A DNA stretch of 64,000 bases from Candidatus Bathyarchaeum tardum (GTDB lineage: Archaea > Thermoproteota > Bathyarchaeia > Bathyarchaeales > Bathyarchaeaceae): positions 800,001 through 864,000 of the forward strand of contig CP122380.1 in assembly GCA_024650005.2 (NCBI GenBank), read 5' to 3'. This document shows, one piece after another, positions 1-64,000 of the stretch (its first letter is position 1; the number at the start of each line of letters is the position of its first letter). Below the pieces are notes generated by a model. The model saw only the letters and a program-made list of their open reading frames with translations. It searched no databases and had not been told where the DNA came from. Both the position numbers and the translations under genes were made by a program.

Positions 1-242
1 CCTTCAACAGTTAGTTTTGATGTAAAATGTTTATAAAATTTAGGGTCAAAACAAAAAAAATGCGAAAAACGACACCAAATGGAATAAAAAAAGTGCAAAA
101 AATATGATAAAAACAAAAAATCAAAGGCAAATTTCACAAGAAAATAATTATCAATGGGGCAGCCTCTCAAAAAAGTTACAGATTTAAGCTTCAAATTTGA
201 AGCAGGTATTTATTAGTTTGTTTTCCTTTCGATTTTTATATA

Positions 243-884
243 ATGAATCCCGAAAATAAGCAACAAAAAATAATGGATCAGTTTAAGTGCCCAATAGGGA
301 TTGAAGGTCAAACAGTTGCCAAGATAATGAACCGCAGCCACCGCGCTCTTACCGATTGGGGGTTAAAAAAAGTAAAAATCAGGTCTGATTATCTCATTTT
401 GGACATAGGTTGCGGAGGTGGCAAAACAATAAGCAAACTGGCAGAGCAGGCTGTTCACGGGAAAGTTTTTGGAATCGACTATTCCGGAGATATGGTAGAT
501 TATTCGAGACAAATAAACAAGCAACTAATCGACCAAAATCGAGTTTCTATAGTCCAATGCTCAGTTGATAAAACTGGTTTTCCTGATAGTTTTTTTGATT
601 TAATAACCGCCATTGAAACTTATTATTTTTGGCCAAATCTTGCAGAAGCTTTTGAAGAAATAAAACGTCTTTTGAAGCCAAACGGAAAACTTGTATTGAT
701 AAACGAGATGATAAAAGATGGAGTTTACGAAGTTGAGAACGCCGAAGTTATTGCAAAAACTGAAGTAAAACTTCTTTCTTTGCCTGATATTCAGAAGATT
801 TTGCAGTCTACAGGATTCAAAAAAGTTGAAGTGTTCACAAAAGCCGATTCTGCATGGAACGTAGTTATTGCTCAGAAATGTTAA
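243..884 (+). CDS. Class I SAM-dependent methyltransferase
   Basis: Motif I ILDIGCGGG, GIDYS, FDLITAIET, RLLKPNGKL. Confidence 0.9.
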   Translation: MNPENKQQKIMDQFKCPIGIEGQTVAKIMNRSHRALTDWGLKKVKIRSDYLILDIGCGGGKTISKLAEQAVHGKVFGIDYSGDMVDYSRQINKQLIDQNRVSIVQCSVDKTGFPDSFFDLITAIETYYFWPNLAEAFEEIKRLLKPNGKLVLINEMIKDGVYEVENAEVIAKTEVKLLSLPDIQKILQSTGFKKVEVFTKADSAWNVVIAQKC

Positions 885-1819
885 CTTGTCGTTGATTTGG
901 TCTGAGAAAACGTTGCTGTAACTATAAATTGCATGTTTTGAAAGCAATGATTTGTGTTTGAACATGATTTTGTTAAAGTTCATTGATTGCGGGGTTGTTG
1001 TTATTAAGTGAATTTTGATGTTTTTGTGTTTTGAATTAATATCCGGATAATGTTCAGAGAATTATATTTCATTTTTAGGTTGTGCCGGTTGTGTAAAAGT
1101 TGTTTTGTTTTTTGTTTTCGTTTTAAGTTTTTGTGTGGTGAAGTTTTTTGTTGACAACCCCCTATTGTTGTTTTGCTCTCTTTGGATGTCTGCTCTGCGC
1201 GCGTAAATCCTATAACTGTATTATCTCGATTACGAGATACCCAAAACTTGGTTTTCCCCTAGGTGTCGTGGTACAGGCACCAATGAGGGCATCCCTTCCT
1301 GTCAAAGTTAAACTACAGTCATAATTTTGATTTAGCTGAAAATTTTTAGATTTTTTAGTTTTGTTATATTTGGGGTGTTTTGTCCGTCTTTGTCGTTTTA
1401 TATTGTTTGTTTAACTCCTCTTTTGTTGCCGCATTTAGGTGTAAGGGGGTTTCGTGTTCTAGGTTGCAGTTGTTATTTTCAGTGTTATGCCTCATTTGAA
1501 TTCATTATTTTTGTTACATGTACAGTATGAAGTTGAGAATATGAAACCATGGGCTACTTCAACTGTTTTTGGAAAGTGAAAAAAACATTTTGATTTTTGA
1601 CACAGGTAAACTTTTGTTGCTTGAATGGGATTGGTTGGTGGTTATGTTTTTACTTTTTTGCAGTAGTTCATAGGGGTTGTTGCTTGATTGAATTTTGCTT
1701 CTAATTACTATTTCTGTAATTTTTATTATTTATGAATTGTTTTTTGGTGTATTGTATTTCTGTTCTACACTTACACAATAATCTTTATTAAGAAACACGA
1801 TTTAAGATATTTATTATAG

Positions 1820-2485
1820 GTGAAATACATGCCCAATCCAGGACAAGAATTATCAAGCATAGATTTTGAGTCAATGATAGGTGGTCCCTTAGTAGCAGTT
1901 ATTAACGCTCAAGCCCAAGCTGCAATGTCTACAGTGAATTTCATAAAAGAGGTAGGATTTAAAAAACCAAAAACTCTAGGAATTGCAGGAGAAGACACCA
2001 GCACAGAAGAGCCAATATATGTTACTTTCAAATACCCCAAAGAGTTAAGCCCATACCAACCCGCAACCCCAGGTGACCCCGATGCTGATCCAGCAATTCC
2101 ACCAACAGATGCAGTGCCAGCAGTTTATGAAACCCAACAACTTCAAGTGCCCCTGTTGACCCTTTTGCCAATTCCATTTATCAGGGTTGAAGAAACCACA
2201 GTAGACTTTAACGCAAAAATAAATTCTATATCATATCGAAAAACAGACACTAATTTAAAAGTTGACGCTTCAACCGAGGCAAAAGCTGGTTGGCTATTTG
2301 GATCAGCCAAACTAAAAGTGTCAACGTCTTTTCAGCGCAAAACCCAACAAGGAAACACAATAAACAGAACATATTCTTTGGCGGTTCACGTTAAAGCGGT
2401 TCAAGATGAAATGCCTGCAGGAATGGAAAAGATGTTAAGCATCCTTGAAGGCGCAATAACATCAACCCCAGCAGCCACTGCCTAA
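1820..2485 (+). CDS. DUF2589-family protein
   Basis: N-terminal SIDFESMIGGPLVAVINAQAQAA..TVNFIKEVGF and VPLLTLLPIPFIRVEE motifs recalled as typical of DUF2589; ATG at 1829 is an alternative start. Confidence 0.7.
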   Translation: MKYMPNPGQELSSIDFESMIGGPLVAVINAQAQAAMSTVNFIKEVGFKKPKTLGIAGEDTSTEEPIYVTFKYPKELSPYQPATPGDPDADPAIPPTDAVPAVYETQQLQVPLLTLLPIPFIRVEETTVDFNAKINSISYRKTDTNLKVDASTEAKAGWLFGSAKLKVSTSFQRKTQQGNTINRTYSLAVHVKAVQDEMPAGMEKMLSILEGAITSTPAATA

Positions 2486-2523
2486 TTCGCCTCCATTTTC
2501 CTTTTTTGTTAGGAGTAAATCAA

Positions 2524-3207
2524 ATGCCAAATCTTGGAGATTATTTGGGTCATCTAATTTCTGAAATAACAATTGCAAGAATGCAAGCAGACATTGAAGC
2601 TGTTAGAGTTGCTGAATTGTATTCAAATCATCCATTGCTAAAGAATATGCCAATTCCACATTTTCGTTTGCCAAATGTCGAGTTGGATGTTCCCGTTGTG
2701 ATTAAAAATTTGGAAGCGTCAAACTCTGAAAAGGCACCCCGTGGAGCTCCATCTCTTGAAGAAAGTCGGGTTGTGTTCAATAAAGTTTTGGCTAAAACCC
2801 TTAGTGAAGAAAAAATTCGGTTAACTTCAGTGCAAAACCGAACTTTGAAGAAAGCTCTTGACGAAAATATTGTGTCTTTAACACAACCAAAAGAAGTTTC
2901 TGTGGATCTTAACAGAGTTGCCAAAGAGTTGAGCAATACTGTATCTGAAAATCTAATTTCTTCGGGAGTGGATGTTAAAACTAAAGAAAAAATTGAAAAT
3001 AAAATCAACGAGTTAGCACGGGTTGAGCTTTTAAAGCTTAGAAAAGAGCCTTCACGGTTAAAAGTTCTTGTGAACACTTCAGAGATTCGTGAGGCTGGAC
3101 CTATTGAAGCTATTACTAGATTGCATTTGAAGATTTCTGAAGAAGCTTTTGAGTGGACAAGTATTGAATCAGAGGGGAAAAAGTTAGACCGTTTAGTTAT
3201 AGAGTAG
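2524..3207 (+). CDS. Hypothetical protein, second gene of DUF2589 operon
   Basis: AGGAG RBS before ATG 2524; N-terminus (LGDYLGHLISEITIARMQAD...IPHFRLPNVELDVP) loosely parallels the DUF2589 layout. Confidence 0.7.
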   Translation: MPNLGDYLGHLISEITIARMQADIEAVRVAELYSNHPLLKNMPIPHFRLPNVELDVPVVIKNLEASNSEKAPRGAPSLEESRVVFNKVLAKTLSEEKIRLTSVQNRTLKKALDENIVSLTQPKEVSVDLNRVAKELSNTVSENLISSGVDVKTKEKIENKINELARVELLKLRKEPSRLKVLVNTSEIREAGPIEAITRLHLKISEEAFEWTSIESEGKKLDRLVIE

Positions 3208-3214
3208 ATTTTTC

Positions 3215-3790
3215 ATGTTGCGGATTGTTAACCTAGAAGAAATTCAAAATCAGCTTTTGCAGATTCCGGTTATTGTTGAACTTGGTGAGCGGGGAGATTT
3301 TGGTTTTGTTTCTTCTGTTAAGAGGTGGTTAATACAAATGGAGCAGATTTTGAAAAATAATAAATTGTGTGTTTCTGCAAATGTTGCCGGATTAAGGGCA
3401 ATGGTAATTTCTGCTGAACTGGGAACAATTCCTGTGGGAATTAATTTTAAGGGTCGGGTTACTAAAAGAAAAGTGCGGGAAGCAGTTGCCAGTCAGTCTA
3501 TTACAAGTGCAGTAGATATTGTTTCTGATAGAATTGGAAAAGATATTGAAAGAATTGAGGATGCTGAGAGAATAACCAGACAGTTGATTTCAATTGCTAA
3601 GCGTAAAGGATTGATTGCTGAATTACCTCGAGGAAATAATTTTAGTGATGCATTAAAGTCAATTTGGAAAAGCATGTCTGCTGACCCTGTTTTGGTGCAG
3701 GGCTTGACAAGTGTTGAAGGGCTTGTAGGTCCCCATGATGCTTTGATATTGTTGGATCGAGCTATTGTTGCTGATAAAGAAAAAAATTAA
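3215..3790 (+). CDS. Hypothetical helical protein, third gene of operon
   Basis: 191-aa ORF 7 nt after the previous stop. Confidence 0.7.
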   Translation: MLRIVNLEEIQNQLLQIPVIVELGERGDFGFVSSVKRWLIQMEQILKNNKLCVSANVAGLRAMVISAELGTIPVGINFKGRVTKRKVREAVASQSITSAVDIVSDRIGKDIERIEDAERITRQLISIAKRKGLIAELPRGNNFSDALKSIWKSMSADPVLVQGLTSVEGLVGPHDALILLDRAIVADKEKN

Positions 3791-3814
3791 GGTTAGTGTT
3801 GAATTAAAATTCAA

Positions 3815-5284
3815 CTATTTTCTTTTTATGTAAACTATTACGATTCCAAGTAGAATCAAAATTGTTGCTCCAGTAAGAATGATTATTTGATGGTTTTGAT
3901 CTGTTGAATTTGTTCTGGAAGCAATAGACCATATGCGCAAGTTAGGATCACATGCTCCTGATTCGCCCATGCAACCCACCGTGATTATTTCAACTGTATT
4001 GTCGTTATCAATGTCCCCTGTTCCTAAGTTCCAGGCTACCACGCCGTCTCCAACCGTCCAGTCTTTGGATAGTTTTAGCACCAAATTATGACCATTCCAA
4101 CTCCATATTCTTAATTGGGCATGGTCTGGATTGCATTCAGTGTTATTGAAGCTTCCATAAACAGAGGTTAACCCGCTTGTAACGATTTCAACCTGATTAT
4201 CCTTGTCAACATCGCTTAGAGAAACTGATTTTATTTCAGTAATGTCTTCTGAAATCCATTCATGGCTGTTTTCTAAAGATAAACGGTCTCCATCCCAGCT
4301 CCAAATTCTGAGTTGTGCATTGAAAACTGAGCCGTCATATGTCCACCCGCCGGTGATTATTTCGGGAACTCCGTCGGAATCCACGTCCCCTACTTTAAGA
4401 TCATTAACTGCAGTGTTTCCCATGGGCTGTCCGCTAATTGTAACGCCATAAGCGTTGGGGATAGTTTGCCATTCCATGTTGGTTTGTAAAACTAGTTGGT
4501 TGCCGTTCCACCTCCAAATGCGAAGTTGTCCAGTGCTGTTGGTTAATCCGTTATCAAAACCTGCTGTTATTATTTCGATTTCATTATCGTTGTTTAGATC
4601 GGAAGCAAAAACTGAATATGCGTACGCTTCTGTGGACGAGGACCATTCTTGGCTGTCTAACAAGGTTAATTTGTTTTCTTTCCATTGGAAAATTGATAAT
4701 TGGGCTAAAGATTGGTTTTCTTTTATTGTTCTACCTGCTGTTAAGATCACTGGTTTTTGGTCATCATTTAGTTTTGTTACAAAAATTGAGTGTGCAGATA
4801 TTCCGTCATAAGTGCCTTTTTGGGCAATTTCGAATCCGTCATAGGTCCAGATGTTAATTTGAGAGATTTGATTTGAGGTATTCCTTGCTGTTCCTCCTGT
4901 GATAATTTCTGTTAATCCATCATTGTCAATATCACTTGCGTGGACTGTTCGGATTGAACCGTTCCAGGTTTGGGTGTTTTCACAAACTAGTTCTTTGCCG
5001 TTCCAATTCCAAATTTTTAGAGGTGCTTCAAAACTAATTCGGGTGTTGTTTTCCGTTTTATAGCTGAATCCTCCTGTTATCAATTCTTGTGTTCCATCGT
5101 TGTCTATGTCGCCAACAAAGAAATTGTCGGTTCCATAACAGCAAGTTCCGCCTTTGCCATAAGTGTCCCAATGTTGTTCCCACTCCAAGATTAAGTCAGA
5201 TTGGGCGATAGTTTTTGTGCATCCTAAGCTTAGGGATAAAACAAGAAAAACTACAAACATGCAATGTTTACTTTGTGTTTTCAT
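3815..5284 (-). CDS. Secreted FG-GAP/VCBS-repeat protein with C-terminal membrane anchor
   Basis: Signal peptide; repeated (G/S)D(I/V/L)DxDxxxEI(I/V)TxG motifs alternating with LRIWxWxG; C-terminal TM helix plus KRK. Confidence 0.85.
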   Translation of the reverse strand: MKTQSKHCMFVVFLVLSLSLGCTKTIAQSDLILEWEQHWDTYGKGGTCCYGTDNFFVGDIDNDGTQELITGGFSYKTENNTRISFEAPLKIWNWNGKELVCENTQTWNGSIRTVHASDIDNDGLTEIITGGTARNTSNQISQINIWTYDGFEIAQKGTYDGISAHSIFVTKLNDDQKPVILTAGRTIKENQSLAQLSIFQWKENKLTLLDSQEWSSSTEAYAYSVFASDLNNDNEIEIITAGFDNGLTNSTGQLRIWRWNGNQLVLQTNMEWQTIPNAYGVTISGQPMGNTAVNDLKVGDVDSDGVPEIITGGWTYDGSVFNAQLRIWSWDGDRLSLENSHEWISEDITEIKSVSLSDVDKDNQVEIVTSGLTSVYGSFNNTECNPDHAQLRIWSWNGHNLVLKLSKDWTVGDGVVAWNLGTGDIDNDNTVEIITVGCMGESGACDPNLRIWSIASRTNSTDQNHQIIILTGATILILLGIVIVYIKRK

Positions 5285-5375
5285 GAATTGTTTTTAGTTT
5301 AAAGAGAATATATTTTTTTCTTTTATTATTCAAAAAATTGGTTTAAAAAAAAGAAAAAGGAGAGTTTTTAGGTCA

Positions 5376-5846
5376 TTATTTTGTTTTTTTGTGACCTACG
5401 ATAACGAAGGCTGATGCAATCGTTGCAAGGGCAACTAACAGAACTGCTGCGCCCATTGTCGGAGTTTCAGTTGATATTGTTTTTGGTGCAATTAGAGGTT
5501 GAGAGTTTTCTTCGTTGCCTATCTGGGTAATTCCAAGATCTGAGCCGTCTTCAGGTTTTACAAAGTCGATTTCTTGGTCATCAGTTACGGTTAAGTCGCC
5601 ATTTTCAGGCATTATTCGAACTTGTGTAATTCCAATGTCTGATCCATCTTCAGGTTTTACAAAGTCAACATCTTGGTTATCGATTCTAACAATGTCCTCG
5701 GGTAGCATAGGGTTTATTTTTGCATTGTCAATGTTTTCTGATGTTGCTTGCACCATAGAGATTGCTGTTACTTGTAAGATAGTGGCAATCATCAAGGTGC
5801 AAATTACTATTTTTGTTAGTTTTGTTTTTGAAAGATTTCCTTTCAT
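5376..5846 (-). CDS. Small secreted, membrane-anchored acidic protein with internal duplication
   Basis: Signal peptide, two copies of DFVKPEDGSD(I/L)GITQ, C-terminal TM plus HKKTK. Confidence 0.75.
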   Translation of the reverse strand: MKGNLSKTKLTKIVICTLMIATILQVTAISMVQATSENIDNAKINPMLPEDIVRIDNQDVDFVKPEDGSDIGITQVRIMPENGDLTVTDDQEIDFVKPEDGSDLGITQIGNEENSQPLIAPKTISTETPTMGAAVLLVALATIASAFVIVGHKKTK

Positions 5847-6017
5847 TGTTTTTCACTGATCAAATCGAGAAGTCATAAATTGTTTATTATCCCACGCATT
5901 GGAACATAATGAACTAAAAGTTAGGTCAAAGCGTTCTATTTTTTGGACATTAAAAATTTTGGAAAACGTGATGAAATTTGTTTCAAGGAAGACAACACGA
6001 ACTGCAAAGTCTTTGGT

Positions 6018-6803
6018 TTAGCATCGGTTTTTTGTGTTGTTTCCATAAAGGTTGCTTTTTTGTTTTTTCAGGTTCCAGACTAACGTTGAGGCATTCCATA
6101 AATCTGTGCATGAATTTATGTTCATGTTTGAGCCCTTGATAAATTCTCCAAATGCACGTTTTTCTGTTGCGACCAGTTTTATTACATCTGTGATTTCAAT
6201 TTCGTTTCTAACCCTTGAAGCTGGGGTTCTTTGAATGTAGTCATATATGCTGTTTTGAAAAAAGTATATTCCGCAGCCCCTTATGTTTGAACAAGGCACT
6301 TTTGGTTTTTCGATAATTTCAGTTATTTGTTTATTTTTGTTTAGTTTTACGCAGCAAGTAGCTTTGATTATTTCCTTGTTTTCTTCTTTTACTACGCCTT
6401 CTAAAGCTATCGCACGTTTTTCATGAAAAGTGCTTAAAAGATTTTGAAGAGACTCAGCGATGGTACAATCATCTGCTAGCATCACCATGAACGGTTCGTT
6501 AATATGTTCTTTGGTCAACATTATTGCGTTGGCAATTCCAAGGAGTTTTTTTTGTTCAATAAATTTAAGTTCTGCATCGATTTGGTTTTCTATTAATTCA
6601 AAATATTCTTTGATTTTGTCTTTTTGATAGTTGACGATGATGTAAATAGTTTTGACTCCAAGGTCAACCATTTTTTCAACATTAGCATGAATAAACGGTT
6701 TGTCATAAATTGGGAACAAACATTTTGGCAAAATGTGGCTTAGATATCCCATTCGTGTACCTCTCCCTGCAGCCGGAATGACTCCATACTGTATTTTACT
6801 CAT
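6018..6803 (-). CDS. Sugar-phosphate nucleotidyltransferase (RmlA/GalU-like)
   Basis: GVIPAAGRGTRM, PKCLFPIYDKP, IIEKP, RNEIEITD motifs. Confidence 0.9.
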   Translation of the reverse strand: MSKIQYGVIPAAGRGTRMGYLSHILPKCLFPIYDKPFIHANVEKMVDLGVKTIYIIVNYQKDKIKEYFELIENQIDAELKFIEQKKLLGIANAIMLTKEHINEPFMVMLADDCTIAESLQNLLSTFHEKRAIALEGVVKEENKEIIKATCCVKLNKNKQITEIIEKPKVPCSNIRGCGIYFFQNSIYDYIQRTPASRVRNEIEITDVIKLVATEKRAFGEFIKGSNMNINSCTDLWNASTLVWNLKKQKSNLYGNNTKNRC

Positions 6804-7306
6804 AGTCTGTTCACCATGGACTGATATTATTTTAACAATTTATGGTTAATCAAGTTTTCAGTTTTTGGTTCATTTTTTATTCTCATTATTACTGTTTTTG
6901 AATTGCCTTTTAGTTGATGTTTTAGCTACCTGAAAACGTTGCTGTAACCGAGAACAAATTCTGGAGAATAATTAGGATTAAGGAAGTTAATGTGTTGATT
7001 TGTATCTAAGTGCAAAATGTTATCGCTTATTTTTGTTTTGTTGCTTGTTAAGAGATGCTAAAAGTCTTGCAGATCAAATAGGTGTTGTTCGGGTTTTGTT
7101 AGTTCTTCTTTTTGATCGATTTTTTGGTCACGATTGCTTAGTTTTCTTTGTTTAGGTGTCCTTGGAAGTTTTGTGCTTTGTTTTTTAAGTTATGGAATAT
7201 TTTTTGACGGCCTTATTTGGTTAGTTTACTCAATTTTTTATGAATATTCTGGTTTGTTTGTTACTTGATGTTTAATTGTATATTTTGTATCTGTTTTTTC
7301 TAAGAC

Positions 7307-8566
7307 TTATGTTCTGCTGTTGGATATTTTCATTATTATCAGGGATATCGCCAAGAAAGTTGTTGCTAATCCAAAAGTTGTTGAGTATCCAAAAATGATG
7401 GAAATTTCTCCAGATAATATTGATCCTGTTAATAAGCCGACACCTGTTGTTGCTCCGAATATTCCGAGATAGTATCCTCTTCGTTTAATGGGTAATAGTT
7501 TGAATAAAATTAGAGATGTTGATGTGCTGTATATGGAAAATGCTCCATCCATGGCGATAAAAGCAAAGATGATAACGAAAAGAAGGGCAGGGGTATTAAG
7601 ATAAACTGCAGCAATTACTGTTAAAACGGTTCCAAAGATTCGGGGCAGAAACGAAAGTAAAGTTGCTTTTTTTTCACCATATTTATCAACAAATTTAGAT
7701 GCGAAAATAAATGCTACTGCTTGGGTCAAATATAGTGTTAAGTAAATTGCAAAAATTAACGCGTCTGAGATCATGTTTTGTTTCAGAAATGGGCTTATTG
7801 CTGTGAAGTACATTCCGCTGGAAGCATAAAAAAAGAATGCTGAAAACAAAAAGAGTGGAAAGCCCTGCAAAATGCTGATTTTTAGCATTTTTATTAATGT
7901 GTCGACTTCCTTTAGGGAAGGCAGTTTGGGTAAAATTACTGGGTTTCTTCGAATCCTGTGAAACAGGCTAGAGGGCAACTTGTAAATCATGTTTCGTTCA
8001 AATTGTATTTTGGGTTCTGATATGCATGTTTGAGCTATTATGGTTCCTAAAATTCCAAAGATTAAACATGCCAAAAAATATTGTTGAAGCCCGAAAAGGG
8101 CGATCCAAAATACTCCAAATGTTACTGCAAGTATCATTCCGAAAACTGAAACAAGTTGGATTTGTGAAAACATTTTGCCCCAGTCTTTTTTGTTTGCAGT
8201 TTCTATGACTAAAAGATTTATTGCAGGTTGTGAACCTTGGCGCATAAATCCTACGAATGCGTAAAGTATAGCAACAATTACAAGGTTTGTTGTCCAGTAA
8301 AGTAGTAAAATGCCTATGACCATTCCCAAATAGGAAATAACGATTATTTGTTTTCTTTTTCCAAAGATGTCGATTAAATATCCCCAAAATAATGCAGAGA
8401 TGATTAATGCAATATTGAAAAGAGAAATAGTGAAAGCAACGTCTAAAACTGTGCCTTCTTGAAAGATTATGTACAACGGTAAAAGAGTCCCTAATCCTGT
8501 GAAGCAAGCTGTAGAAAATAATGAAGATAAAATCCAAAGGTTTTGTTTCATACGACGACAGTCCAA
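7307..8566 (-). CDS. MFS transporter
   Basis: About 12 TM helices; motif A WGYLIDIFGKRK and second-half KFVDKYGEKK. Confidence 0.9.
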   Translation of the reverse strand: MDCRRMKQNLWILSSLFSTACFTGLGTLLPLYIIFQEGTVLDVAFTISLFNIALIISALFWGYLIDIFGKRKQIIVISYLGMVIGILLLYWTTNLVIVAILYAFVGFMRQGSQPAINLLVIETANKKDWGKMFSQIQLVSVFGMILAVTFGVFWIALFGLQQYFLACLIFGILGTIIAQTCISEPKIQFERNMIYKLPSSLFHRIRRNPVILPKLPSLKEVDTLIKMLKISILQGFPLFLFSAFFFYASSGMYFTAISPFLKQNMISDALIFAIYLTLYLTQAVAFIFASKFVDKYGEKKATLLSFLPRIFGTVLTVIAAVYLNTPALLFVIIFAFIAMDGAFSIYSTSTSLILFKLLPIKRRGYYLGIFGATTGVGLLTGSILSGEISIIFGYSTTFGLATTFLAISLIIMKISNSRT

Positions 8567-9130
8567 TAGAATGGTTAGACAAATTTTTTGGTCATATTCT
8601 ATTATTTGGTCTTAAAACGCCAAAAATAGTTGTTGTTGGAACTTAGATAAAAGGAATTAAGAACGTTCAGATAAGATTTGTTTAATTTAATTTTTTTTAG
8701 TATATTATTTTTTGTGAACATTTTTCCATGCATTCGGTTCTAGTATTATCAATCAAAGTAATGCTGTATGTTTAGGGTTTTCAAATTTTATCGTTAATTA
8801 TTGCAGCTTGTTTGTAAAGCAAATTTAGTTCAAACTGTTGATGCTAACAAGCCATTAATTTCAGTGGATTAGATGGACTTCATTTTTTATGTATAGCTGA
8901 AAAAGTTTATAAAAATATTGATGAATAAAGGATACTAATTTTTCGTTTATTAGGTTCTTGTTTGAATTCAGTCAAAAATGATGTTTTTTGAAGGAAAAGC
9001 TGAGTTTAACCCAGAAGTTTTTGTAAATGAACCTGGCTTTTTTGTTGTTTAATTGTTGAAGAATCACCATATTTTTGATGCAAATTAAAATTAGGTACTT
9101 TTTGTATAGTAATTAATGAGGTTTTTTAAA

Positions 9131-9340
9131 ATGAGTGTCGTGAAAGTTATCGAGTTGATAGGTTGTTCGCCTAAAAATTGGGAAGAAGCAACAAAAAATG
9201 CCCTTGCAGAAGCGGCGAAGACGATAAAAAACATCAAATCAATTTACGTGAAAGCAGTTAGTGCTAACGTGGAAAACAATCAAATCGTTGAATACAAAGC
9301 AATAGTCAAAATTTCTTTTGTTGTGGATCACCAACTTTAA
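9131..9340 (+). CDS. Dodecin family protein
   Basis: MSVVKVIELIGCSPKNWEEATKNALAEAAKTIKNI...YKAIVKISF. Confidence 0.9.
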   Translation: MSVVKVIELIGCSPKNWEEATKNALAEAAKTIKNIKSIYVKAVSANVENNQIVEYKAIVKISFVVDHQL

Positions 9341-9399
9341 ATGTTAGGAATATTTTCCTAACTTTTCTTTTTTTGATTTTGTTTCCTTTTTTTTAAATG

Positions 9400-9527
9400 A
9401 CTTTTGACTTGGTTTCTGGTTAATTATATCGTATTTGTATTAGATGATTTTATTGGATTTTTTCTTATTTTATTTGGGAACAAGTACTCTGCCTTTTTGG
9501 TCAATTTTGGCGATGTCTTCACTTATT
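9400..9527 (-). pseudogene. AbrB/MazE-type antitoxin remnant
   Basis: Minus strand reads SEDIAKIDQKGRVLVPK, then stop/frameshift, then KIRK: an AbrB N-terminal signature; boundaries approximate. Confidence 0.5.
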
Positions 9528-9801
9528 GTTTTTTCCCTCTTTTTTAAGAATTCCACATGAGTAGTGGCTCGAAGATCAACAAGTGTAATTGTTGTTTCTG
9601 GTTCTGGATATGTTGTTATGCCGACAACGAGTTTAGTTTATAGTTAGTTATGCTGTTTTCTAAATCACATATAGTTTATTATTTTTTCAGATGAACTAGA
9701 TCCGTTTGAGAATCTTAGTGAAACAGGTTAAGGTTATGTTAAATGTCTTTTGAGAAATTGTTTAATAATTGTTGGTTGCTTAGAATTTGTGGTGTCATCT
9801 A

Positions 9802-10008
9802 GTGACAATAGCTGTAGACAAAGAGGAGATTCAATTAGTGCTTGACAGATTGGACACAGTTAAGCTTGAGCTTTTGCGGCTTAGGGCGTTGCTTTTGCCT
9901 GAGGAAGATGCAACTGAAGAAGACAAAAAAGAGCTACAAGAAGCAAAAAATGAAATTGCGAATGGTTCAAAAGTCAAGCTTGAAGATTTGATTGAAGAAC
10001 TGTGTTGA
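9802..10008 (+). CDS. Putative antitoxin (partner of downstream RelE)
   Basis: Small acidic protein ending KVKLEDLIEELC, overlapping relE; paralog at 35365-35577. Confidence 0.75.
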   Translation: MTIAVDKEEIQLVLDRLDTVKLELLRLRALLLPEEDATEEDKKELQEAKNEIANGSKVKLEDLIEELC

Positions 10009-10279
10009 TTTTCTTTTGTTTCATGTTATTATTTCCCAAAAAGCCAGAAAAGCTTCAAAGAGATTACCTAAAAAATATAGATATCGGATAATTGAGCTTC
10101 TGCGGTTTTTTCGTGAAAATCCTGTTCCTGCCGAATGGTATGATATAAAGAAACTAAAAGGATATACAGATACGTACCGCGCAAGAATCGGTGATTTAAG
10201 AATAATCTATGAAATCGCATGGCATCAAAAAAGTGTGCACATATTAGTAATTAAAAGAAGAGAAAATGTGTACTCTTAA
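9992..10279 (+). CDS. RelE/ParE family toxin
   Basis: DIKKLKGYTDTYRARIGDLRIIYEI...IKRRENVY. Confidence 0.9.
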   Translation: MKNCVDFLLFHVIISQKARKASKRLPKKYRYRIIELLRFFRENPVPAEWYDIKKLKGYTDTYRARIGDLRIIYEIAWHQKSVHILVIKRRENVYS

Positions 10280-10332
10280 ACTGGAAAAAATGGATGTTGT
10301 TATATTTGGTTCCTGATGTGTTTTTGTAATTA

Positions 10333-10405
10333 CAGCAACTGTTTTGGACGAAATTAAGTAGTTGTTGTTTTTGGTACAGGAAAAATCACAACAACTATTG
10401 GTTTA
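10333..10405 (+). repeat. Array repeat element, partial (IR2, GTT type)
   Basis: TAGTTGTTGT 10359-10368 / ACAACAACTA 10388-10397, preceded by a CAGCAACTGTTTTGG variant of CAACAACATTTTGG. Confidence 0.75.
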
Positions 10406-10674
10406 AGGGTTCTATTAGAACCTGGGATTTTGAAATTGCCACGGTTTACGGATGCATCTGGTTTCAGATGATCTGCATTTCAAAAAAATGAAAAATGTAG
10501 AAACAAAGTGGTATGGTGCCTCTGATTTTTTTGATTTTTGTTTTTGGCAGTTTTTTGCTAGGAAGTTTTTAGGTTCTGCATATGTTTAGGGGATAACTGT
10601 TAACTGTCAGAGCTAATTTTTTAATGCTGCTCTGTGAATGAAAATTATTTCTTGTTACGTTTTGGGGTTAATTC

Positions 10675-11310
10675 TTAGAATATGTTGACGAGGGTGGGGT
10701 AAAGAACGTAGACTATGATTAAGTATATTGTAAATAATCCTATTGTTATGATTAGGTTTTTTTGCCATTGTTTGCTGCTTGCGATTCCAAAGGGTACCCC
10801 GATTATGAATCCGATCAAGTGTCCAATGTATGATATGTTTCCTTGGGTTCCGTAATAGAATTCTATTATGTTGAAGAAAAAGTACATTATTGCAACTAAG
10901 CCTAGGGGCATTAAGAATATGAATGAAAATTTTAATGGTTTTAATAGCATGACTATCGCTGTTAAGGTGAATATGGCAGCAGAGGCTCCCAGCATTTGAA
11001 CGTTAGGCGGGTAATAAAATAGGCTGAAAAGAAATGCTCCTATTCCTCCGCAAAAGAAAGGTATGATAACCCATTTTTGTTCTAGTTCGTTTTCTATGGT
11101 GTTTCCGAATATGTAGAAAAAAATCATGTTTCCCCCCAGATGAAAAATGTCAGCGTGTAAAAATATCCCTGTAATTACGGTCCAAATCATTCCTTTTTGA
11201 AGATTTTCACCACTGAATACTAGATTGTTTAGTAACGTTTGGTCACCAATGAACCAGACTGTTAATGAACTTAAAATACAAAATAGAATTAGCACATTGG
11301 TTTTGTTCAT
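10675..11310 (-). CDS. Rhomboid family intramembrane serine protease
   Basis: FLHADIFHLGGNM, catalytic GASAA, HLIGF. Confidence 0.92.
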   Translation of the reverse strand: MNKTNVLILFCILSSLTVWFIGDQTLLNNLVFSGENLQKGMIWTVITGIFLHADIFHLGGNMIFFYIFGNTIENELEQKWVIIPFFCGGIGAFLFSLFYYPPNVQMLGASAAIFTLTAIVMLLKPLKFSFIFLMPLGLVAIMYFFFNIIEFYYGTQGNISYIGHLIGFIIGVPFGIASSKQWQKNLIITIGLFTIYLIIVYVLYPTLVNIF

Positions 11311-11502
11311 ACTCTTTTCCTCTTTTTCTTGGTTTTATTTTTTTTGTTGCAAAGGAATCCTTGTATAGTGTCGTTATGTTTAATTCCGGAAAAGATTGCT
11401 TGCTTTATGTGCAACATTTTGTATTATGGTGTTGAAGCTGTAATCTCGTCAGGATTTAAAGTTAGTATCTGTTGAATTTAGGTTTTAATATGTTGTTGTG
11501 CA

Positions 11503-11709
11503 TTGTATTATGGGGTGTTTATTTTGGGTGATGTTTACAAGCCTGAGGATTTTGTTGGTGAACGCAGAAAGCCTTCTGATTTGTCTCCTGGTTTGAATGA
11601 GGTTTTTCCTAAAACGTTGCAAGAAGTTGTTCGTGAGGTTAAGTTATTAAAAAGTGAAGTGGAAAAAATTAAGCAAGCGTTGAAAGCTAACGGAATAGTT
11701 GTTGAATAG
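11503..11709 (+). CDS. Small hypothetical coiled-coil protein
   Basis: Heptad-like C-terminus LQEVVREVKLLKSEVEKIKQAL; start may be TTG 11524. Confidence 0.55.
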   Translation: MYYGVFILGDVYKPEDFVGERRKPSDLSPGLNEVFPKTLQEVVREVKLLKSEVEKIKQALKANGIVVE

Positions 11710-11795
11710 GGGGTAAGCTGTTTTTTAGTTAACTTTAAGGTTTTGTTGTTGTTGGGGGGAGGGGGGGTCAACAACAACATTTGTGTTTTAAGGAA
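11709..11795 (+). repeat. Array repeat element, G-loop hairpin (IR3)
   Basis: GTTGTTGTTG 11745-11754, G-rich loop, CAACAACAAC 11769-11778; flanks nearly identical to 15056-15138. Confidence 0.9.
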
Positions 11796-11990
11796 AAAGT
11801 CGTTTATGCTGATTGGGTTTTGTGATAATTACGATTTATGGGGATAAAATGCAGGACAGTAAGAATTGCATGTGAATTTTTTAGTATTTTTAGAGGATTC
11901 TAAATTAGGCCTAAACAAAATTAGAGGCGTTAGTGAACACGGCGTAATGTTAAATAGGTCAAAGTAAAACCTATTTGTAGGGGACTGTAT

Positions 11991-12542
11991 TTGGTTGAAT
12001 TAATTATCGGCGGTTTGATTGCTGTAATAGTAATTGTTGTCGTTTCAGTGATTTTTTATTACTATAACAGAATAAGGATATTATTTAATAGAATTGAAGA
12101 AGCATGGGCTCAAATTGATGTTCAACTGAAAAAGCGTTTTGATTTAGTTCCAAATCTAGTTGAAACGGTAAAAGGTTACGCTAAGCATGAAAAGGATATT
12201 TTTGAAAATGTTGCCCAGGCAAGGCAGGGAATGGTTACCGGCACAAGAGAGGAAAGGATGGAATCGTCCAATCAACTTACAAGTACTTTAAAGTCTTTGT
12301 TTGCAGTTGCTGAAAATTATCCGGTTCTTAAAGCGAGTGATAACTTTAAGCTTCTTCAAGAACAGTTAGAGGGAATTGAAAACAAGATTGCTTATGCTCG
12401 GCAGTATTACAATAGTTCGGTGTTGAATTATAACAATCTTATTACAACTGTTCCTGGAAGTTGGTTTGCAGGAAACAGAAGCAAGCACGCTTTTCTTGAG
12501 ACTCCTGCTGAGGAACGAAGCCCCGTCAAAGTGAAATTCTAA
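11991..12542 (+). CDS. lemA: LemA family protein
   Basis: N-terminal TM; AWAQIDVQLKKRFDLVPNLVETVKGYAKHE; AVAENYPVLKAS. Confidence 0.95.
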   Translation: MVELIIGGLIAVIVIVVVSVIFYYYNRIRILFNRIEEAWAQIDVQLKKRFDLVPNLVETVKGYAKHEKDIFENVAQARQGMVTGTREERMESSNQLTSTLKSLFAVAENYPVLKASDNFKLLQEQLEGIENKIAYARQYYNSSVLNYNNLITTVPGSWFAGNRSKHAFLETPAEERSPVKVKF

Positions 12543-13441
12543 TGGCTAAAACCAGTTTTTCCGACGAGATTGCTAAAAACAAAAGGTTTTCTGTCATCCT
12601 TGCTGTAGTTGTTTCTTTGTTTTTGTTTTTTTTGATATATTTTATTGTTTATTTTTTTATTCCAGAATTTGTTTTGGTTGTTCTTCCTGTCTCTATACTT
12701 TTTATTGTAATTTACACGTATAGTTCGTATAGATTTGGGGATAGCATAGTTTTATCTACAACAAATGCAAAACCTGCCGATCCTATAAAACATCGGTATT
12801 TGCTTGATACCGTTGAGGGCTTAAGCATTGCATCAGGGATACCCGCCCCCAAGACATATGTTATAGAAAATCAGGATCTTAATGCTTTTGCGACTGGTAG
12901 AAACCCAGAAAATGCTAGCATCGCGGTCACAACTGGTCTTATTGATACTCTGAATAGGCAAGAGCTTGAAGGCGTGGTTGCTCACGAAATTTCTCATATT
13001 AAAAACCGGGATATATTGTTCATGACTTTGATTGCTGTTCTAGTTGGTCTTGCAGCTATACTTAGTCATTTTCTAATACGATCCATGTGGTTTGGGGGTC
13101 AAAGAAATCGAAGGGATAAAGGAGGGGGCATAATTGTTATCGTTTTCCTTGTTGGCTTATTTTTAGCTGTTTTTGCTCCAATTGCTACTCGATTGGTTCA
13201 ATTTGCTGTTTCAAGAAAACGTGAATATTTAGCTGACGCTTCAGGGGTAAGCGTTACAAGATATCCTGAAGGATTAGCATCGGCTCTTGAAAAGATTGCA
13301 AACAAGAATCAGGGAAGAATGAAAGTAAGCGATGCAGTAAGCCATTTGTTTTTTGTTGATCCGCAAAAGAGTTCCCTAGATAGCCTTTTTGCGACACATC
13401 CTCCAATACGAGAAAGAATTAAAAAACTCAGACAGATGTAA
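12542..13441 (+). CDS. htpX: HtpX-like M48 zinc metalloprotease
   Basis: NAFATGRNP, HEISH, SRKREYLAD, LFATHPP; coupled to lemA. Confidence 0.92.
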   Translation: MAKTSFSDEIAKNKRFSVILAVVVSLFLFFLIYFIVYFFIPEFVLVVLPVSILFIVIYTYSSYRFGDSIVLSTTNAKPADPIKHRYLLDTVEGLSIASGIPAPKTYVIENQDLNAFATGRNPENASIAVTTGLIDTLNRQELEGVVAHEISHIKNRDILFMTLIAVLVGLAAILSHFLIRSMWFGGQRNRRDKGGGIIVIVFLVGLFLAVFAPIATRLVQFAVSRKREYLADASGVSVTRYPEGLASALEKIANKNQGRMKVSDAVSHLFFVDPQKSSLDSLFATHPPIRERIKKLRQM

Positions 13442-13657
13442 AATAAAACTTGACATATTTCAAAAATTTAAGCAAGGGTCGAAGTCTTGAAGGTCAAATA
13501 GGTGCTGTTGGGGTTTTGTTAGTTTAGAACTTTTTGTTTCCTTCATTGTTACAGATGAGTCAAGAAGGATAAGCATGATGGGTGTGTTTTTGATGTTTTA
13601 AAGCATTTTTTAAGAACATAAATAGCCTTCGGTGTACCATGGTTATCGGGGTTATAT

Positions 13658-14395
13658 TTGCATTATCAAGATCTTTTTATTGGTCATAAAGCGTTTTGGA
13701 AAATTGATCGTAACGCTAAGTATTACGAGCTTTATATGCGGCAACAAAAGAGTTGGGCGCATTGGCCCGATTCTGTTTCAATTACTGAAATGCAAAAGTT
13801 GTTGCGTTTTGTTCCTACTTGGGATCCAAAGTATAAAGGCAAAAATGCTGAAAGTTTAGCTGACATATTTTATGAAATTCTTCCTACTGTAAAGGAGTTA
13901 TATGCTGACAAATTGGAAAATGTAAAGTTTGATTCGGTTTATCTGCAAAAGATTAGGCATGTTTTTGATAAAGTAGCAAGGTATAAAACAAGTTATGAAT
14001 CTACTGATGCTTCTAAAATTTTGCATATGATTCTTCCAAACTTGCTTGTGATGTGGGACAAAAATATTCGTCAAGGAATTTTGGGCAAGGAAAACAAAAA
14101 AAAGGGTTCAATGTATGCTTTGGATTTTTTGCCTAAAATGCAAAATGAGTTGTTGGAAGCTGTTGATACTTGTATGGAAGAAGAAAACTTGCAAAGGGAT
14201 GAAGCAGTCAGTTTTATTCGCCGGGAATGTGGAAATGAGTATCTTCCAAAACTTGTTTATGAACTCAATTATGTTTTCTATACTCCGACCAGTGAATTCA
14301 GGGATTATCTTTTAAAAATTAAAGATGCAGGTGAAGTCTCCATTGATGTTTTCAGTCGGTTGTTTGAAAATTTGCTTCAGGTTGATGTTACTTAG
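13658..14395 (+). CDS. Hypothetical protein with ASKILH..P..MWD motif
   Basis: 245-aa ORF; motif recalls HhH-glycosylase-like families (weak). Confidence 0.65.
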   Translation: MHYQDLFIGHKAFWKIDRNAKYYELYMRQQKSWAHWPDSVSITEMQKLLRFVPTWDPKYKGKNAESLADIFYEILPTVKELYADKLENVKFDSVYLQKIRHVFDKVARYKTSYESTDASKILHMILPNLLVMWDKNIRQGILGKENKKKGSMYALDFLPKMQNELLEAVDTCMEEENLQRDEAVSFIRRECGNEYLPKLVYELNYVFYTPTSEFRDYLLKIKDAGEVSIDVFSRLFENLLQVDVT

Positions 14396-14404
14396 TTTTT
14401 GCTG

Positions 14405-14585
14405 ATGCCTTATAACATTAGGTGATGTTGATTCAGATATGCTCACCTTGATCGTATCTGATGGTAGCAAACTGTCTTACGCTGAAGAAGCAGGCGATAT
14501 AGTAGTCCATTTTGGCGAGAACGGAAAACCGTTTTATTTCCCTCATGGTTGAAAGTCTAGCAAAAAGAAGTTTTACCAGTGTGAT
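14405..14585 (+). pseudogene. Decayed copy of DUF2283 gene (24187-24399)
   Basis: TCAGATATGCTCACCTT...AAACTGTCTTACGCTGAAGAAG matches 24217-24273; early TGA and an internal deletion. Confidence 0.85.
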
Positions 14586-14675
14586 AGAATTTTTTTGATT
14601 TAGAATTTGCTGTGGGTTTTGGATTTTGTAGGTCTGAATTAGTATTTGTTTGATTGTTATGGACAAATGCTGTTG

Positions 14676-14894
14676 CTATTCTATTAGGTTTAGAATTTCT
14701 TCTTTTGTTAAGTCTGCTTCGGATATGATTGTCAGCAGTAGTCCTGTTTTTATTTCTCTGTGTTTTGGAACTGGAACTATGGTTTCGTTTTTGATTAGAA
14801 TTAAGTGGCTTCCTTTTTGTCGGGCAACTTGAAAACCTGCTTTGGCTAGGGCTTTTACTACTTTACGCCAAGAGAGCAGTGGGAGTTTCGACAA
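14676..14894 (-). CDS. hicA: HicA family toxin (copy 1)
   Basis: LAKAGFQVARQKGSHLIL..VPVPKHREIKTGLL; one residue different from 24659-24877. Confidence 0.9.
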   Translation of the reverse strand: MSKLPLLSWRKVVKALAKAGFQVARQKGSHLILIKNETIVPVPKHREIKTGLLLTIISEADLTKEEILNLIE

Positions 14895-14995
14895 TGACCT
14901 CAGCCCGTTCTCCTTTATGGCCGTGGCTCAAAAGTTCCGCTTTTACTTCTAAGTATCCTTCTATGGCTTCTTTGATGTTTTTTAGAGCTTCTTGT
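14863..14995 (-). pseudogene. 5'-truncated hicB
   Basis: Matches the 3' part of hicB 24846-24978 almost exactly, then switches to the array repeat. Confidence 0.9.
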
Positions 14996-15004
14996 TATGT
15001 TTTT

Positions 15005-15135
15005 GTTGTTGTGCATTTGAAAATGATTGTTTGAACAACAGTATCTTTGATTGTTGGGGGTTAAGCTGGTTTTTAGTTAACGTTAAGGTTTTGTTGTTGG
15101 GGAGGGGGGTCAACAACAACATTTGTGTTTGAAGG
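15005..15135 (+). repeat. Array repeat element (IR1 plus G-loop IR3)
   Basis: GTTGTTGT..TTTGAACAAC, then TTGTTGTTG-GGGAGGGGGGT-CAACAACAAC-ATTTGTGTTTGAAGG. Confidence 0.88.
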
Positions 15136-15197
15136 AAAATTTCTAGTAAGGTAAACAGTTATTGGGGTTTGTTGATTTTTCTAAGTGGAGCACATAA

Positions 15198-16139
15198 ATG
15201 TTGTCTGTTGATGGCACAGTTTTGGTTACTGGGGGTGCAGGTTTCATAGGCAGCCATATTGTCGATCGGTTGCTTAAAGATGGGGTTAAAGTACGGGTTG
15301 TTGATGATCTTTCTACTGGGGATAAATCAAATCTTAGTCAGCATAAAAATAACCCTGATTTTGAGTTCGTCCAAGGAGATATCCGGGATTTTGGTGTTGT
15401 GCAAAAGGCTGTAAAAGGTGTTGATGCCGTAGTTCATGAAGCAGCCCTTGTAAGTGTTATTCAATCTGTTGGGGATCCGTTGTTTTCTAACAGTATTAAT
15501 GTTGTAGGTTCTCTTAATTTGCTTAAAGCCAGTGCAGAAGAAAAGGTGCATCGGTTTGTTTTTGCGTCTTCTTGTGCAGTCTATGGGGCTTGTGAAGATT
15601 TGCCTCTTACCGAAGAGTCTAGTGTAAAGCCTCTTTCTCCGTATGCAGTGGATAAGTTAGCTATGGAAAATTATGCTCGGGTTTTTAATGAGGTCAGTGA
15701 TTTGGAAACGGTTGGTTTGCGGTATTTCAATGTGTATGGACCACGGCAAAAATGTGGTCCGTACTGTGGCGTGATTTCTGTTTTTTTTGATAGTTTCTTG
15801 AGAAATAAGTCTCCTGTTATTTTTGGTGATGGGGAGCAGACCCGTGATTTTGTTAATGTGTCCGATGTTGTTGAAGCTAATTTGTGTGCTTTAACAAGAG
15901 TTCAAGCTGCTGGGCAGGTGTTCAATGTGTGCACTGGGAAAGCAACCACAGTGAACAAGGTTTTAGCTGCTGTTGGGGAAATTGCAGGTAAATCGGAAAT
16001 TGAAGCTGTTTATAAACAGTCTCGAGCAGGAGATATCAAACATAGTTATGGGGATAATAGTAAAGCAAAACGTGGATTAGGTTTTGAAGCGAAGGTTGAT
16101 TTAAAAACCGGTTTATCTGAGTTGTTTTCGGTAGGCTAA
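15198..16139 (+). CDS. NAD-dependent epimerase/dehydratase (GalE/WbpP-like SDR), intact copy
   Basis: [48 protein letters not shown]. Confidence 0.93.
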   Translation: MLSVDGTVLVTGGAGFIGSHIVDRLLKDGVKVRVVDDLSTGDKSNLSQHKNNPDFEFVQGDIRDFGVVQKAVKGVDAVVHEAALVSVIQSVGDPLFSNSINVVGSLNLLKASAEEKVHRFVFASSCAVYGACEDLPLTEESSVKPLSPYAVDKLAMENYARVFNEVSDLETVGLRYFNVYGPRQKCGPYCGVISVFFDSFLRNKSPVIFGDGEQTRDFVNVSDVVEANLCALTRVQAAGQVFNVCTGKATTVNKVLAAVGEIAGKSEIEAVYKQSRAGDIKHSYGDNSKAKRGLGFEAKVDLKTGLSELFSVG

Positions 16140-16261
16140 ATTTTTTTGTAGGTTATTATGAACGGTAGAAAGGTTCTAATTGTTTTTTGTAGAATGAATG
16201 TTTTATAGCGCGTTTGTGTGGATTTTTATAGGAAACAGTTGAGTGGGGAGAACCAGGGTTT

Positions 16262-17827
16262 ATGAATAAAATTGTTGTTTTGGATACGTCTGTGATTATT
16301 GATCGGAAAGTTGTTGAAATTATCGAGGCTGAAAAGCCTGAGCAGTTGATAATACCTTATGTGGTGTTGGATGAATTGCAGTCTCAAGCTTCAAAAGGAA
16401 GGGATGAAGGCTACATCGGTTTAGAGCATCTCAAAGTGGTTCGCAAGATTTGTAAGGATCAGCAAATCGAGTTAAGTTTTCAAGGTGAACGTCCAACTTT
16501 GGATGATATAAAGTTGGCCGGCAGCGGACGGCTTGATGCTCTTATTCGGGATGTTTCCAGGAAAAATCAGGGTGTTTTGTTTACTTCGGATTATGTGCAG
16601 TCGTTAGTTGGTGAAGCAGAGGGAATTAAAACCCATTATGTGCCTAAAAAGAGAAAGAAGAGGGCAATGAGTTTTAAGCGTTTTTTCACGCCGGATACCA
16701 TGTCTATTCATTTAAAGCAAGGAGCATCTCCCCTGGCTAAACGGGGTGGTCCGGGCAGTTTTAATCTTGTTAAAATTCGGCTCAAAGCCCTTTCTGAAAA
16801 GGAGTTGAAATTGATGATCAGTCAAATAATGGACGTTGCACGGCGGGAAGAAAAAATTTTTATTGAAATTGACGAGCCTGGGGCTACAGTTATTCAAATG
16901 GGGGAATACCGTATAGCCTTGGCTAAGCCTCCTTTTTCGGATAAGTTAGAAATTACCGTGGTAAGGCCCCTAGTTAAGCTTCGGTTGCAGGATTACCGTC
17001 TTTCCAGTAAATTGATGAATCGGTTAAAGTCCCGAGCCGAAGGAGTGTTAATTGCAGGTCCTCCCGGTTCTGGGAAAACAACTTTTGTTAGTAGTTTAGC
17101 AGATTTTTATTCCAGTCAAGGAAAAATAACCAAAACGTTAGAGTCGCCCCGTGATTTGCAGGTTTGTCCCGAGATTACCCAGTATACTCCCCTGAATGGG
17201 GATTTTGCTAAAACAGCTAGCCTTTTGTTGTTAGTACGTCCTGATTATACGATTTTTGATGAGTTACGGGAAAATTCTACCTTTACTGTTTTTGCGGACA
17301 TGAGGTTAGCCGGAGTTGGCATGATCGGGGTTGTGCATGCTGCTGGGGCAGTTGATGCTGTTAAACGGTTCATATCCCGTGTGGAGTTAGGCATGATTCC
17401 TTCAGTAATAGATACCGTCATATTCATTAAATCTGGAAAAATTGAAAAAATTTATGATTTGTCTTTAACCGTGAAAGTCCCCACCGGGATGTTTGAAGCA
17501 GATTTGGCTCGTCCCCTAGTAGAGGTTAAAGATTTTGAAACTGGAAAGTTGGAATATGAGATTTATACTTTTGGCAAAGAGAATGTTGTTGTTCCAATTA
17601 AAGAAGAGGAGAAAAAAGTTTCTGCTGTTCAGGATTTGGCGTTGCAAAGAATTACTCAAAGTATACAAAAGTACGATAAAGGCGCCCAAATAGAGTTAAC
17701 CGGAAAAAACAGGGCTTTAATTAAAGTTGATAAAAAAGTTATTCCAAGAATCATCGGCAAAAATGGCAAAAACATTTCTAAAATTGAAAAAAATTTGGGT
17801 ATCCAAATTGACATAGAGCCAAAATAA
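16262..17827 (+). CDS. PIN-domain ATPase with C-terminal KH domain (PINc/VapC ATPase, PINA-like)
   Basis: PIN VLDTSVIID, Walker A GPPGSGKT, RPDYTIFDE, KH IIGKNGKNISKIEKNLGIQIDI. Confidence 0.92.
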   Translation: MNKIVVLDTSVIIDRKVVEIIEAEKPEQLIIPYVVLDELQSQASKGRDEGYIGLEHLKVVRKICKDQQIELSFQGERPTLDDIKLAGSGRLDALIRDVSRKNQGVLFTSDYVQSLVGEAEGIKTHYVPKKRKKRAMSFKRFFTPDTMSIHLKQGASPLAKRGGPGSFNLVKIRLKALSEKELKLMISQIMDVARREEKIFIEIDEPGATVIQMGEYRIALAKPPFSDKLEITVVRPLVKLRLQDYRLSSKLMNRLKSRAEGVLIAGPPGSGKTTFVSSLADFYSSQGKITKTLESPRDLQVCPEITQYTPLNGDFAKTASLLLLVRPDYTIFDELRENSTFTVFADMRLAGVGMIGVVHAAGAVDAVKRFISRVELGMIPSVIDTVIFIKSGKIEKIYDLSLTVKVPTGMFEADLARPLVEVKDFETGKLEYEIYTFGKENVVVPIKEEEKKVSAVQDLALQRITQSIQKYDKGAQIELTGKNRALIKVDKKVIPRIIGKNGKNISKIEKNLGIQIDIEPK

Positions 17828-17863
17828 TATTTTTTTGATTTCATATTATTGGTTTTTTGTGGA

Positions 17864-17962
17864 TTATCCATGTATCGGGTCTATAACTTGCATTGTGAGT
17901 TTGTTTGCTAGGCGCTTGAAGACGTCGTCATGGGAGATGGTTTGTTAATGTTATATGTGTAG
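17864..17962 (-). pseudogene. VapC/PIN 3' remnant
   Basis: Reads SHDDVFKRLANKLTMQVIDPIHG*; homologous to about 28330-28395. Confidence 0.65.
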
Positions 17963-18007
17963 TTTGTTTTTTGGCTGGGACCGGTGATTGTTGGTTTGGG
18001 TGTGTTT

Positions 18008-18034
18008 AAGTAATACTTGTTATAGGTATTACTT
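18008..18034. promoter_or_regulatory. Inverted repeat, candidate AbrB-VapC operator
   Basis: AAGTAATAC-N9-GTATTACTT just before ATG 18044; conserved at 36820-36846. Confidence 0.65.
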
Positions 18035-18043
18035 GTGTTAAGT

Positions 18044-18271
18044 ATGACTGAAGTTGCGGTTACGAAAAAGGGGCAAGTTACAATACCTGTGGAGCTAAGA
18101 AGGAAGTTTGGCATAGAAGAGAGTTCAAAAGTGGAAATAGTAGAGGAAGAGGGAAAAATTGTGATCAGAAAGTGTTCCAGCATTTTTGATTTAGCAGGCA
18201 GTGGTGCAGGTAAAGCTGAAGTCAAAGAGTTAAAAAGGGCTTTAGATCAGATGAGGCAAGAAGATGCCTGA
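18044..18271 (+). CDS. AbrB/MazE/SpoVT-family antitoxin (copy 1)
   Basis: VTKKGQVTIPVELRRKFGI. Confidence 0.92.
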   Translation: MTEVAVTKKGQVTIPVELRRKFGIEESSKVEIVEEEGKIVIRKCSSIFDLAGSGAGKAEVKELKRALDQMRQEDA

Positions 18272-18662
18272 AAGTTGCTTGTATGATACTCGTTTTTTTG
18301 TTGAATATTTTTATTCAAATGACGTAGAATTTCGCAGCAAGCTCAAAAAAGATCTTAAAGACGTAAAAGAGCGTTTGGTTTCTGCTTTGGTAGTTCATGA
18401 AATTCATAAGATCAGTCTAGAAAGACAAGGGAAACAAGTTGCCTTCTTAAGGAGTAACATCATTTGCAGGGATTTTAAAGTTGTAGAGGTGGATTTTGTA
18501 ATCGCCCTAAAAAGTGCAGAATTAAGAAGCAAGCACAGGATACCCTTAGCCGATAGTGTAATTGCAGCCTCTGCCCAAGTTCACAGATGCACTCTGGTTT
18601 CAGACGATCCTCATTTCAAAAAAATAAAAAATGTAAAAACAAAATGGTATAGCATCCTCTGA
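18264..18662 (+). CDS. vapC: VapC/PIN toxin (copy 1)
   Basis: LYDTRFF, VVHEI, LADSVIAASA, LVSDDPHF. Confidence 0.92.
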   Translation: MPESCLYDTRFFVEYFYSNDVEFRSKLKKDLKDVKERLVSALVVHEIHKISLERQGKQVAFLRSNIICRDFKVVEVDFVIALKSAELRSKHRIPLADSVIAASAQVHRCTLVSDDPHFKKIKNVKTKWYSIL

Positions 18663-18674
18663 TTGTCTAGAAAC

Positions 18675-18869
18675 GTTGTTATAACGGCAACAACATTTTG
18701 GAAAGAGCAAAAAAGTAGTCGTCTTTTTGGTATACAGTTACTGGACGACTACTACTGCCTTAAAGAATGGGTCACAAGATGTTTTACTTGAACATGATTT
18801 TGCATAATATGCTAGTTTTGTTGTTGTTGGGGGGTAGGGGGGGTCAACAACAACATTTGTGTTTGAAGG
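18675..18869 (+). repeat. Array repeat element, near full length
   Basis: CAACAACATTTTG 18688-18700; AGTAGTCGTC 18714-18723 / GACGACTACT 18744-18753; GTTGTTGTTG 18820-18829 / CAACAACAAC 18845-18854. Confidence 0.95.
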
Positions 18870-18871
18870 TA

Positions 18872-19065
18872 CCATAAGCAGTTTTGGGATTTGCCCTTAT
18901 CTGCTCAAAGCCTGTGCAGTTTCAAATGTGAAACGGTTTGTTTTTTCTTCGTGTGCAGTTTATGGGGCTTATGAAACAGTGCGTATTAACGAAGGGTCTT
19001 GTGTAAAGCCTCTTTCGCCATATGGTGGATAAGTTAATTCGTTGGAAATTATGTTCGGGTTTTTA
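18872..19065 (+). pseudogene. Internal fragment of the NAD-dependent epimerase
   Basis: CTGCTCAAAGCCTGTGCAG..GTGAAACGGTTTG..TGTGCAGTTTATGGGGCT..GTAAAGCCTCTTTCGCCATATG matches about 15520-15690 and 40394-40450. Confidence 0.85.
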
Positions 19066-19407
19066 GTTTTTCAGGTTTAAATTGTGTTGCTTTTTTTGTG
19101 TATTTAAAGTGTTTATGGTTTGGATACTGTTAAGTTATTTGTCATGAACTTTTTGCGCGCAAGTTTTAACAATGACAAAATCGTTTTCTTGTTCAATGTG
19201 GTAAATAATAATATTGGAGTCACAGGGTTTATCACATATTCAACAATGACGCTCACGCCAAAGAAGAGCCTTGATTTTATTGGCATCTTTGAAAGGAGGT
19301 GGTTTTGTCATTTACGTCACAGGATTTAAGGCACATATAAATATTAATTTTTTAACAATGTTTTGATCTATTTTCTGAGTTGGATTTTGACGGTTCAATG
19401 TCCATGT

Positions 19408-19962
19408 TTAATATTTCAATGCTGTGATGTATTCAAGTTCGGGGTAAAGTTTGAGGGATCCTCGAGATATTATCTGTCCTTCTTCTGATAGGTAATATGT
19501 GAGTTTGTCATCTTTTTTTGTTTCAACCAGTTGGCCTTGTTTTACGAGTTTTTCTACTAATAATGATTTATTTAACTCTACGGCTTTTTCTGCAGAAAGT
19601 GATCCTTGTAGATATAGGTAAACTAAAATTTCTTCTTCTCTTGAAGGGGTTGGATAGTATGCTGTTTTAAGAATGAGGTTCTGTAATTCTTCTGGAAGGT
19701 TGAGTAATCCGCCTCTTTCATTTAATGTTATCACAGTAGTTTGTCCAATCTTTGTTATTTCCAGATTTTTTTCCTTTAGATTTTCCTGTGTTTCCATAAG
19801 AATGTCTAAGGTTTTCTTCACTGTTCTTCTGTTAAGGCCAGTTTGTTTTGATAAATTGCTAATTGAGTATGGACTTTTCGCACGTGATAATGTATCCAAC
19901 ACAATCTTAACTGCGTCTTGACAACTTGTTCGAACAGTATTCATATGGATGTTTGCCTCCAA
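19408..19962 (-). CDS. Winged-helix DNA-binding protein
   Basis: YSISNLSKQTGLNRRTVKKTLDIL HTH; second wHTH-like C-terminal part (YYLSEEG). Confidence 0.75.
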   Translation of the reverse strand: MEANIHMNTVRTSCQDAVKIVLDTLSRAKSPYSISNLSKQTGLNRRTVKKTLDILMETQENLKEKNLEITKIGQTTVITLNERGGLLNLPEELQNLILKTAYYPTPSREEEILVYLYLQGSLSAEKAVELNKSLLVEKLVKQGQLVETKKDDKLTYYLSEEGQIISRGSLKLYPELEYITALKY

Positions 19963-19994
19963 ACCTTACCGTTATGGGCATAACTATATTAATA

Positions 19995-20016
19995 TTTGTG
20001 TATAATTATACACAAA
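19995..20016. promoter_or_regulatory. Perfect 22-bp palindrome between divergent wHTH genes
   Basis: TTTGTGTATAATTATACACAAA is its own reverse complement. Confidence 0.7.
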
Positions 20017-20057
20017 CCTTAAAGGTTGTTTTCCCCATAAAGCTTTTTTGAAATAAA

Positions 20058-20321
20058 ATGGTTCTTGAAGCCTACGAAGAAGAAGTTTTAGAAGCGATGT
20101 ATGACAACCATCTGATTGGAAATCAATATTCTTCCATTCAAAATGTAAGTTCAAGAATCAAATGGCAAGCCATATGCCAAAAATATGGCATAAAAAAGAA
20201 ATTTTCAAAGGTCATCAAACGATTAGCAAATAAGGGATATATTGACACCCATGGAAAATCAGGAAATGTAGCAGCTCTCACCAAGTTAGGTGTATTATAT
20301 GTCCTTGGAAAAAAATCATGA
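20058..20321 (+). CDS. Small basic wHTH-like protein
   Basis: KVIKRLANKGYI...ALTKLG wing motif. Confidence 0.65.
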   Translation: MVLEAYEEEVLEAMYDNHLIGNQYSSIQNVSSRIKWQAICQKYGIKKKFSKVIKRLANKGYIDTHGKSGNVAALTKLGVLYVLGKKS

Positions 20322-20552
20322 TTTTCAGGATGATTCTCAAAAGATAATGATTCTAAAACTTCATTTATAAAAGAGAGATTGAGGCGGTTTTTTAGCAGCT
20401 TCAAATGTGAAAAGTTTGGTTTGTTTTGCAAGGGTAAATTCTATATTTTTGGTTGCTAGGGGACCTGTTAAATTTTGTTGGAATTTTGTAGTTGGATGAT
20501 TTGTTACAAAGTTAACCTGAGCATGTGTCTTATGAAAGTGTTTGATTGAATA

Positions 20553-20972
20553 TTATTTTGCGATAAATCTAGCCGTAAAAGACAACGTGATTGCTATCCA
20601 TTCAAGTAACGTGTGTCTGCTCAGGGTAGTCATCAAGTCTTGTGTTTGAAATAAGGTTAACATTAAGAAAATAAGGGATATTATTCCAAATCCCGTTCCA
20701 AGGGCTATTAACAGTTTTGCGGATCGGGTTTTGTTTTTTATAAGTAAATATCCTCCTAAGATTACGATAAATCCGCCTAGGACAGTTATTGTTATGAAAA
20801 TTAGTTCCACAAGTTGGATTATTTGAATAATGAGTTGGTTTTGGGTCATAAGGGTTAAATTTTCAATTATCAAGTCGTAAGTTCCCGTTGGGCCTTTTTG
20901 TCCTGAAATTATCAAAAGAGTGCCTGCAACAATTGCTAAAAAAGCTGCGACTTTGTTTCTTGCATTGACCAT
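20553..20972 (-). CDS. Four-TM hypothetical membrane protein
   Basis: Four hydrophobic segments. Confidence 0.7.
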   Translation of the reverse strand: MVNARNKVAAFLAIVAGTLLIISGQKGPTGTYDLIIENLTLMTQNQLIIQIIQLVELIFITITVLGGFIVILGGYLLIKNKTRSAKLLIALGTGFGIISLIFLMLTLFQTQDLMTTLSRHTLLEWIAITLSFTARFIAK

Positions 20973-21120
20973 TTGTAAAAACTCTAAGGATTTGTATGTT
21001 AATAGTTTGATTAAAGGTATATTAATCCTAAACAGTTCAAAAGTGTTATTCGGTTTTGTTTGTATATTTGTTTCGATGATACTAGAATTTTAGCTTGCAT
21101 GGTCTGCCTTTTATTTGAAT

Positions 21121-21214
21121 CAAAAATTCTGTTTTTGTTTTGTTGTTTGAGTTGAAAAATTGTTTGAAAAACAACATTTTGGAAAGAATATAGAAGTTGT
21201 TGTTTTTTGAGCAG
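21121..21214 (+). repeat. Array repeat element, truncated inside the IR2 loop
   Basis: TTGAGTTGAAAAATTGTTTGAAAAACAACATTTTGGAAAGAATATAGAAGTTGTTGTTTTTTGAGCAG, then the relE stop at 21218. Confidence 0.85.
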
Positions 21215-21217
21215 CAC

Positions 21218-21499
21218 TCATGAGAGGTTTGAATACGCGTTTTTTCTGGTTTCTGCGTGGGTAACGTATATGGTTTTTTGTTTTTTATCCACTTGAAAAA
21301 TTATTCTGTAGTTACCGATTCTTATTCTAAAAGTTTTTTGCAAGCCTTTGATTTTTTTTATGTCCATGTTTTTCAAGGTTAATGGATAATTTTCGAGTTT
21401 TATAATGTGGTTAATAATTCTTTGTTTCAGGTTTTCGTTTTTTATTGTTGTTAAAAATTTCTGTACTCGGTGGTGAGCTACAACTTTGTATTTAGGCAC
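21218..21499 (-). CDS. RelE/ParE family toxin
   Basis: DIKKIKGLQKTFRIRIGNYRIIFQVD...RKNAY. Confidence 0.9.
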   Translation of the reverse strand: MPKYKVVAHHRVQKFLTTIKNENLKQRIINHIIKLENYPLTLKNMDIKKIKGLQKTFRIRIGNYRIIFQVDKKQKTIYVTHAETRKNAYSNLS

Positions 21500-21704
21500 T
21501 CTGGAGTTCCTCGAGTGTTACACAATTTCCTTTTTTCATCTCTTGGACTGATTGGTTTATTTCTTCAATTTTTTCTTTGCTTAGTGCTACTTCTGGAAGG
21601 CTTTTTATGATCACTTCTTCGATAACGTCTTCAATTAGCCTAAGTTGTTCATTCATTTTTTTGACTTCGTCGTAAATCATTTCAAGAGTAACATTAGCAG
21701 ACAT
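21492..21704 (-). CDS. Putative antitoxin for RelE
   Basis: 70-aa acidic protein overlapping relE, ends EMKKGNCVTLEEL. Confidence 0.8.
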   Translation of the reverse strand: MSANVTLEMIYDEVKKMNEQLRLIEDVIEEVIIKSLPEVALSKEKIEEINQSVQEMKKGNCVTLEELQSA

Positions 21705-22030
21705 ACATTTTTCCCTGAAATAACAAAGGAATATGCCATTTATATGCTTTCATCCAAGTTTACAGTTACATAACTAAAAGATACGAGTTAGAGTTTAATT
21801 TTTTAGTAGTTTTTTTGTCCAAAACTATCTGTTTTTTGTTTTGTAAGGTTCTTCAGAGTTCCTGTTTACGATTGACAAATAGTTGTATCATGAGTATGAT
21901 ACTCTTGTTTCAACTATCTGTAGGTGACGCCATCGGATCCTAAAAAAAGGTTATTCTATCAAATGGTTGTTGCACAGAACAATGATGTTTCAGGCATGAT
22001 CTAACGTTTGTAGAATTTTTTGTTAAGAAT

Positions 22031-22075
22031 ATTCTGTCTTGTTGTTTAAGTTAAAAAATGTTTGAACAACCACAT
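22031..22075 (+). repeat. Array repeat element, partial IR1
   Basis: GTTGTTTAAGTTAAAAAATGTTTGAACAAC directly before the duplicated MNT-HEPN block. Confidence 0.7.
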
Positions 22076-22183
22076 GTAGTTAGAGTTTGTAGGCGTTGTA
22101 GAGTTTTGTATCTATTTCTTTTTGGGGTGATTGATGGGTGTTGATGGCATCTTTTAAAAAGGGCTAGAGTAGTTAGTTTATTT

Positions 22184-22486
22184 GTGGGCAGCATGAAGTC
22201 AATTGATGAAATAAAAGGTGTTTTGGTTGAACATAAAAGGGAGCTAAGAGAAAGATTTCATGTAAAAGAGATTGGTGTTTTTGGTTCTTTTGTGAGAAAA
22301 GAACAAAAAAAGGGAAGTGATGTTGATGTGTTGGTTGATTTTTTTGAGACCATAGATTTGTTTACGTTTGTTGAACTTGAGAATTATTTAAGTGAGCTTT
22401 TAGGGGTTAAAGTTGATCTAGTTATGAAGGGAGCTCTTAAGCCTCGGTTGGAGGAGAGAATTTTAAGTGAGGCTGTTTATGTGTGA
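22184..22486 (+). CDS. Minimal nucleotidyltransferase (MNT) antitoxin (copy 1)
   Basis: GVFGSFVR..SDVDVLVDF..LLGVKVDLV. Confidence 0.93.
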   Translation: MGSMKSIDEIKGVLVEHKRELRERFHVKEIGVFGSFVRKEQKKGSDVDVLVDFFETIDLFTFVELENYLSELLGVKVDLVMKGALKPRLEERILSEAVYV

Positions 22487-22824
22487 GAGATTTTCGTGTC
22501 TACCTTGAAGATATGGTTGAAGCCATTAATTGTATAGAGGAGTACACGCGGGGGATGAGTTATGAAGCATTTGTTAAGGATAGAAAAACCGTAGATGCTG
22601 TAGTTAGAAATTTTGAAATCATTGGTGAAGCAGCTAAAAACGTTCCAAATGAGGTAAGAAAAATTTACTCCAACTTGCCTTGGAAGGAAATGTCAGGAAT
22701 GAGAGATAAACTGATCCATGCATATTTTGGAGTTAAATTAGATGTTTTATGGAAAACAATTAAAGAACGCTTAATTGTGGTAAAATTATTAGTTGAAGAA
22801 GCTCTGGTCGAATTGGAACAATAA
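22483..22824 (+). CDS. HEPN/DUF86 (HepT-like) toxin (copy 1)
   Basis: DAVVRNFEIIGEA; Rx4H motif RDKLIHAYF. Confidence 0.93.
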   Translation: MRDFRVYLEDMVEAINCIEEYTRGMSYEAFVKDRKTVDAVVRNFEIIGEAAKNVPNEVRKIYSNLPWKEMSGMRDKLIHAYFGVKLDVLWKTIKERLIVVKLLVEEALVELEQ

Positions 22825-22867
22825 AGACTGAACGGACAGTTTCTATTCGAATTCTGTTTTGTGTAAA

Positions 22868-22990
22868 CAAAAATTCTGTTTTCTTTTTGTTGTCTGAGTT
22901 GAAAAATGTGTGAACAACAACATTTTGTAATTAGTGTAGAAGTTGTTGTTTTTTGCTCAGGTAATTTACAACTACTACTGGTTCAAAGAG
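22868..22990 (+). repeat. Array repeat element (IR1 plus IR2, GTT type)
   Basis: CAACAACATTTTG 22915-22927; AGTTGTTGT..CAGGTAATTT..ACAACTACT. Confidence 0.9.
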
Positions 22991-23104
22991 TGTCAAACTT
23001 CAGAAAAAACATTCTTGTAGTTAACTAATTAATTTATGAAAGTTGGTTTTTTCTGGTTTTGATTTTTTATGGATTTTTGGTGTTAGAAATTGTGAGGCGT
23101 ATTT

Positions 23105-23512
23105 TTATTTTGTGGATTTTGTGATGTCGTTCAGTCTTAAAGCTTTGGTATTGGATGCGATCTTTTTTGTTAGTTGCAAATCTTCGGTTATAAGTGTTAG
23201 TTCTTTTGCTTTGGCATGGTAAGTGTATGAGGCGTCATAGAATGTGATTTTCAGTTTTGTTGCGGTTTCTAGTATTTCTTCTTCGGTGCAGTTTATTTGT
23301 GTGATTTCCATGAGGTTTAGTGTTTGCTTGATTATTTTTGCTAGTTTTTTAATTTCTTGATCTGTAGCGTTGGCGTGTAAGGAATAATTTTTCCATAGGA
23401 TGTTTCCCAGTTCGTACCTTGCCAGTTCTATTGTGTGGTTTCCAATTAGAAAGTCGATTTTGTTTTCTTTTATGGCGTTAAATATGGCAGATGAGTCGAA
23501 TAGGTATTTCAT
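23105..23512 (-). CDS. vapC: VapC/PIN toxin (second family, copy 1)
   Basis: YLFDSSAI, YELGN, ITFYDASY, LITED. Confidence 0.92.
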   Translation of the reverse strand: MKYLFDSSAIFNAIKENKIDFLIGNHTIELARYELGNILWKNYSLHANATDQEIKKLAKIIKQTLNLMEITQINCTEEEILETATKLKITFYDASYTYHAKAKELTLITEDLQLTKKIASNTKALRLNDITKSTK

Positions 23513-23739
23513 TTACGGTTTCTGTCCTCTCTTATGCCCTTCACTATGTTTTCTATGTTTACCCTGTTGAGTGTTGGTTTTAGTTTTTGTATGTCTTCTT
23601 TGAGTTTTTCTGCTTCTCTTCGTCTTATTTCGTCTTCTATGGCTTTTCGTAATAGTTTGGATGGTTTAATGTTTAGTTGTTTTATTTTTTCTTTGAGTTC
23701 TTGGGGAATTTTTGTGGATACGGTTACAGACTTGTTCAA
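23509..23739 (-). CDS. RHH/VapB-type antitoxin (copy 1)
   Basis: VTVSTKIPQELKEKIKQLNIKPSKLLRKAIEDEI; overlaps vapC. Confidence 0.85.
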   Translation of the reverse strand: MNKSVTVSTKIPQELKEKIKQLNIKPSKLLRKAIEDEIRRREAEKLKEDIQKLKPTLNRVNIENIVKGIREDRNRK

Positions 23740-24039
23740 ATTCTCACCACTAGGTAATATAAATTAGAAGAATAAAAAGTTTACAATATTTTCTTACCAG
23801 CTATTACGCCTTTTTTTGTCAAAATACAATCATTAAACAAAAAACTCTTTGGCTTTGATTCTGCCCACTCCATTCCATCCCAGTTTTCATACATAGCTAA
23901 TTTTGGATGCAAATGTGGTTATGTTCTTTAAATCTAGCTTAGCTTCAAGGACCAAGTTTGTTGTCGCGTGAGGAATCGACAATAATAGAGCTTTCTTTTC
24001 TCGATTTTTGTTGTTTATGAATTGATGATGTTATTGTTT

Positions 24040-24197
24040 GGTCAGAGTTTTATGTTTTCAGTTTGACTGCAGAGGGTTTTTTGTGAATAAGGTTTTAGAT
24101 TTCAAGCATGGTTTAAGGATAGTTTATGAGAATAGAAAAAGACTATTTACTGGTCATCACTTTTTATCCGGTGAGGCGAGACAGATATGGCATATAA
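24040..24197. pseudogene. Fused remnants: 3' end of the 38635-39015 gene (minus) and 3' end of a DUF4258-like gene (plus)
   Basis: 24040-24090 matches 38625-38675; then HGLRIVYENRK, frameshift, LLVITFYPVRRDRYGI* overlapping the DUF2283 start. Confidence 0.7.
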
Positions 24198-24399
24198 AAT
24201 TAGGTACGATGATGAGTCAGATGTGCTCACCTTAGTCGTAGTTGACAAGGGTAAACTGTCTTACGCTGAAGAAGTAGGGGACATAGTAGTTCATTTTGAT
24301 GAAAAAGGAAACCCCTTATTCATGGACATCCTTAAAGCCAGCAAGATCGTCCCGCTAATGGTTCAAAGTTTAGCTAAAAAAGAAGTTATAACAGCATAA
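24187..24399 (+). CDS. DUF2283-family protein (predicted antitoxin)
   Basis: KIRYDDESDVLTL...DIVVHFDEKGNPLFMDILKASK. Confidence 0.85.
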   Translation: MAYKIRYDDESDVLTLVVVDKGKLSYAEEVGDIVVHFDEKGNPLFMDILKASKIVPLMVQSLAKKEVITA

Positions 24400-24460
24400 C
24401 AGAACTTTTGAATAACAACAAATGTAGTTGTAGTTGGTTCAGCAACTGTCGCTACCAGGG

Positions 24461-24594
24461 CAACAACTGTTTTGGAAAGAGTGTAGAAGTAGTCATCTTT
24501 TTGGTACCCAGAATGGACGACTACTACTACCTTAAGGAATGGGTCAAAACACGTTTGTTGCTTGAACCTGATTATGTAAAAAATGCTGGTTTTG
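24461..24594 (+). repeat. Array repeat element (IR2 plus spacer, IR3 absent)
   Basis: CAACAACTGTTTTGGAAAGAG..AGTAGTCATC..GACGACTACT..TTGAACCTGATTATGTAAAAAATGCTGGTTTTG. Confidence 0.9.
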
Positions 24595-24658
24595 GTGGGT
24601 TTTGGATTTTTTAGATCCGAATTAGCATTTGTTTAATTGTTATAGACAACTTTTTTTG

Positions 24659-24877
24659 TTATTCTATTAGGTTTAGAATTTCTTCTTTTGTTAAGTCAGC
24701 TTCGGATATTATTGCCAACAGTAGTCCTGTTTTTATTTCTCTGTGTTTTGGAACGGGAACTATGGTTTCGTTTTTGATTAGAATTAAGTGGCTTCCTTTT
24801 TGTCGGGCAACTTGAAAACCTGCTTTGGCTAGGGCTTTTACTACTTTACGCCAAGAGAGCAGTGGGAGTTTCGACAA
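24659..24877 (-). CDS. hicA: HicA family toxin (copy 2)
   Basis: RQKGSH motif; downstream of intact hicB. Confidence 0.92.
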   Translation of the reverse strand: MSKLPLLSWRKVVKALAKAGFQVARQKGSHLILIKNETIVPVPKHREIKTGLLLAIISEADLTKEEILNLIE

Positions 24878-25079
24878 TGACCTCAGCCCGTTCTCCTTTA
24901 TGGCCGTGGCTCAAAAGTTCCGCTTTTACTTCTAAGTATCCTTCTATGGCTTCTTTGATGTTTTTTAGAGCTTCTTGCTTTGTTTCACCCTGAGTGGCTA
25001 CTGGAAGTTCGACACATTTTACCACAAAGCCGCCTTCTTCTGCAGGTTCTAACAAGACTGTGAAAGTACGGGCATCCAT
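24846..25079 (-). CDS. hicB: HicB family antitoxin
   Basis: EPAEEGGFVVKCVELPVATQGETKQEALKNIKEAIEGYLE. Confidence 0.92.
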   Translation of the reverse strand: MDARTFTVLLEPAEEGGFVVKCVELPVATQGETKQEALKNIKEAIEGYLEVKAELLSHGHKGERAEVIVETPTALLA

Positions 25080-25134
25080 TAGAATTACCTAAAAACCAAT
25101 GGTTGTGGCAACAATATGAAGTTATCTGAAAATA

Positions 25135-25366
25135 GTTGTTGTTCGTGTTGAAAATTGTTTGAACAACAACGTTTTGGAAAGAGCATGGAAGTAGTCGTCT
25201 TTTTGGTATACAGTTACTGGATGACTACTACTCCCTTAAAGAGTGCATTAAAACCTGTTTGGACCGTTGAACACGATTTTGCATAATATGCTAGTTTTGT
25301 TGTTGTTGGGGGGTAGGGGGGGTCAACAACAACATTTTTGTTTGTTGAAAAATTGTTTGAACAATA
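25135..25366 (+). repeat. Array repeat element, most complete copy (IR1-IR2-IR3 plus start of a new IR1)
   Basis: GTTGTTGTTC 25135-25144 / GAACAACAAC 25161-25170; AGTAGTCGTC 25190-25199 / GATGACTACT 25220-25229; GTTGTTGTTG 25299-25308 / CAACAACAAC 25324-25333. Confidence 0.95.
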
Positions 25367-25400
25367 ATTGTGGGAGTATGAGGATGACGCGGATGTGTTT

Positions 25401-25904
25401 TTACTTAATGCTTGATTGTATATGGCAAAGATGTTTTCGGATTTCTTCGATTTGCTTTGTGGTTATATTTTCTAAGGCTTTTTCTATTTCTAATAGGAAG
25501 TTATGAGCAGATTTTACGTTTTTTGTGATTGTTGTTTGTTCAAGTTCATTAGTTACATAGTATTGGCTTTCTATTCGCATTTGTTTAGCTTTAGAAATTT
25601 CATCAATCAGGTTTTTGGCAAGTATTTTATGGTCTGCAAGTAATTTTGCCACTTTGATGCTGCAATCGTGTATTTCAGATTTGATTCCCAGTTTCATTAA
25701 TAGCGCATATAGTGCAAAATATTTAGCGTAATACGCTGTTGTTATTACCCAGTCAGTTTCGTTTATTTGTAAAGCTGCATCCATTGTATGCAAGGAGCTT
25801 TCGGCTTTTTTTACGTATACCCTGGATAGGTTTTCATTTGGTTCGATTAGTCTTATTCCCTTTTTTTGTCTAAAACACCATTCAACAGATCTACGTAGCA
25901 ACAT
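25401..25904 (-). CDS. HEPN domain protein
   Basis: TTAYYAKYFALYALL, SEIHDC, RIESQYY. Confidence 0.85.
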   Translation of the reverse strand: MLLRRSVEWCFRQKKGIRLIEPNENLSRVYVKKAESSLHTMDAALQINETDWVITTAYYAKYFALYALLMKLGIKSEIHDCSIKVAKLLADHKILAKNLIDEISKAKQMRIESQYYVTNELEQTTITKNVKSAHNFLLEIEKALENITTKQIEEIRKHLCHIQSSIK

Positions 25905-26502
25905 AGTTCCTCCATAACAAGTTTACAAACAAGTCTGGGTTTTGTAAAATGAAGTGGTTTTTTATTATTTCTTTTACCAGGGGGTCTCCAGTTGTTAGAG
26001 CTTGATTGAAATTTTTGATAGAGGATGTTTTGACGTTTAGTTCTTTGCCGTAGATTTTGCCAATTTTTTTTATGTTTGTCATTTGGTTTTCTGAAATTTT
26101 TCCAAGATGAAAAAGGTCTATGTCACTGGTTTCGGTTGCATAATTTTTTGCGTAGCTTCCAAAGAGTGCAACGGTTCCCTGAAGGTTTACGTCCATAAGG
26201 TGTTGGGATATTTTTTTGAGTAAAAAATTTTTTTGTAGATATTTTATGGTTTCAAGTTTTTCAGATAACATAAGATATTCTTTTGTCAATATGTTGCTGA
26301 ACTCAAGGCAGTATTCTTTGTTTCTTCCCACTTTTTGTGATTGCAGTATTTTGTTCTTTTCAAGGTTTTTAAGGTAAGGCAGTAATGTAACATGACTTGT
26401 GTTGAGAAGTTTGGCGAGGGCTCTTACATGGAAGCTTTTGTTGTAATCTGTTCTGTATAATGCTAGTATTGAAAAAAGATAATTGGTAATTTTTACGACC
26501 AT
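25891..26502 (-). CDS. wHTH-nucleotidyltransferase (MNT-type antitoxin)
   Basis: HVRALAKLLNTSHVTLLPYLKNLEK HTH; LFGSYAK..SDIDLF; likely start is ATG 26502 because the upstream extension overlaps a hicA pseudogene. Confidence 0.87.
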   Translation of the reverse strand: MVVKITNYLFSILALYRTDYNKSFHVRALAKLLNTSHVTLLPYLKNLEKNKILQSQKVGRNKEYCLEFSNILTKEYLMLSEKLETIKYLQKNFLLKKISQHLMDVNLQGTVALFGSYAKNYATETSDIDLFHLGKISENQMTNIKKIGKIYGKELNVKTSSIKNFNQALTTGDPLVKEIIKNHFILQNPDLFVNLLWRNYVAT

Positions 26503-26539
26503 ATGGTATAAAGTATTACCAGTATTATTTAAGTTTTTA

Positions 26540-26696
26540 CTAGCATGAAACAGCCCCAAGACGGACAGGTACTGCGATTCGGATTTTTCTCTCATCCATC
26601 ATGATCATGTGAGCCCTTTTGGAGGACGATTTTGAGGCCTGTTTTTTGTAGAATTTTTATGAGTTGTTTGAAGTCTAAAGGTGAAATTTTAGGCTA
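26540..26696 (-). pseudogene. hicA pseudogene
   Basis: Reads PKISPLDFKQLIKILQKTGLKIVLQKGSH, frameshift, IMMDERKIRIAVPV; TAG where the start codon is expected. Confidence 0.8.
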
Positions 26697-26916
26697 GTAT
26701 CTTCACTTTTTGTATTCCAACTATTCTTTGTTGGAGAGAGTCTTGTTTTTCGTCATTGTCTAATGTTTCAAGGTACAAGTCGATGGTCTCTTTTGCATTG
26801 TCCATAAGTTCTTCTAAAGTATCTCCCTGAGTGTGGCATCCTGGCAACGCTGGAACAAGCGCCACGTATCCACCAGTTTCGTCTTCGATGATAACGATGT
26901 CAACCTCTTTCATCAT
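26689..26916 (-). CDS. hicB: HicB family antitoxin (orphaned)
   Basis: EDETGGYVALVPALPGCHTQGDTLEELMDNAKETIDLYLE. Confidence 0.92.
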   Translation of the reverse strand: MMKEVDIVIIEDETGGYVALVPALPGCHTQGDTLEELMDNAKETIDLYLETLDNDEKQDSLQQRIVGIQKVKILA

Positions 26917-26993
26917 AATCCAATTACAATGAGCTTCAAGGGCTAATATAACAGTTTTGAAGCAACTAATTGGTTATAGTAAGGCTTAAACAA

Positions 26994-27180
26994 GTGAAAA
27001 GATGGTTGAACAACAACATTTTGGAAAGAATACAGAAGTAGTCGTCTTTTTTTTACAGAATTCTGGACGACTACTACTTCTTTAAAGAATGCATTAAAGC
27101 AGGTTTGTTGGTTGGATAGGATTATGTAATAATGCTAGTTTTGTTGTTGTTGGGGGTAGGGGGGTCAACAACAACATTTG
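26994..27180 (+). repeat. Array repeat element, near full length
   Basis: AGTAGTCGTC..GACGACTACT; GTTGTTGTTG 27143-27152 / CAACAACAAC 27166-27175; 27035-27175 closely matches 39850-39990. Confidence 0.95.
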
Positions 27181-27232
27181 GTTTTGTGGGAAAAATTCCA
27201 TAAAAAGAGCGTATTTTTTGATACAGATGAAT

Positions 27233-27583
27233 TTATCGGGTTTTTATGCAAATTTCGTCGTTTTTGAGCCATACATAAATAGGTGTTCCCTTTTCCAGCC
27301 CGAGTTGTTCTTCAATCTGCTTAGGTATGTAAACTGCAAGGTTGTTTCCACATTTTGTGACCTTCCTTTGCAACGGATTTACTTCTCCAAAAAGACCTAA
27401 AGTTTCTGCTAAATGTTGCACTTTTTCAGCGTCTTCAAATGGTATAAGTTCATATCCGCATAAGGAACATTTGTATCCCCGTATTGGGAGGCTTCCTTTA
27501 GGAAACTTAGTTTCCAGAATGTCAGCTTGCATTTCTCCGCCACATTCATAGCATTTCATTTTTTCAGATTTTTCCATTTTCAT
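27233..27583 (-). CDS. YgiT/MqsA-type zinc finger fused to AbrB domain (predicted antitoxin)
   Basis: CYECGG...CSLCGYE; RKVTKCGNNLAVYIPKQIEEQLGLEKG. Confidence 0.85.
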   Translation of the reverse strand: MKMEKSEKMKCYECGGEMQADILETKFPKGSLPIRGYKCSLCGYELIPFEDAEKVQHLAETLGLFGEVNPLQRKVTKCGNNLAVYIPKQIEEQLGLEKGTPIYVWLKNDEICIKTR

Positions 27584-27589
27584 CGCTCC

Positions 27590-27826
27590 TTATACTAATT
27601 TTCTTCGTGATGTGGATACGCCTCGCACTTCAATACGGTCGGCATATTCGGTTAAATACACTATGATTGTTCTTCGACTGATCCATTTGGCATATCTGCC
27701 TCCTTGGATGCCATCTGGATTTGTTATGGTCTCCCTCACGTCTGAGGTGCGGATTGGCGGGGCTTCACAATTCATTCCTTCGTAGGCGTGTTTGTTTATG
27801 TAAACCCATTTACCACGTATTATCAT
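27590..27826 (-). CDS. DUF4258-like small protein (predicted toxin)
   Basis: INKHAYEGM...DVRETITNPD...IIVYL; upstream of the YgiT-AbrB gene; ATG 27826 preferred over the ORF-track start. Confidence 0.6.
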   Translation of the reverse strand: MIIRGKWVYINKHAYEGMNCEAPPIRTSDVRETITNPDGIQGGRYAKWISRRTIIVYLTEYADRIEVRGVSTSRRKLV

Positions 27827-27849
27827 GATGGAAAACCATGAATATATAC

Positions 27850-27883
27850 TTTGTAAGTATTTATAAGTATTTATACTTACAAA
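27850..27883. promoter_or_regulatory. Inverted repeat around a TATA-like box, candidate operator
   Basis: TTTGTAAGTAT-TTATAAGTATTT-ATACTTACAAA. Confidence 0.65.
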
Positions 27884-28166
27884 AAAGTTGTTAGGCATGT
27901 GTACCTTTAAAACATGGACGTTATCACGCTCAGGTGACCCCGCACTCCACTTGGCACGCAGCTTGGTTACCTAACTATTAGTTAGTATCGCGAAATATTA
28001 TTTAAATCAGTATCTGGGAAATTTTCCCAGATAGTTTGAATCTTTTCGGCGTTATGTCGTAAACCGCAACTCTGAAATTCTTCGTGGAAACTCAGAAAAA
28101 ACATTTCACAGGAGATTATTTGTCTGAGGCTGATATTGTCAAAGAAACTGCAATTACCTGTGATAA

Positions 28167-28240
28167 ACGATTATGTAAATATGCTAGTTTTGTTGTTGTT
28201 GGGGGGTAGGGGGGTCAACAACAACATTTGTGTTTAAAGG
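28167..28240 (+). repeat. Array repeat element, G-loop IR3
   Basis: ATGCTAGTTTTGTTGTTGTTGGGGGGTAGGGGGGTCAACAACAACATTTGTGTTT. Confidence 0.92.
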
Positions 28241-28330
28241 AAAAATTGTTGTAAGAATATGCAGTATTGGGTTTTTTGATGTTTCTAGGTGGATCACATA
28301 AAGATGTTAGTTGGTTTGGGTAAAGTTTGG
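28241..28330 (+). pseudogene. Leader and first codons of the epimerase (stub)
   Basis: TTTCTAGGTGGATCACATAAAGATGTTAGTTGGTTTGGGTAAAGTTTGG matches 15178-15200 and 40051-40101. Confidence 0.7.
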
Positions 28331-28502
28331 TTTGTTTGCCATGCGCTTGAAGCTGTCGTCATGGGTGCTGGTTTTGTTTATGTTTATGTTTAGTGAATGG
28401 ATTGTACCTATTATTGTTGCATCTCTGTCGCCTAAGCTGTCTGTGTATGGGTGTTGTAGTAGTTTTTCCAGGGTTTATGTCATTGTTTGCTTGTTGAAGT
28501 TT
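28322..28502 (-). pseudogene. VapC/PIN C-terminal remnant
   Basis: Reads LGDRDATIIGTIHSLNININKTSTHDDSFKRMANK with an upstream in-frame stop. Confidence 0.7.
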
Positions 28503-28509
28503 TCGATTT

Positions 28510-28959
28510 TCATGTTTCTAAGATTAATTCAGTGTCGTTGTATTTCCATTTTTTAAAGAAATACAAAAAATTCATTCCCAGCAGACTGTACGCTTGCATG
28601 CTTTGAATGGGAGTTAACGGATTTGGGTTTGGTGGCATACAATATATCATTTGTAAGCTAAAACTTGCAATTTCTTTTTTGTGGGTTAACCAACCATTTT
28701 CAACTTCAAGAAAAAGTTTTGCATCAGGCAAACAATATGGCAAGACATTACCATTTGCTGTAGTACAAGGGTGAGTTGTGTTAGTTAGGACCGAGCAATT
28801 TATTCCTAATCGGGTAACATCGCTGCTCAGTAACGTTGTTGTAGAACAGCCGGTATCCACGATGAAGTGTATTGGTTTTGGATGTGTAAACTGTTTACAA
28901 TGAATGTGCCCAAAGATATGTCCATGTCTTGAAGAATCCAAATTAGCGATTAAGCGCAA
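28510..28959 (-). CDS. Retropepsin-like (clan AA) aspartyl protease
   Basis: FIVDTGCSTT catalytic motif, TANG flap, SLLGMNFL. Confidence 0.85.
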   Translation of the reverse strand: MRLIANLDSSRHGHIFGHIHCKQFTHPKPIHFIVDTGCSTTTLLSSDVTRLGINCSVLTNTTHPCTTANGNVLPYCLPDAKLFLEVENGWLTHKKEIASFSLQMIYCMPPNPNPLTPIQSMQAYSLLGMNFLYFFKKWKYNDTELILET

Positions 28960-28971
28960 ATTGTGAACGCC

Positions 28972-29265
28972 CTAAAATAGGAAATTAGAAGGTTTCTCAG
29001 TTATGTAATGAATTGCATAATCGAATACACGTTTGTGTGCCGAGTTTATTTGATTCATTAATTTTTCCATGGTATCATTTGCAAAAACTACTTTTTTGTT
29101 TTTTACTGCGATGTATTTGTTGCTGTATTTTTTGCGTAGTTCTTGTTCATTACCAAAAATCCAAAGAAAATCCTTTCGTAATTTATGATTCTTATTCAGG
29201 AGTTTCTTTTCGAGGGCTGGATCTATATCCCTCGTAATCTTGAGAAGTGGCATATGCCTCACCAT
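28972..29265 (-). CDS. DUF5678-like protein
   Basis: ELRKKYSNKYIAVKNKKVVFA. Confidence 0.75.
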   Translation of the reverse strand: MVRHMPLLKITRDIDPALEKKLLNKNHKLRKDFLWIFGNEQELRKKYSNKYIAVKNKKVVFANDTMEKLMNQINSAHKRVFDYAIHYITEKPSNFLF

Positions 29266-29520
29266 ATTTTATGCAAACTAGGTTATTTTAACCTAGCTAT
29301 TTATATTGCTTCTTTCAAAAATGTGTATTTAATACTTTTGATTGTTTACTATGTAAGGATGTTCTGTTTTTTATAGTTTAGACGCATTCTGTATTATTAT
29401 TTTTCGTTTGTTTTTTCTTATAGTTCGGTTTATTGGTTGGTCGATTTAAAGATCAAAACGGTTTCTGTAAACAAGTATCTGCTTTTCAGCGAAAGCCGGT
29501 TACTGTTTTATTTGTATCAA

Positions 29521-30339
29521 TCAAATTTCAAGAGCACCATTTGTCAATTCGATTAAAGTTTTATAGGCTTCAGTTTTTCCAAAAAGAACTGAGTCAGGTA
29601 TCAGTGTCCCGAATCTGGATTTTTCTTTTAACACATAAAGAAATATGATTATTTCTTTTGCGAGTCCTCTTCTGCTTGCATATCGGGTAAGGCGGTTAAA
29701 ATTGATTTTTCCATTTTTCAGAAGATTTCCAAAAATAATTCCCAATTCGTATGAGCTAAAACTAAATTTTTTTCGGGTAATAAAATAGAACAAGTCTACC
29801 CACATTCTCTCTAAAGTTGGAATAATGGGTCCTTTTGCCATAATGAGTCCGTAAAGTTCTTTTCGTTCCAAAATGAATATTGTTTTTCTGTTGTTTTCAG
29901 CGTATTCTTGAAAATCTCTTACTAGAGGTCGCAAAACAACTTTGTAAGTGTTTGATGGGATTGCATCTCGGATACTTTTTGAAAGTATTTTTGTTGTTTC
30001 AATAAATATTGCATCCTTTCCTATAGCATAATGAGAATAATCTGAAAACATACTCAAAGACCAATATACTGGATTTGCCATTGGGAAGCGATTTTTTAAC
30101 TGCGTGGTAAGATCGTAAACATCTGAGGGCAAAATTGGTATTTCAGGCGGAGTTTGACCTTTGCGATATATGCCCCTGCCCACATTCATGATTATGCCCA
30201 TTTTTGCCATTCGACTTAGGTAATTTTTTGCGGTTACACGAGATATTTTTAGATCAGACACAAGATTGTCTATTGAAACGTTGTCATGATTTGTTACGTA
30301 TTCGATTGCTTTTTTTGGGACCGAGGAAAAATCACTCAT
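29521..30339 (-). CDS. AbiEi-like (type IV TA) antitoxin/regulator, orphan
   Basis: wHTH YLSRMAKMGIIMNVGRGIY; C-terminal PTLERMWVDL...RLTRYASRRG. Confidence 0.75.
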   Translation of the reverse strand: MSDFSSVPKKAIEYVTNHDNVSIDNLVSDLKISRVTAKNYLSRMAKMGIIMNVGRGIYRKGQTPPEIPILPSDVYDLTTQLKNRFPMANPVYWSLSMFSDYSHYAIGKDAIFIETTKILSKSIRDAIPSNTYKVVLRPLVRDFQEYAENNRKTIFILERKELYGLIMAKGPIIPTLERMWVDLFYFITRKKFSFSSYELGIIFGNLLKNGKINFNRLTRYASRRGLAKEIIIFLYVLKEKSRFGTLIPDSVLFGKTEAYKTLIELTNGALEI

Positions 30340-30344
30340 GAAAA

Positions 30345-30395
30345 AAAAATATACCTTTGTCAATATATAAGGTTTGTTGTCAAAAGTATATTTTT
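30345..30395. promoter_or_regulatory. Long inverted repeat upstream of the AbiEi-like gene
   Basis: AAAAATATACCTTTGTCAA...TTGTCAAAAGTATATTTTT flanking TATATAA; AbiEi proteins autorepress through promoter inverted repeats. Confidence 0.7.
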
Positions 30396-30424
30396 GGTCT
30401 TGAAATTTTTAATCACGTGATTAA

Positions 30425-30560
30425 CTGAGTTAAAAAATATTTGAACAAGCGCCCCTTTGGAAAGAATACAGAAGTAGTTGTTGTTTTTTGTGCATGTAAT
30501 TCACAACAACTAGTTTAAAAAATGCATCAAATCGTTTTTGGATATTTAAACATGTTTTTG
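30425..30560 (+). repeat. Array repeat element (IR2, GTT type)
   Basis: TTTGGAAAGAATACAGAAGTAGTTGTTGT..CATGTAATTC..ACAACAACTA. Confidence 0.87.
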
Positions 30561-30695
30561 GAATAAATGTTGATAAAACTCAATATAAGTTGCCACATCT
30601 TCAACACTTATTCTAACCAATCTTTTGAGGTTTTCTTTGTTTAAAGGTGACATAGTTTATCACCCATCAAGCAAGCGATCTTTTTTGTACACAAT

Positions 30696-30803
30696 TTAGA
30701 CCTTTTTTTTTCCCGCATCAGATCGTTTCTTTCTCCATGAACCGTCTTTGTTTCTTTCTCTTTCTTTTGACCATTTGCCTTTTTTTACTCGAGGTGCAGG
30801 CAT
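30696..30803 (-). CDS. 35-aa highly basic small protein (absent from the ORF track)
   Basis: MPAPRVKKGKWSKERERNKDGSWRKKRSDAGKKKV*; TTTTATA box about 36-42 nt upstream. Confidence 0.55.
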   Translation of the reverse strand: MPAPRVKKGKWSKERERNKDGSWRKKRSDAGKKKV

Positions 30804-30957
30804 ATTATTCCCTGAGAAACAAATTATGGTATATTTAGTATAAAAATTTAATTATGAAAACAAAATAATACTGATTGATGGATAAAAAGTCTTTTTTATA
30901 ACTAACAAGATACAAATTCAAGGGGCATAAAAAATTCCTCGAAAGAAAAAATCCATC

Positions 30958-31350
30958 TTGTCGGATGCACTTGGTTTAAATGATTTAAAGATAAAACCTG
31001 CAAAACTTCCAAAAATAAAACCAATTAGCAGTATCATTTTGAAATTTGATTCTGAAGAAAAAAGAGTTGCAATTCCAGCAAGTACTAAAAAAGAAGTTTA
31101 CTCACGCGCAAAAGGTAAATGTGAAAGTTGTGGAACAAAAATGAAAATGACAGGTGATGGAGGAGATTTTCATCACACTAGAAAACCCAGTGTTAAATCA
31201 AGGCCGTCTTCAATACAGTTTTTGTGTGCTGTTTGCCACCGTAGATATGGACATGCAAAACGTACAAAAATAGTCAAAAATGCATTTGGAACTGTTATTG
31301 AAAAGAAAGTAACCATAACCCGAAGAAAAGTTGGTAAACATAAACAATAG
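30958..31350 (+). CDS. HNH-like zinc-binding endonuclease
   Basis: IPASTKKEVYSRAKGKCESCG...DFHH...IQFLCAVCHRRYGH. Confidence 0.75.
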   Translation: MSDALGLNDLKIKPAKLPKIKPISSIILKFDSEEKRVAIPASTKKEVYSRAKGKCESCGTKMKMTGDGGDFHHTRKPSVKSRPSSIQFLCAVCHRRYGHAKRTKIVKNAFGTVIEKKVTITRRKVGKHKQ

Positions 31351-31639
31351 ATTAGTTTTTTGTTATAGTATTTGGTTTTGTGTGTTGTGCGAAGAGAAGT
31401 AGATAAGGGTAGCGAGTAGAGTTAAACAGGAGAAAAAATAAGGGGAAAAAGCATAAATTTTAACCAACCAGCCTTAAATTCATAATACAATCTTTTGTTA
31501 TTTCCCATTTTTTTTAATTTATGTGAGTTATCCACATATTGAATCAAGTCGTCTTTGATATTTTGGCGTATTCTTGTTTTGGGTTGGTTTTTGGGTTTGG
31601 AGAGATTTTTAGGGGTTGTTGTTTGTGTTGTGTTTGGTT

Positions 31640-33100
31640 TTAGTTTAGTTGGTAAATTGTGATTCTTTGGTAGTTTTGTATTGGTTTCCATTGGTTTGGG
31701 ATTTGTAGTTGGTGTAGGGTTTGGTTTTGGTTCCACCATATAAAGTATAAGTTGTTGTAGCCTTGGTTTTTTGTGTAGTTTGCAGCATTTTCTAAATTAA
31801 AGTCAAACAGGTATGCTTGATGGTTTGTGTTTAGGTATAGCATTGCCCAGTTGTCAAATAGGTCGTGAATTAGCACTGCTGAGTTGTTGTTCATGTTGTT
31901 GTTTAGCCAGTTGAAAGCTTGTTGGGTGCCCTTAATGTCCTGCAATGGGATTGAAGTTGTTTGCATAGTTGAAGGGACATATTTTGTAGTTCCGCCCCAG
32001 TTGATAAATCCTTTATTGTTGTCCGATAACGGCCATGCCATAAATATTGTTGCCATGGTCATGGAAGCAAGAATTAATAGTATGCAGATTTTTTTGGCAT
32101 GTTTGAATTGTTTAATAAAGTTTAGTAATTTGTTTTTGTTTTGGTTTTTTACGATTTTGTGCAGTCCATTAGTAGCATAAAATGAGAATGGAAAAATTAG
32201 AAGCAGCATCCATCTTGCCCATAAAAATACTGAAAAAAATGGGGCAACTAAGCAGCCTAATCCGGTGATTAGTAATAGGATTGTCCAAATAGTAAACGGC
32301 CTATCTTTAAAGTATCCAATTATGATCAGGGGCATCATTAAGCCATACAATAAAAGAAACAAAGAAGCTACATTAGACGCCAACTGGAAGTATGAAGAGT
32401 ACGTTTCTATCGGGGTTTGAACCGTTAAGTAATCTGTCAAAAAAAACAGTCCCCCCGGATGAGCCCAAACGCTATCGTCTATCCGGACAATATTGGATTC
32501 CGTAGGGATCGCAAACGGTGAAATCCAAAAAAAGTTGCCCATAAACAGCAATATCGCAGGAAGAATCGCCAAAAAAAGTTTGTACGGAATTTTTTGTTTT
32601 TTTAACGCACTAACAATAACCCAGCCAAACACAATAAAGAACAAAGAAGCCATCGCAAGTTCATGACCCCAAACCGTAAAAATGGCCAGTACCGATAAAA
32701 CGGTTAATTCTTTGAAAGACGCATCATTTTTCAGCAACGGAAAAGCAAACAGCAAAACCATTACGCCCAGCATGTTTCGGTAAAATTGCCAACTAACCGC
32801 TAAACTTGCAAGTTGTAAAGAAAAAATTAACGAAACTAATAGGCACTTTTTTGGGTTCCATTTTAGTCGTTTCCAAGCAACAAAATATACTCCCGCACAG
32901 GTTCCAGCATACAATAACGGAGCAAATATTTTCAGGATAATAAACGGATCAACCTTAGTAATATTAGTTAAAGCAACTAAAATTCCGTAAACCAGCCAAG
33001 AATTAACTAAATCACTGCCAACAGTAAAGGCAACCCCCGAATTCATCCGAGAAGCATAATAAATTGTATCCAAACCAACAGGAAACGGAAAACTTAACAA
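31640..33100 (-). CDS. Multi-pass membrane protein (GT-C-like), paralog of 55286-56827
   Basis: Shared DTIYYASRMNSG, SWQFYRN, WAHPGGLFF, KYVPSTMQ; homologous N-terminus continues in frame to about 33170 with no ATG. Confidence 0.8.
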   Translation of the reverse strand: MLSFPFPVGLDTIYYASRMNSGVAFTVGSDLVNSWLVYGILVALTNITKVDPFIILKIFAPLLYAGTCAGVYFVAWKRLKWNPKKCLLVSLIFSLQLASLAVSWQFYRNMLGVMVLLFAFPLLKNDASFKELTVLSVLAIFTVWGHELAMASLFFIVFGWVIVSALKKQKIPYKLFLAILPAILLFMGNFFWISPFAIPTESNIVRIDDSVWAHPGGLFFLTDYLTVQTPIETYSSYFQLASNVASLFLLLYGLMMPLIIIGYFKDRPFTIWTILLLITGLGCLVAPFFSVFLWARWMLLLIFPFSFYATNGLHKIVKNQNKNKLLNFIKQFKHAKKICILLILASMTMATIFMAWPLSDNNKGFINWGGTTKYVPSTMQTTSIPLQDIKGTQQAFNWLNNNMNNNSAVLIHDLFDNWAMLYLNTNHQAYLFDFNLENAANYTKNQGYNNLYFIWWNQNQTLHQLQIPNQWKPIQNYQRITIYQLN

Positions 33101-33234
33101 TTCAGGAATTAATCGAACAAGAAAACCTACTATAGAAACAAGGAATATTGTTTTACTGTGGCTTAACTGAAAAATTTTATGTATGAATAATTTTATGCCT
33201 CATTTGATTATGTTCTTAAAAATATTTACTGAAA

Positions 33235-34317
33235 CTAACAGGTATTAATATAACGTATAATTTTTTTTGCTGCTTTTCCATCTCCGAAAGGATTTGTCCA
33301 TTTATTTTTTTTGTTAAGCATAATTTGTGTACTTTCAAGAATTTTATCCGGGTTAATGCCCGCCAACATATTGGATCCAACTTCAACGGTTTCAGGTCTT
33401 TCAGTATTATCACGTAAAGTAACACAAGGAACCCCCAAAATGCATGTTTCTTCTTGTACCCCTCCCGAGTCAGTAAGCACAAGTCTAGTGTTACTTTCAA
33501 GCTGCAAGAATGATAAATAATCTAAAGGATCAATAAGCCTAATACCATCTAATTTCAAGCCAAATTCATCTAAACGTTTTCTAGCCCTAGGATGAATAGG
33601 GTAAATCAGTTCCATATCAAGTTCCTTTCCAACAGTTTGCAGGCCTTCAATAATTCTGCGAAACCGTTCTTCATTGTCAACGTTTTCCTGTCGATGAAGA
33701 GTAACCAAAAAATAATCTTTCCCCTTGAGGCCAAAATTGCTTAAAACATCAGTTTTGGTTTTTGAAATCTTTAAATTCTGGAAGACAGAATCAACAATAG
33801 TGTTACCCGTAACGAATATTTTTTCTTTAGCAATGCCTTCATTAAGCAGAATTTGTTTTGATTTTTCTGTTGGAGCAAACAGATAATCAGAAGAGTGGTC
33901 CGCTAATACTCTGTTGATTTCTTCTGGCATTGTTCGGTCATAACTTCTTAATCCCGCTTCAACATGGCCAACTTTTATTCCTAGTTTAACTGCAGCTAAA
34001 GCACCAGCAAGAACTGTGTTAGTATCGCCCTGAACTAGCACTACGTCCGGTTTTTCTTTTTGGAGTACTTGTTCTATGTTAATCAGTATTCTTCCAGTTT
34101 GTTCTGCATGACTGCCTGAACCCACATCTAAATTGTATTTTGGTTCAAGTAACGCAAGTTCTTCAAAAAACACTCGATCCATATTGTAAGAATAATGCTG
34201 TCCCGTGTGAAGAACAAAATAATCCAAACCTAAATGTTCACACACACGAATAACTGGAGACATCTTAATAATCTCAGGACGAGTCCCAAGAATAATCGAA
34301 ATTTTCACTGTGTACAA
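33235..34317 (-). CDS. wecB: UDP-N-acetylglucosamine 2-epimerase (non-hydrolysing)
   Basis: GTRPEIIKM, HTGQHY, QGDTNT, HVEAGLRS, TDSGGVQEE, TERPE. Confidence 0.95.
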   Translation of the reverse strand: MYTVKISIILGTRPEIIKMSPVIRVCEHLGLDYFVLHTGQHYSYNMDRVFFEELALLEPKYNLDVGSGSHAEQTGRILINIEQVLQKEKPDVVLVQGDTNTVLAGALAAVKLGIKVGHVEAGLRSYDRTMPEEINRVLADHSSDYLFAPTEKSKQILLNEGIAKEKIFVTGNTIVDSVFQNLKISKTKTDVLSNFGLKGKDYFLVTLHRQENVDNEERFRRIIEGLQTVGKELDMELIYPIHPRARKRLDEFGLKLDGIRLIDPLDYLSFLQLESNTRLVLTDSGGVQEETCILGVPCVTLRDNTERPETVEVGSNMLAGINPDKILESTQIMLNKKNKWTNPFGDGKAAKKIIRYINTC

Positions 34318-34885
34318 CTCACTTTAGGTTACTTCAGACCAAACATTATCTGTCTTTTAGAAATGTAGTTTGAGCACTGAATTACCATTTTTGTTTATCA
34401 ATTTAGATATAAGGATTCGTATTGTTTTTATTTAATGAACAAACTGTGTTGAGCCCAAAAATAATTAAGGATTTTTTAGTAACGAAATGAAATTGTGTAA
34501 AACAAAATTTTCATTCAAAGATTTTTTAAAGCATTCAATTTTTTTGACACAAATAGTAAATTATTATGGATAACATTACATTGAAGTTTGAGTTTTTGGT
34601 TATTGCTGTATATTTGTTTGTTTTTGTGGTCTGTTGATTAGGTTTTCTGTGAAGACTAAAAAATGGGACGATAACATTATGGATGTGAAGCATTAATAAT
34701 TTCTTGGGTTATTTCGTAAGTTTCGTCACAACATTCCAAAAGTTCATTATGTACGTAAAGTACACGTTTTTTTGAGTAATAGAGAATTGTAACAATTCCT
34801 TCTTCTTTTGCTACATTTACTGCGGGCACAAAGTCACTGTCACCCGTTATTAAAACGGCTTTATCAATGATGGTTTTGATTTTTT

Positions 34886-34970
34886 GTAGTTGTTGTTTTT
34901 TGGTTGAGCACGATTTTGTATTAGCAGTATTTTTGTTGTTGTAGGGGTAGGGGGGTCAACAACAACAAAT
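34886..34970 (+). repeat. Array repeat element, G-loop IR3
   Basis: TTTGTTGTTGT-AGGGGTAGGGGGGTCA-ACAACAACAAA, followed by the epimerase leader. Confidence 0.88.
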
Positions 34971-35047
34971 CTGTTAGAGAAAAGATTGTTAGAAGGGAAA
35001 TACCTGATTATTTGTTGCTGGTAGTTTTCAAAAGCAGGTACAAAAAC

Positions 35048-35300
35048 ATGTCAGTTGGTTTTTCTAAAATTTTGGTTACAGGTGGTGCAGGTTTCATTGG
35101 AAGTCACATTTTTGATAAGTTGCTCGAGGAAGGAATCAAAGTAAAGGTAATTGATAATCTTTCAACTGGAGATATAACAAACCTTAGTCAGCACGCAAAC
35201 AACCCTGATTTTGAGTTCATCCAAGGAGAAATCTGAGATTTTGATTTTGTCCAAAAAGCTGTCAAAGGGGTTGATGCACTAGTCCATGATGCAGGCCGGG
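35048..35300 (+). pseudogene. 5' fragment of NAD-dependent epimerase
   Basis: [13 protein letters not shown]; in-frame TGA ending 35236; homology ends near 35295. Confidence 0.88.
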
Positions 35301-35364
35301 GTAAAATGTTGTTTAAGAAATTGTTTAATAATTGTTAGTTGTCAGGTTTTTGTGGGGTCAACCA

Positions 35365-35577
35365 ATGACAGTGACTGTTAATGAAGAAGAGATAAAGTTA
35401 GTGCTTGACAGGTTGGACACAGTTAAGCTTGAGCTTTTAAGGCTCAGAGCATTGCTTTTGCCTGAAGAAGAAGAAGAAGCAACTGATGAAGACAAAAAAG
35501 AGATTCAAGAAGCAAAAAATGAAATTGTAAATGGTTCAAAAGTTAATCTTGAAGATTTAATTAAAGAACTGTGCTGA
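35365..35577 (+). CDS. Orphan antitoxin, paralog of 9802-10008 (relE lost)
   Basis: LVLDRLDTVKLELLRLRALLLPEE shared; no relE follows. Confidence 0.8.
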   Translation: MTVTVNEEEIKLVLDRLDTVKLELLRLRALLLPEEEEEATDEDKKEIQEAKNEIVNGSKVNLEDLIKELC

Positions 35578-35724
35578 TTTTTTTGTTTCAGGCTCTTGGG
35601 CGTTAATGTTGAAATTTTGGTCAGAGTTTGTGGGCGTTGTAGAGTTTTGTATCTATTTCTTTTTGGGGTGATTGATGGGTGTTGATGGCATCTTTTAAAA
35701 AGGGCTAGAGTAGTTAGTTTATTT

Positions 35725-36027
35725 GTGGGCAGCATGAAGTCAATTGATGAAATAAAAGGTGTTTTGGTTGAACATAAAAGGGAGCTAAGAGAAAGATTTC
35801 ATGTAAAAGAGATTGGTGTTTTTGGTTCTTTTGTGAGAAAAGAACAAAAAAAGGGAAGTGATGTTGATGTGTTGGTTGATTTTTTTGAGACCATAGATTT
35901 GTTTACGTTTGTTGAACTTGAGAATTATTTAAGTGAGCTTTTAGGGGTTAAAGTTGATCTAGTTATGAAGGGAGCTCTTAAGCCTCGGTTGGAGGAGAGA
36001 ATTTTAAGTGAGGCTGTTTATGTGTGA
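35725..36027 (+). CDS. MNT antitoxin (copy 2)
   Basis: Protein identical to 22184-22486. Confidence 0.93.
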   Translation: MGSMKSIDEIKGVLVEHKRELRERFHVKEIGVFGSFVRKEQKKGSDVDVLVDFFETIDLFTFVELENYLSELLGVKVDLVMKGALKPRLEERILSEAVYV

Positions 36028-36365
36028 GAGATTTTCGTGTCTACCTTGAAGATATGGTTGAAGCCATTAATTGTATAGAGGAGTACACGCGGGGGATGAG
36101 TTATGAAGCATTTGTTAAGGATAGAAAAACCGTAGATGCTGTAGTTAGAAATTTTGAAATCATTGGTGAAGCAGCTAAAAACGTTCCAAATGAGGTAAGA
36201 AAAATTTACTCCAACTTGCCTTGGAAGGAAATGTCAGGAATGAGAGATAAACTGATCCATGCATATTTTGGAGTTAAATTAGATGTTTTATGGAAAACAA
36301 TTAAAGAACGCTTAATTGTGGTAAAATTATTAGTTGAAGAAGCTCTGGTCGAATTGGAACAATAA
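36024..36365 (+). CDS. HEPN/DUF86 toxin (copy 2)
   Basis: Protein identical to 22483-22824. Confidence 0.93.
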   Translation: MRDFRVYLEDMVEAINCIEEYTRGMSYEAFVKDRKTVDAVVRNFEIIGEAAKNVPNEVRKIYSNLPWKEMSGMRDKLIHAYFGVKLDVLWKTIKERLIVVKLLVEEALVELEQ

Positions 36366-36408
36366 AGACTGAACGGACAGTTTCTATTCGAATTCTGTTT
36401 TGTGTAAA

Positions 36409-36772
36409 CAAAAATTCTGTTTTCTTTTTGTTGTCTGAATTGAAAAATGTGTACACAACAACATCTTGGAAATAATGCAGAAGTAGTTGTTTTTTTGCTG
36501 CAGGTAATTAACAACAACTACTGTTTAAAAAGGGAATCAAAACACGTTTAGTAATTGAACAGGATTTAAAAAAATGTTATTTTTGTTGTTGTTAGAGTTG
36601 AAAAAACTTTTGAACAGCAATATTTTGTAGAGTACAGAAGTAGTCGTCTTTTCTGTACCAGTTACTGGACGACTACTACTTTATAGAATATATTAAAACA
36701 TGTTTTTTGTTTGTACATGATTACACAAAAAATGTAGATTTGTTGTTATCAGAAGGGTAGGGGGTCAACAAT
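36409..36772 (+). repeat. Two tandem array repeat units
   Basis: AGTAGTTGTT 36482-36491 / AACAACTACT 36513-36522; IR1 near 36585-36620; AGTAGTCGTC 36639-36648 / GACGACTACT 36668-36677; degenerate G-loop IR3 near 36740-36771; IR2 copies 157 bp apart. Confidence 0.92.
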
Positions 36773-36855
36773 GATTGTTTTTTGGCGGGTCTGGGTGATT
36801 GTTGGTTTGGGTTATGTTTAAGTAATACTTGTTGTAGGTATTACTTGTGTTAAGT

Positions 36856-37083
36856 ATGACTGAAGTTGCGGTTACGAAAAAGGGGCAAGTTACAATACCT
36901 GTGGAGCTAAGAAGGAAGTTTGGCATAGAAGAGAGTTCAAAAGTGGAAATAGTAGAGGAAGAGGGAAAAATTGTGATCAGAAAGTGTTCCAGCATTTTTG
37001 ATTTAGCAGGCAGTGGTGCAGGTAAAGCTGAAGTCAAAGAGTTAAAAAGGGCTTTAGATCAGATGAGGCAAGAAGATGACTGA
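36856..37083 (+). CDS. AbrB-family antitoxin (copy 2)
   Basis: Identical to 18044-18271 except the last residue. Confidence 0.92.
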   Translation: MTEVAVTKKGQVTIPVELRRKFGIEESSKVEIVEEEGKIVIRKCSSIFDLAGSGAGKAEVKELKRALDQMRQEDD

Positions 37084-37474
37084 AAGTTGCTTGTATGATA
37101 CTCGTTTTTTTGTTGAATATTTTTATTCTGCTGATGTAGAATTTCTCAACAAGCTCAAAAAAGATCTTAAAGACGTGAAAGAGCGTTTGGTTTCTGCTTT
37201 GGTTGTTCATGAAATTCATAAGATCAATCTAGAAAAACAAGGGAAACAAGTTGCTGTCTTAAGGAGTAACATCATTTGCAGGGATTTTAAAGTTGTAGAA
37301 GTGGATTTTGTAATCGCCCTAAAAAGTGCAGAATTAAGAAGCAAGCACAGAATACCCTTAGCAGATAGTGTAATTGCAGCTTCTGCCCAAGTTCACAGAT
37401 GCACTTTAGTTTCAGATGATCCTCATTTCAAAAAAATAAAAAATTTAAAAACAAAATGGTATAGCAGCCTCTGA
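37076..37474 (+). CDS. vapC: VapC/PIN toxin (copy 2)
   Basis: Close paralog of 18264-18662. Confidence 0.92.
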   Translation: MTESCLYDTRFFVEYFYSADVEFLNKLKKDLKDVKERLVSALVVHEIHKINLEKQGKQVAVLRSNIICRDFKVVEVDFVIALKSAELRSKHRIPLADSVIAASAQVHRCTLVSDDPHFKKIKNLKTKWYSSL

Positions 37475-37486
37475 TTGCCTAGAAAC

Positions 37487-37575
37487 GTTGTTATAAAGGC
37501 AACAACATTTTGTAATTAGTATAGAAGTAGTTGTTTTTTGTGTACAGGCAATTCACAACTACTACTGGTTTAAAC
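37487..37575 (+). repeat. Array repeat element, chimeric copy
   Basis: Left of CAACAACATTTTG (37500-37512) matches 18663-18700; right matches 22928 onward. Confidence 0.9.
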
Positions 37576-37690
37576 AGTGTCAAACTTCAGAAAAGCATTC
37601 TTTTGTTAACTAATTAATTTATGAAAGTTGATTTTTTCTGGTTTTGATTTTTTATGGATTTTTGGTGTTGTAAATTGTGATGCTGTATTT

Positions 37691-38098
37691 TTATTTTGTG
37701 GATTTAGTGATGTCGTTCAGTTTTAAAGCTTTGGTGTATGATGCGATTTTTTTTGTTAGCCGCATATCTTCGGTTATAAGTGTTAGTTCTTTTGTTTTGG
37801 CATGGTAAGTGTATGAGGCGTCGTAGAATGTGATTTTCAGTTTTGTTGCGGTTTCTAGTATTTCTTCTTCGGTGCAGTTTATTTGTGTGATTTCCATGAG
37901 GTTTAGTGTTTGCTTGATTATTTTTGCTAGTTTTTTAATTTCTTGATCTGTAGCGTTGGCGTGTAAGGAATAATTTTTCCATAGGATGTTTCCCAGTTCG
38001 TACCTTGCCAGTTCTATTGTGTGGTTTCCAATTAGAAAGTCGATTTTGTTTTCTTTTATGGCGTTAAATATGGCAGATGAGTCGAATAGGTATTTCAT
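37691..38098 (-). CDS. vapC: VapC/PIN toxin (second family, copy 2)
   Basis: Near-identical to 23105-23512. Confidence 0.92.
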   Translation of the reverse strand: MKYLFDSSAIFNAIKENKIDFLIGNHTIELARYELGNILWKNYSLHANATDQEIKKLAKIIKQTLNLMEITQINCTEEEILETATKLKITFYDASYTYHAKTKELTLITEDMRLTKKIASYTKALKLNDITKSTK

Positions 38099-38325
38099 TT
38101 ACGGTTTCTGTCCTCTCTTATGCCCTTCACTATGTTTTCTATGTTTACCCTGTTGAGTGTTGGTTTTAGTTTTTGTATGTCTTCTTTGAGTTTTTCTGCT
38201 TCTCTTCGTCTTATTTCGTCTTCTATGGCTTTTCGTAATAGTTTGGATGGTTTAATGTTTAGTTGTTTTATTTTTTCTTTGAGTTCTTGGGGGATTTTTG
38301 TGGAGACGGTTACAGACTTGTTCAA
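38095..38325 (-). CDS. RHH/VapB-type antitoxin (copy 2)
   Basis: Same protein as 23509-23739 from TTG 38325. Confidence 0.85.
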   Translation of the reverse strand: MNKSVTVSTKIPQELKEKIKQLNIKPSKLLRKAIEDEIRRREAEKLKEDIQKLKPTLNRVNIENIVKGIREDRNRK

Positions 38326-38634
38326 ATTATCACCAATAGGTAATACAAAATAGCAGAATAATAAGTTTACCATATTTTCTTACCTTCCATTACGCTTTTT
38401 TTCATCAAAATACAGTCATTAAAAAGTAAGCTGCCCGGCTTTGATTCTACCTAGTCGATTCAATCCCAGTTTTCATAGATAGCTGATTTTGGATGCAAAT
38501 CTGGTTATGTTTTTTAACCCTAGCTTAGCTTCAAGAGCCAAGTTCTTGTCATGCGAGGAATCGACAATAATAGAGCTTTCTTTTCGCGATTTTTGTTGTT
38601 TATGAATTGATGCTGTTATTGTTTGGCCAGAGTT

Positions 38635-39015
38635 TTATGTTTTCAGTTTAACTGCAGAGGGTTTTTTGTGGATAACTTGTATGATGTTTAGATGTTCCAG
38701 TAAGGGTACTACGTAGCTGCCTTGGGATGATCGTTTGTTGGTTGCTGAGTTTTCGCGCAGGTATCTTTCCAAAGTTCCTTTGCGTATTTTTTTTAGGGCA
38801 TAATGTCGGGCTCCGATTTTGACCCAGCCTTTGTTTTTAAGAAAATTTGGTACTCCGTTCAAGGATTCTTTTGTAACTGTGATTTTTGTTTTTTTTACCA
38901 TGAAAATGATTTGTTCAGGTTGTTTGTGTAAAAGTTTGAACGGTTTATATCTAACCGGAGTATACAAAATTAGTCCTTCAGGAGCTTCTGTTAGTATTTT
39001 ATCAAATACTGACAA
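38635..39015 (-). CDS. Hypothetical basic protein
   Basis: 126-aa ORF; only its 3' end survives at 24040-24090. Confidence 0.65.
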   Translation of the reverse strand: MSVFDKILTEAPEGLILYTPVRYKPFKLLHKQPEQIIFMVKKTKITVTKESLNGVPNFLKNKGWVKIGARHYALKKIRKGTLERYLRENSATNKRSSQGSYVVPLLEHLNIIQVIHKKPSAVKLKT

Positions 39016-39204
39016 TTAGGTCACAAATATTGTGTTTGCTTTCATATATTTGAAATTTTCGTTAATTAATTGTTAATTGTTATGGTGTTTGTGAAAAAAT
39101 TCATAGAATTTGATGTTTTGTATCGGTGCTACTTTATAGTTTTAAGAAATGGAATGTTATGTAGTTATTGATGAAAACTAGATGTATGTTTAACTGATCT
39201 AAAG

Positions 39205-39732
39205 TTATTTCACAACTTCTCTAAGGCTATACAGTTCCTTTTCTGAAGCATTAGCATAAACGGTGAAACTATACATGATTACTGTTCCTTTCAGATCCGG
39301 GTTTAGGTCGTTAGTTAAAATAAAGTAAGCAGCCTTAACGTTATGTTCAGTTGAAAAACTTGTTGCAGATCTAAAGATCGCATGTAAATATGTTGAATCT
39401 TCTAAAAGTTCATCTAAAAATTGTCTATTTTCTGAGCTTTCAATAACCCAACTGGCTCTGTTCAGAATGTCCGTGATTTTAACAACCAAAGGATCCAAAC
39501 TATTGCTCGTATGATGAATCAGTGAACCATTATAATAAAATTGAAAAATAGCAAGTGAAGAAACAGGCTCTTCCGGAAAAGGTTTTTTGTCTTCAATAAA
39601 TGCATTAACATCATTAACCCATTCTGTATCTTTTTCTCCAAATCTAAAAAATTGAACAACAATTATCACAGATAATGCAACAAGAATAATCAAAATAAAA
39701 ACAATTTTTTTTCTTCTTAACAAATTTATCAA
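39205..39732 (-). CDS. Hypothetical protein with N-terminal TM anchor
   Basis: RRKK followed by a hydrophobic helix. Confidence 0.65.
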   Translation of the reverse strand: MINLLRRKKIVFILIILVALSVIIVVQFFRFGEKDTEWVNDVNAFIEDKKPFPEEPVSSLAIFQFYYNGSLIHHTSNSLDPLVVKITDILNRASWVIESSENRQFLDELLEDSTYLHAIFRSATSFSTEHNVKAAYFILTNDLNPDLKGTVIMYSFTVYANASEKELYSLREVVK

Positions 39733-39810
39733 ATTTAATTATTCTGCGTTTCTTTTCTTACCTTTTTTGGTAACTCAAATCATGAGTTAGATCCATAAGT
39801 AGTTAATTCA

Positions 39811-39995
39811 GAAAAATGTTGAAACAAGAACGGTTTCGAAAAGAGAATAGAAGTAGTCGTCTTTTTTTTACAGAATTCTGGACGACTACTACTTCTTTAA
39901 AGAATGCATTAAAACGTGTTTGTTGGTTGAACACAATTATGTAATAATGATAGTTTTGTTGTTGTTGGGGGTAGGGGGGTCAACAACAACAAATC
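39811..39995 (+). repeat. Array repeat element, last copy
   Basis: AGTAGTCGTC 39852-39861 / GACGACTACT 39881-39890; GTTGTTGTTG-GGGGTAGGGGGGT-CAACAACAAC 39958-39990. Confidence 0.95.
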
Positions 39996-40073
39996 TTTTT
40001 GAGGGAAAAAGTGTTTGAAGGATAATTCAATTATGGTGATTTGTTGTTAGTTTCTAATTGAGGTTCACAAAGG

Positions 40074-41091
40074 ATGTCAATTGGTTTTGGTAAAGTTTTG
40101 GTTACCGGCGGTGCAGGTTTTATTGGAAGTCACATAGTTGACAGGTTAATTGAGGAAGGGGTTAAAGTAAGGGTCTTGGATGACCTTTCAAAGGGATGTA
40201 AATCAAACCTTAGTCAACATGAAAACAACCCGGATTTTGACGTCATCAAAGGAGGCGTCAGAAATCTTGATGCTGTAAAAAAGCTGTTAAAGACATCAAT
40301 GCGGTAATCCATGAAGCAGAACTGGTAAGCATCATCAAATCAATTGAAGACCCATTGCTTTCAAACAGCATAAACGTTGTAGGAACCCTGAATCTGCTCA
40401 AAGCATGTGCAGAATCAAAAGTGAAACGGTTTGTCTTTGCTTCTTCATGTGCAGTGTACGGTAACACAAACGATTTACTTATCAAAGAAGATGTTTTACA
40501 TAAGCCTCTTTCACCCTATGCTACAGACAAATTAGCCGCAGAAAACTATGTCAAAGTTTTTAATGATATGACAGAACTTGAAACGGTAACTTTACGTTAC
40601 TTCAACGTTTATGACCCCAAACAAAGATATGGACAATACAGTGGAATAATTTCGATTTTTATTAACAGTTTGTTGGAAAATAAATCACCTGTAATTTATG
40701 GAGACGGACAACAAACAAGAGATTTTTGTTAATATAAAAGACGTAGCTGAAGCAAATATAAGTACATTATCAAAAACGAAGTATTTCAGGTGAGGTTTTC
40801 AATGTTTGTACCGGCGAAGCGTTATTCATTAACAAAATTTCTAGAACCATCCAAAGTATTTTGGAAAAAACGTCTATTGAACCGGTTTACAAAAAACGTA
40901 GACAAGGAGACATTAAACACAGTTTTGGAGATAATTCTAAAAATAAAGAATTGTTGCGGTTTGAACCTGAAGTTAAGATAGAAACCGGACTAAACAAACT
41001 CATAAAACTGAGGAAGTTAAAATCAGGAAAGTTGGTTTTTTTAGAAGAAAGGTTGAATCTCCAACAGATTAAACAATTCATGCTTTTATAA
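40074..41091 (+). pseudogene. Full-length but multiply frameshifted NAD-dependent epimerase
   Basis: ORFs 40074-40307, 40355-40732 and 40861-41091 are consecutive pieces matching 15198-16139. Confidence 0.9.
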
Positions 41092-41320
41092 AAAACCTTT
41101 GAAAAAGATGTTTCCAAAAAAAAACAAGACATTACAAAATTAGAATCTACATGCCTTGCCCTAATCATTCCAAGATAATACGTAATTGCTACCGCTAATT
41201 CAACATAAGCAAAAACAAAAGAAGAAATGTTTTTAATAAATCATTGTTGAGTGAGTTTTGGAAGTTATCGTTTGCATAAACAGAAATAACTATCGATTAA
41301 ATCAATATATGCTAATCAAG

Positions 41321-42190
41321 TCATGAAGAAAAGAGACAAAGATCATTTCTCAAAAAATGTATGGTGTACAAATGGCCCGTTGGGTTATGATATTCTTTAC
41401 GAATAGTGAAGCCGCATTCTTGAAATTTGTTTACGATTACATCTCGAAGGGCGTCTGAGTGAATTTCAATCATAAATAAACTGATTAGTCTAAGAACATC
41501 AACAGGAACAGAAACAAGACACTCTTCAGCACCTTCGCAATCAAACTTTGCTATGTCAGCATGGCTCTCTTTAATGACATTTGATACCGCTTTTAGTTTA
41601 AGCGATATCATCTTGTTCCCGACTTTGTTATGTAAACCAAAACCACCCAAATTGGCATTGTCGTCATCAAATGGCACAATCGTTTCTCCATCAACTAAAT
41701 CGATACCCGCTTTATGAACCTCAGCATTAACATGGTTCAAATCAATATTCTTGCGGATGAACTCATGATGCATCAGCACAGGCTCATAAAGCACCACTTT
41801 CTTAGCCCCCTTGCTTGCAAAATAACAGGCAGTATCACCAATGAAAGCACCAACATCTAAAACCGTTTTATCTGAAAAATCAGCATCATATTCTCCATTC
41901 TTAAGTTCAGTTATCAGGAACATGGACAAAGCAAGCATTTTCGGAGAAACGAGTAGTCTGTAATTATTCAAATCAATCATCCAATTTCCATCAGCAGTAG
42001 CTACAAGCCTGCCTTCTTTCAGCCATGAATAATGGTCACGTAGTGCCATAAATTGGTCTAAATCTAATTCACATGTTAAACCATTCTTGAACTTTACTAA
42101 GCAGGTTCCACCTTTAAACGCCATATATAAAACTCTAAAAGGATTCTTTGTTGTCTGAAAAGTTTTAACAAGACCAACGAATGTAACCAT
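41321..42190 (-). CDS. FkbM family methyltransferase
   Basis: VLDVGAFIGD, LYEP, IAKFDCEGAE, MIEIH. Confidence 0.9.
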   Translation of the reverse strand: MVTFVGLVKTFQTTKNPFRVLYMAFKGGTCLVKFKNGLTCELDLDQFMALRDHYSWLKEGRLVATADGNWMIDLNNYRLLVSPKMLALSMFLITELKNGEYDADFSDKTVLDVGAFIGDTACYFASKGAKKVVLYEPVLMHHEFIRKNIDLNHVNAEVHKAGIDLVDGETIVPFDDDNANLGGFGLHNKVGNKMISLKLKAVSNVIKESHADIAKFDCEGAEECLVSVPVDVLRLISLFMIEIHSDALRDVIVNKFQECGFTIRKEYHNPTGHLYTIHFLRNDLCLFSS

Positions 42191-42363
42191 ACCGAGCAGC
42201 TCAGGGTAAGCGGTTTATGCATACAAAATTATTTAAAACTTGGTAGAACAAAAGAAAAATTATTTGGGTAACAATAAAACGTAAAGTAAATAGCCTTGCA
42301 ATTTTATGGTCAGGGGCACAAAAAAATAGAGTTTTTGGACTAACCAAAAAAACTCATTAATGG

Positions 42364-43566
42364 TCAAACTGACTCAAATGCCTTGTTTAATATCGTTGTG
42401 AGGGTCTTCCATGAATAATGCTCTTCCACAAACTTTCTTGCGTTGTCACCAAGTCGCTTACGTCTATGACAGTCACAAAGAAGATTTATTACTGCTTCAG
42501 CAAAGCTTTTTTCGCTATCAGCAGTAACTATGACCTCGTCTGTGCAAGACTTAATTCCTTGCATACCAATAGAAGTAGATACAATTGCTTTTCCCATAGC
42601 CATAGCCTCTAATGCTTTAGTTTTTAGGCCACCATCACTAATAATAAATGGCAAAATTACGACTTGTGCTTGGTTTACATAGGGTCTAATATCCGCAACT
42701 TCTCCAGTAACCGATATTGAATGATCTTTTGAAGCTAATCCCAATACGTCATGAGAAGGATTTCGACCTACAATATATAGAGTCACATCAGGTATTTCTT
42801 TCCTTATCAGAGGATACACATTCTTGCAAAAGTGCCTAATTGAGTAAACATTAAATGGATAACTCATGTCCCCAAAGAATACAATAATATTGGAATTTGT
42901 ATCATCACCAGATGGATTGAAATAATCGATGTCCACGCCTGGAGGAATAATAAATTTTTTTTTAGGAGTGAATGGCTCTGACAGCTCCTTATGGATTGTA
43001 GTCACATAGATTCCGGCATCAAATCTCTTAAATCGTGGTGCTTCAAATAACTTAAACATACTATATTGAAATAATTTCTGCATTTTTCTAATTGAAATAG
43101 TCTCATTCAAGTAAAGTTGATGTAACCAAAATAGAGTGGGACTGGGAAAATCCAAAACAACAGGTATTTTGATGTTCAAGTTATAAATATAAGGGCGCAT
43201 TAAATAATCGGCGTATATAACATCAAACTGCTCAGTCTCTAATATACCCAGAATTTTTTCTCTCATTTTTGGGACATAATTATGGAAAATATTAAAATCT
43301 TTAGATAAGAAGAGATTTTGATATGTTAGTTTATTCTTTAATGACAAAGCATATTCAAGCTTGGTTTTTTTAACTTCTATGGTCTCAAACCGTAACAGAT
43401 TGTTAGTAACACAACCATTTTCTAGGGTTTTATTATTTGAAAAAAACACGAAGGCAATTTCATGATCAGAATGTTTGTGGAGAAAAAAAGGTCTTGCTAA
43501 AGAAGGGTGCATAGGAGAAGGAAAACCTCTCCAAATAATCAGTAATTTCAATTTTGCCTCAACCAA
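42364..43566 (-). CDS. Glycosyltransferase family 4
   Basis: IPPGVDIDYF, KALEAMAMGKAIVST. Confidence 0.9.
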   Translation of the reverse strand: MVEAKLKLLIIWRGFPSPMHPSLARPFFLHKHSDHEIAFVFFSNNKTLENGCVTNNLLRFETIEVKKTKLEYALSLKNKLTYQNLFLSKDFNIFHNYVPKMREKILGILETEQFDVIYADYLMRPYIYNLNIKIPVVLDFPSPTLFWLHQLYLNETISIRKMQKLFQYSMFKLFEAPRFKRFDAGIYVTTIHKELSEPFTPKKKFIIPPGVDIDYFNPSGDDTNSNIIVFFGDMSYPFNVYSIRHFCKNVYPLIRKEIPDVTLYIVGRNPSHDVLGLASKDHSISVTGEVADIRPYVNQAQVVILPFIISDGGLKTKALEAMAMGKAIVSTSIGMQGIKSCTDEVIVTADSEKSFAEAVINLLCDCHRRKRLGDNARKFVEEHYSWKTLTTILNKAFESV

Positions 43567-43599
43567 GGATAATCTTTAAACTTAATCTGTGCATAGTAG

Positions 43600-44175
43600 T
43601 GTTCATCATTCTGAAATATAAAGAGAAGGACATAATTAGCAATTCAAAATGCTCCAGATAACAGAATTTTTTACTGAATCGTACAATAATTATATGCCTT
43701 AAAATAAGGTCTCAATCTAGTGAGGAACGTATAAACGATAACAAGAATGTAAAAAACTTATTCACTAGAATAAACTCCCATCTGCAGGTACAAGAATATT
43801 ACAGATATTAGAAAGAAAAGTATCCGCATTCTCAAGATTTTCAATAACTTCAAAAGATAGTATTGCTCCAAATGAAGTAAAATAGAAAGCCATGGAAAGA
43901 ATATCGGCTAAAATCAATTCGTTAATTTTAGAAGACAAGAGAGATTGTCGAGAACAATCGAAACCAATAACATCAATACACTGTCCTCTAAATCAACCTG
44001 TACCGTACCCTTCACTACAACCAGAATCAAGTGCTTTTCTAGTAGCAATCTTTTGATAATCCCAAATGTAACGAGATGCGTGATCCCCTAGATTATGAAG
44101 AAAAATCGTTTCTGAACATATCCTTTCAATCATTTGCAAATGGTTCAATTCTAGAAAGGAATTGTCATTTTCCAA
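43600..44175 (-). pseudogene. Class I methyltransferase pseudogene
   Basis: ALDSGCSEGYGTG*, then in frame VIGFDCS...SFEVIENLEN...ILVPADG and a further stop; 3' boundary approximate. Confidence 0.75.
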
Positions 44176-44290
44176 AAAATAAGCTAAATTTCAGATGCTT
44201 GAAAATTTTACTTAATGTATAAGCACGCATACAGATCGTTTCAATAATTTACATATGTAATATGAGGTTCTATAGTGAAAGTAATTTCCT

Positions 44291-45457
44291 TCACCAATCA
44301 TTGGAAGAGACATACAATGCAAAGTCTCGGAAGTCTTTTACATGGTTGAAAGGAAAAGATAACAATTTATCTGATATTAAGAAGCTTTTCTGAACATTCT
44401 CTTCGGGAAGGTATCCATGTAAACCTTTCAGGGTGCCAAAGGGAGAAAAAAAATTTGGGAAAAAGGTTCCACCAGGTTTTAGTACATAAATTATTTTGCC
44501 ATACCTATTATCAGAGAAATTTAGGTGGTAATGCTCTCGACGGTTTTCATCTATTATGGTTCCTAGTCTACGCATTTTAACTGTTCCCAAAATCTCCAGA
44601 ATTTTTTCCTTTGCAATAGAATTTTCGTACCAGAAAAACGCTAATGTAGCATCCACAAAACAGCCATAGTCTTTTCCCAGCTTAAGACCATTCTTATGAA
44701 ACTCAGTTAAGATATCACATGTGAATCGCTGTTCACATTGACCATGATCAGAGAAAAATAAACACAAAAAATTGTGTCCGAAACGCTTTTTTAGTTTCTG
44801 ATATACCGTAAACAAAACATGGTCTAGGGACTTGGCATAACGCACACATGATACGGAATATGGACCAAACCGATGCCCTAGAAAGTCCAATTTGTCATCG
44901 TAAGCAAGTATGAACCGTGTATCTTGATTTGAAGATTTAATATCTCTAATTAGTTGACTGTAAATTTGGTTCCTAATCGCAGGCGGACCAACATAGTTGA
45001 ACGACATCCCATTCTTTTCCATTGATTTACTGAGTCCTTCAACATAAGGCAACTCGCACATGTAGTAATATGGGTACAGAGCCAATTTATCGATAATCGA
45101 AATGGGTATATTGTTTGACTGAACACCTTTCTTTAACATAAACCGCCTAAATTGCCTCAAGGCCAAATAGCGAAATTTGGGCAACTTATCAAGTATTAAA
45201 AAAGGTTTGACTTTTCTGAGCGTACTAAAGAGTAGCGGCGAATTTTCAGGAGAATAAAAACAAGGTATCCAATTGTTAGTCTCGCATGGATATTTACCAC
45301 TTAACATGCAAGACTGAATCGCGTAAGAGTAGCCCAACACGTTTTCGACTGGGCGGAAATTTTTTTTAGCGAGTTCGCTAAGAAAAGGCATTATAGAAGG
45401 CGTGAGAAAACTAGAGTTGAGCGCATCCAAATAAAAGAACAAGAGTAGCTTTTTCAA
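44291..45457 (-). CDS. Alkaline phosphatase superfamily (NPP-like) protein
   Basis: YLDAL, DFLGHRFGP, FSDHGQ, GLHGY metal ligands. Confidence 0.85.
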   Translation of the reverse strand: MKKLLLFFYLDALNSSFLTPSIMPFLSELAKKNFRPVENVLGYSYAIQSCMLSGKYPCETNNWIPCFYSPENSPLLFSTLRKVKPFLILDKLPKFRYLALRQFRRFMLKKGVQSNNIPISIIDKLALYPYYYMCELPYVEGLSKSMEKNGMSFNYVGPPAIRNQIYSQLIRDIKSSNQDTRFILAYDDKLDFLGHRFGPYSVSCVRYAKSLDHVLFTVYQKLKKRFGHNFLCLFFSDHGQCEQRFTCDILTEFHKNGLKLGKDYGCFVDATLAFFWYENSIAKEKILEILGTVKMRRLGTIIDENRREHYHLNFSDNRYGKIIYVLKPGGTFFPNFFSPFGTLKGLHGYLPEENVQKSFLISDKLLSFPFNHVKDFRDFALYVSSNDW

Positions 45458-45498
45458 TATTATCGCTTCCAGCTAAACGTTATATTTTTCAGGCAATA

Positions 45499-46698
45499 TC
45501 AAAGTTTTATTGATTGCTCGGCAAGTTTCCATAGTGAAAATATTTTTTTTAAAGCTGAGCCGCTCATGTTTATCCATGAAAACTCTTTGTGCAACAGGGG
45601 TGTTGAAAGATTTTGCCCATTAAACAAAATAATAGATACCATATAGTTTAAAATGACTTTAGGTGGTTGTCCCTGAGAAACGAAAGTCCGAAACAGTTCA
45701 GCTCGTTCTTGGTCTTTCCTAATAAATGCAAAAAGGTAAATTAACAAACCAACGATTCGGGAATTTACTGAGATTTTGGATTTTTTTAAGTATTCATTTA
45801 GCAAGTGGGAGAAGGATTTAGGCGAAATGTGCTCATAAACAACATTAAGTTCGAAGTTTTGTCCTCGATGACCTCGAGTCAAGCACATAATTTCATAAAA
45901 TATAATTTTTACGGTTAGTTTTTTTAAGAATTCTTTTTCAAGCTTTATAAGGGCACTTAAACTTGTGCACCTTAAAGAATTCATGATGTTCTCCAATGAA
46001 CCATGAAGTTTGTATTCAGTGAAAAGTTGTAGTAGCCACAGTTCATTTTTGACAAGTAATGGTAATCCATTAGTCAAATGCTTTTTTGCAAATTCAATCC
46101 TTTTTTCATATGTTTCAGCATATATTCCTTGAAAAATCAGCAGTGAATTTAGCAAGGTCAAGGCTCGCTTTGCATACTTATAGCTTTGTTCAATCTCTGA
46201 ATCAGATGTTAACTCAGAAAAAACTAAATCACTAGCCACTGTGAATGCTAGTTCCAGGGAATCTTTTCTGGAGGGTTTAATGTTTTTGTTAAAATGAGGC
46301 GAGTTACCAAGAACACATTTACTGGCCAGGGAAAATTCATACTCGTAAATATTTAGGGTCATGAATGTGAAGGCTGATCTTAAGTTTAAATCGATTGGAA
46401 GAAAATCTACATGCGTAGTTATTCCCTTGTTGACCAAGTTTGTTGTCATTTGATGTGCCATTTTCTGAAACAAAACCTTGTTTTTCAGAAAGTATTGAGA
46501 ATCTAAATACACTACAAAATCAAAGTCACTAGTTACTATACAGGATCCATGCTTAACTACAGTGCCTTCACCGTTTGCGAGGCTACCAGTTAAAAGTATA
46601 CCATGAATCTTTTTGCGCTCAATTTTTTGCATTAAAAAGATTAACACTTCTTTAGCAATTGCCCTCAGAGTTTGATCGGCATGATCGTCTTTTGCCAT
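45499..46698 (-). CDS. Pol-beta-type nucleotidyltransferase domain protein
   Basis: LLTGSLANGEG...SDFDFVV. Confidence 0.75.
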   Translation of the reverse strand: MAKDDHADQTLRAIAKEVLIFLMQKIERKKIHGILLTGSLANGEGTVVKHGSCIVTSDFDFVVYLDSQYFLKNKVLFQKMAHQMTTNLVNKGITTHVDFLPIDLNLRSAFTFMTLNIYEYEFSLASKCVLGNSPHFNKNIKPSRKDSLELAFTVASDLVFSELTSDSEIEQSYKYAKRALTLLNSLLIFQGIYAETYEKRIEFAKKHLTNGLPLLVKNELWLLQLFTEYKLHGSLENIMNSLRCTSLSALIKLEKEFLKKLTVKIIFYEIMCLTRGHRGQNFELNVVYEHISPKSFSHLLNEYLKKSKISVNSRIVGLLIYLFAFIRKDQERAELFRTFVSQGQPPKVILNYMVSIILFNGQNLSTPLLHKEFSWINMSGSALKKIFSLWKLAEQSIKL

Positions 46699-46761
46699 AG
46701 GAAAATCTAAATTAATATCAACGTTAATTGAAATATGCTCCTGCTGAAAACAATAAAAGTG

Positions 46762-47766
46762 TTATTTCGAGGGCTTTTCAGTGTATAGTTGTAAATTAGA
46801 AATCGTGATGGTTCCGTTATCTTCTCCTGTTAATATTATTCCAATTTGGACAATTGAATCATCATCGTCTGGCGGAATCACCTGGTGTAAAGTGTACCAA
46901 TCACCTGTGAGCCAATCTAACTCACTCTGAGAAAGAGTTATGGATTTTACATGATCAAGGTCATATCCACTCCATACACCATCCAGATTATGATCGTAAT
47001 AGAATACCAACATTAATTCCAAATTCTCAACATTAGACCTAATTTGCAATGTTAAGTATTTTTGTTTTGACGAGTTTATTCCCTCGTCAAGGGGAACGTA
47101 AAAACCTAGGCGAGGGCATTGCTTATCAAAGGTAGTCCCATCAACTCCATATTGAACAAAAGCGTCTTGTGGCGAAACAAAAGAGTTGCCCATTGGACCT
47201 GAAAAGTTCATAGTCAGTGTTAATGAATATTGCACCCGTTCATATATCGTTATTTTATTAGACCAATTAGTACTCAATGTAAAAGGAATCACTTTCACTT
47301 CTTTAAGAATAATCATCAATTCATCATTAATTTTTGCATCGTAAAGACGTTTAGCATACGGGTCAACCCAGTCACGAACAACATACTTAACGTTTGGATG
47401 CCCTTCTAGAAAATTAATCAGACAATCACGGACTTCTAACACTTTAGAATCGGGGGTATCTGCCTCAAGAAACACACCAGATGAATTCCATATTGAGGGG
47501 TAACTAATTAAACGATCAGCGAACTCTGGATTAACCACAGAAAAAACTTCAGACATTGGAACTAACGCCATTTCGTTTTCTCCGAGATTGTTAGATAGCC
47601 ACTTTGAAGCCTCGATGAATACACCGGTAGAAATACTTCCATCACTTGAGTAAACGGTTGCGTTTTGCCACATGAAATCGATGTGAAGGAAAAAAGATAT
47701 GGCAATAAAAAGCAAAAATGCTATTCCAATTATATGGAATTTATTTGTTGCGCATAATTTTATCAT
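46762..47766 (-). CDS. Membrane-anchored hypothetical protein (extracellular domain)
   Basis: N-terminal TM; EASKWLSNNL and VKYVV resemble GT-C C-terminal regions. Confidence 0.7.
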   Translation of the reverse strand: MIKLCATNKFHIIGIAFLLFIAISFFLHIDFMWQNATVYSSDGSISTGVFIEASKWLSNNLGENEMALVPMSEVFSVVNPEFADRLISYPSIWNSSGVFLEADTPDSKVLEVRDCLINFLEGHPNVKYVVRDWVDPYAKRLYDAKINDELMIILKEVKVIPFTLSTNWSNKITIYERVQYSLTLTMNFSGPMGNSFVSPQDAFVQYGVDGTTFDKQCPRLGFYVPLDEGINSSKQKYLTLQIRSNVENLELMLVFYYDHNLDGVWSGYDLDHVKSITLSQSELDWLTGDWYTLHQVIPPDDDDSIVQIGIILTGEDNGTITISNLQLYTEKPSK

Positions 47767-48913
47767 AAACCCACGTACTGAACAAAGATATAGGATAAGC
47801 TAACAAAAAGCTGATTATTAATCTAGGTAAAATAGTATATCGTGCAGGTAACGACTTTATAACGGATAATTTGTCATCAGTTATCACATATCCGAATCCG
47901 AAAGTTGTCAAAATCACAACATAGATGCCAAAAATTAAGCACATGCAGATTCCGACAATAAACCTTTCAGATTTAAGAAGGTTTCTAATAAACTTCATGC
48001 ATTCTTTGAGTGAAAACTTTGTCGGGTGAAATATTACAGATGGTGTAATGGTAAAAAAATTGCTAAGGGCATTAATGAACCAAGTTAAGACCCCAAGAAA
48101 GCACAAGAGCAGAAAAAGGGTATTCAATGACTCTTGAGAATAGAAATTGAAGATATTAGTTAATACTATTCCGATTAATTCAGGGTTCAGAAATAGTATC
48201 ATTCGTTGTATAGGTGAAAACCGTGTGTAATAGGGCATTATTGTAGAAATCCAAATTATAGGCAGTAAATAAACAAGAACCAGATAAGCGACAAGTATCA
48301 TCTTCTGTCTAAGATTAGATTTCCAGTTTTTATAAACAGTAAAAAGCAATATAGGAACAGAAAAAACAGGATATAATTCAGGACGCGTACCTACTGCCAT
48401 GTAGAACAAAAAGGGAGTTATAATATAATTCAATTTCTTGGTAGCGATCACAAAATAGAAGGAAGCGAGCCCCAATGCAATCGCAAAAACATCGTTGTGT
48501 CCCACAATTGAATATGATATGAAGTATGGTTCAAATGCAGCCAGAATGGACCCTAAAAATGCAAACAGAGTTCCAGATATTTTTTTCGCGATTAAGTATA
48601 GAATCAAAATAGTGATAATAGAAAAAGAAATCATAATTGACTGGACAATAATTAAAGGTGGAGCTACCCAACTGAAGGAATACAGGCAAAAACCTAACAA
48701 AAAGATAAAAGGTAAACCTGCTCCGAAGGAAATTTGCCCGTTGTAAACTAAATCTAGTGCTTTATTTACAAAGCCGTATGAATCAAAGAAATACATGTTG
48801 GGTGCAATCGAAACAAGGATAATGCGTGTAAAGACAACCAATGACACTAGAATCAGAACGTAAATTATTTCTTGACGAGAAAAATTTTGCATATTGAATC
48901 TAAAGCTCAGCAA
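47741..48913 (-). CDS. ArnT/PMT-like (GT-C) membrane glycosyltransferase
   Basis: Multi-TM; FFDSYGF loop, AAFEPY, GHNDVF, GTRPE. Confidence 0.75.
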   Translation of the reverse strand: MLSFRFNMQNFSRQEIIYVLILVSLVVFTRIILVSIAPNMYFFDSYGFVNKALDLVYNGQISFGAGLPFIFLLGFCLYSFSWVAPPLIIVQSIMISFSIITILILYLIAKKISGTLFAFLGSILAAFEPYFISYSIVGHNDVFAIALGLASFYFVIATKKLNYIITPFLFYMAVGTRPELYPVFSVPILLFTVYKNWKSNLRQKMILVAYLVLVYLLPIIWISTIMPYYTRFSPIQRMILFLNPELIGIVLTNIFNFYSQESLNTLFLLLCFLGVLTWFINALSNFFTITPSVIFHPTKFSLKECMKFIRNLLKSERFIVGICMCLIFGIYVVILTTFGFGYVITDDKLSVIKSLPARYTILPRLIISFLLAYPISLFSTWVYDKIMRNK

Positions 48914-50028
48914 CAGGTAGTTATAGCTTCACAATATGTCTTGACTATGTTGTCAACAACCGCATCCCATGAGAAGGTAGTCAAAAGTTTTCTGTTAATT
49001 GTTTCTATGGAACTAAGATGCTGATTGGGAGAAAGCAAAATTTTGTCAATAGCTTTAGCCAAACTTTTGGAGTCTTTTGGTGGAACAATCAATCCATTAC
49101 AACCGTTTACAACAAGTTCGTTTAATCCTGGGATGTCTGTAATGATAAGAGGTTTTCTAGCAGCCATTGCTTCAAGAGCAACTGTTGGAACACCTTCGTA
49201 TAAAGATGGAATAACTACAACCTTGGTAAAAAGGTAAGATTTTAAGAGCTCTTCCTTTGGGATGTACCCTGAAACACTAACATAATCATCTAAATTGTTT
49301 TCAGAAATTTTTTCACGCAACTGCTCAAGCATAGGTCCATGCCCGACAATTCGAAGTGTATATTTCTTACCTTTTTTATGCAACAAAGAAAATGCATCAA
49401 TCAGCCAACGAAGACCCTTACGGGGTTCTAGTCTGCCGACAAAAAGCACATCAGACATCGTTTCATTTTTAAGAGATAAACTTTGGATATCACGTAACTG
49501 ATCTTCAATCCCGGTAACGTCCAAAGCATTAGGTATAGTAACACATTTGAAACCATCGAGTCCCCGTCTAACCAAATTTTGCATTATACTTGGGCTTAAG
49601 CATATAACTTTGTCCGATGAAGAACTAATAAATCTAAGAGACACACGATCAAAAAGATGTTTTGCAGGAAAACTTCTATTCATTGAAGTGTGTAGTGTAG
49701 TAACAAGCGGAAAATTCAACTTGCGTTTAGCAAGCATCATAATCTCACCGAACAATGTTTCATGATGCAGATGGCAAATGTCAAAATTAGTTTTACTCAA
49801 AAAGTATACCAGTTTTTTGAATGAAATAAGATGCAAACCCATCACTTTTGAAAAATCAATTTTAGCAACTTTGAAACCTTTTGAGGTATTTGATGGATTA
49901 TTGGACTCGCAAGTTAACAAAGTGACATCGTGACCAATATTTGCTAAATGTTTTGATAGGGCTAAAACATGTTTTTCTTGACCCCCCACTTTTGGGTCAG
50001 AACTTGATGTCATCTGCAAAATCTTCAT
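48907..50028 (-). CDS. Glycosyltransferase family 4
   Basis: GGQEKH, FVGRLEPRKG, PSLYEGVPTVALEAMAA. Confidence 0.93.
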   Translation of the reverse strand: MKILQMTSSSDPKVGGQEKHVLALSKHLANIGHDVTLLTCESNNPSNTSKGFKVAKIDFSKVMGLHLISFKKLVYFLSKTNFDICHLHHETLFGEIMMLAKRKLNFPLVTTLHTSMNRSFPAKHLFDRVSLRFISSSSDKVICLSPSIMQNLVRRGLDGFKCVTIPNALDVTGIEDQLRDIQSLSLKNETMSDVLFVGRLEPRKGLRWLIDAFSLLHKKGKKYTLRIVGHGPMLEQLREKISENNLDDYVSVSGYIPKEELLKSYLFTKVVVIPSLYEGVPTVALEAMAARKPLIITDIPGLNELVVNGCNGLIVPPKDSKSLAKAIDKILLSPNQHLSSIETINRKLLTTFSWDAVVDNIVKTYCEAITTCC

Positions 50029-51104
50029 TGTAACTGCACTAAATTATCATAAATTTTTAACAGGTTATCAACTACAACTAACCAGTCGTGTTCTTTTGCG
50101 AAACTAATTGCTTTGTTTTCATAGTTTTTGCGGTCTTCATAAGTTTGCATCATTTTGCTATATAATGAAGGCACATTTGTCAGCGGGTAGGTTTCACCAG
50201 CATTTGATTGGGTTAACAATTCCAAGTGAGATGGAATTGAAGATGCAACAATAGGTTTACCACACGCCATCGCTTCGAGTAAGGGCAAACCAAATAATTC
50301 CCAACGACTTGCAGTAACATACACATCACAGGAAGCATAATAATACGGCAAATTAAGAGGGCTGACTCGACCAACTAAGTCCACATGATTTTCAAGACCT
50401 AATTTTGCGGTGAAATTCTTCAGGCTTTCATACATAATACCGTTGCCGATTACTTGCAAACAAGCTTTTGGATGTTCTTTCAACACAGTTTTAAATGCAA
50501 TGATTAATTCTTCTACATTTTTATGTCTGTAGAGATTTCCCACAAACAAAAATTGAGGCGTGCCTTTCCTGAATTTTTCCTCCAGTTTTGGCTTGAAAAT
50601 CGCTGTATCCACACCGTTATAAATTACATGCATTTTGTTTAATCCAAAATGTTGTTTAAAATCAATACATGCCACTTTGGAAACTGCAATTACAGCATCA
50701 ATACGATGATTTGTCAGTTTAATTGAAGAAAGTAAACTTATCCGGTGGAAAAAACCTTTTCCAGAAGCAGGGGCACCATGATAATGATATATGAAAGGCC
50801 TTCGAGAGATTAACGCCAAGTAATTTGTTATTGCATGATGATTATGGATAACATCAAACTTTTCAAGAAAACGTGTAAGCTTTAAAATATTACCCAAAGG
50901 AATCTTTTCAACATTATAAGCACCTTCCGAGGGAGGACTCTTAAAAAATAAAGCACCAATCGTAACATCATGACCTTTCTTAGCAAGTGCACCTGCTAAC
51001 TTCTCCATAACCGTAGAAAAACCTCCAACATCATAAAGACCAGCAGACAACAAAATGTGCATTTTAGTACAAACCAACAATAAAGTAATAGAAACATGAA
51101 TCAA
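50025..51104 (-). CDS. Glycosyltransferase family 4
   Basis: IYNGVD, ASRWELFGLPLLEAMACGKP; start may be ATG 51062. Confidence 0.93.
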   Translation of the reverse strand: MIHVSITLLLVCTKMHILLSAGLYDVGGFSTVMEKLAGALAKKGHDVTIGALFFKSPPSEGAYNVEKIPLGNILKLTRFLEKFDVIHNHHAITNYLALISRRPFIYHYHGAPASGKGFFHRISLLSSIKLTNHRIDAVIAVSKVACIDFKQHFGLNKMHVIYNGVDTAIFKPKLEEKFRKGTPQFLFVGNLYRHKNVEELIIAFKTVLKEHPKACLQVIGNGIMYESLKNFTAKLGLENHVDLVGRVSPLNLPYYYASCDVYVTASRWELFGLPLLEAMACGKPIVASSIPSHLELLTQSNAGETYPLTNVPSLYSKMMQTYEDRKNYENKAISFAKEHDWLVVVDNLLKIYDNLVQLQ

Positions 51105-51172
51105 TTCGGTTGATTAGGTGTAACACATAATTCTTGAGGAGTTGAGTTTGCAAACGAAAATGCAAATTTATT

Positions 51173-52027
51173 TTATTTAAAAGGTGCATTTTTGTTAATT
51201 GCAATAAGATATCCAGAAGGAAAAATGGAATTGGTAGAAAAACCGTATTTTGAAAGCAGATTTTTTACAGAAGGAGTGTTTTGTTCAATAACCAAATAAT
51301 GGGTTTTCTGTAGGGTACGATATGCACCTTTGAGTATTTTAAAATCATAACCTTCTGTATCAATTTTTAAAATTTTAATAGAATTGTAATGTTCAGTTAA
51401 TTCATCCAATAGTATCGTTTCTACTTCGACAGTTTTACGTGCACTTTTGGTAGTGGATGTTAATGCTGTTTTCTCTTGTTCGTAATGTATATTAATTTTC
51501 ATTTTTTCATCACTTGCAGCTTTCGGAATCACAGTTATGTTGTCCAATTGGTTTAATTTTAAATTATATTCAAGAAACTTCAAATTATCGGGGTTGGGTT
51601 CTATAGCGATTGTTCGTCCACCAGAACCAACAATTTTCCCACTTAATATTGTATAAAGTCCACCATGTGCACCCGCGTCGATAAATACGTCATCCTTTCG
51701 TAAAACATTAAAAATGAATGAAGCAACATCATATTCATGATAATATGGGTTAAGATAAACATTGAAATCATGCCCTTTTGCACAATAAAAATGATATAGC
51801 AGACCTTTGAAATCAACCGTTACAAGAGTGTCTTTGAAAAGCCAATGTAAAGGCTCACCAGCAATTCGTTTAGATAGTATAACATTTATTCCTTTTTTAA
51901 CCAGATTAATTAATGTCGTGGCTTTGAACAAAATATCTTGTTCTAAACAGTTGCAAGAAAACAAAGAGCCAGTAATCCGCAAAGCTTGAAATTTAAATCC
52001 AATATAAGAGTTTAGTTTATTTTCCAA
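51173..52027 (-). CDS. FkbM family methyltransferase
   Basis: FIDAGAHGGLYT, AIEPNP, ILKIDTEGYD. Confidence 0.9.
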   Translation of the reverse strand: MENKLNSYIGFKFQALRITGSLFSCNCLEQDILFKATTLINLVKKGINVILSKRIAGEPLHWLFKDTLVTVDFKGLLYHFYCAKGHDFNVYLNPYYHEYDVASFIFNVLRKDDVFIDAGAHGGLYTILSGKIVGSGGRTIAIEPNPDNLKFLEYNLKLNQLDNITVIPKAASDEKMKINIHYEQEKTALTSTTKSARKTVEVETILLDELTEHYNSIKILKIDTEGYDFKILKGAYRTLQKTHYLVIEQNTPSVKNLLSKYGFSTNSIFPSGYLIAINKNAPFK

Positions 52028-52031
52028 ATAA

Positions 52032-53255
52032 TCAACTCACTGACGTGTTTACAAAATCAAGGACTCTTTGCATTTTTTCACCGATTTTTTCTGATGCCAA
52101 ATGGTCTAAAACATATTTTTTACCACATAGTCCAAGCTCAGAAGCAAACAATCTGTTGTCATAAAGACTGTTAATAGCTTTTGCCAAACCACTCGCATCT
52201 CTAGGTTTCACAACTAACCCCGATTTTGTTAACTCAATATACCTGGCGGCTTCTCCTTTAGAAACACAAATAATAGGCTTACCATAAGATTGATACTCAA
52301 AAACTTTGGTTGGAAGCCCTAATTCCACAAAATTCATATTGGCCATAGGAAGCACAAAAACGTCCGCTGAATCAAGTATAGCAGCCAACTCATCTTTAGG
52401 CAGAAAACATGTATTCAAAACAACATTATCAAGACCACGTTCATTAATGGCTTTCTTCAACGCAGGAGCCTTTTCGCCGACTCCTCGAATAACAAAAATA
52501 ATATCCTCCTTCGCTGCTAGAAACTGCGCAGCGTCTAAAACCACATCAAAATCATATCCTAAACCCAAAACTCCAGAGTACATGACAGTGAACTGATTCT
52601 TCAAGTTTTTATTAGAATTCAAAGTTTTAATACTATCAATGCCAACCTCAATAATGTGTACCTTCTCTGAAGAAATGCCGTATTTAGTGACTATTGTTCG
52701 TTTGTATCCTTCACTTATTGGTGTAATAGCCGCAGGAACAGCATAAGAAAGCCAAGCCAAGAAATCCAGTATCTTCTGTGCAAACTTTGATTTCACGTAG
52801 CCTAGCTCGTAGAAAACTTCAGGCCACAGATCATCAACATTCCTTACAATAGGAACACCTTTAGTGGCGCCATAAATGAAGCTTGGAAAGAAAGAGAACA
52901 AGTTAGGGTTCGCGCCCCAAACCACATCCACTTTGCCTACGAAAGGCAAAGCAAACAAGGAAGAAATACAAAAACAGAAATGTAAAAACAGCCTGTTCAA
53001 TGGACTACTATGTGGCAAAGGAGGAATCCATACCCGAAAAACTTTTGCATGTCCATATCTTTCAGGAACAACAGGCTTACCCTTGTATTCTCTTGAAACG
53101 GTACCGTGTGGATAATGTGGAAAAGCGGCAACAACAGTAACATCGCAGCCTTTACTAAGCAAGCCTTTAACCACGTTTGATGCTCGTGTACTGGCTCCAC
53201 CCATGTCAGGAAAAAAATATTGGGCTAAAACCAAAACTTTCAAACTTTTACTCAT
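52032..53255 (-). CDS. Glycosyltransferase family 4 (WbuB-like)
   Basis: QYFFPDMGG, FPHYP, DDLWPE, PTKVFEYQSYGKPII. Confidence 0.9.
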   Translation of the reverse strand: MSKSLKVLVLAQYFFPDMGGASTRASNVVKGLLSKGCDVTVVAAFPHYPHGTVSREYKGKPVVPERYGHAKVFRVWIPPLPHSSPLNRLFLHFCFCISSLFALPFVGKVDVVWGANPNLFSFFPSFIYGATKGVPIVRNVDDLWPEVFYELGYVKSKFAQKILDFLAWLSYAVPAAITPISEGYKRTIVTKYGISSEKVHIIEVGIDSIKTLNSNKNLKNQFTVMYSGVLGLGYDFDVVLDAAQFLAAKEDIIFVIRGVGEKAPALKKAINERGLDNVVLNTCFLPKDELAAILDSADVFVLPMANMNFVELGLPTKVFEYQSYGKPIICVSKGEAARYIELTKSGLVVKPRDASGLAKAINSLYDNRLFASELGLCGKKYVLDHLASEKIGEKMQRVLDFVNTSVS

Positions 53256-53274
53256 AACAAATCATATTCAATTG

Positions 53275-54252
53275 TTACTGTTCTGACGGCTTGTCTATAG
53301 CACATTCTTCTTTAATCCAATGGTAAGTTTTAGCTAAACCTTCTTCTAGGCTTACTTGTGGTTCCCACTGCAAAACTTTCCTAGCCAAAGTAATATTAGC
53401 GTTTCTTCCTCGGACGCCTTGAGGAGCTGAAAGATCATGTTCCAAAGTCACATCTTTACCAGAAATCTCAATTATCATTTCAGCTAACTCATTTATTGTA
53501 ACTAGCCGTTCAGATCCAATGTTTATGGGTTTATGATAATCGGATTCCATCAACTTGACTGTTCCTTGTATACAGTCATCAATGTAACAAAATGAACGGG
53601 TTTGCTTTCCGTCACCCCATAACATAATTGTTCCAGGGTTAGAAACTTCAACAACTTTTCTGCACAACGCAGCAGGAGCCTTCTCCCTACCACCTTTGTA
53701 GGTTCCCTCGGGACCATAAATATTATGATATCTAAGAACCCTGATGTCCATACCATAATCTCTTTGATATGCTTCGCACATCTTTTCAGTATACAATTTT
53801 TCCCATCCATAGAAATTGTCGGGATCAGCAGGATATGCATCTTCTTCTTTTAGACCAATTACATTTGGATCAGTTTGTTTATAGGTTGGATAAGCACAAG
53901 CTGATGATGTAAATAAAAATCGTTTAACATTGTTCTTTCTTGATGATTCTAACATTTGAGCGTTGATCAGAACATTGTCATGCATTACTTCTGCACCTAC
54001 AGATGTAATAAACCCGATGCCACCCATGTTTGCAGCTAGATTGTATACTTTGTCAATGCCTTTGGTGGCAACATAACAATTTTCTCGAACAGTTAAATCT
54101 AGTTCAAGTTTTTCGTTACAGTATTTTTCTTGTATGTAATCATCAAATTTTATGTCTACAACTCTGACATAGTTACCTTGTGAATAAAGGTACCTTGCTA
54201 AGTGGCTTCCGATGAATCCTCCTCCACCAGTGACCAATATTCGCTCAGTCAT
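53275..54252 (-). CDS. NAD-dependent epimerase, GDP-mannose 3,5-epimerase-like
   Basis: NLAANMGGIGFI, SSACAYP, YGWEKL, GGREKAPAALCRK, QGVRGRN. Confidence 0.88.
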   Translation of the reverse strand: MTERILVTGGGGFIGSHLARYLYSQGNYVRVVDIKFDDYIQEKYCNEKLELDLTVRENCYVATKGIDKVYNLAANMGGIGFITSVGAEVMHDNVLINAQMLESSRKNNVKRFLFTSSACAYPTYKQTDPNVIGLKEEDAYPADPDNFYGWEKLYTEKMCEAYQRDYGMDIRVLRYHNIYGPEGTYKGGREKAPAALCRKVVEVSNPGTIMLWGDGKQTRSFCYIDDCIQGTVKLMESDYHKPINIGSERLVTINELAEMIIEISGKDVTLEHDLSAPQGVRGRNANITLARKVLQWEPQVSLEEGLAKTYHWIKEECAIDKPSEQ

Positions 54253-54332
54253 TTATGAACCCCCATATCAAAATTCAACTTTTGAATTTCAAATTTTTTC
54301 ATTATTAATTACCTCATTGGTTGTGAATATAA

Positions 54333-55271
54333 TCAATTCTTTTTTTGTCTAGAAATAGCATACAATGTAATTGCTGTAAAAATCATAAACATTCCTATAA
54401 TAGTGAAAGCTATTGAGGCTAATGCAATATTTGTTATGATTTGATTTTCTTCGATGAATAGTTTTAGCATCCATGTTCCAAAACCTATTCCAGCAAAAAG
54501 TGAAATTAATCCGGGTATTCCCAAGAAAGTTAATGGTCTTTCTTCTACTACTAATTGGATGATTGACATAACTACACTGACGCCGTGACCAATAGGATTG
54601 TGAGTGGAAGTTTGTTCTAACGAATCATATTTACACGCTGCTGAAACTTCCATAACTCTTAAGTCTTGATTTTTGGCTTTCACTAAAACTTCGACACTGG
54701 AACCCATACCATTTTCGACAAGATTTAAACCATTTAGAGCTTTGCGTCCATATACTCTAAAACCACATTGTGCGTCTTTGAAGTTATGATTAGATGCAGC
54801 TCCAGTTAATTTGGAAATTATTTGTATTCCTAAACTTCTGTAACGAGGAACACCATTTGTTTTCTTGTTTTCATCTAAGAACCTAGATCCTAACACCACA
54901 TCTGCATCATCATCGAGGATAGGTTGAATTAATTTTGGAATCTCTTGGGGTTTATGTTGACCGTCACCATCTAAGGTAACTAAAATATCAGCATTCAACT
55001 CCCTTGCGGTTGCAAACAAAGTTTTGATTGCAGCACCGTACCCACAGTTTTTTTCATGAGATATTACGTCTGCGCCTAAGCGTTCAGCAATTTCAGCAGT
55101 CATATCTGTGGAGCCATCGTCACAAACTAAAACTACATCTGCAAATTTTTGGGCTTCCAAAACAATCTTTGCAATTGATCGCTCTTCATTGAATGCTGGA
55201 ATACCAACAACAACTAATGGTTTAGGCTCAGCAGAGAAAACTGAACTGTCTTTTTGTGTTTGAATAGTCAA
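54333..55271 (-). CDS. Glycosyltransferase family 2 (Dol-P-sugar synthase-like)
   Basis: IPAFNEE, DDGSTD, LDGDGQH, DAQCGFR, two C-terminal TMs. Confidence 0.92.
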   Translation of the reverse strand: MTIQTQKDSSVFSAEPKPLVVVGIPAFNEERSIAKIVLEAQKFADVVLVCDDGSTDMTAEIAERLGADVISHEKNCGYGAAIKTLFATARELNADILVTLDGDGQHKPQEIPKLIQPILDDDADVVLGSRFLDENKKTNGVPRYRSLGIQIISKLTGAASNHNFKDAQCGFRVYGRKALNGLNLVENGMGSSVEVLVKAKNQDLRVMEVSAACKYDSLEQTSTHNPIGHGVSVVMSIIQLVVEERPLTFLGIPGLISLFAGIGFGTWMLKLFIEENQIITNIALASIAFTIIGMFMIFTAITLYAISRQKKN

Positions 55272-55285
55272 CTAATCAATCAACA

Positions 55286-56827
55286 CTAGACAATCTGGTA
55301 AACTGAAATTCGTCCTGAATCGTACACTGAAACCCAATCTTCATCTACTCGTAAATTGTACCATTGGATGTCTTGGTTCCACCAAACAAAATAGTTTGAA
55401 TTATAACCTTCATTTACTGCATAATTTGCAGCATTTTGTAGGTCATGGTCAAACAAGAATCCTTGATGATTCGGATCCAAATATAGCATGGTCCACATGT
55501 CAAAAACATCATGAACAAGCAACGAAGAGTCAATGTCCATGTTGGAGTTTAACCATTCATAGGAGTCTATGACTCCTTGGGTGTCTTGCAAAGGAACTGA
55601 ACTGCTTTGCATGGTTGAAGGAACATACTTGAAAGTTCCACCCCAACCGATTATTCCGTATTTTCCTTCAACTAGGGGCCAGCACATAAACAATCCACCA
55701 ACAATTACTGAAAAAAGGGCTAAACCGGCACCAATTTTTTTGTTGATTTTAAACCAACCAAAAAAACGGGAAACACTAACCCAATTAACACTTTTAGAAA
55801 GCTTAGCAAGACCATTAACTGCAAAAAACGAAAAAGGAAAAATCAACAGAAGCATCCATCGTGCCCATAAGAATAATGCTGCAAAAGGAACTACTAAGCA
55901 GCCTAATCCACCTACTAATAAGATTAGACTCCAAAAATTCAGTGCTTTATCTTTGAAGTAACCTACACCAATTAGGGGCAAAAGCAGAGCATACAACATA
56001 ACAAACAAAGAACCTACATCAAAAAACAAATCAAAATATGAACCATAAGACTCGATGGTAGTATTTACACTCAAATAATCAGTAATAAAAAACAAACCAC
56101 CGGGATGAGCCCAGGTGCTGTCATCGATTCGAACCAAATTAGGGTTAATGGGAACTGCAAAAGGAGAAATCAAAACAAAATTCCCCAAAAACAAAACCAA
56201 AGCAGGAACCATTGCTAACAAAAGCTTGTAAGGAACTTTTCGTTTCTTGTAAACATTAAAAACTAGCATCCCAAAAACAACAAAAAACAAAGAAAGAATT
56301 GCTAACTCATGTCCCCATACGGTAAACAAAGCTAAGACACTAAGAATTGATGTTTCTTTCCAGGAAATGTCATCTTTAAGGAACGGAAGGGCAAAGAGCA
56401 TGACCATTACTCCAAAAACGTTACGATAAAACTGCCAACTAACAGCTAAGGCAGCTAACTGAAAAGCAAACAACACTGAAACTAACAAACTCTTTTTTGA
56501 ACTCCAACTAAAACGTTTCCAGGCTACAAAAAACATTCCTGCACAGGTTCCCCCGTAAAGCAGGGGGGCTACTATCTTTAACAACATAAACGGCTGCAAC
56601 TGAGTAACATTATGCAAAGATACTAGAATGCCGTAGATTATCCAGGAACCGAAAATGTCACTGCCGTAAGTGAAAACTACTCCAGAATTCATTCGGGAAG
56701 CATAATAGATTGTGTCCCATCCGATGGGATGGGGAAAACTTAACAATTCAGGAATTAGGCGTACAATAAATCCTACTATAAAGGCTAGAAGGATGCCTTG
56801 ACGGTAACTTAGATTTTGCAGCTTCAT
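55286..56827 (-). CDS. Multi-pass membrane protein (GT-C-like)
   Basis: Many TM helices, GWDTIYY loop; paralog of 31640-33100. Confidence 0.8.
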   Translation of the reverse strand: MKLQNLSYRQGILLAFIVGFIVRLIPELLSFPHPIGWDTIYYASRMNSGVVFTYGSDIFGSWIIYGILVSLHNVTQLQPFMLLKIVAPLLYGGTCAGMFFVAWKRFSWSSKKSLLVSVLFAFQLAALAVSWQFYRNVFGVMVMLFALPFLKDDISWKETSILSVLALFTVWGHELAILSLFFVVFGMLVFNVYKKRKVPYKLLLAMVPALVLFLGNFVLISPFAVPINPNLVRIDDSTWAHPGGLFFITDYLSVNTTIESYGSYFDLFFDVGSLFVMLYALLLPLIGVGYFKDKALNFWSLILLVGGLGCLVVPFAALFLWARWMLLLIFPFSFFAVNGLAKLSKSVNWVSVSRFFGWFKINKKIGAGLALFSVIVGGLFMCWPLVEGKYGIIGWGGTFKYVPSTMQSSSVPLQDTQGVIDSYEWLNSNMDIDSSLLVHDVFDMWTMLYLDPNHQGFLFDHDLQNAANYAVNEGYNSNYFVWWNQDIQWYNLRVDEDWVSVYDSGRISVYQIV

Positions 56828-58086
56828 CGGGTACTAATAAAACTTAAGTTCGTAGTTTTCCCAGTCTTGGCGGTTTTTTCCCATCGCCTTGGCCGTCTTA
56901 ACAAAATCTGCAAAAAAGCGTAACCTGCTACAAAATTTTGAATAAACCAGTAACAGTAAATGAAAGGCAACCATGCTATATTGGAAACTTTTCGAGGCTT
57001 GTCAGTAAAAATCATTGCTAATCCTGCTAAAGCTAACAGGGAAAGAGTTAACACAGAAGTAATGTTTGCAAACAAAACAAAAACTGCATCTGCATTCAGG
57101 GGAACAATAAAAGAAGAAACTGTTGCAAAATAGCCTAACAAACAAGAAATCAAAACAAAAGGTCCAGCTAGGGTAATTTCAGCATCTACGGACGTCTTGT
57201 TTGGACGCTTTAGTAGGCTGCCGTACTTGAAGCTTACTTCCATGGTGCCCCGGAACCAGCGAGTTCGCTGCTTAAAAAAACCCGAAAGAGTAGCAGGATA
57301 TTCTTGCCAGGATTTAACATCAGACGCATAACGAATTTTATGGCCTTCATGGGTGAGGCGGGCTGCTAATTCCATGTCTTCAGATAAGACTTTACTGTCC
57401 CAACCCCCTACTTTGTCTATAACAGATTTTCTTACAAAATAACAACTACCAGTTAAGGGAACAAAAAGCCCTAAAACATCTTTTCCACGCATGTAGGCTT
57501 CACATCTGAGGGCTTCTTCTTGGGCTACAAACTTTGTTAGAATATTTTCATCCTCGTTTACTGCTGCTAACCTGCCTTGAACTGCTGCTACTGTAGGATC
57601 CTTAAAATAACCTGCTGCATTTAAAAGAAAATCACCTTCAGGAATATTATCTGCATCAAAAACCCCAACCAGTTCCCCAGTAACATGGTTAATTGCTTCT
57701 TGCAACGCAGAGGGCTTGCCGTCGGAAAAAGAACGACTTAAAAACTTGACCTGATGGGGATGATCCTTTGCAAACTCTTTACAAATCTTTGCAGTACTAT
57801 CGGTGCTGCCGTCTTCTACTATTATGATCTCTTTTTTATCAGAAGGATAATCTGCACAAACTATTGCATTCAAGAGCCTGCTAACAACTTTCTCTTCATT
57901 TTTCACGGGAACAATTAAGGACACTAGGGGCAAATCCTTGCGTTCACCCATACAACTTTTTGTTGTGCGTTTTGAACAAAGACTCCTAACCCCGGAAACA
58001 ACAATGGGCACATTATAAATTGTCCAAACATACAACAAAGAAAGAACAGCTATCGCAACTACAGACAGGGGATGCATTATATTCAA
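56824..58086 (-). CDS. Processive-type glycosyltransferase family 2 (CesA/PgaC-like)
   Basis: EDGSTD, FDAD, SED, QRTRW motifs plus TMs. Confidence 0.92.
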   Translation of the reverse strand: MNIMHPLSVVAIAVLSLLYVWTIYNVPIVVSGVRSLCSKRTTKSCMGERKDLPLVSLIVPVKNEEKVVSRLLNAIVCADYPSDKKEIIIVEDGSTDSTAKICKEFAKDHPHQVKFLSRSFSDGKPSALQEAINHVTGELVGVFDADNIPEGDFLLNAAGYFKDPTVAAVQGRLAAVNEDENILTKFVAQEEALRCEAYMRGKDVLGLFVPLTGSCYFVRKSVIDKVGGWDSKVLSEDMELAARLTHEGHKIRYASDVKSWQEYPATLSGFFKQRTRWFRGTMEVSFKYGSLLKRPNKTSVDAEITLAGPFVLISCLLGYFATVSSFIVPLNADAVFVLFANITSVLTLSLLALAGLAMIFTDKPRKVSNIAWLPFIYCYWFIQNFVAGYAFLQILLRRPRRWEKTAKTGKTTNLSFISTR

Positions 58087-58119
58087 AAGACATCTTTTAA
58101 TTTATTAAAGTTATGCATG

Positions 58120-58506
58120 CTAACTCAAAATGTTATTTATAGTCAGATACTGAATAAAACTATCATCATTTGCCCAACTTTGGGCACTTCGATAACCCCA
58201 ATTCTGGGCAACTTTTGAAACACGTTCAGCCATTGTTTTGCCTTCTGTGCGCATTAACCGACGTATTTTGGTTTCCATGGCTTCACAGAGTTTACTTACT
58301 AGACCAGAAACAACTTTAACCAAGAGAAAACTGCGGACCCGTTGAACTACACTGATCGTCAAATTCAGAAGCATGCGCTCATTTTGCTTCAAAGCTTTAA
58401 ACCAACAACGTTTTCGTATTGCTTTCAATTTCAACTTTATTAAAGTCTCTCGAGTAAGGGGAAAAGAACTAGCTGGATTGCATGATTTGTTTGATGCTGA
58501 CTTCAA
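58120..58506 (-). CDS. Basic hypothetical protein heading the glycosylation operon
   Basis: KAIRKRCWFKAL...WGYRSAQSW. Confidence 0.7.
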   Translation of the reverse strand: MKSASNKSCNPASSFPLTRETLIKLKLKAIRKRCWFKALKQNERMLLNLTISVVQRVRSFLLVKVVSGLVSKLCEAMETKIRRLMRTEGKTMAERVSKVAQNWGYRSAQSWANDDSFIQYLTINNILS

Positions 58507-59203
58507 CTAGTTTTCCTCCGACATGTTGCAATGGGATAACTTTCTTTAGGACATTTTCTAGAAAATTTTTGAAGATTTACTAAAACACAATCAGGTGTCA
58601 TTATGTTGCATCTAAAGTCCCCCAACACCAAAGAATTCTTCATTTATGTTGACACCTTGTGTGCCCTGCGAGTTGGGCAATTTTCAGTTGATATCAAATA
58701 TAATGAGTGTGAATATAGAATATATAATACTGCCGATGATTTGCATTTTAAATCAGAATAAGAAAACCTTAATTTTTGATGGAAACTGTTTTTCAGGCAA
58801 AAAAACGCAGTCTTTAATTTTTTCTGAAACATAGCAACCACCTAAAACGTACCGTTTCTACGCCTACAACAAAGGCAGGTAACATATAACAGTTTTCAAC
58901 ATAAAACATATAAAATATTCAAATTCAGAACCCGAATAACATCATCAGATATACTTCTACATAACATTACAAAAAAACAACAAAAAAGAAAAAAAATTCA
59001 CCCAAACGCAAATCCAAAAAAAACAGAACAACAAACAACCCCCCCGTTACAACAAAAAAACTTGCCCAACACGGCACCGTAAACTACAGCTGAGAGCACT
59101 TGGGAATACACAACAAAACACCTCCAGAACTATGCGAAATCAAAGTCAAAGAAAAAAACAAACAAAAACATTGATAAAAAAAAGCAAATTGTGAAGAAAA
59201 AAA

Positions 59204-59530
59204 TTAAGCAGTTATTTTAAGAAACAAATCTTTTTTTTGCTTTGATTTTGGAACAGCAAATTTTTCAGGTTTTTTTTCAACCACTGCAAACATTTTTGCA
59301 ACATTTTCGGGAACATTAACGTCTATGATTTCCTTTTTTGAAGATTTCTTATGATTTAGATATTCGTCAGCAAAAGAACGAGTTATTGTTTTAACATCCG
59401 TAAAGTCAACGACTATTTTATTATTTTCTAATCGTTCTATGCGTTTGAAAAAATTTTGTGCAGAATTTCTCAGAGCTAAATCTGGGGATACAGCTTCTTT
59501 TATTGAAATGGTTTCACTCAAGAAATTCAT
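59204..59530 (-). CDS. STAS-like (DUF4325) protein
   Basis: IVVDFTDVKTITRSFADE. Confidence 0.8.
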   Translation of the reverse strand: MNFLSETISIKEAVSPDLALRNSAQNFFKRIERLENNKIVVDFTDVKTITRSFADEYLNHKKSSKKEIIDVNVPENVAKMFAVVEKKPEKFAVPKSKQKKDLFLKITA

Positions 59531-60290
59531 ATATGTTCACCTCATTACCCATAAATGGGATTCTAAACCCTACTAGGGTTCCTGTTAACTCAAGCTCTTT
59601 TTCCAGTCTATAAGGTTGTCGGTATTTTTCCGTTGTCAATAACCCACCGTTTCCAGAGATAATTAACATATCTCCTGAGGTTCCATTAGTACAAATACGC
59701 ATTGTGGTGTTTAAACCAAATCCTCTTTCCTTGCTTTTTGTAGAAACACCTTCAGTTGCCTCAATAATTGCTTCACAATCGTTTCTACCTTCTAATCCGT
59801 GTTTTTTAAAACAACCGTTAATCGTAATTCCATCATCAAAAAAACACACATCAGTAAAACCTTTTGTTGGGTACCTTTGAGCCATGACTAAAGCAGTATT
59901 GAATTCTGAATGTTCATAAATATTGTCAACTATTTCACCAATAAGATATTTGAAAGCGTTTTCTCCACCGCATTCGTTGTAACAGTCACACAATTCGTAG
60001 AGTCTTTTCATGATTGCGTTGACTGAATTTTTGTTTTTTGGCAGTGCAACTAAAGGTAAGTATGTTTTTCCACGAGATTTGTTAAACCTAGTCCCATCTG
60101 TTACAGTTTGTAGATATTTACGCACACTCGGAGTTAGTGGAAGCGTGAAATCAGGATTGTTTCTAAGAATGAAAGCAATTAAAGGCAACAGTGTTACAGG
60201 GTAAAAAAAAGTTTCAGCTTCCAAATCTATTAATCCACTTTCAATGCACTCACTTCTGTATACACAGAATTTTTCATAACCCTTTATCAA
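59514..60290 (-). CDS. Histidine-kinase-like (HATPase_c) ATP-binding protein
   Basis: EIVDNIYEHS (N box), DDGITI (G1), GVSTK..RGFGL, GTLV. Confidence 0.85.
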   Translation of the reverse strand: MIKGYEKFCVYRSECIESGLIDLEAETFFYPVTLLPLIAFILRNNPDFTLPLTPSVRKYLQTVTDGTRFNKSRGKTYLPLVALPKNKNSVNAIMKRLYELCDCYNECGGENAFKYLIGEIVDNIYEHSEFNTALVMAQRYPTKGFTDVCFFDDGITINGCFKKHGLEGRNDCEAIIEATEGVSTKSKERGFGLNTTMRICTNGTSGDMLIISGNGGLLTTEKYRQPYRLEKELELTGTLVGFRIPFMGNEVNIYEFLE

Positions 60291-60473
60291 ACTTGACAGT
60301 TAGACACCTCATAACAAACAAAATAGGGTATCAGTTTTTCATTAAAACCTTTTGTTTGCATAATACTTCGAATATTGCATCCAACAAAATTTACAGCCCA
60401 AAAAATCTGACAAAGACTTTATGGACCTTGCGGCACAGTATAAATCCTGAAATTACCTGTAGCTGCTTTAAAC

Positions 60474-60785
60474 TTAACACAGGTTTGCAATTCTTGTGGA
60501 TTGAATATAATCATTAAACTCTAAACTGTCGGGTTTTCCTACTAGCTTTATTGGTTTTTTAATTTTCCTAAAAAGGGATTTCATAATCAAAGAATGAATT
60601 ATGGCAGCAGCAGATCCAAAGAGACGTTCTAAACCGTTTGTAAACTGGTCAATCTGGTAGGGAATATCATTTTTCTTTAACCCATGAATGTTTTCAAGAT
60701 ACAAATAAACAACCTGTTTTGCTTGTTCACCAAGAACCGACAATGCTTCATCAACCGAATTTGCTAACGCTTCAACGAAATCCAA
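60474..60785 (-). CDS. DUF3227/NitrOD5-like signalling output protein
   Basis: VDEALSVLGE..VYLYLE..F..GLERLFGSAA, downstream of a kinase. Confidence 0.65.
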   Translation of the reverse strand: MDFVEALANSVDEALSVLGEQAKQVVYLYLENIHGLKKNDIPYQIDQFTNGLERLFGSAAAIIHSLIMKSLFRKIKKPIKLVGKPDSLEFNDYIQSTRIANLC

Positions 60786-60905
60786 AGTTAACCACCAACT
60801 AACAGCAATTACCGCAACACGACATCGTAATACTTAATATACGCCATTGCAGTTTTGGACATATATCAAAAAACATAATATCTACACAAACGTACGCATT
60901 TTACA

Positions 60906-63188
60906 TTAATCCAAAAAAACGCCAACTCTGGCTTTAACTTCACCTTTTGGAACCAAACGTTTTGGTATGCATATACGAAATTGAACACCATTTCCAGGAA
61001 CACCAACTTCATCGATGCTCCAACCGTAAACGTTGCACATTAACCGAACAAGATGCAAACCTATTCCGGTTCCTTTGCCGTAGCCTTCGGTGAAAACCTT
61101 CTCTTTTTCCAACTCGCTAATGCCTATGCCGTTGTCTTCATAAAAAACAACCAACTCATCATCCAAATCAGCATAACGCAGGGCGAGACTGGTCACTTTT
61201 TTTCCATGCTTTAGGCTATTTTCAACCAAATTATAAAACAAAGTCTCCAACAAAGAATCAGCAAACAGCTTTAGGCCTTTACAATCATTTAATATTAACA
61301 GATCATCTTTGCGTTTCAAAAAAGACGAAACTGCATTTTCAAAAACTTTACCAACATCGATTTCCTCTAGTTTTTCTGAACCTAACTGCTGAAAAACCCG
61401 AGAAAAATCAAAAATCCGATTAATATCAACAACAGCATTTTCAACCCCCAAAAGATACTGCATAATTTCAGCTTGATTTTCAGGCAACCTCATTTTCGCC
61501 AAATACACATTATTCAAAATCACCGACAACTTGTTAGCTGCATCATGCCGGGTCGATTTACCAACAATATTCAACTTCTCGTTTACTATTTGCAAACTTT
61601 TGACCATAGCCTCTATTTTTTCTTCGGCCCGTTTATACTGGGTAATTTCAGTTATCGTTCCTAGAATCGCATTTTTTCCAGCATACAAAATTAATTTAGT
61701 ACATAAAATTCCCTGTATTACCTCGCCATGCTTTGAAACAATTGAATACTCTACAGGGGGAACATCTTCACCGTTCATATGCTTACAAAAATTTTTCATT
61801 ACCTTTTCTTTATCTTGAGGAGCAATTAAACAGACAAAATCAAAACTTGGATCATAAAACTCATCTTTTGTGTACCCTGTTACTTCTTCACATTTCTTGT
61901 TCGCATAAACAACTTTCCCATTTTGATTAATAAAAATCATGTTAGGCGACTGCTCAGCAAGGGTCCTAAACTTTTGTTCAGACTCTCTTATCTGATTCGC
62001 TTTCAACTTCTGTTTAGTAACATCTAAAGCAATTTCAGTAGCACCAACAATTTTTCCTGCTTCATCTTTTATCGCAGTTGCAACCAAATTCAGATAAACA
62101 ACATTTCCATTCTTACTGTGAATCACCCTGTTATGAACAACTTGATCTTTACCGGTTTCAAAAACCTCTTTCACGCCACAGTTTGCACAAATTGAATCAC
62201 CATATCCAAAAGTAGAATAACACTTTTTTCCGATCACATCACCAAAAATGTTAACCAAAACCTTGTTAGCGTAAACAACATCAAAATCTTTTGAAATAAC
62301 AGACAAACCCGAACGAGTATTCTCAGTTACATTTTCTAACATTCTCTTTTGAAATTTCACGTCCTCTAAAGCCTTTTTTTGCTCGGTAATATCAACAATG
62401 TAACCATTCCATAGGATGCTGCCGTCAGAATGCTTTTCTGGCTTAGAACTACCGAGCATCCACTTGACCGGACCTCCGGGAAATTGAACACGAAACTCAC
62501 TGCGCCATAATTTAAGTTTTTCAGCAGAATCAACAATCGACTGCAAAACCCGATCTTTATCTTCTGCAAAAAGAACTTCTTTAATCGGAAACAAATCAGT
62601 TTTCACCTCGTCAGGGCTGCAACCAAAAACATCTTTAATTCCATCGGTAGAAAAAGGAACACAAAAACTGCCATCGGGCCTCATTTTAAACTGATAAAGC
62701 ATACCCGGAGTTTGCTCAGCAATTTTTTTAAGACGATCTTTATGCTCTTTTAACATTTTTTCGGCTACATTTTTATTAAAAATTTGTTTAACGTAATGGG
62801 ACAATTCACCGTAGACTGTTTCAGGTTTCCCAATTTTGTTAATGTAATAATTTGCACCTAAATTCAACGCTTTTACAGCAACTTCTTCCCGACCTTTTCC
62901 AGTTAACAAAATAAACGGAGTATGATTATTGCTTTCCCTAATTTGAGCTAAAAAAACTAACCCATCTTTTTCAGGCATCTGAAAATCTGAAACAATCACA
63001 TCAAAATCTTGCTTTAAAACAAACTGCAAAGCTTCATTAACTGAACTAACACAAGTGACTAGAATGTTTCCATCCAACTCTAAAATCTGCTTTGACGTAT
63101 CCAAAAAATCTAAATCATCATCTACATGAAGAACCTGTATCGGCTTGAACGTGCCATTACTTAAACATGCTTGACGATTTTTGGTCAA
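60906..63188 (-). CDS. Hybrid sensor histidine kinase (REC-PAS x3-HK)
   Basis: VLHVDDD, VSDFQMPEKDG, PAS repeats, H-box RHDAANKL, NLVENSLKHG, DNGIG, GTGIGL. Confidence 0.93.
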   Translation of the reverse strand: MTKNRQACLSNGTFKPIQVLHVDDDLDFLDTSKQILELDGNILVTCVSSVNEALQFVLKQDFDVIVSDFQMPEKDGLVFLAQIRESNNHTPFILLTGKGREEVAVKALNLGANYYINKIGKPETVYGELSHYVKQIFNKNVAEKMLKEHKDRLKKIAEQTPGMLYQFKMRPDGSFCVPFSTDGIKDVFGCSPDEVKTDLFPIKEVLFAEDKDRVLQSIVDSAEKLKLWRSEFRVQFPGGPVKWMLGSSKPEKHSDGSILWNGYIVDITEQKKALEDVKFQKRMLENVTENTRSGLSVISKDFDVVYANKVLVNIFGDVIGKKCYSTFGYGDSICANCGVKEVFETGKDQVVHNRVIHSKNGNVVYLNLVATAIKDEAGKIVGATEIALDVTKQKLKANQIRESEQKFRTLAEQSPNMIFINQNGKVVYANKKCEEVTGYTKDEFYDPSFDFVCLIAPQDKEKVMKNFCKHMNGEDVPPVEYSIVSKHGEVIQGILCTKLILYAGKNAILGTITEITQYKRAEEKIEAMVKSLQIVNEKLNIVGKSTRHDAANKLSVILNNVYLAKMRLPENQAEIMQYLLGVENAVVDINRIFDFSRVFQQLGSEKLEEIDVGKVFENAVSSFLKRKDDLLILNDCKGLKLFADSLLETLFYNLVENSLKHGKKVTSLALRYADLDDELVVFYEDNGIGISELEKEKVFTEGYGKGTGIGLHLVRLMCNVYGWSIDEVGVPGNGVQFRICIPKRLVPKGEVKARVGVFLD

Positions 63189-63418
63189 ACCAAAACCCCA
63201 ACTAAAAACACAACTGTACTTAACAAAACAAACTAAACAATAAAGGGTTATGAATCCAAAATTAATATCAACATATTAACAAACCCTTCAAACAAAAGTA
63301 AACTTACAACCATCAAAAAAAAACAAAAAAAATACTCAAACACCCATGCAAAAAATAGCCCCCCAACAAACCTTCTTTTTAAACAACCAAAACCGTTTTC
63401 ACAAACAAACAAAACAAA

Positions 63419-63832
63419 CTAAATTGGAGCAAACTTCAAGTTAGCACGGCCTTTAGCACAAACAAGCAACCGTTTACGCTCGGACTCTTTGGTAATCAAA
63501 TCCTTAAAGAAAACTTTAGTTTCCAAATCTTCAGCTTCATCAACAATTTGTTGATACAAACCAAGCATCAAATTTTCAGCCCTAATATCTGACTCAATCA
63601 TTTGTTTTAGGGTAAGATCGGATTTTCCGTCCCCTAAATCAGGAAAATCCCCCATTTTAACAACAAAATCCCCCAAATCCATGGCTTGAATAAATTTATC
63701 CAAAGCATTCTTTCTCAAATCATCTTTAAATTCAGAATTTTCTGCAGTTATGTATTGTTCAAGATACCTGACACTTGAACCAATTTCTTGTTTAATTGCT
63801 TTATTCAACAAATCAACAATCATAACAAACAC
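63419..63832 (-). CDS. Ferritin/bacterioferritin-like protein
   Basis: LLNKAIKQEIGSSVRYLEQ...DIRAEN...YQQIV...E; metal ligands partly degenerate. Confidence 0.7.
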   Translation of the reverse strand: MFVMIVDLLNKAIKQEIGSSVRYLEQYITAENSEFKDDLRKNALDKFIQAMDLGDFVVKMGDFPDLGDGKSDLTLKQMIESDIRAENLMLGLYQQIVDEAEDLETKVFFKDLITKESERKRLLVCAKGRANLKFAPI

Positions 63833-64000
63833 AAATCAAATAATATATACTAAACAAATATTAAAACCCTCGCAAAACATGACACTGTTAAGTTATTTGC
63901 AATAATGTGGAAAATTCTCAATTTTAACTGATTTACTGGTTAATGAATAAATCCATTATATGTGCGAATGAAATTCAACTATCAAACAATATTTTATAAT

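Follow-up and report, generated by a model that had tools for sequence, protein, structure and literature searches.

A toxin–antitoxin cassette array with direct copies of a composite hairpin element in Candidatus Bathyarchaeum tardum

Results

The DNA analyzed here, referred to as the window, is a 64,000-nucleotide stretch of contig CP122380.1 (positions 800,001–864,000 of the forward strand), and feature coordinates are those of the window. Between 9,787 and 41,010 lies a toxin–antitoxin (TA) cassette array, a 32-kb chromosomal stretch on which ~17 modules, not confined to one strand, are set apart by copies of a repeated element. Its left limit is the first RHH/ParE pair and its right limit a frameshifted epimerase pseudogene that abuts a glycosylation cluster. 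The gene calls are our own picks of ORFs rather than curated annotation.

The array opens with an unnamed small ORF and a ParE/RelE-type toxin (9,787–10,279, plus strand; Pfam ParE_toxin, E 4.6e-6). A broken pair of HicA and 5′-truncated HicB (14,676–15,002, minus; 95.4% identical to 24,595–24,985) precedes an intact NAD-dependent sugar epimerase/dehydratase gene (15,198–16,139, plus; Pfam Epimerase, E 2e-62), which is followed by the first copy of an AbrB/MazE-type antitoxin with a PIN toxin (VapC; 18,035–18,662, plus), an epimerase fragment covering amino acids 108–149 (18,901–19,023, plus; tblastn and Pfam), and a ParE/RelE-type toxin with a small ORF upstream (21,218–21,704, minus). Next come the first copies of an MNT nucleotidyltransferase with HepT (22,184–22,824, plus) and of a PIN protein, scoring under the Pfam cut-off, with an RHH/CcdA-like antitoxin (23,105–23,739, minus). 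HicA with a HicB-like antitoxin (24,659–25,079), a HEPN protein with a 234-aa nucleotidyltransferase (25,401–26,595; PADLOC candidate family PDC-M05A), a broken pair of HicB and a HicA remnant (26,601–26,916), and a DUF6577/AbiEi-like orphan (29,521–30,363; Pfam, and PADLOC AbiEi at E 1e-31) are all on the minus strand. The right part holds a second epimerase fragment (amino acids 8–83; 35,069–35,296, plus), the second copies of MNT-HepT (35,725–36,365, plus), AbrB-VapC (36,847–37,474, plus) and PIN-RHH (37,691–38,373, minus), and the full-length, frameshifted epimerase pseudogene (40,089–41,010, plus), recovered by tblastn as four pieces in different frames with 52 to 69% amino acid identity to the intact copy.

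In seven TA pairs, Pfam supports the toxin or both partners; another three are duplicate pairs, inferred from 93 to 98% nucleotide identity and genome-wide family matches, and a further three are putative; three broken or orphan modules and the AbiEi-like orphan complete the set. The pairs are mostly type II and of unrelated families, and a few modules are ordinary local genes. An earlier reading made from the sequence only had described the array as TA modules with orphans and fragments, which holds for the 10 supported or duplicate pairs and the three putative ones and leaves out the non-TA cargo, namely a rhomboid protein, LemA with M48, a PIN-ATPase-KH protein, two sugar epimerases, and the three epimerase fragments or pseudogenes. 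By genome-wide profile matches, the array contains all five PIN, all three HicA, and two of the three HepT domains of the genome, together with 2/4 ParE, 3/8 MazE/AbrB, and 3/9 NTP_transf_2 matches, and it is thus the store for most TA genes of the genome, which bears out the strong concentration claimed before. Among 28 gene units, 11 are on the plus strand and 17 on the minus strand, so cargo does lie on either strand as that reading had stated. The GC skew of the region is the most extreme of the genome, even in minus-strand genes, which points to a polar process.

An nhmmer model of the element, seeded from one copy and iterated three times (E ≤ 0.01), gave 29 matches in the 2,152,572-bp genome, 16 of which fall within the array (10,331–39,993), that is, within 1.5% of the genome. 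All 16 are on the plus strand, whereas the 13 matches outside are divided between plus (8) and minus (5). Together with a partial copy, a plus-strand LB-only remnant at 22,039–22,075, they account for every one of the 17 positions listed in the sequence-only reading, and its claim of a single direction stands. What had been called one non-coding element is indeed a recurrent non-coding repeat; it is, however, a composite of three hairpins (LB, hpA, and hpB) with (TTG)n/(CAA)n stems, the modules of which are often truncated. The core, CAACAACA followed directly by TTTT, is located at the 3′ foot of LB, and the genome contains 21 instances of the core motif ACAAC[AG]TTTTG, six of these in the array, all on the plus strand. 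The predicted folding of the hairpins is borne out (z scores of −4.6 and −3.2 for the DNA fold; 0/200 shuffles were as good). In hpA, 92.5% of cells are paired, 3 of the 10 pairs are changed on both sides, and the covariation score was reached by 0/500 shuffles; the compensatory changes and fold scores show that the hairpins are kept intact over time. Including its 16-nt loop, hpB is nearly invariant, while the flanks have diverged to 70 to 85%. By our count from the ORF list, the next gene downstream of the element is on the plus strand in eight cases and on the minus strand in seven, so the element is no general promoter.

Full elements are el8 (25,136–25,336; LB, hpA, and hpB), the reference copy el9 (26,983–27,178), el16 (39,815–39,993), which is followed by leader and epimerase pseudogene, and the full-length but chimeric el4 (18,686–18,857), directly past which the first epimerase fragment lies. 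The others are partial: el1 (10,331–10,456; E 5e-15, model positions 10–133) retains the core and hpA, only part of the spacer, and no hpB; el2 (11,729–11,781; E 6e-11) has hpB with a variant upstream spacer; and el3 (14,990–15,197) has LB, a variant spacer, hpB at 15,084–15,123, and a leader of ~85 nt that reaches the start codon (ATG) of the intact epimerase. LB, the core, and the start of hpA remain in el5 (21,117–21,215), and the core through the spacer in el7 (24,458–24,597), which breaks off within the 5′ arm of hpB at the start of the HicAB module. The chimeric el6 lies at 22,864–22,995. Spacer, hpB, and leader make up el10 (28,144–28,228); el11 (30,426–30,569) combines hpA and spacer with an LB whose core is degenerate; and in el12 (34,895–34,970) the spacer and hpB remain, after which come the leader and the second epimerase fragment. 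LB, hpA, and spacer form el13 (36,405–36,595), directly past which comes el14 (36,563–36,771), whose degenerate hpB is cut in the 3′ arm where copy 2 of AbrB-VapC starts. The core and hpA form el15 (37,498–37,581). Outside the array, solo copies occur at seven non-provirus sites (259 k, 384 k, 1,182 k, 1,736 k, 1,747 k, 1,895.9 k, and 2,099 k), the last sitting exactly where synteny with the relatives G016 and G010 ends.

The element body, composed of hpA, spacer, hpB, and leader, stands directly upstream of the intact sugar-epimerase gene, and diverged versions occupy the same place in G016 and G010. The hpA-hpB body and leader are also the native, conserved upstream region of the epimerase gene heading the glycosylation cluster. 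The array grew at this epimerase head and left behind the three epimerase fragments or pseudogenes, each of which comes after hpB.

Three duplications connect distant parts of the array: 17,964–18,764 with 36,775–37,574 (AbrB-VapC, 93.8%), 22,079–22,987 with 35,620–36,530 (MNT-HepT, 98.1%), and 22,915–24,090 with 37,500–38,675 (VapBC, 93.5%). The differing order of the modules is confirmed, and it excludes one tandem duplication, as the sequence-only reading had argued. Duplicate identities of 98.1, 95.4, 93.8, 93.5, and 82% imply different ages and so more than one event. In principle, the duplicated 0.8- to 1.2-kb blocks could be products of mis-assembly. In two separate cases, the likeness of duplicated cassettes stops at the core. 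el4 matches el15 to the left of the core (93%) and el8 to the right (92–93%), el6 matches el13 to the left (95%) and el15 to the right (82–88%), and el15 is the exact sum of the left half of el4 and the right half of el6. The windows in which the match switches, TTTTG for el4 and (A/C)ACAACAACAT for el6, appear compatible with one point directly past CAACAACA, and longer identical runs in the parent elements were left unused (el13 and el15 share one of 17 nt in hpA, by our alignment count). Core-bounded likeness and the composition of el15 are the trace expected of excision or insertion between directly repeated sites. Modules were thus copied, inserted, or deleted via recombination between direct element copies, and the exchange point in the resolvable cases, which comprise only two or three independent junctions, is the core at the 3′ foot of LB.

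The left ends of modules abut CAAC-type arms, as with copy 1 of MNT-HepT (~12 nt from the core of the LB-only remnant) and copy 2 of AbrB-VapC (3′ arm of hpB), and the AbrB-VapC cassette of G010 lies at an LB core. Truncations elsewhere, however, are located in different (TTG)n/(CAA)n arms, those of hpB in el7 (5′) and el14 (3′), and HicB is cut at ~15,002 at the 5′ arm of the el3 LB hairpin with a microhomology of TTGTTT only. Such varied points fit unspecific short-homology repair at fragile palindromes, and recombination of this kind by host enzymes is therefore a live alternative.

No element array was found in the relatives searched, an 18-genome draw and a 24-genome genus scan consisting mostly of fragmented MAGs, in which the element or hairpin was detected in 1/18 and 3/24 genomes, respectively; two of the three latter positives (G002 and G004) are the virus hairpin described below. 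The variation of order anticipated among relatives could be followed on three gene blocks that the present genome shares with G010 and G016; these differ in order with orientation kept, as exchange between direct repeats predicts. In G031 and G014, TA pairs adjoin glycosylation genes without the element, and TA build-up at the locus therefore does not need it.

The palindrome of hpB is the same 40-nt sequence that lies within an HTH gene (137 aa) of the resident provirus, overlapping its Terminase_6N large terminase gene. At homologous loci, the best perfect inverted repeat is found at amino acids 45 to 52 in 8/12, the array model matches 6/12 at the same spot (E < 0.01), and the G004 virus stem GAAGTAGTCGTC/GACGACTAC is the hpA stem; two IMG/VR contigs carry the same hairpin adjoining terL homologs of 57 to 59% identity. 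The repeat is conserved in DNA although the proteins are only 28 to 55% identical, and it encodes a linker modeled by AlphaFold as disordered (pLDDT < 50, residues 50–59). Pfam gave nothing for the HTH protein, Foldseek no match at E ≤ 0.001, and PHROGs the label “transcriptional regulator”; its gene position suggests a putative small terminase. No homolog was found in G016 with the provirus query, and G016 has three to four element copies. The element hairpins are thus the same kind of inverted repeat as the tailed viruses of the lineage carry in their terminase-overlapping HTH gene, a new connection that the sequence-only reading had missed.

Discussion

The best explanation, in which our confidence is evenly balanced, is a lineage-specific cassette array whose modules lie between direct copies of a hairpin element and are exchanged at the LB core. 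A protein recognizing the hairpins might make or resolve breaks at the hairpin foot, and such a protein would more likely be virus-associated than an integron-type integrase. TA modules would build up because they resist loss.

It is also possible, though we consider it rather doubtful, that no dedicated machinery exists and that the upstream region of the epimerase gene, with its terminator, promoter, and leader, was multiplied by segmental duplication, after which host repair at fragile palindromes scrambled the locus and addictive TA modules persisted. The element body before the intact epimerase here and in G016 and G010, the epimerase remnants trailing hpB, the varying truncation arms with one microhomology junction, the element-free TA pairs of relatives, and the absence of a recombinase nearby all agree with this, but it does not readily explain why both of the independent junction windows fall on one 9- to 13-nt core despite longer identical runs, why downstream genes face both ways, why hpB and its loop are nearly invariant, why the same palindrome lies within a provirus gene, or why the GC skew points to a polar process. 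Another possibility, which seems unlikely, is that the hairpins mimic packaging signals, being putative pac-type sites that the chromosome acquired as copies from resident tailed viruses. Terminase would then start one-way headful packaging at the array, so that the TA and glycosylation region is transduced often or acts as a decoy cutting virus yield, and its cuts at the hairpin foot would give recombinogenic ends. The pac sites of P22, SPP1, and P1 lie within the small-terminase gene, which would parallel the position of the 40-nt palindrome, and the DNA-level conservation of the repeat over a predicted disordered linker, the facing of 16/16 array copies toward the glycosylation cluster, and the polar skew are in line with this idea. 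Defense islands exploiting lateral transduction are described for bacteria in PMC12829572. Assignment of the HTH protein as a small terminase, however, is backed by none of Pfam, PHROGs, and Foldseek, and G016 combines element copies with no detected HTH homolog.

Transposition of a MITE-like or REP-like mobile repeat into the intergenic spaces of an older TA island would account for the seven solo copies and the copy at the 2,099 k synteny break, but is very improbable: a genome-wide search found no Y1/HUH transposase, neither terminal inverted repeats nor target duplications were seen in the element alignments, copies are truncated at internal hairpins instead of being full units, and a single orientation throughout the array is unexpected for transposition. 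That the array is a canonical integron or a CALIN (an integrase-less cluster of attC sites) is scarcely credible, and we reject this identity because the best score with the IntI model in the genome was 41.6 bits, below the cut-off of 265, and the element hairpins lack attC architecture, as had been claimed. The earlier proposal of an integron-analogous system survives in the array layout and the core-bounded exchange, and fails in that there is no integron part and that neither a serine nor an HUH recombinase was found genome-wide; no recombinase of any kind was seen in the window, as first noted, and the nearest of 11 tyrosine-recombinase matches is ~80 kb off. Integrons and CALINs themselves are reported from Archaea in PMC9668308, which gives TA as 10.5% of annotated cassette proteins. 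The stems of the present element are perfect, without bulged bases; their 5′ arm carries GTT and their 3′ arm AAC, the opposite of the attC arrangement RYYYAAC...GTTRRRY. The cassettes are found on either strand and often contain two genes each. The array therefore resembles an integron in its layout of short modules, a repeated structured site, and many TA genes, while it is apparently built from different parts.

The array and its repeated element

Window 9787–41010 holds a real, oriented, hairpin-delimited array in which toxin–antitoxin (TA) genes are extremely concentrated. Repeat families of 33–78 nt are spread across window 10–40 kb, and the composite non-coding element that delimits the array was modeled with nhmmer, seeded with one copy and run for three iterations at E ≤ 0.01 on the 2,152,572-bp single-contig genome (38% G+C). 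The model gave 29 matches genome-wide, of which 16 (el1–el16 in window order) lie at window 10,331–39,993 and 13 lie beyond the array (8 on the plus strand and 5 on the minus strand). The 17 positions listed in the sequence-only reading are all real, as they correspond to these 16 matches and to a remnant at 22,039–22,075 that retains only the first hairpin, and the single orientation asserted there holds for 16 of 16 array copies, all on the plus strand.

A full copy spans ∼180–250 nt. It opens with the hairpin LB (TTGTTGT-loop-ACAACAACA), which is followed by a conserved TTTTGGAAAGA, the hairpin hpA (AGAAGTAGTCGTC-∼20 nt-GACGACTACT), a spacer of ∼55 nt that includes TTTAAAGA, the hairpin hpB (TTGTTGTTGTTG-GGGGGGTAGGGGGGGT-CAACAACAACA) and, in several copies, a leader of ∼85 nt. 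Only five array copies are at or near full length in the nhmmer matches; the remainder are truncated at various modules. When two full copies were folded as single-stranded DNA, z-scores of −4.6 and −3.2 were obtained, and none of 200 shuffles folded as well. The hpA stem is paired in 92.5% of cells across 16 copies, and 3 of its 10 pairs have changed on both sides (GC to AU types), a covariation score reached by 0 of 500 shuffles but read with the understanding that the copies are related, so that their independence is overstated, and that, the stems having a 3-nt periodicity, good pairing is also obtained with the partner shifted by +3. The motif of the core at the 3′ foot of LB, ACAAC[AG]TTTTG, occurs 21 times in the genome and 6 times in the array, there always on the plus strand. 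No Rfam family reached its gathering score anywhere in the window, and four element copies searched at E ≤ 1 gave nothing but a chance ROSE_2 match inside a gene. The window has no detectable tRNA and thus no tRNA anchor.

Two features elsewhere in the window were recorded on their own account. An ORF-poor gap at window 1160–1300 (plus strand) contains a sequence of ∼130 nt that is present in 1–4 copies in every genome of the genus at 74–80% identity, folds with z = −3.9 on the plus strand and −0.2 on the minus strand, has no Rfam match, and is a candidate for an unnamed small RNA. Window 5333–5567 and 5626–5948 recur at genome 1,570,102–1,570,843 with 92% and 77% identity, respectively; this is another duplicated segment, one that has no relation to the array.

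Cargo of the array

Gene coordinates are our own ORF picks, with names from Pfam and PADLOC. Ten intact predicted TA pairs were recognized, comprising two each of the ParE-type, AbrB-PIN, MNT-HepT, and RHH-PIN kinds and one each of HicAB and HEPN-NT; three of the ten are probably duplicates, judging from nucleotide identities of 93–98%. To these can be added three putative pairs (DUF2283 with a small ORF, Zn-ribbon/SpoVT with a 102-aa ORF, and DUF5678 with an aspartyl-protease-like ORF), three broken modules, and one AbiEi-like orphan. A toxin Pfam match with an adjacent small partner gene, the mark of a type II TA system, was found for PIN/VapC, HicA, HepT-MNT, ParE/RelE, and HEPN-NT, the PIN at 23,105–23,512 falling under the Pfam cut-off (21.1 versus 23.6 bits). 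The TA concentration perceived from the sequence was borne out at the genome scale: the array, 1.5% of the genome length, has 5 of 5 PIN matches (one of them a PIN-ATPase-KH protein, which is no TA toxin), 3 of 3 HicA and 2 of 3 HepT matches, together with 2 of 4 ParE, 3 of 8 MazE/AbrB, and 3 of 9 NTP_transf_2 matches. Cargo does lie on either strand, as had been claimed, with 11 gene units on plus and 17 on minus, and the modules mostly consist of two genes. Non-TA genes between elements encode a rhomboid protein, LemA with an M48 peptidase, the PIN-ATPase-KH protein, and UDP-GlcNAc 2-epimerase. A 486-aa membrane protein in the array (31640–33100), for which Pfam gives no family, is a paralogue (69% nucleotide identity) of a 513-aa gene product (55286–56827) of the glycosylation cluster that abuts the right end of the array.

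Absence of integron parts

The array is without integron parts. PF00589 has 11 matches in the genome, 8 of them above the cut-off, and the nearest lie at 653.8 kb and 944.3 kb, so the statement that no recombinase is in view can be extended to ∼80 kb around the window for this family. The best genome score for the integron integrase profile TIGR02249 was 41.6 bits against a cut-off of 265, Y1/HUH transposases (PF01797) had 0 matches in the genome, and no serine recombinase was found in it. The earlier description of an integron-like array with a non-attC site is retained for the layout and the site.

Origin of the element and its distribution among relatives

In the array, hpB and the leader run straight into the ATG of an intact gene for a NAD-dependent sugar epimerase/dehydratase (the epimerase) at 15,198 (15198–16139, plus strand), and they also precede three remnants of this gene: fragments at 18,901–19,023 (aa 108–149) and 35,069–35,296 (aa 8–83) and a full-length, frameshifted pseudogene at 40,089–41,010. 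Two relatives' genomes, G016 and G010, have a diverged hpA upstream of the orthologous epimerase, and G010 also has an hpB-like hairpin and the leader there. From this conservation, the element body was ancestrally the epimerase upstream region, where it originated and where the array grew.

BLAST of the element against 30 relatives matched G016 alone, where copies are solo, one of them at a contig end; on one G016 contig (L025, 2410–2583) an hpB-like palindrome on the opposite strand overlaps the element end and differs from every copy in the source genome. The hpA pattern, searched in 24 other genomes of the genus, most of which are fragmented MAGs, was found in G016 (three element-type copies) and in G002 and G004, where the match is their virus hairpin. 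Among 185,579 species genomes, an exact hpB pattern was matched once, by a contig of 1.5 kb (L023) that starts inside the element; it had 0 matches in IMG/VR and JGI metagenomes, and hpA with a T-loop was found in one short metagenome contig (L050); these scans yielded no second array for comparison. At a solo copy at 2,099 k in the source genome, synteny with relatives stops ∼70 nt before the element.

An invariant module order among relatives had been named as evidence against a cassette system. For three gene blocks shared with G010 and G016 (LemA-M48, PIN-ATPase-KH, and 2-epimerase), the order in the source genome is different, with orientation kept. PIN genes are present in 8 of 25 genus genomes. 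In G031 and G014 (L044, L045, and L046), which are two further species of the genus, AbrB-PIN pairs without the hairpin element stand beside sugar-nucleotide or glycosylation genes homologous to those of the cluster, so the TA–glycosylation neighborhood is wider than the element.

A conserved hairpin in viral genes beside terL

The array hairpins are identical with a hairpin conserved inside a viral gene. By regular expression, hpB has 18 copies genome-wide, 8 of which belong to the array. One of the 18 lies inside an ORF of 137 aa (genome 645,813–646,226) that extends over the beginning of the gene for a Terminase_6N large terminase (terL). The ORF, which encodes a helix-turn-helix (HTH) protein, is part of a provirus whose integrase is at 653.2–654.4 kb. 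At least three other hpB copies, at 619 k, 1,548 k, and 1,896.9 k, sit in decayed copies of the HTH gene as judged by tblastn, and those at 350 k and 1,329 k share part of its flanks. The provirus (631–654.4 kb, L015) is of a tailed virus; its right end carries the integrase, and its structural genes come before the HTH/terL pair. Next after terL is a gene that matches PHROGs labeled ABC ATPase, not a portal family. An hpB copy in a fragment of a decayed provirus has an AbiEi/AbiEii type IV TA pair ∼550 nt upstream of it, at genome 348,295–349,703 (L012, 4296–5704).

Homologues of the HTH protein were found in 15 of 60 family genomes. In 8 of 12 homologous loci the best perfect inverted repeat (7–14 bp) is at the codons for aa 45–52; in 2 of 12 it is elsewhere, and in 2 of 12 there is none of ≥7 bp. 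The stems co-vary between viruses: that of the G004 virus, TTAGAAGTAGTCGTC...GACGACTACTTCTGA, is the hpA stem, and that of the G003 virus, GAAGTTGTTGT...ACAACAACTTC, is the other hpA variant. The array model matches 6 of 12 virus loci at exactly the hairpin spot (E < 0.01), and two IMG/VR contigs have the same hairpin beside terL homologues of 57–59% identity, the hairpin of L049 (IMG/VR) lying inside an HTH-gene homologue. These viruses thus conserve the hairpin at the level of DNA, and the in-gene inverted repeat beside terL is a candidate cis-acting site of theirs; we know of no packaging signal described for them. In the virus loci L031, L032, L034, L037, L038, L039, L048, and L049, from relatives and IMG/VR, a perfect inverted repeat of 9–14 bp is conserved at the interdomain-linker codons (VVV...TTT) of the HTH gene beside terL. 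The array copies of hpB keep the 16-nt loop of the resident virus while their flanks have diverged to 70–85%, and this invariance probably reflects selection, or conversion, by a shared binding factor.

Two other explanations of the viral hairpin were rejected. A mobile in-frame insert, like an RPE, is ruled out because the linker of homologues is equal in length and reads VVV...TTT, so the palindrome is no insertion. A role as attP was dropped, since the provirus has an intact HTH gene; a search of the provirus flanks for att sites gave no hairpin-bearing repeat and only one chance repeat of 17 nt.

The position of the HTH gene, overlapping terL, suggests that it encodes the small terminase. 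Its sequence and fold do not identify it as one: Pfam has no TerS match, PHROG 323 is annotated "transcriptional regulator," the PDB profile finds only a GcrA/Myb HTH domain, Foldseek gave nothing at E ≤ 0.001, and with the Atlas and AlphaFold the outcome was again HTH plus coiled coil and no terminase. In the AlphaFold model (11-sequence alignment, pLDDT 79), an N-terminal three-helix HTH and long C-terminal helices are joined by a disordered linker, residues 50–59, which is the part encoded by the hairpin.

Junctions between duplicated modules

In the assembled sequence, self-BLAST revealed four duplicated blocks, namely AbrB-VapC (17,964–18,764 and 36,775–37,574, 93.8%), MNT-HepT (22,079–22,987 and 35,620–36,530, 98.1%), VapBC (22,915–24,090 and 37,500–38,675, 93.5%), and HicA with part of HicB (14,612–15,002 and 24,595–24,985, 95.4%). 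When every element was anchored at the CAAC core of LB and compared by segments, the 60 nt left of the core paired el4 (18686–18857) with el15 (37498–37581) at 93% and el6 (22864–22995) with el13 (36405–36595) at 95%, whereas right of the core el4 paired with el8 (25136–25336) at 92–93%, el6 with el15 at 82–88%, and el9 (26983–27178) with el16 (39815–39993) at 84–96%. By this pairing, el15 is made up of the left of el4 and the right of el6. In three-way alignments the switch falls within TTTTG in el4 and within (A/C)ACAACAACAT in el6, and both are compatible with a single point directly after CAACAACA. An el15-like site may have received a 4.2-kb segment (18,7xx–22,918) by insertion, or a deletion may have run the reciprocal course. 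The MNT-HepT unit ends at the same core through a separate event of different age, which brings the apparent exchanges at one core to at least two. Two or three junctions are compatible with an exchange point between CAACAACA and TT, and other truncations lie at other hairpin arms.

Left ends of modules likewise adjoin CAAC arms. That of MNT-HepT copy 1 is 12 nt from the LB-only core, and that of an AbrB-VapC cassette in G010 (87% nucleotide identity, on a 2.7-kb contig) is at the LB core; the left end of AbrB-VapC copy 2 is at the 3′ arm of a truncated hpB.

Strand asymmetry

GC skew in 10-kb bins from 800 to 840 kb is 0.125, 0.245, 0.169, and 0.155, ranking 6th, 1st, 2nd, and 3rd of 215. Over window 1–40000, G and T are enriched on the plus strand, minus-strand genes included. 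The skew is +0.26 in the non-genic DNA of the array (∼12.2 of 31.7 kb by our ORF picks), +0.06 in its minus-strand genes, and −0.07 in the minus-strand glycosylation cluster. A replication origin or terminus was rejected as the cause, the genome-wide cumulative skew having its extremes at 0.52 and 1.55 Mb. The skew is consistent with a process acting unequally on the two strands of the array.

Discussion

We favor, at roughly even odds, a reading in which a hairpin-recognizing protein, possibly viral, would act at the hairpin foot and TA modules would accumulate because they are resistant to deletion. A further possible reading is that the hairpins are packaging-recognition/cleavage sites of the lineage's tailed viruses that were copied and multiplied in the chromosome, where the HTH protein/terminase cuts the foot, shuffles cassettes, and launches headful packaging. 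We regard this further reading as unlikely. If it is true, HTH/terminase cutting rather than an integrase would cause cassettes to be inserted, deleted, and shuffled, the TA array would be packaged headful in one direction together with the neighboring surface-glycosylation cluster, and the whole would constitute a virus-powered, integron-like cassette platform in an archaeon, serving as a packaging decoy as well.

Other explanations draw on the same evidence. Host short-homology recombination at fragile palindromes is somewhat unlikely, though a serious contender. Truncations away from the core are found in the hpB 5′ arm (el7, 24458–24597), in the hpB 3′ arm (el14, 36563–36771), and at the LB 5′ arm where HicB is cut, the last with the microhomology TTGTTT only, which places breaks at several (TTG)n/(CAA)n arms, and such a spread is also consistent with palindrome fragility and short-homology repair. 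On the other side, longer identical runs were left unused, including one of 17 nt in hpA between el13 and el15, as counted on the alignment of the parent elements, and the resolvable exchanges are compatible with one point at the core. Mimicry of a packaging signal, with a transduction or decoy function, takes the viral identity of hpB and the uniform polarity of the array as its ground; we consider it quite doubtful. A MITE-like repeat could account for the copies dispersed beyond the array, and we consider it very improbable; neither terminal inverted repeats nor target-site duplications are evident in the element alignments. A canonical integron would fit the layout; attC sites, for their part, are imperfect palindromes, R″(RYYYAAC)-L″...L′-R′(GTTRRRY), with extrahelical bases, and by inspection of alignments and folds the element stems are perfect, with GTT in the 5′ arm, AAC in the 3′ arm, and no bulges, so that there is next to no chance of this explanation being correct.

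Among known cassette arrays are those with integron attC/IntI and those with Xer/pdif sites. The present array combines an integron/pdif-like layout and an apparently fixed-point exchange with an unrelated hairpin site. Literature searches, covering main texts, turned up no account of an archaeal TA array bounded by hairpins. Because the hairpin is common to the packaging-gene region of tailed archaeal viruses, it is a testable candidate for the movement of TA/defense cassettes in an uncultivated archaeal lineage, and it links TA accumulation, hypervariable glycosylation islands, and virus packaging, which are usually studied apart. In term searches, a paper on Bathyarchaeia viruses mentions the terminase and no packaging site or inverted repeat (10.1101/2023.08.24.554615), and a Bathyarchaeia MAG paper makes no mention of toxin, integron, or repeat (PMC11697101).

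An integron cassette is in most cases one ORF without a promoter, and the cassettes share an orientation and are read from Pc. Exchange in the array is, as in sedentary integrons, apparently at a fixed point, the hairpin foot. The array differs in having no IntI, in its (TTG)n/(CAA)n stems, which are perfect, lack extrahelical bases, and reverse the arm polarity of attC, in a site that is a ∼180–250-nt composite of three hairpins, in modules that occur on either strand, are usually of two genes, and presumably have promoters of their own, and in showing no attI/Pc end. According to one survey, integrons and CALINs with canonical attC occur in Archaea with TA among the commonest cassette functions (PMC9668308). 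The array resembles sedentary integrons and CALINs in its many short modules, its repeated hairpin-forming site in one orientation, its richness in TA, and possibly a CALIN-like local absence of the integrase.

The pdif modules of Acinetobacter plasmids, each flanked by 28-bp 11-6-11 Xer sites of alternating orientation, are similar in that small TA/accessory modules are bounded by short recombination sites, for which a housekeeping system supplies the pdif enzyme in trans; the sites studied here are, in contrast, long hairpins in a single orientation, and inspection of the element alignments revealed no 11-6-11 Xer site. REP/BIME-RAYT systems share repeated extragenic palindromes, compensatory stem changes, and composite clusters, but the source genome has no Y1 transposase, and 16 of its 29 copies are in one 30-kb locus without alternation of orientation.

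In the resident provirus, the gene that overlaps terL contains a palindrome identical to hpB, for which a pac role is putative. The array resembles pseudo-pac sites, PICI/SaPI, and defense islands, as a TA/Abi-rich region of uniform polarity that shares a sequence with the packaging-gene region of a resident virus. Unlike PICI/SaPI, it has no integrase, replication, or capsid-remodeling genes among the ORFs scanned, and neither these nor interference genes were found in 40 window ORFs by Pfam and 10 by PADLOC. Unlike pac/cos satellites, it has the site 16-fold between cassettes rather than singly, in an archaeal host, with a pac function that is hypothetical. For bacteria, one report describes defense islands that make use of lateral transduction from prophage and PICI sites in their vicinity (PMC12829572).

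Additive flexible islands beside glycosylation ("replacement") islands also place strain-variable cassettes next to a surface-glycosylation cluster, and the TA pairs beside glycosylation genes in G031 and G014 extend this likeness. Flexible genomic islands of this kind are usually tRNA-anchored and carry integrases, whereas the window of the source genome has neither a tRNA nor an integrase and possesses instead a dedicated, repeated hairpin element.

Follow-up and report, generated by a model that had tools for sequence, protein, structure and literature searches.

An integron-like, non-integron cassette array of toxin-antitoxin modules in Candidatus Bathyarchaeum tardum, with a 13-nt core as candidate exchange site

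To our knowledge, no cassette platform other than the integron is well understood, and in Archaea the evidence for integrons is confined to computational calls of attC sites and IntI. The attC sites carry boxes with the consensus RYYYAAC / GTTRRRY and a short central spacer, while toxin-antitoxin-type cargo is typical of sedentary integron arrays. The pdif (Xer) modules of Acinetobacter plasmids use a housekeeping tyrosine recombinase that acts in trans on 28-bp sites, inverted around the modules. REP/BIME sequences with their RAYT and the elements derived from IS200/IS605 form imperfect hairpins with a conserved mismatch and occur as solo and clustered copies. In pac-type phages (P22, SPP1) the pac site lies within the small-terminase gene, and satellites copy the packaging signals of their helpers. 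As for archaeal cargo, the survey of Ghaly et al. 2022 (PMC9668308) gives toxin-antitoxin genes as the commonest annotated class in archaeal integrons, at 10.5%. A literature search found no paper pairing Bathyarchaeia with integron in title or abstract.

The locus discussed here lies in a window of 64,000 nucleotides (contig CP122380.1, positions 800,001 to 864,000) from the archaeon Candidatus Bathyarchaeum tardum; coordinates are those of the window unless stated otherwise. The features referred to below are the following.

14400..40010, + strand: whole array, a 26-kb row of mostly toxin-antitoxin pairs
17964..18687, + strand: AbrB-VapC module, other copy
18660..18865, + strand: full repeat (Part A + Part B)
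18688..18700, + strand: junction core behind the other AbrB-VapC copy
22079..22914, + strand: MNT-HEPN module, copy 1; a degenerate left arm and core stand before it (22039-22078)
22887..23025, + strand: chimeric repeat of copy 1
22915..22927, + strand: copy 1 junction core, at which the repeat switches from 36428-type (left) to 37472-type (right)
22928..24090, - strand: RHH-PIN module, copy 1 (genes 23105-23512 and 23509-23739)
35620..36455, + strand: MNT-HEPN module (NTP_transf_2 + HepT), copy 2, starting right behind a degenerate core ..GAAATTTTGG
36428..36568, + strand: Part A repeat with weak hairpin 1, core, hairpin 2 (GTTGTT type) and TTTAAA box
36456..36468, + strand: junction core CAACAACATCTTG, with which the 1,044-bp extra segment begins
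36587..36775, + strand: Part A with degenerate Part B, forming with the 36428..36568 copy a 159-bp 'empty' unit
36847..37083, + strand: antitoxin gene of AbrB/MazE type; its paralogue, 18035-18271, has the Pfam match (E 7e-13)
37076..37474, + strand: VapC-type PIN toxin gene, paralogue of 18264-18662 (PIN on the paralogue, E 5e-16)
37472..37610, + strand: chimeric repeat, with the left arm of the AbrB-VapC module and the leader (TAATTAG.., GTTGTT hairpin) of the RHH-PIN module
37500..37512, + strand: junction core CAACAACATTTTG, directly after the extra segment, with a switch from 18660-type to 22887-type
37513..38675, - strand: RHH(CcdA-like)-PIN module, copy 2 (genes 37691-38098 and 38095-38373)

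The cargo consists of two AbrB-VapC, two MNT-HEPN and two RHH-PIN modules, a second HEPN/NTase pair, HicAB, ParE and DUF2283. Small antitoxin and toxin genes adjoin each other and carry the family domains, as in type II toxin-antitoxin systems (MazE_antitoxin, E 7e-13; PIN, 5e-16; NTP_transf_2, 7e-17; HepT, 2e-28; HicA, 1e-17; ParE, 8e-7). An inverted repeat, GTAATAC..GTATTAC, precedes the antitoxin gene at 36847..37083 and is a candidate operator.

Like sedentary integrons and CALINs (Vibrio-type; PMC9668308), the array extends over dozens of kb and has small modules between direct structured repeats that are alike within the genome. The likeness includes the toxin-antitoxin cargo, paralogous cassettes, 'empty' units and junctions at a short core by the foot of a stem, and an integrase may be missing in cis in CALINs as well. 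Start-to-start spacings of the repeat range from 159 to 6,009 bp, nine of ten being below 4 kb; as in CALINs, at least two attC-like direct sites less than 4 kb apart separate cassettes. Unlike integrons, the genome has no IntI, the core is CAACAAC|ATTTTG instead of an R box, and genes lie on both strands; furthermore, the array repeat is 125-210 nt long, has three hairpins, stands mostly 5' of the downstream module and is homologous to a viral gene segment. The locus unites integron architecture and cargo with an unrelated core, no integron enzyme, and repeats related to a viral palindrome.

Other systems resemble the array in part. With REP/BIME-RAYT and IS200/IS605 elements it shares mismatch hairpins, solo as well as clustered copies and a strand-specific arrangement, and inspection revealed subterminal imperfect hairpins with neither terminal inverted repeats nor target duplication; unlike in those systems, the genome is without Y1 and TnpB, and the array elements hold cargo genes between hairpins. 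As with the pac sites of P22 and SPP1, a conserved candidate signal lies in the gene that immediately precedes the large terminase and has copies outside the virus, although these copies are arrayed among host toxin-antitoxin modules rather than standing at one end as in a satellite. A likeness to pdif modules lies in the small size of the modules, their frequent toxin-antitoxin content and the short sites that bound them, but the sites here are direct and hairpin-associated. Finally, direct core repeats separate successive insertions as in tandem accretion at one att site, but the modules (0.16-6 kb) lack an integrase and the core is only 13 nt.

The repeat has a Part A, with or without a Part B. 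Part A copies, ten full and one truncated, are at 18670, 21153, 22895, 24452, 25145, 26993, 30427, 36437, 36599, 37482 and 39809, all on the + strand (11/11 array copies); Part B copies are at 15054, 18788, 25267, 27120, 28160, 34900 and 39933. Dispersed copies outside the array are found on both strands, and solo copies occupy ordinary intergenic regions. Read on the + strand, a junction begins with a short left arm, in which GTTGTT can pair with CAACAAC, and continues with the core CAACAAC-ATTTTG(G), which thus forms the 3' side of hairpin 1, a weak GTTGTT..CAACAAC structure (-3 to -8 kcal/mol, z often > -2). The leader after the core contains hairpin 2, imperfect but conserved, in the form AGAAGTAGTCGTC..GACGACTACTAC or as a GTTGTT/AACAAC variant; its pairing is kept by compensatory changes (CG in six and UA in four copies at one pair). 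Beyond it, every copy has a T-run of 5-8 and a TTTAAA box, often followed by a second strong hairpin, (GTT)3G / G-rich loop / C(AAC)3, and a second core-like CAACAACATTTG. The core is invariant in most copies. In 2/2 AbrB-VapC, 2/2 MNT-HEPN and 2/2 RHH-PIN copies the left arm moves with the module before it and the leader with the module after it, so the earlier proposal that a cassette equals repeat plus cargo is a good description of the anatomy. The window gave no Rfam match at gathering score and no tRNA in a tRNA scan.

The original prediction started from two copies of a block that differ by a 1,044-bp segment, gained or lost exactly at the core. BLASTN of 22000-24200 against 35500-38800, which includes the predicted pair 22080-24090 and 35620-38680, returned the two blocks and the two offsets expected: 22079-22987 versus 35620-36530 (98.1% over 911 columns, offset 13,541) and 22915-24090 versus 37500-38675 (93.6% over 1,179 columns, offset 14,585). 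The overlap of the blocks is confined to the repeat (22915-22987). From the offset difference and the alignment, the extra segment is 36456-37499, with CAACAACATYTTG at both bounds. It comprises the remainder of the repeat 36428-36568, the repeat 36587-36775, an AbrB/MazE-type antitoxin with its PIN toxin (36847-37474; paralogous to 18035-18662) and, from the repeat 37472-37610, the left arm.

Read archives were covered as Logan contigs (runs X1-X4), none of which demonstrated a circle or an empty-site junction; stretches lacking cover in X3 and X4 were given no weight. Summed contig depth in run X1 was about 182 on unique flanks versus 364-527 on the duplicated blocks; this depth and the paralogue contigs there are as expected of two copies, indicating that the duplication is not an assembly artefact. 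The MNT-HEPN paralogues are identical at 831/836 sites (99.4%) and the adjoining RHH-PIN paralogues at 1,090/1,159 (94.05%; Fisher p 8e-12), while the AbrB-VapC paralogues agree at 695/723. This tenfold divergence gap between the blocks flanking the indel fits poorly with a single duplication and a later deletion, and the unequal divergence of neighbouring modules indicates separate histories. Mismatch-free tracts in the paralogues (22092-22897 and 23238-23706) resemble gene conversion. We tentatively regard the 1,044-bp difference as one module, the empty repeat unit plus AbrB-VapC, gained or lost in a lineage-specific, integron-like array.

The exact motif CAACAACAT[CT]TTG, which is part of the repeat, occurs five times in the window (18688, 22915, 27011, 36456 and 37500), always on the + strand, and seven times in the 2.15-Mb genome, with no occurrence on the - strand. 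The two further sites, at genome positions 937559 and 1437140, have no surrounding repeat and look like chance. With up to two mismatches there are 30 matches in the window versus 8.7 expected (sd 3.0), a number reached by none of 100 shuffles.

The repeat at 37472 had been called a chimera, and three-way alignment agrees: left of the core it equals the 18660 repeat at every informative site, and right of the core it mostly equals the 22887 repeat, with a few sites that fit the other parent or neither. In all, there are two independent mosaic repeats, both with the parental switch inside the 13-nt core. In each, all informative sites left of the core match one parent, the first site of the other parent is in or just past the core, and most later sites match that same parent. 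In the first mosaic a longer parental identical run of 17 nt (AGAAGTAGTTGTTTTTT) lies further right and was left unused; in the second, the core is the longest identical run of the parents. Two additional module boundaries adjoin degenerate cores (4-5 mismatches in 13). At the left boundary of MNT-HEPN, homology begins straight after such a core, ..CAACCACATGTAG|TTAGAG and ..GAAATTTTGG|TCAGAG, and a third context in run X2 has the loose end ..GCTTGAACAAAAACATACAAGT; AbrB-VapC begins after Part B ..GGGTCAACAAT| in one copy and after a degenerate ..ATGTGTAG| in the other. At the end of RHH-PIN copy 2, about 38590-38633, the left arm and core are degenerate.

The proposal that the core is the crossover site fits the indel, which ends at the 13-nt core on both sides, but not five of the nine mapped paralogue breakpoints, which lie away from a core.

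24090/38675: breakpoint about 49 nt beyond a degenerate core
35590/10023: breakpoint off the core
15002/24985: breakpoint off the core
about 21213: truncation within the hairpin-2 loop
14.5-kb paralogue: breakpoint with the repeat interior lost

Any estimate of clustering is post hoc, because both core-located switches are the events that drew attention. Moreover, few stretches of the repeat are as well conserved as the core, and exchange driven by homology or microhomology would therefore favour it too.

Strains differ in module content. A contig of run X3, from an independent study, joins 35592 to 38634 with 394 other letters in between, and a contig of run X2 joins 36448 to 38634 at a depth of 454 versus about 79 for window-identical contigs; the right ends of both joints are the degenerate core upstream of the next module. 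Three other joints were rejected. The joint 36495>37545 (+GCT) in X1, X2 and X3, considered as an excision product, is copy 1 aligned on copy 2; 37539>36659 (+TGGTATA) is the 18.7-kb paralogue; and a joint that goes back 826, 36448>35623 (X1, depth 192), considered as a circle, is most simply explained by the junction that precedes copy 1.

Synteny with three genomes of the same genus ends right after an M48 peptidase gene (13441), and the array starts just beyond this last syntenic gene. In those genomes the next 18 kb share nothing with 13.5-64 kb of the window; with synteny lost, an empty site could not be defined in them. The DNA of Parts A and B was matched in only two of 40 relatives (G016 and G010), and Part A in two of 59 other family genomes, as single copies in G016 and G055. 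The regions of G016 examined hold solo copies with no array and no common cargo. No homologous array was found in the genomes searched; the array is known from one genome. A single metagenome locus from a pattern scan matched neither the repeat HMM nor, by BLAST, the genome and was dismissed as a chance match.

No recombinase is encoded in the 64-kb window, and the nearest PF00589 matches are about 80 kb and 146 kb away. Tyrosine recombinases with uninterrupted matches include those at genome positions 1217994, 653825, 1467971, 10003 and 944251. The closed 2.15-Mb genome (97.9% complete) lacks IntI (TIGR02249; best score 41.6 bits versus a cut-off of 265) and has no match to the Y1 HUH transposase (PF01797; control profile positive in 6/14 genomes) or to TnpB (PF07282; positive in 8/14). 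A 486-aa ORF at 31640-33100 with no Pfam hit, considered as a hidden recombinase, has eight transmembrane-like segments and was set aside.

We regard the cassette array as real, integron-like yet non-integron; our best reading, to which we give somewhat short of an even chance, is site-specific exchange at the core. The left arm would be part of the upstream module and the leader part of the downstream one, and modules would join, excise or swap by strand exchange inside the 13-nt core, where the (GTT)n/(AAC)n hairpin has its 3' foot, through a putative recombinase supplied in trans; we infer that the exchange is enzyme-directed and passes through a circular intermediate. This reading is favoured because the switches lie in the core, boundaries coincide with degenerate cores and the orientation is uniform, and also because of unequal module ages, strain variants, toxin-antitoxin cargo, hairpin-2 compensation and the end of synteny. 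Weighing against such exchange are the missing recombinase in the window, the absence of IntI, Y1 and TnpB, the five off-core breakpoints, the gene-conversion-like tracts, the weakness of hairpin 1 and the restriction of the array to one genome. Several of these points suit a close rival, repeat-mediated homologous recombination, which we consider only somewhat less likely. No dedicated machinery would operate; the repeat would serve between genes as an insulator, with its T-run as terminator and a TATA-like box, or would be a REP/MITE-like element, and homologous or microhomology recombination would cause duplication, deletion and conversion, with junctions in the core as the best conserved block. 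This agrees with the breakpoints away from the core, the identical tracts within paralogues and the absence of a nearby recombinase, with a core that is invariant in most copies and the longest common run in the second mosaic, and with T-runs and TTTAAA boxes in all copies, including intergenic solo ones; direct orientation is also maintained by unequal crossing-over. However, of the 75 nt common to the parents the switches occupy the extreme left, where homology is one-sided, the first mosaic ignored its 17-nt identical run, the boundary cores are too degenerate for homologous recombination, and the divergence of adjoining modules differs tenfold. Were exchange enzyme-directed, it would point to a new recombination system in a widespread, hard-to-culture archaeal class, and the assembly of archaeal toxin-antitoxin and defence islands would become testable; if merely repeat-mediated, the locus is still a clean case of a dispersed hairpin element structuring a variable island.

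A canonical integron remnant (CALIN), with the repeats as attC sites and IntI elsewhere or lost, would explain the directly oriented structured repeats, the toxin-antitoxin-rich cargo and a core complement beginning with GTT, and the archaeal integrons reported in PMC9668308, mostly CALINs, include Thermoproteota. It is nevertheless very unlikely, given a closed genome with no IntI. The junction core CAACAAC|ATTTTG and its complement CAAAAT|GTTGTTG fit the R''/R' boxes in the GTT/AAC triplet alone, the core strand being GTTGTTG / CAACAAC and not GTTRRRY / RYYYAAC; the sole heptamer resembling that consensus, GTTGAAC, lies towards the right end of Part A and away from the junctions, the spacers between core and hairpin 2 (10-16 nt and about 25 nt) far exceed the central spacer of attC, and, at the junction, the conserved part falls mainly towards the downstream module. 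Derivatives of IS200/IS605-type 'peel and paste' elements (PATE-like), with subterminal hairpins at both ends and insertion 3' of a fixed short target that is the previous element's right end, would account for one hairpin about 10 nt inside the left end and another directly before the right end, for the lack of target duplications and terminal inverted repeats, and for the strictly uniform orientation, but with Y1 and TnpB at zero in the closed genome, while the controls were positive elsewhere, this is highly improbable. Also unlikely are virus-linked cassettes, whose hairpins would be decoy copies of a palindrome resembling a viral packaging signal; a small or large terminase or a viral recombinase would bind or cut beside them, and modules would be cut and joined, packaged or transduced, or induced by infection. 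The repeat hairpins are indeed homologous to a palindrome in a gene of Bathyarchaeial head-tailed (pro)viruses, with homology beginning at the core, and the six best matches of a viral-region HMM in the genome are array hairpins (E 5e-7 to 6e-4). The hairpin-2 pattern was found at 42 genome contig loci, 32 of them labelled Bathyarchaeota, Bathyarchaeia or Bathyarchaeum, with about 11 chance hits by hand estimate. On the other hand, the homology spans only 50-70 nt, solo hairpins also occur far from viral genes, and terminases cut DNA but cannot join it. A related proposal, that a viral signal underlies the array as a new kind of cassette platform, with modules cut and joined at a fixed site some 10-20 nt from the palindrome, we rate as rather improbable; if true, it would be an integron analogue without IntI and attC, and would tie toxin-antitoxin mobility, packaging or transduction, or infection-triggered firing to a viral DNA-recognition protein.

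At all four viral loci tested, the palindrome lies inside an HTH gene of 137-157 aa, and this gene and the start of the large terminase gene (phrog_2, E 4e-34 to 2e-39) overlap. From this gene order and architecture, the small HTH gene is a putative small terminase and the palindrome may be the pac site; the PHROG name of the family is 'transcriptional regulator, D5-like', Foldseek gave no match at E <= 0.001 (the small terminase of phage G20C ranked 13th, E 1.1), and a PDB profile search returned only weak matches of Myb/GcrA type. The Part B pattern had no matches in viral contigs, and no 14-mers that could mark provirus att sites are common to the integrase region at 652.9-654.5 kb and to 600-648 kb of the genome. 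The resident provirus (genome positions 645813-646226, 137-aa HTH protein) carries the Part B palindrome in frame, where it codes for 12 residues. In the AF2 model an HTH is followed by a disordered linker and helices, and the palindrome-encoded stretch is that linker (residues 50-61, pLDDT < 50). As packaging signal of Bathyarchaeial head-tailed viruses, the conserved palindrome is a concrete candidate; its 8-bp stem is conserved across 15 viral HTH genes, with all three wobble pairs compensated (AU12/UA3, AU10/UA4 and CG7/UA5/UG2).

Alignment of 22000-24200 against 35500-38800 by BLASTN resolved the two copies of the MNT-HEPN and RHH-PIN modules (copy 1, 22079-24090; copy 2, 35620-38675) into two colinear blocks, 22079-22987 against 35620-36530 (98.1% identity, offset 13,541) and 22915-24090 against 37500-38675 (93.6% identity, offset 14,585), which overlap only at 22915-22987. 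This overlap is the repeat, because it can be aligned to both 36456-36530 and 37500-37574. The 1,044-bp indel of the original prediction, with its jump in offset from 13,541 to 14,585, was borne out by this alignment, and the extra DNA of copy 2 is 36456-37499. The duplication is real, since the summed depth of sequencing run X1 was ~182 on the unique flanks vs 364-527 on the duplicated blocks.

The paralogous modules have diverged unequally: 5 of 836 sites differ in MNT-HEPN, all at the ends, vs 69 of 1,159 in RHH-PIN (94% identical overall; Fisher p 8e-12), and 28 of 723 differ in AbrB-VapC. The first two values are not accounted for by a single segmental duplication followed by a deletion; either the modules have moved separately or gene conversion was active, or both. 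Mismatch-free tracts at 22092-22897 and 23238-23706 (in RHH-PIN), within otherwise diverged paralogues, suggest gene conversion between array copies. A third, partial MNT-HEPN copy, 85% identical, is located at ~1545.6-1546.0 kb of the closed genome (G000), 2.5 kb from a remnant of a small-HTH (terS-like) gene at 1548.2 kb.

The composite repeat, defined by repeat search, MAFFT and nhmmer, consists of the following elements.

Elements of the composite repeat
Part A, ~125-140 nt: left arm, core, ~10 nt, hairpin 2 and TTTAAAGAATGC..GTTTGTTGGTTGAAC, in this order
Part A left arm: TTGTTGT..GAGTTGAAAAATGTTTGAA in most copies
Part A core: CAACAACATTTTG(G), then ~10 nt before hairpin 2
Part A hairpin 2: AGAAGTAGTCGTC, loop with T-run, GACGACTACTAC, or a GTTGTT/AACAAC variant
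Part B: strong hairpin GTTGTTGTTG-GGGGGTAGGGGGGGT-CAACAACAAC, z -4 to -6.6
Second core-like sequence: CAACAACATTTG, after the Part B hairpin

Five exact matches to the motif CAACAACAT[CT]TTG lie in the window, always on the + strand (18688, 22915, 27011, 36456 and 37500), and the entire 2,152,572-bp single-contig genome has seven; with up to 2 mismatches, the window holds 30 matches vs 8.7 expected. Genome-wide nhmmer located 10 full Part A copies and 1 truncated one at 18.6-40 kb of the window, all on the + strand. Outside that stretch it found one partial copy (10330) and a small number of solo copies, which lie on both strands. The pairing of hairpin 2 is maintained by compensatory changes (CG x6 / UA x4), and in 8 of the 11 copies, those with arms of unrelated sequence included, the left-arm GTTGTT can form a stem with the core's CAACAAC, albeit a weak one.

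Three-way alignments described the copy-1 repeat (start 22887) as a mosaic of the repeats at 36428 and 37472, and the repeat at 37472, predicted to be chimeric, proved to be of 18660 type left of the core and mostly of 22887 type right of it. In both mosaics the informative sites to the left of the core all match one parent. The other parent first shows within the core or immediately beyond it and predominates from there on, with a few sites that match the first parent or neither. Already within the core, the T/C of the first mosaic is of the right-parent type. The homology of the parents runs from the core rightwards only, for ~75 nt, so that the parental switch occurs at the extreme edge of homology; in the first mosaic the switch bypassed a longer stretch of identity (17 nt) that lies further to the right.

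Cores also adjoin two module boundaries. The left end of MNT-HEPN comes directly after a degenerate core in each of the two copies, and a loose contig end in run X2 shows the same in a third context; AbrB-VapC begins after Part B TCAACAAT in one copy and after a degenerate ATGTGTAG in the other. Every paralogous pair keeps the left arm with the upstream module and the leader with the downstream one. Five breakpoints are not at a core and count against core-located exchange.

Breakpoints outside a core
24090/38675: ~49 nt beyond the degenerate core
35590/10023: an orphan antitoxin is left
15002/24985: HicB gene truncated at the start of the left arm
Repeat at 21153: cut within the hairpin-2 loop
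14.5-kb paralogue of 24187-24985: interior of the repeat lost

The orphan antitoxin-like gene (35332-35577) is paralogous, at 82% identity in DNA, to the first gene in the pair at 9787-10279 (antitoxin plus RelE/ParE-like), which is followed by the partial repeat 10330-10424; from 35592 on, the 35-kb copy has other sequence in place of the toxin. A second DUF2283 plus HicA/HicB segment, 14405-15002 (compare 24187-24985), lies upstream of the epimerase gene, so the array starts by 14.4 kb; ~160 nt from inside the repeat are missing in this segment, whose HicB ends prematurely at a left arm.

Related strains were compared through Logan contigs only. A contig from the independent study X3 joins 35592 to 38634 with 394 other letters between, and an X2 contig of ~96% identity joins 36448 to 38634 (depth 454 vs ~79 for window-identical contigs). 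Both joints have as their right end the degenerate core before the next module, so close relatives differ in module content, and do so at repeat positions. Several other joints were rejected as strain rearrangements, being the window's own paralogues, and none of the Logan contigs showed a circle or empty-site junction.

Cargo and other genes of the array (domains by Pfam, epimerase and membrane genes last)
AbrB/MazE-PIN, two
MNT-HepT, two, plus a second HEPN/NTase pair
RHH(CcdA-like)-PIN, two
HicA/HicB, plus one extra HicB
ParE with partner
DUF2283, a MazE-like protein, DUF6577 and DUF6855
Aspartyl-protease-like protein with DUF5678
15198-16139, intact NAD-epimerase gene, with a PIN-ATPase-KH gene
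UDP-GlcNAc 2-epimerase gene
Multi-pass membrane protein gene

Fragments of the NAD-epimerase gene, each preceded by Part B, are scattered across the array (18896-19065, 35012-35294 and 40074-40732), and 28160-28394 looks like a copy of 15054-17963 minus both genes. A small HNH-nuclease-like ORF (30958-31350; CxxC..HH..CxxCH spacing by eye, no Pfam hit) is the cargo directly after the repeat at 30427. Three same-genus genomes lose synteny with the window directly after the M48 peptidase gene (13441) and share nothing with it further downstream, which makes the array part of a variable island.

In architecture and cargo the array resembles sedentary integron arrays and CALINs (integron-type cassette clusters without IntI), which are reported in Archaea, Thermoproteota included; among the annotated cargo of the archaeal arrays, toxin-antitoxin genes are the most frequent (PMC9668308). 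However, the closed genome contains no IntI above cut-off (best 41.6 vs 265 bits), and the junction core departs from the R-box consensus; a true CALIN is therefore very improbable. The end structure is similar to that of IS200/IS605-type elements, but Y1 transposase and TnpB are both absent from the closed genome, and an HUH-type element is the least credible explanation of all. Because architecture and cargo fit, IntI and R box fail and the IS200/IS605 enzymes are absent, the array is filed as integron-like, a new variant.

The predicted exchange at the core stood in part: the core-located switches and the arms and leaders kept with their modules speak for it, and the five breakpoints elsewhere and the lack of any recombinase in the 64-kb window speak against it (PF00589 has 10 matches in the closed genome, 97.9% complete, the nearest ~80 kb away). 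Site-specific exchange at the core by a trans-acting system is tentatively preferred, at somewhat less than an even chance. Repeat-mediated homologous recombination and conversion alone, with the conversion-like tracts and off-core breakpoints on its side and the switches at the edge of homology on the other, is somewhat less likely but a close competitor. A virus-linked mechanism is unlikely; it draws on the viral/array homology, which starts at the core, and on a viral-region HMM whose six best matches in the genome are the array's hairpin 2 (E 5e-7 to 6e-4).

Matches to the hairpin-2 pattern lie at 42 genome_contigs loci, of which 32 carry the label Bathyarchaeota, Bathyarchaeia or Bathyarchaeum, vs ~11 chance hits by our own estimate; this distribution also assigns the source organism to its class. 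Where an open frame spans the pattern (e.g., L030, L040 and L054), it lies inside a small gene with the product HTH..RLGL-VVV(V)-loop-TTT(T)-..LPSVE..; in L023, L042 and L043 the gene is separate from the pattern match. Relatives of this gene were detected by tblastn in 17 of 48 loci searched, and the homologue in the same genome (G000 645813-646226, E 3e-17) carries Part B in frame, coding 12 residues. The small gene overlaps the start of the large terminase gene in all four loci tested, the resident provirus, one MAG and two IMG/VR contigs (Terminase_6N 3.5e-11; phrog_2 4e-34 to 2e-39), with a tail-like gene upstream and/or an ABC-ATPase-like gene downstream in the three loci scanned. AlphaFold modeled an N-terminal three-helix HTH and a C-terminal region of helices, with a disordered linker exactly where the palindrome encodes the residues; a Foldseek search with this model returned nothing informative. 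The 8-bp palindrome stem is maintained across 15 small genes: pairing is broken in 2 of 120 cells, and each of the three wobble pairs shows compensatory changes, so selection acts at the nucleic-acid level. The gene is read as a candidate small terminase and the palindrome as a candidate packaging signal.

The provirus-like region outside the window (L063, G000:C1:640000-654400) contains a tail-like 805-aa gene, a 137-aa HTH gene that carries the in-frame Part B palindrome, the large terminase and an ABC-ATPase-like gene, and its 386-aa tyrosine integrase lies beside the gene for a class I tRNA synthetase. A search there for 14-mer direct repeats flanking the region found none. In the small-HTH-gene remnant L065:4374-4427 (G000 ~1548.3 kb), compared with L063:5942-5995 and L066:4137-4189, the G-rich palindrome loop is reverse-complemented (ACCCCCCCTACCCCCC) and the arms are unchanged, a loop flip of the kind expected of recombination between inverted arms. 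L061 (JAFGAC010000182.1, 2,553 bp), binned as 'Clostridiales bacterium' and probably a misbinned Bathyarchaeial contig, carries Part A and Part B as a full unit that shares 82% identity with the solo copy at G000 2099.4 kb. Finally, the Bathyarchaeia MAG contigs L032, L035 and L062 have at least two VVV..TTT-type palindromes in tandem within ~100 nt, GAAGTTGTT..AACAACAAC and GAAGTAGTCGTC..GACGACTAC.
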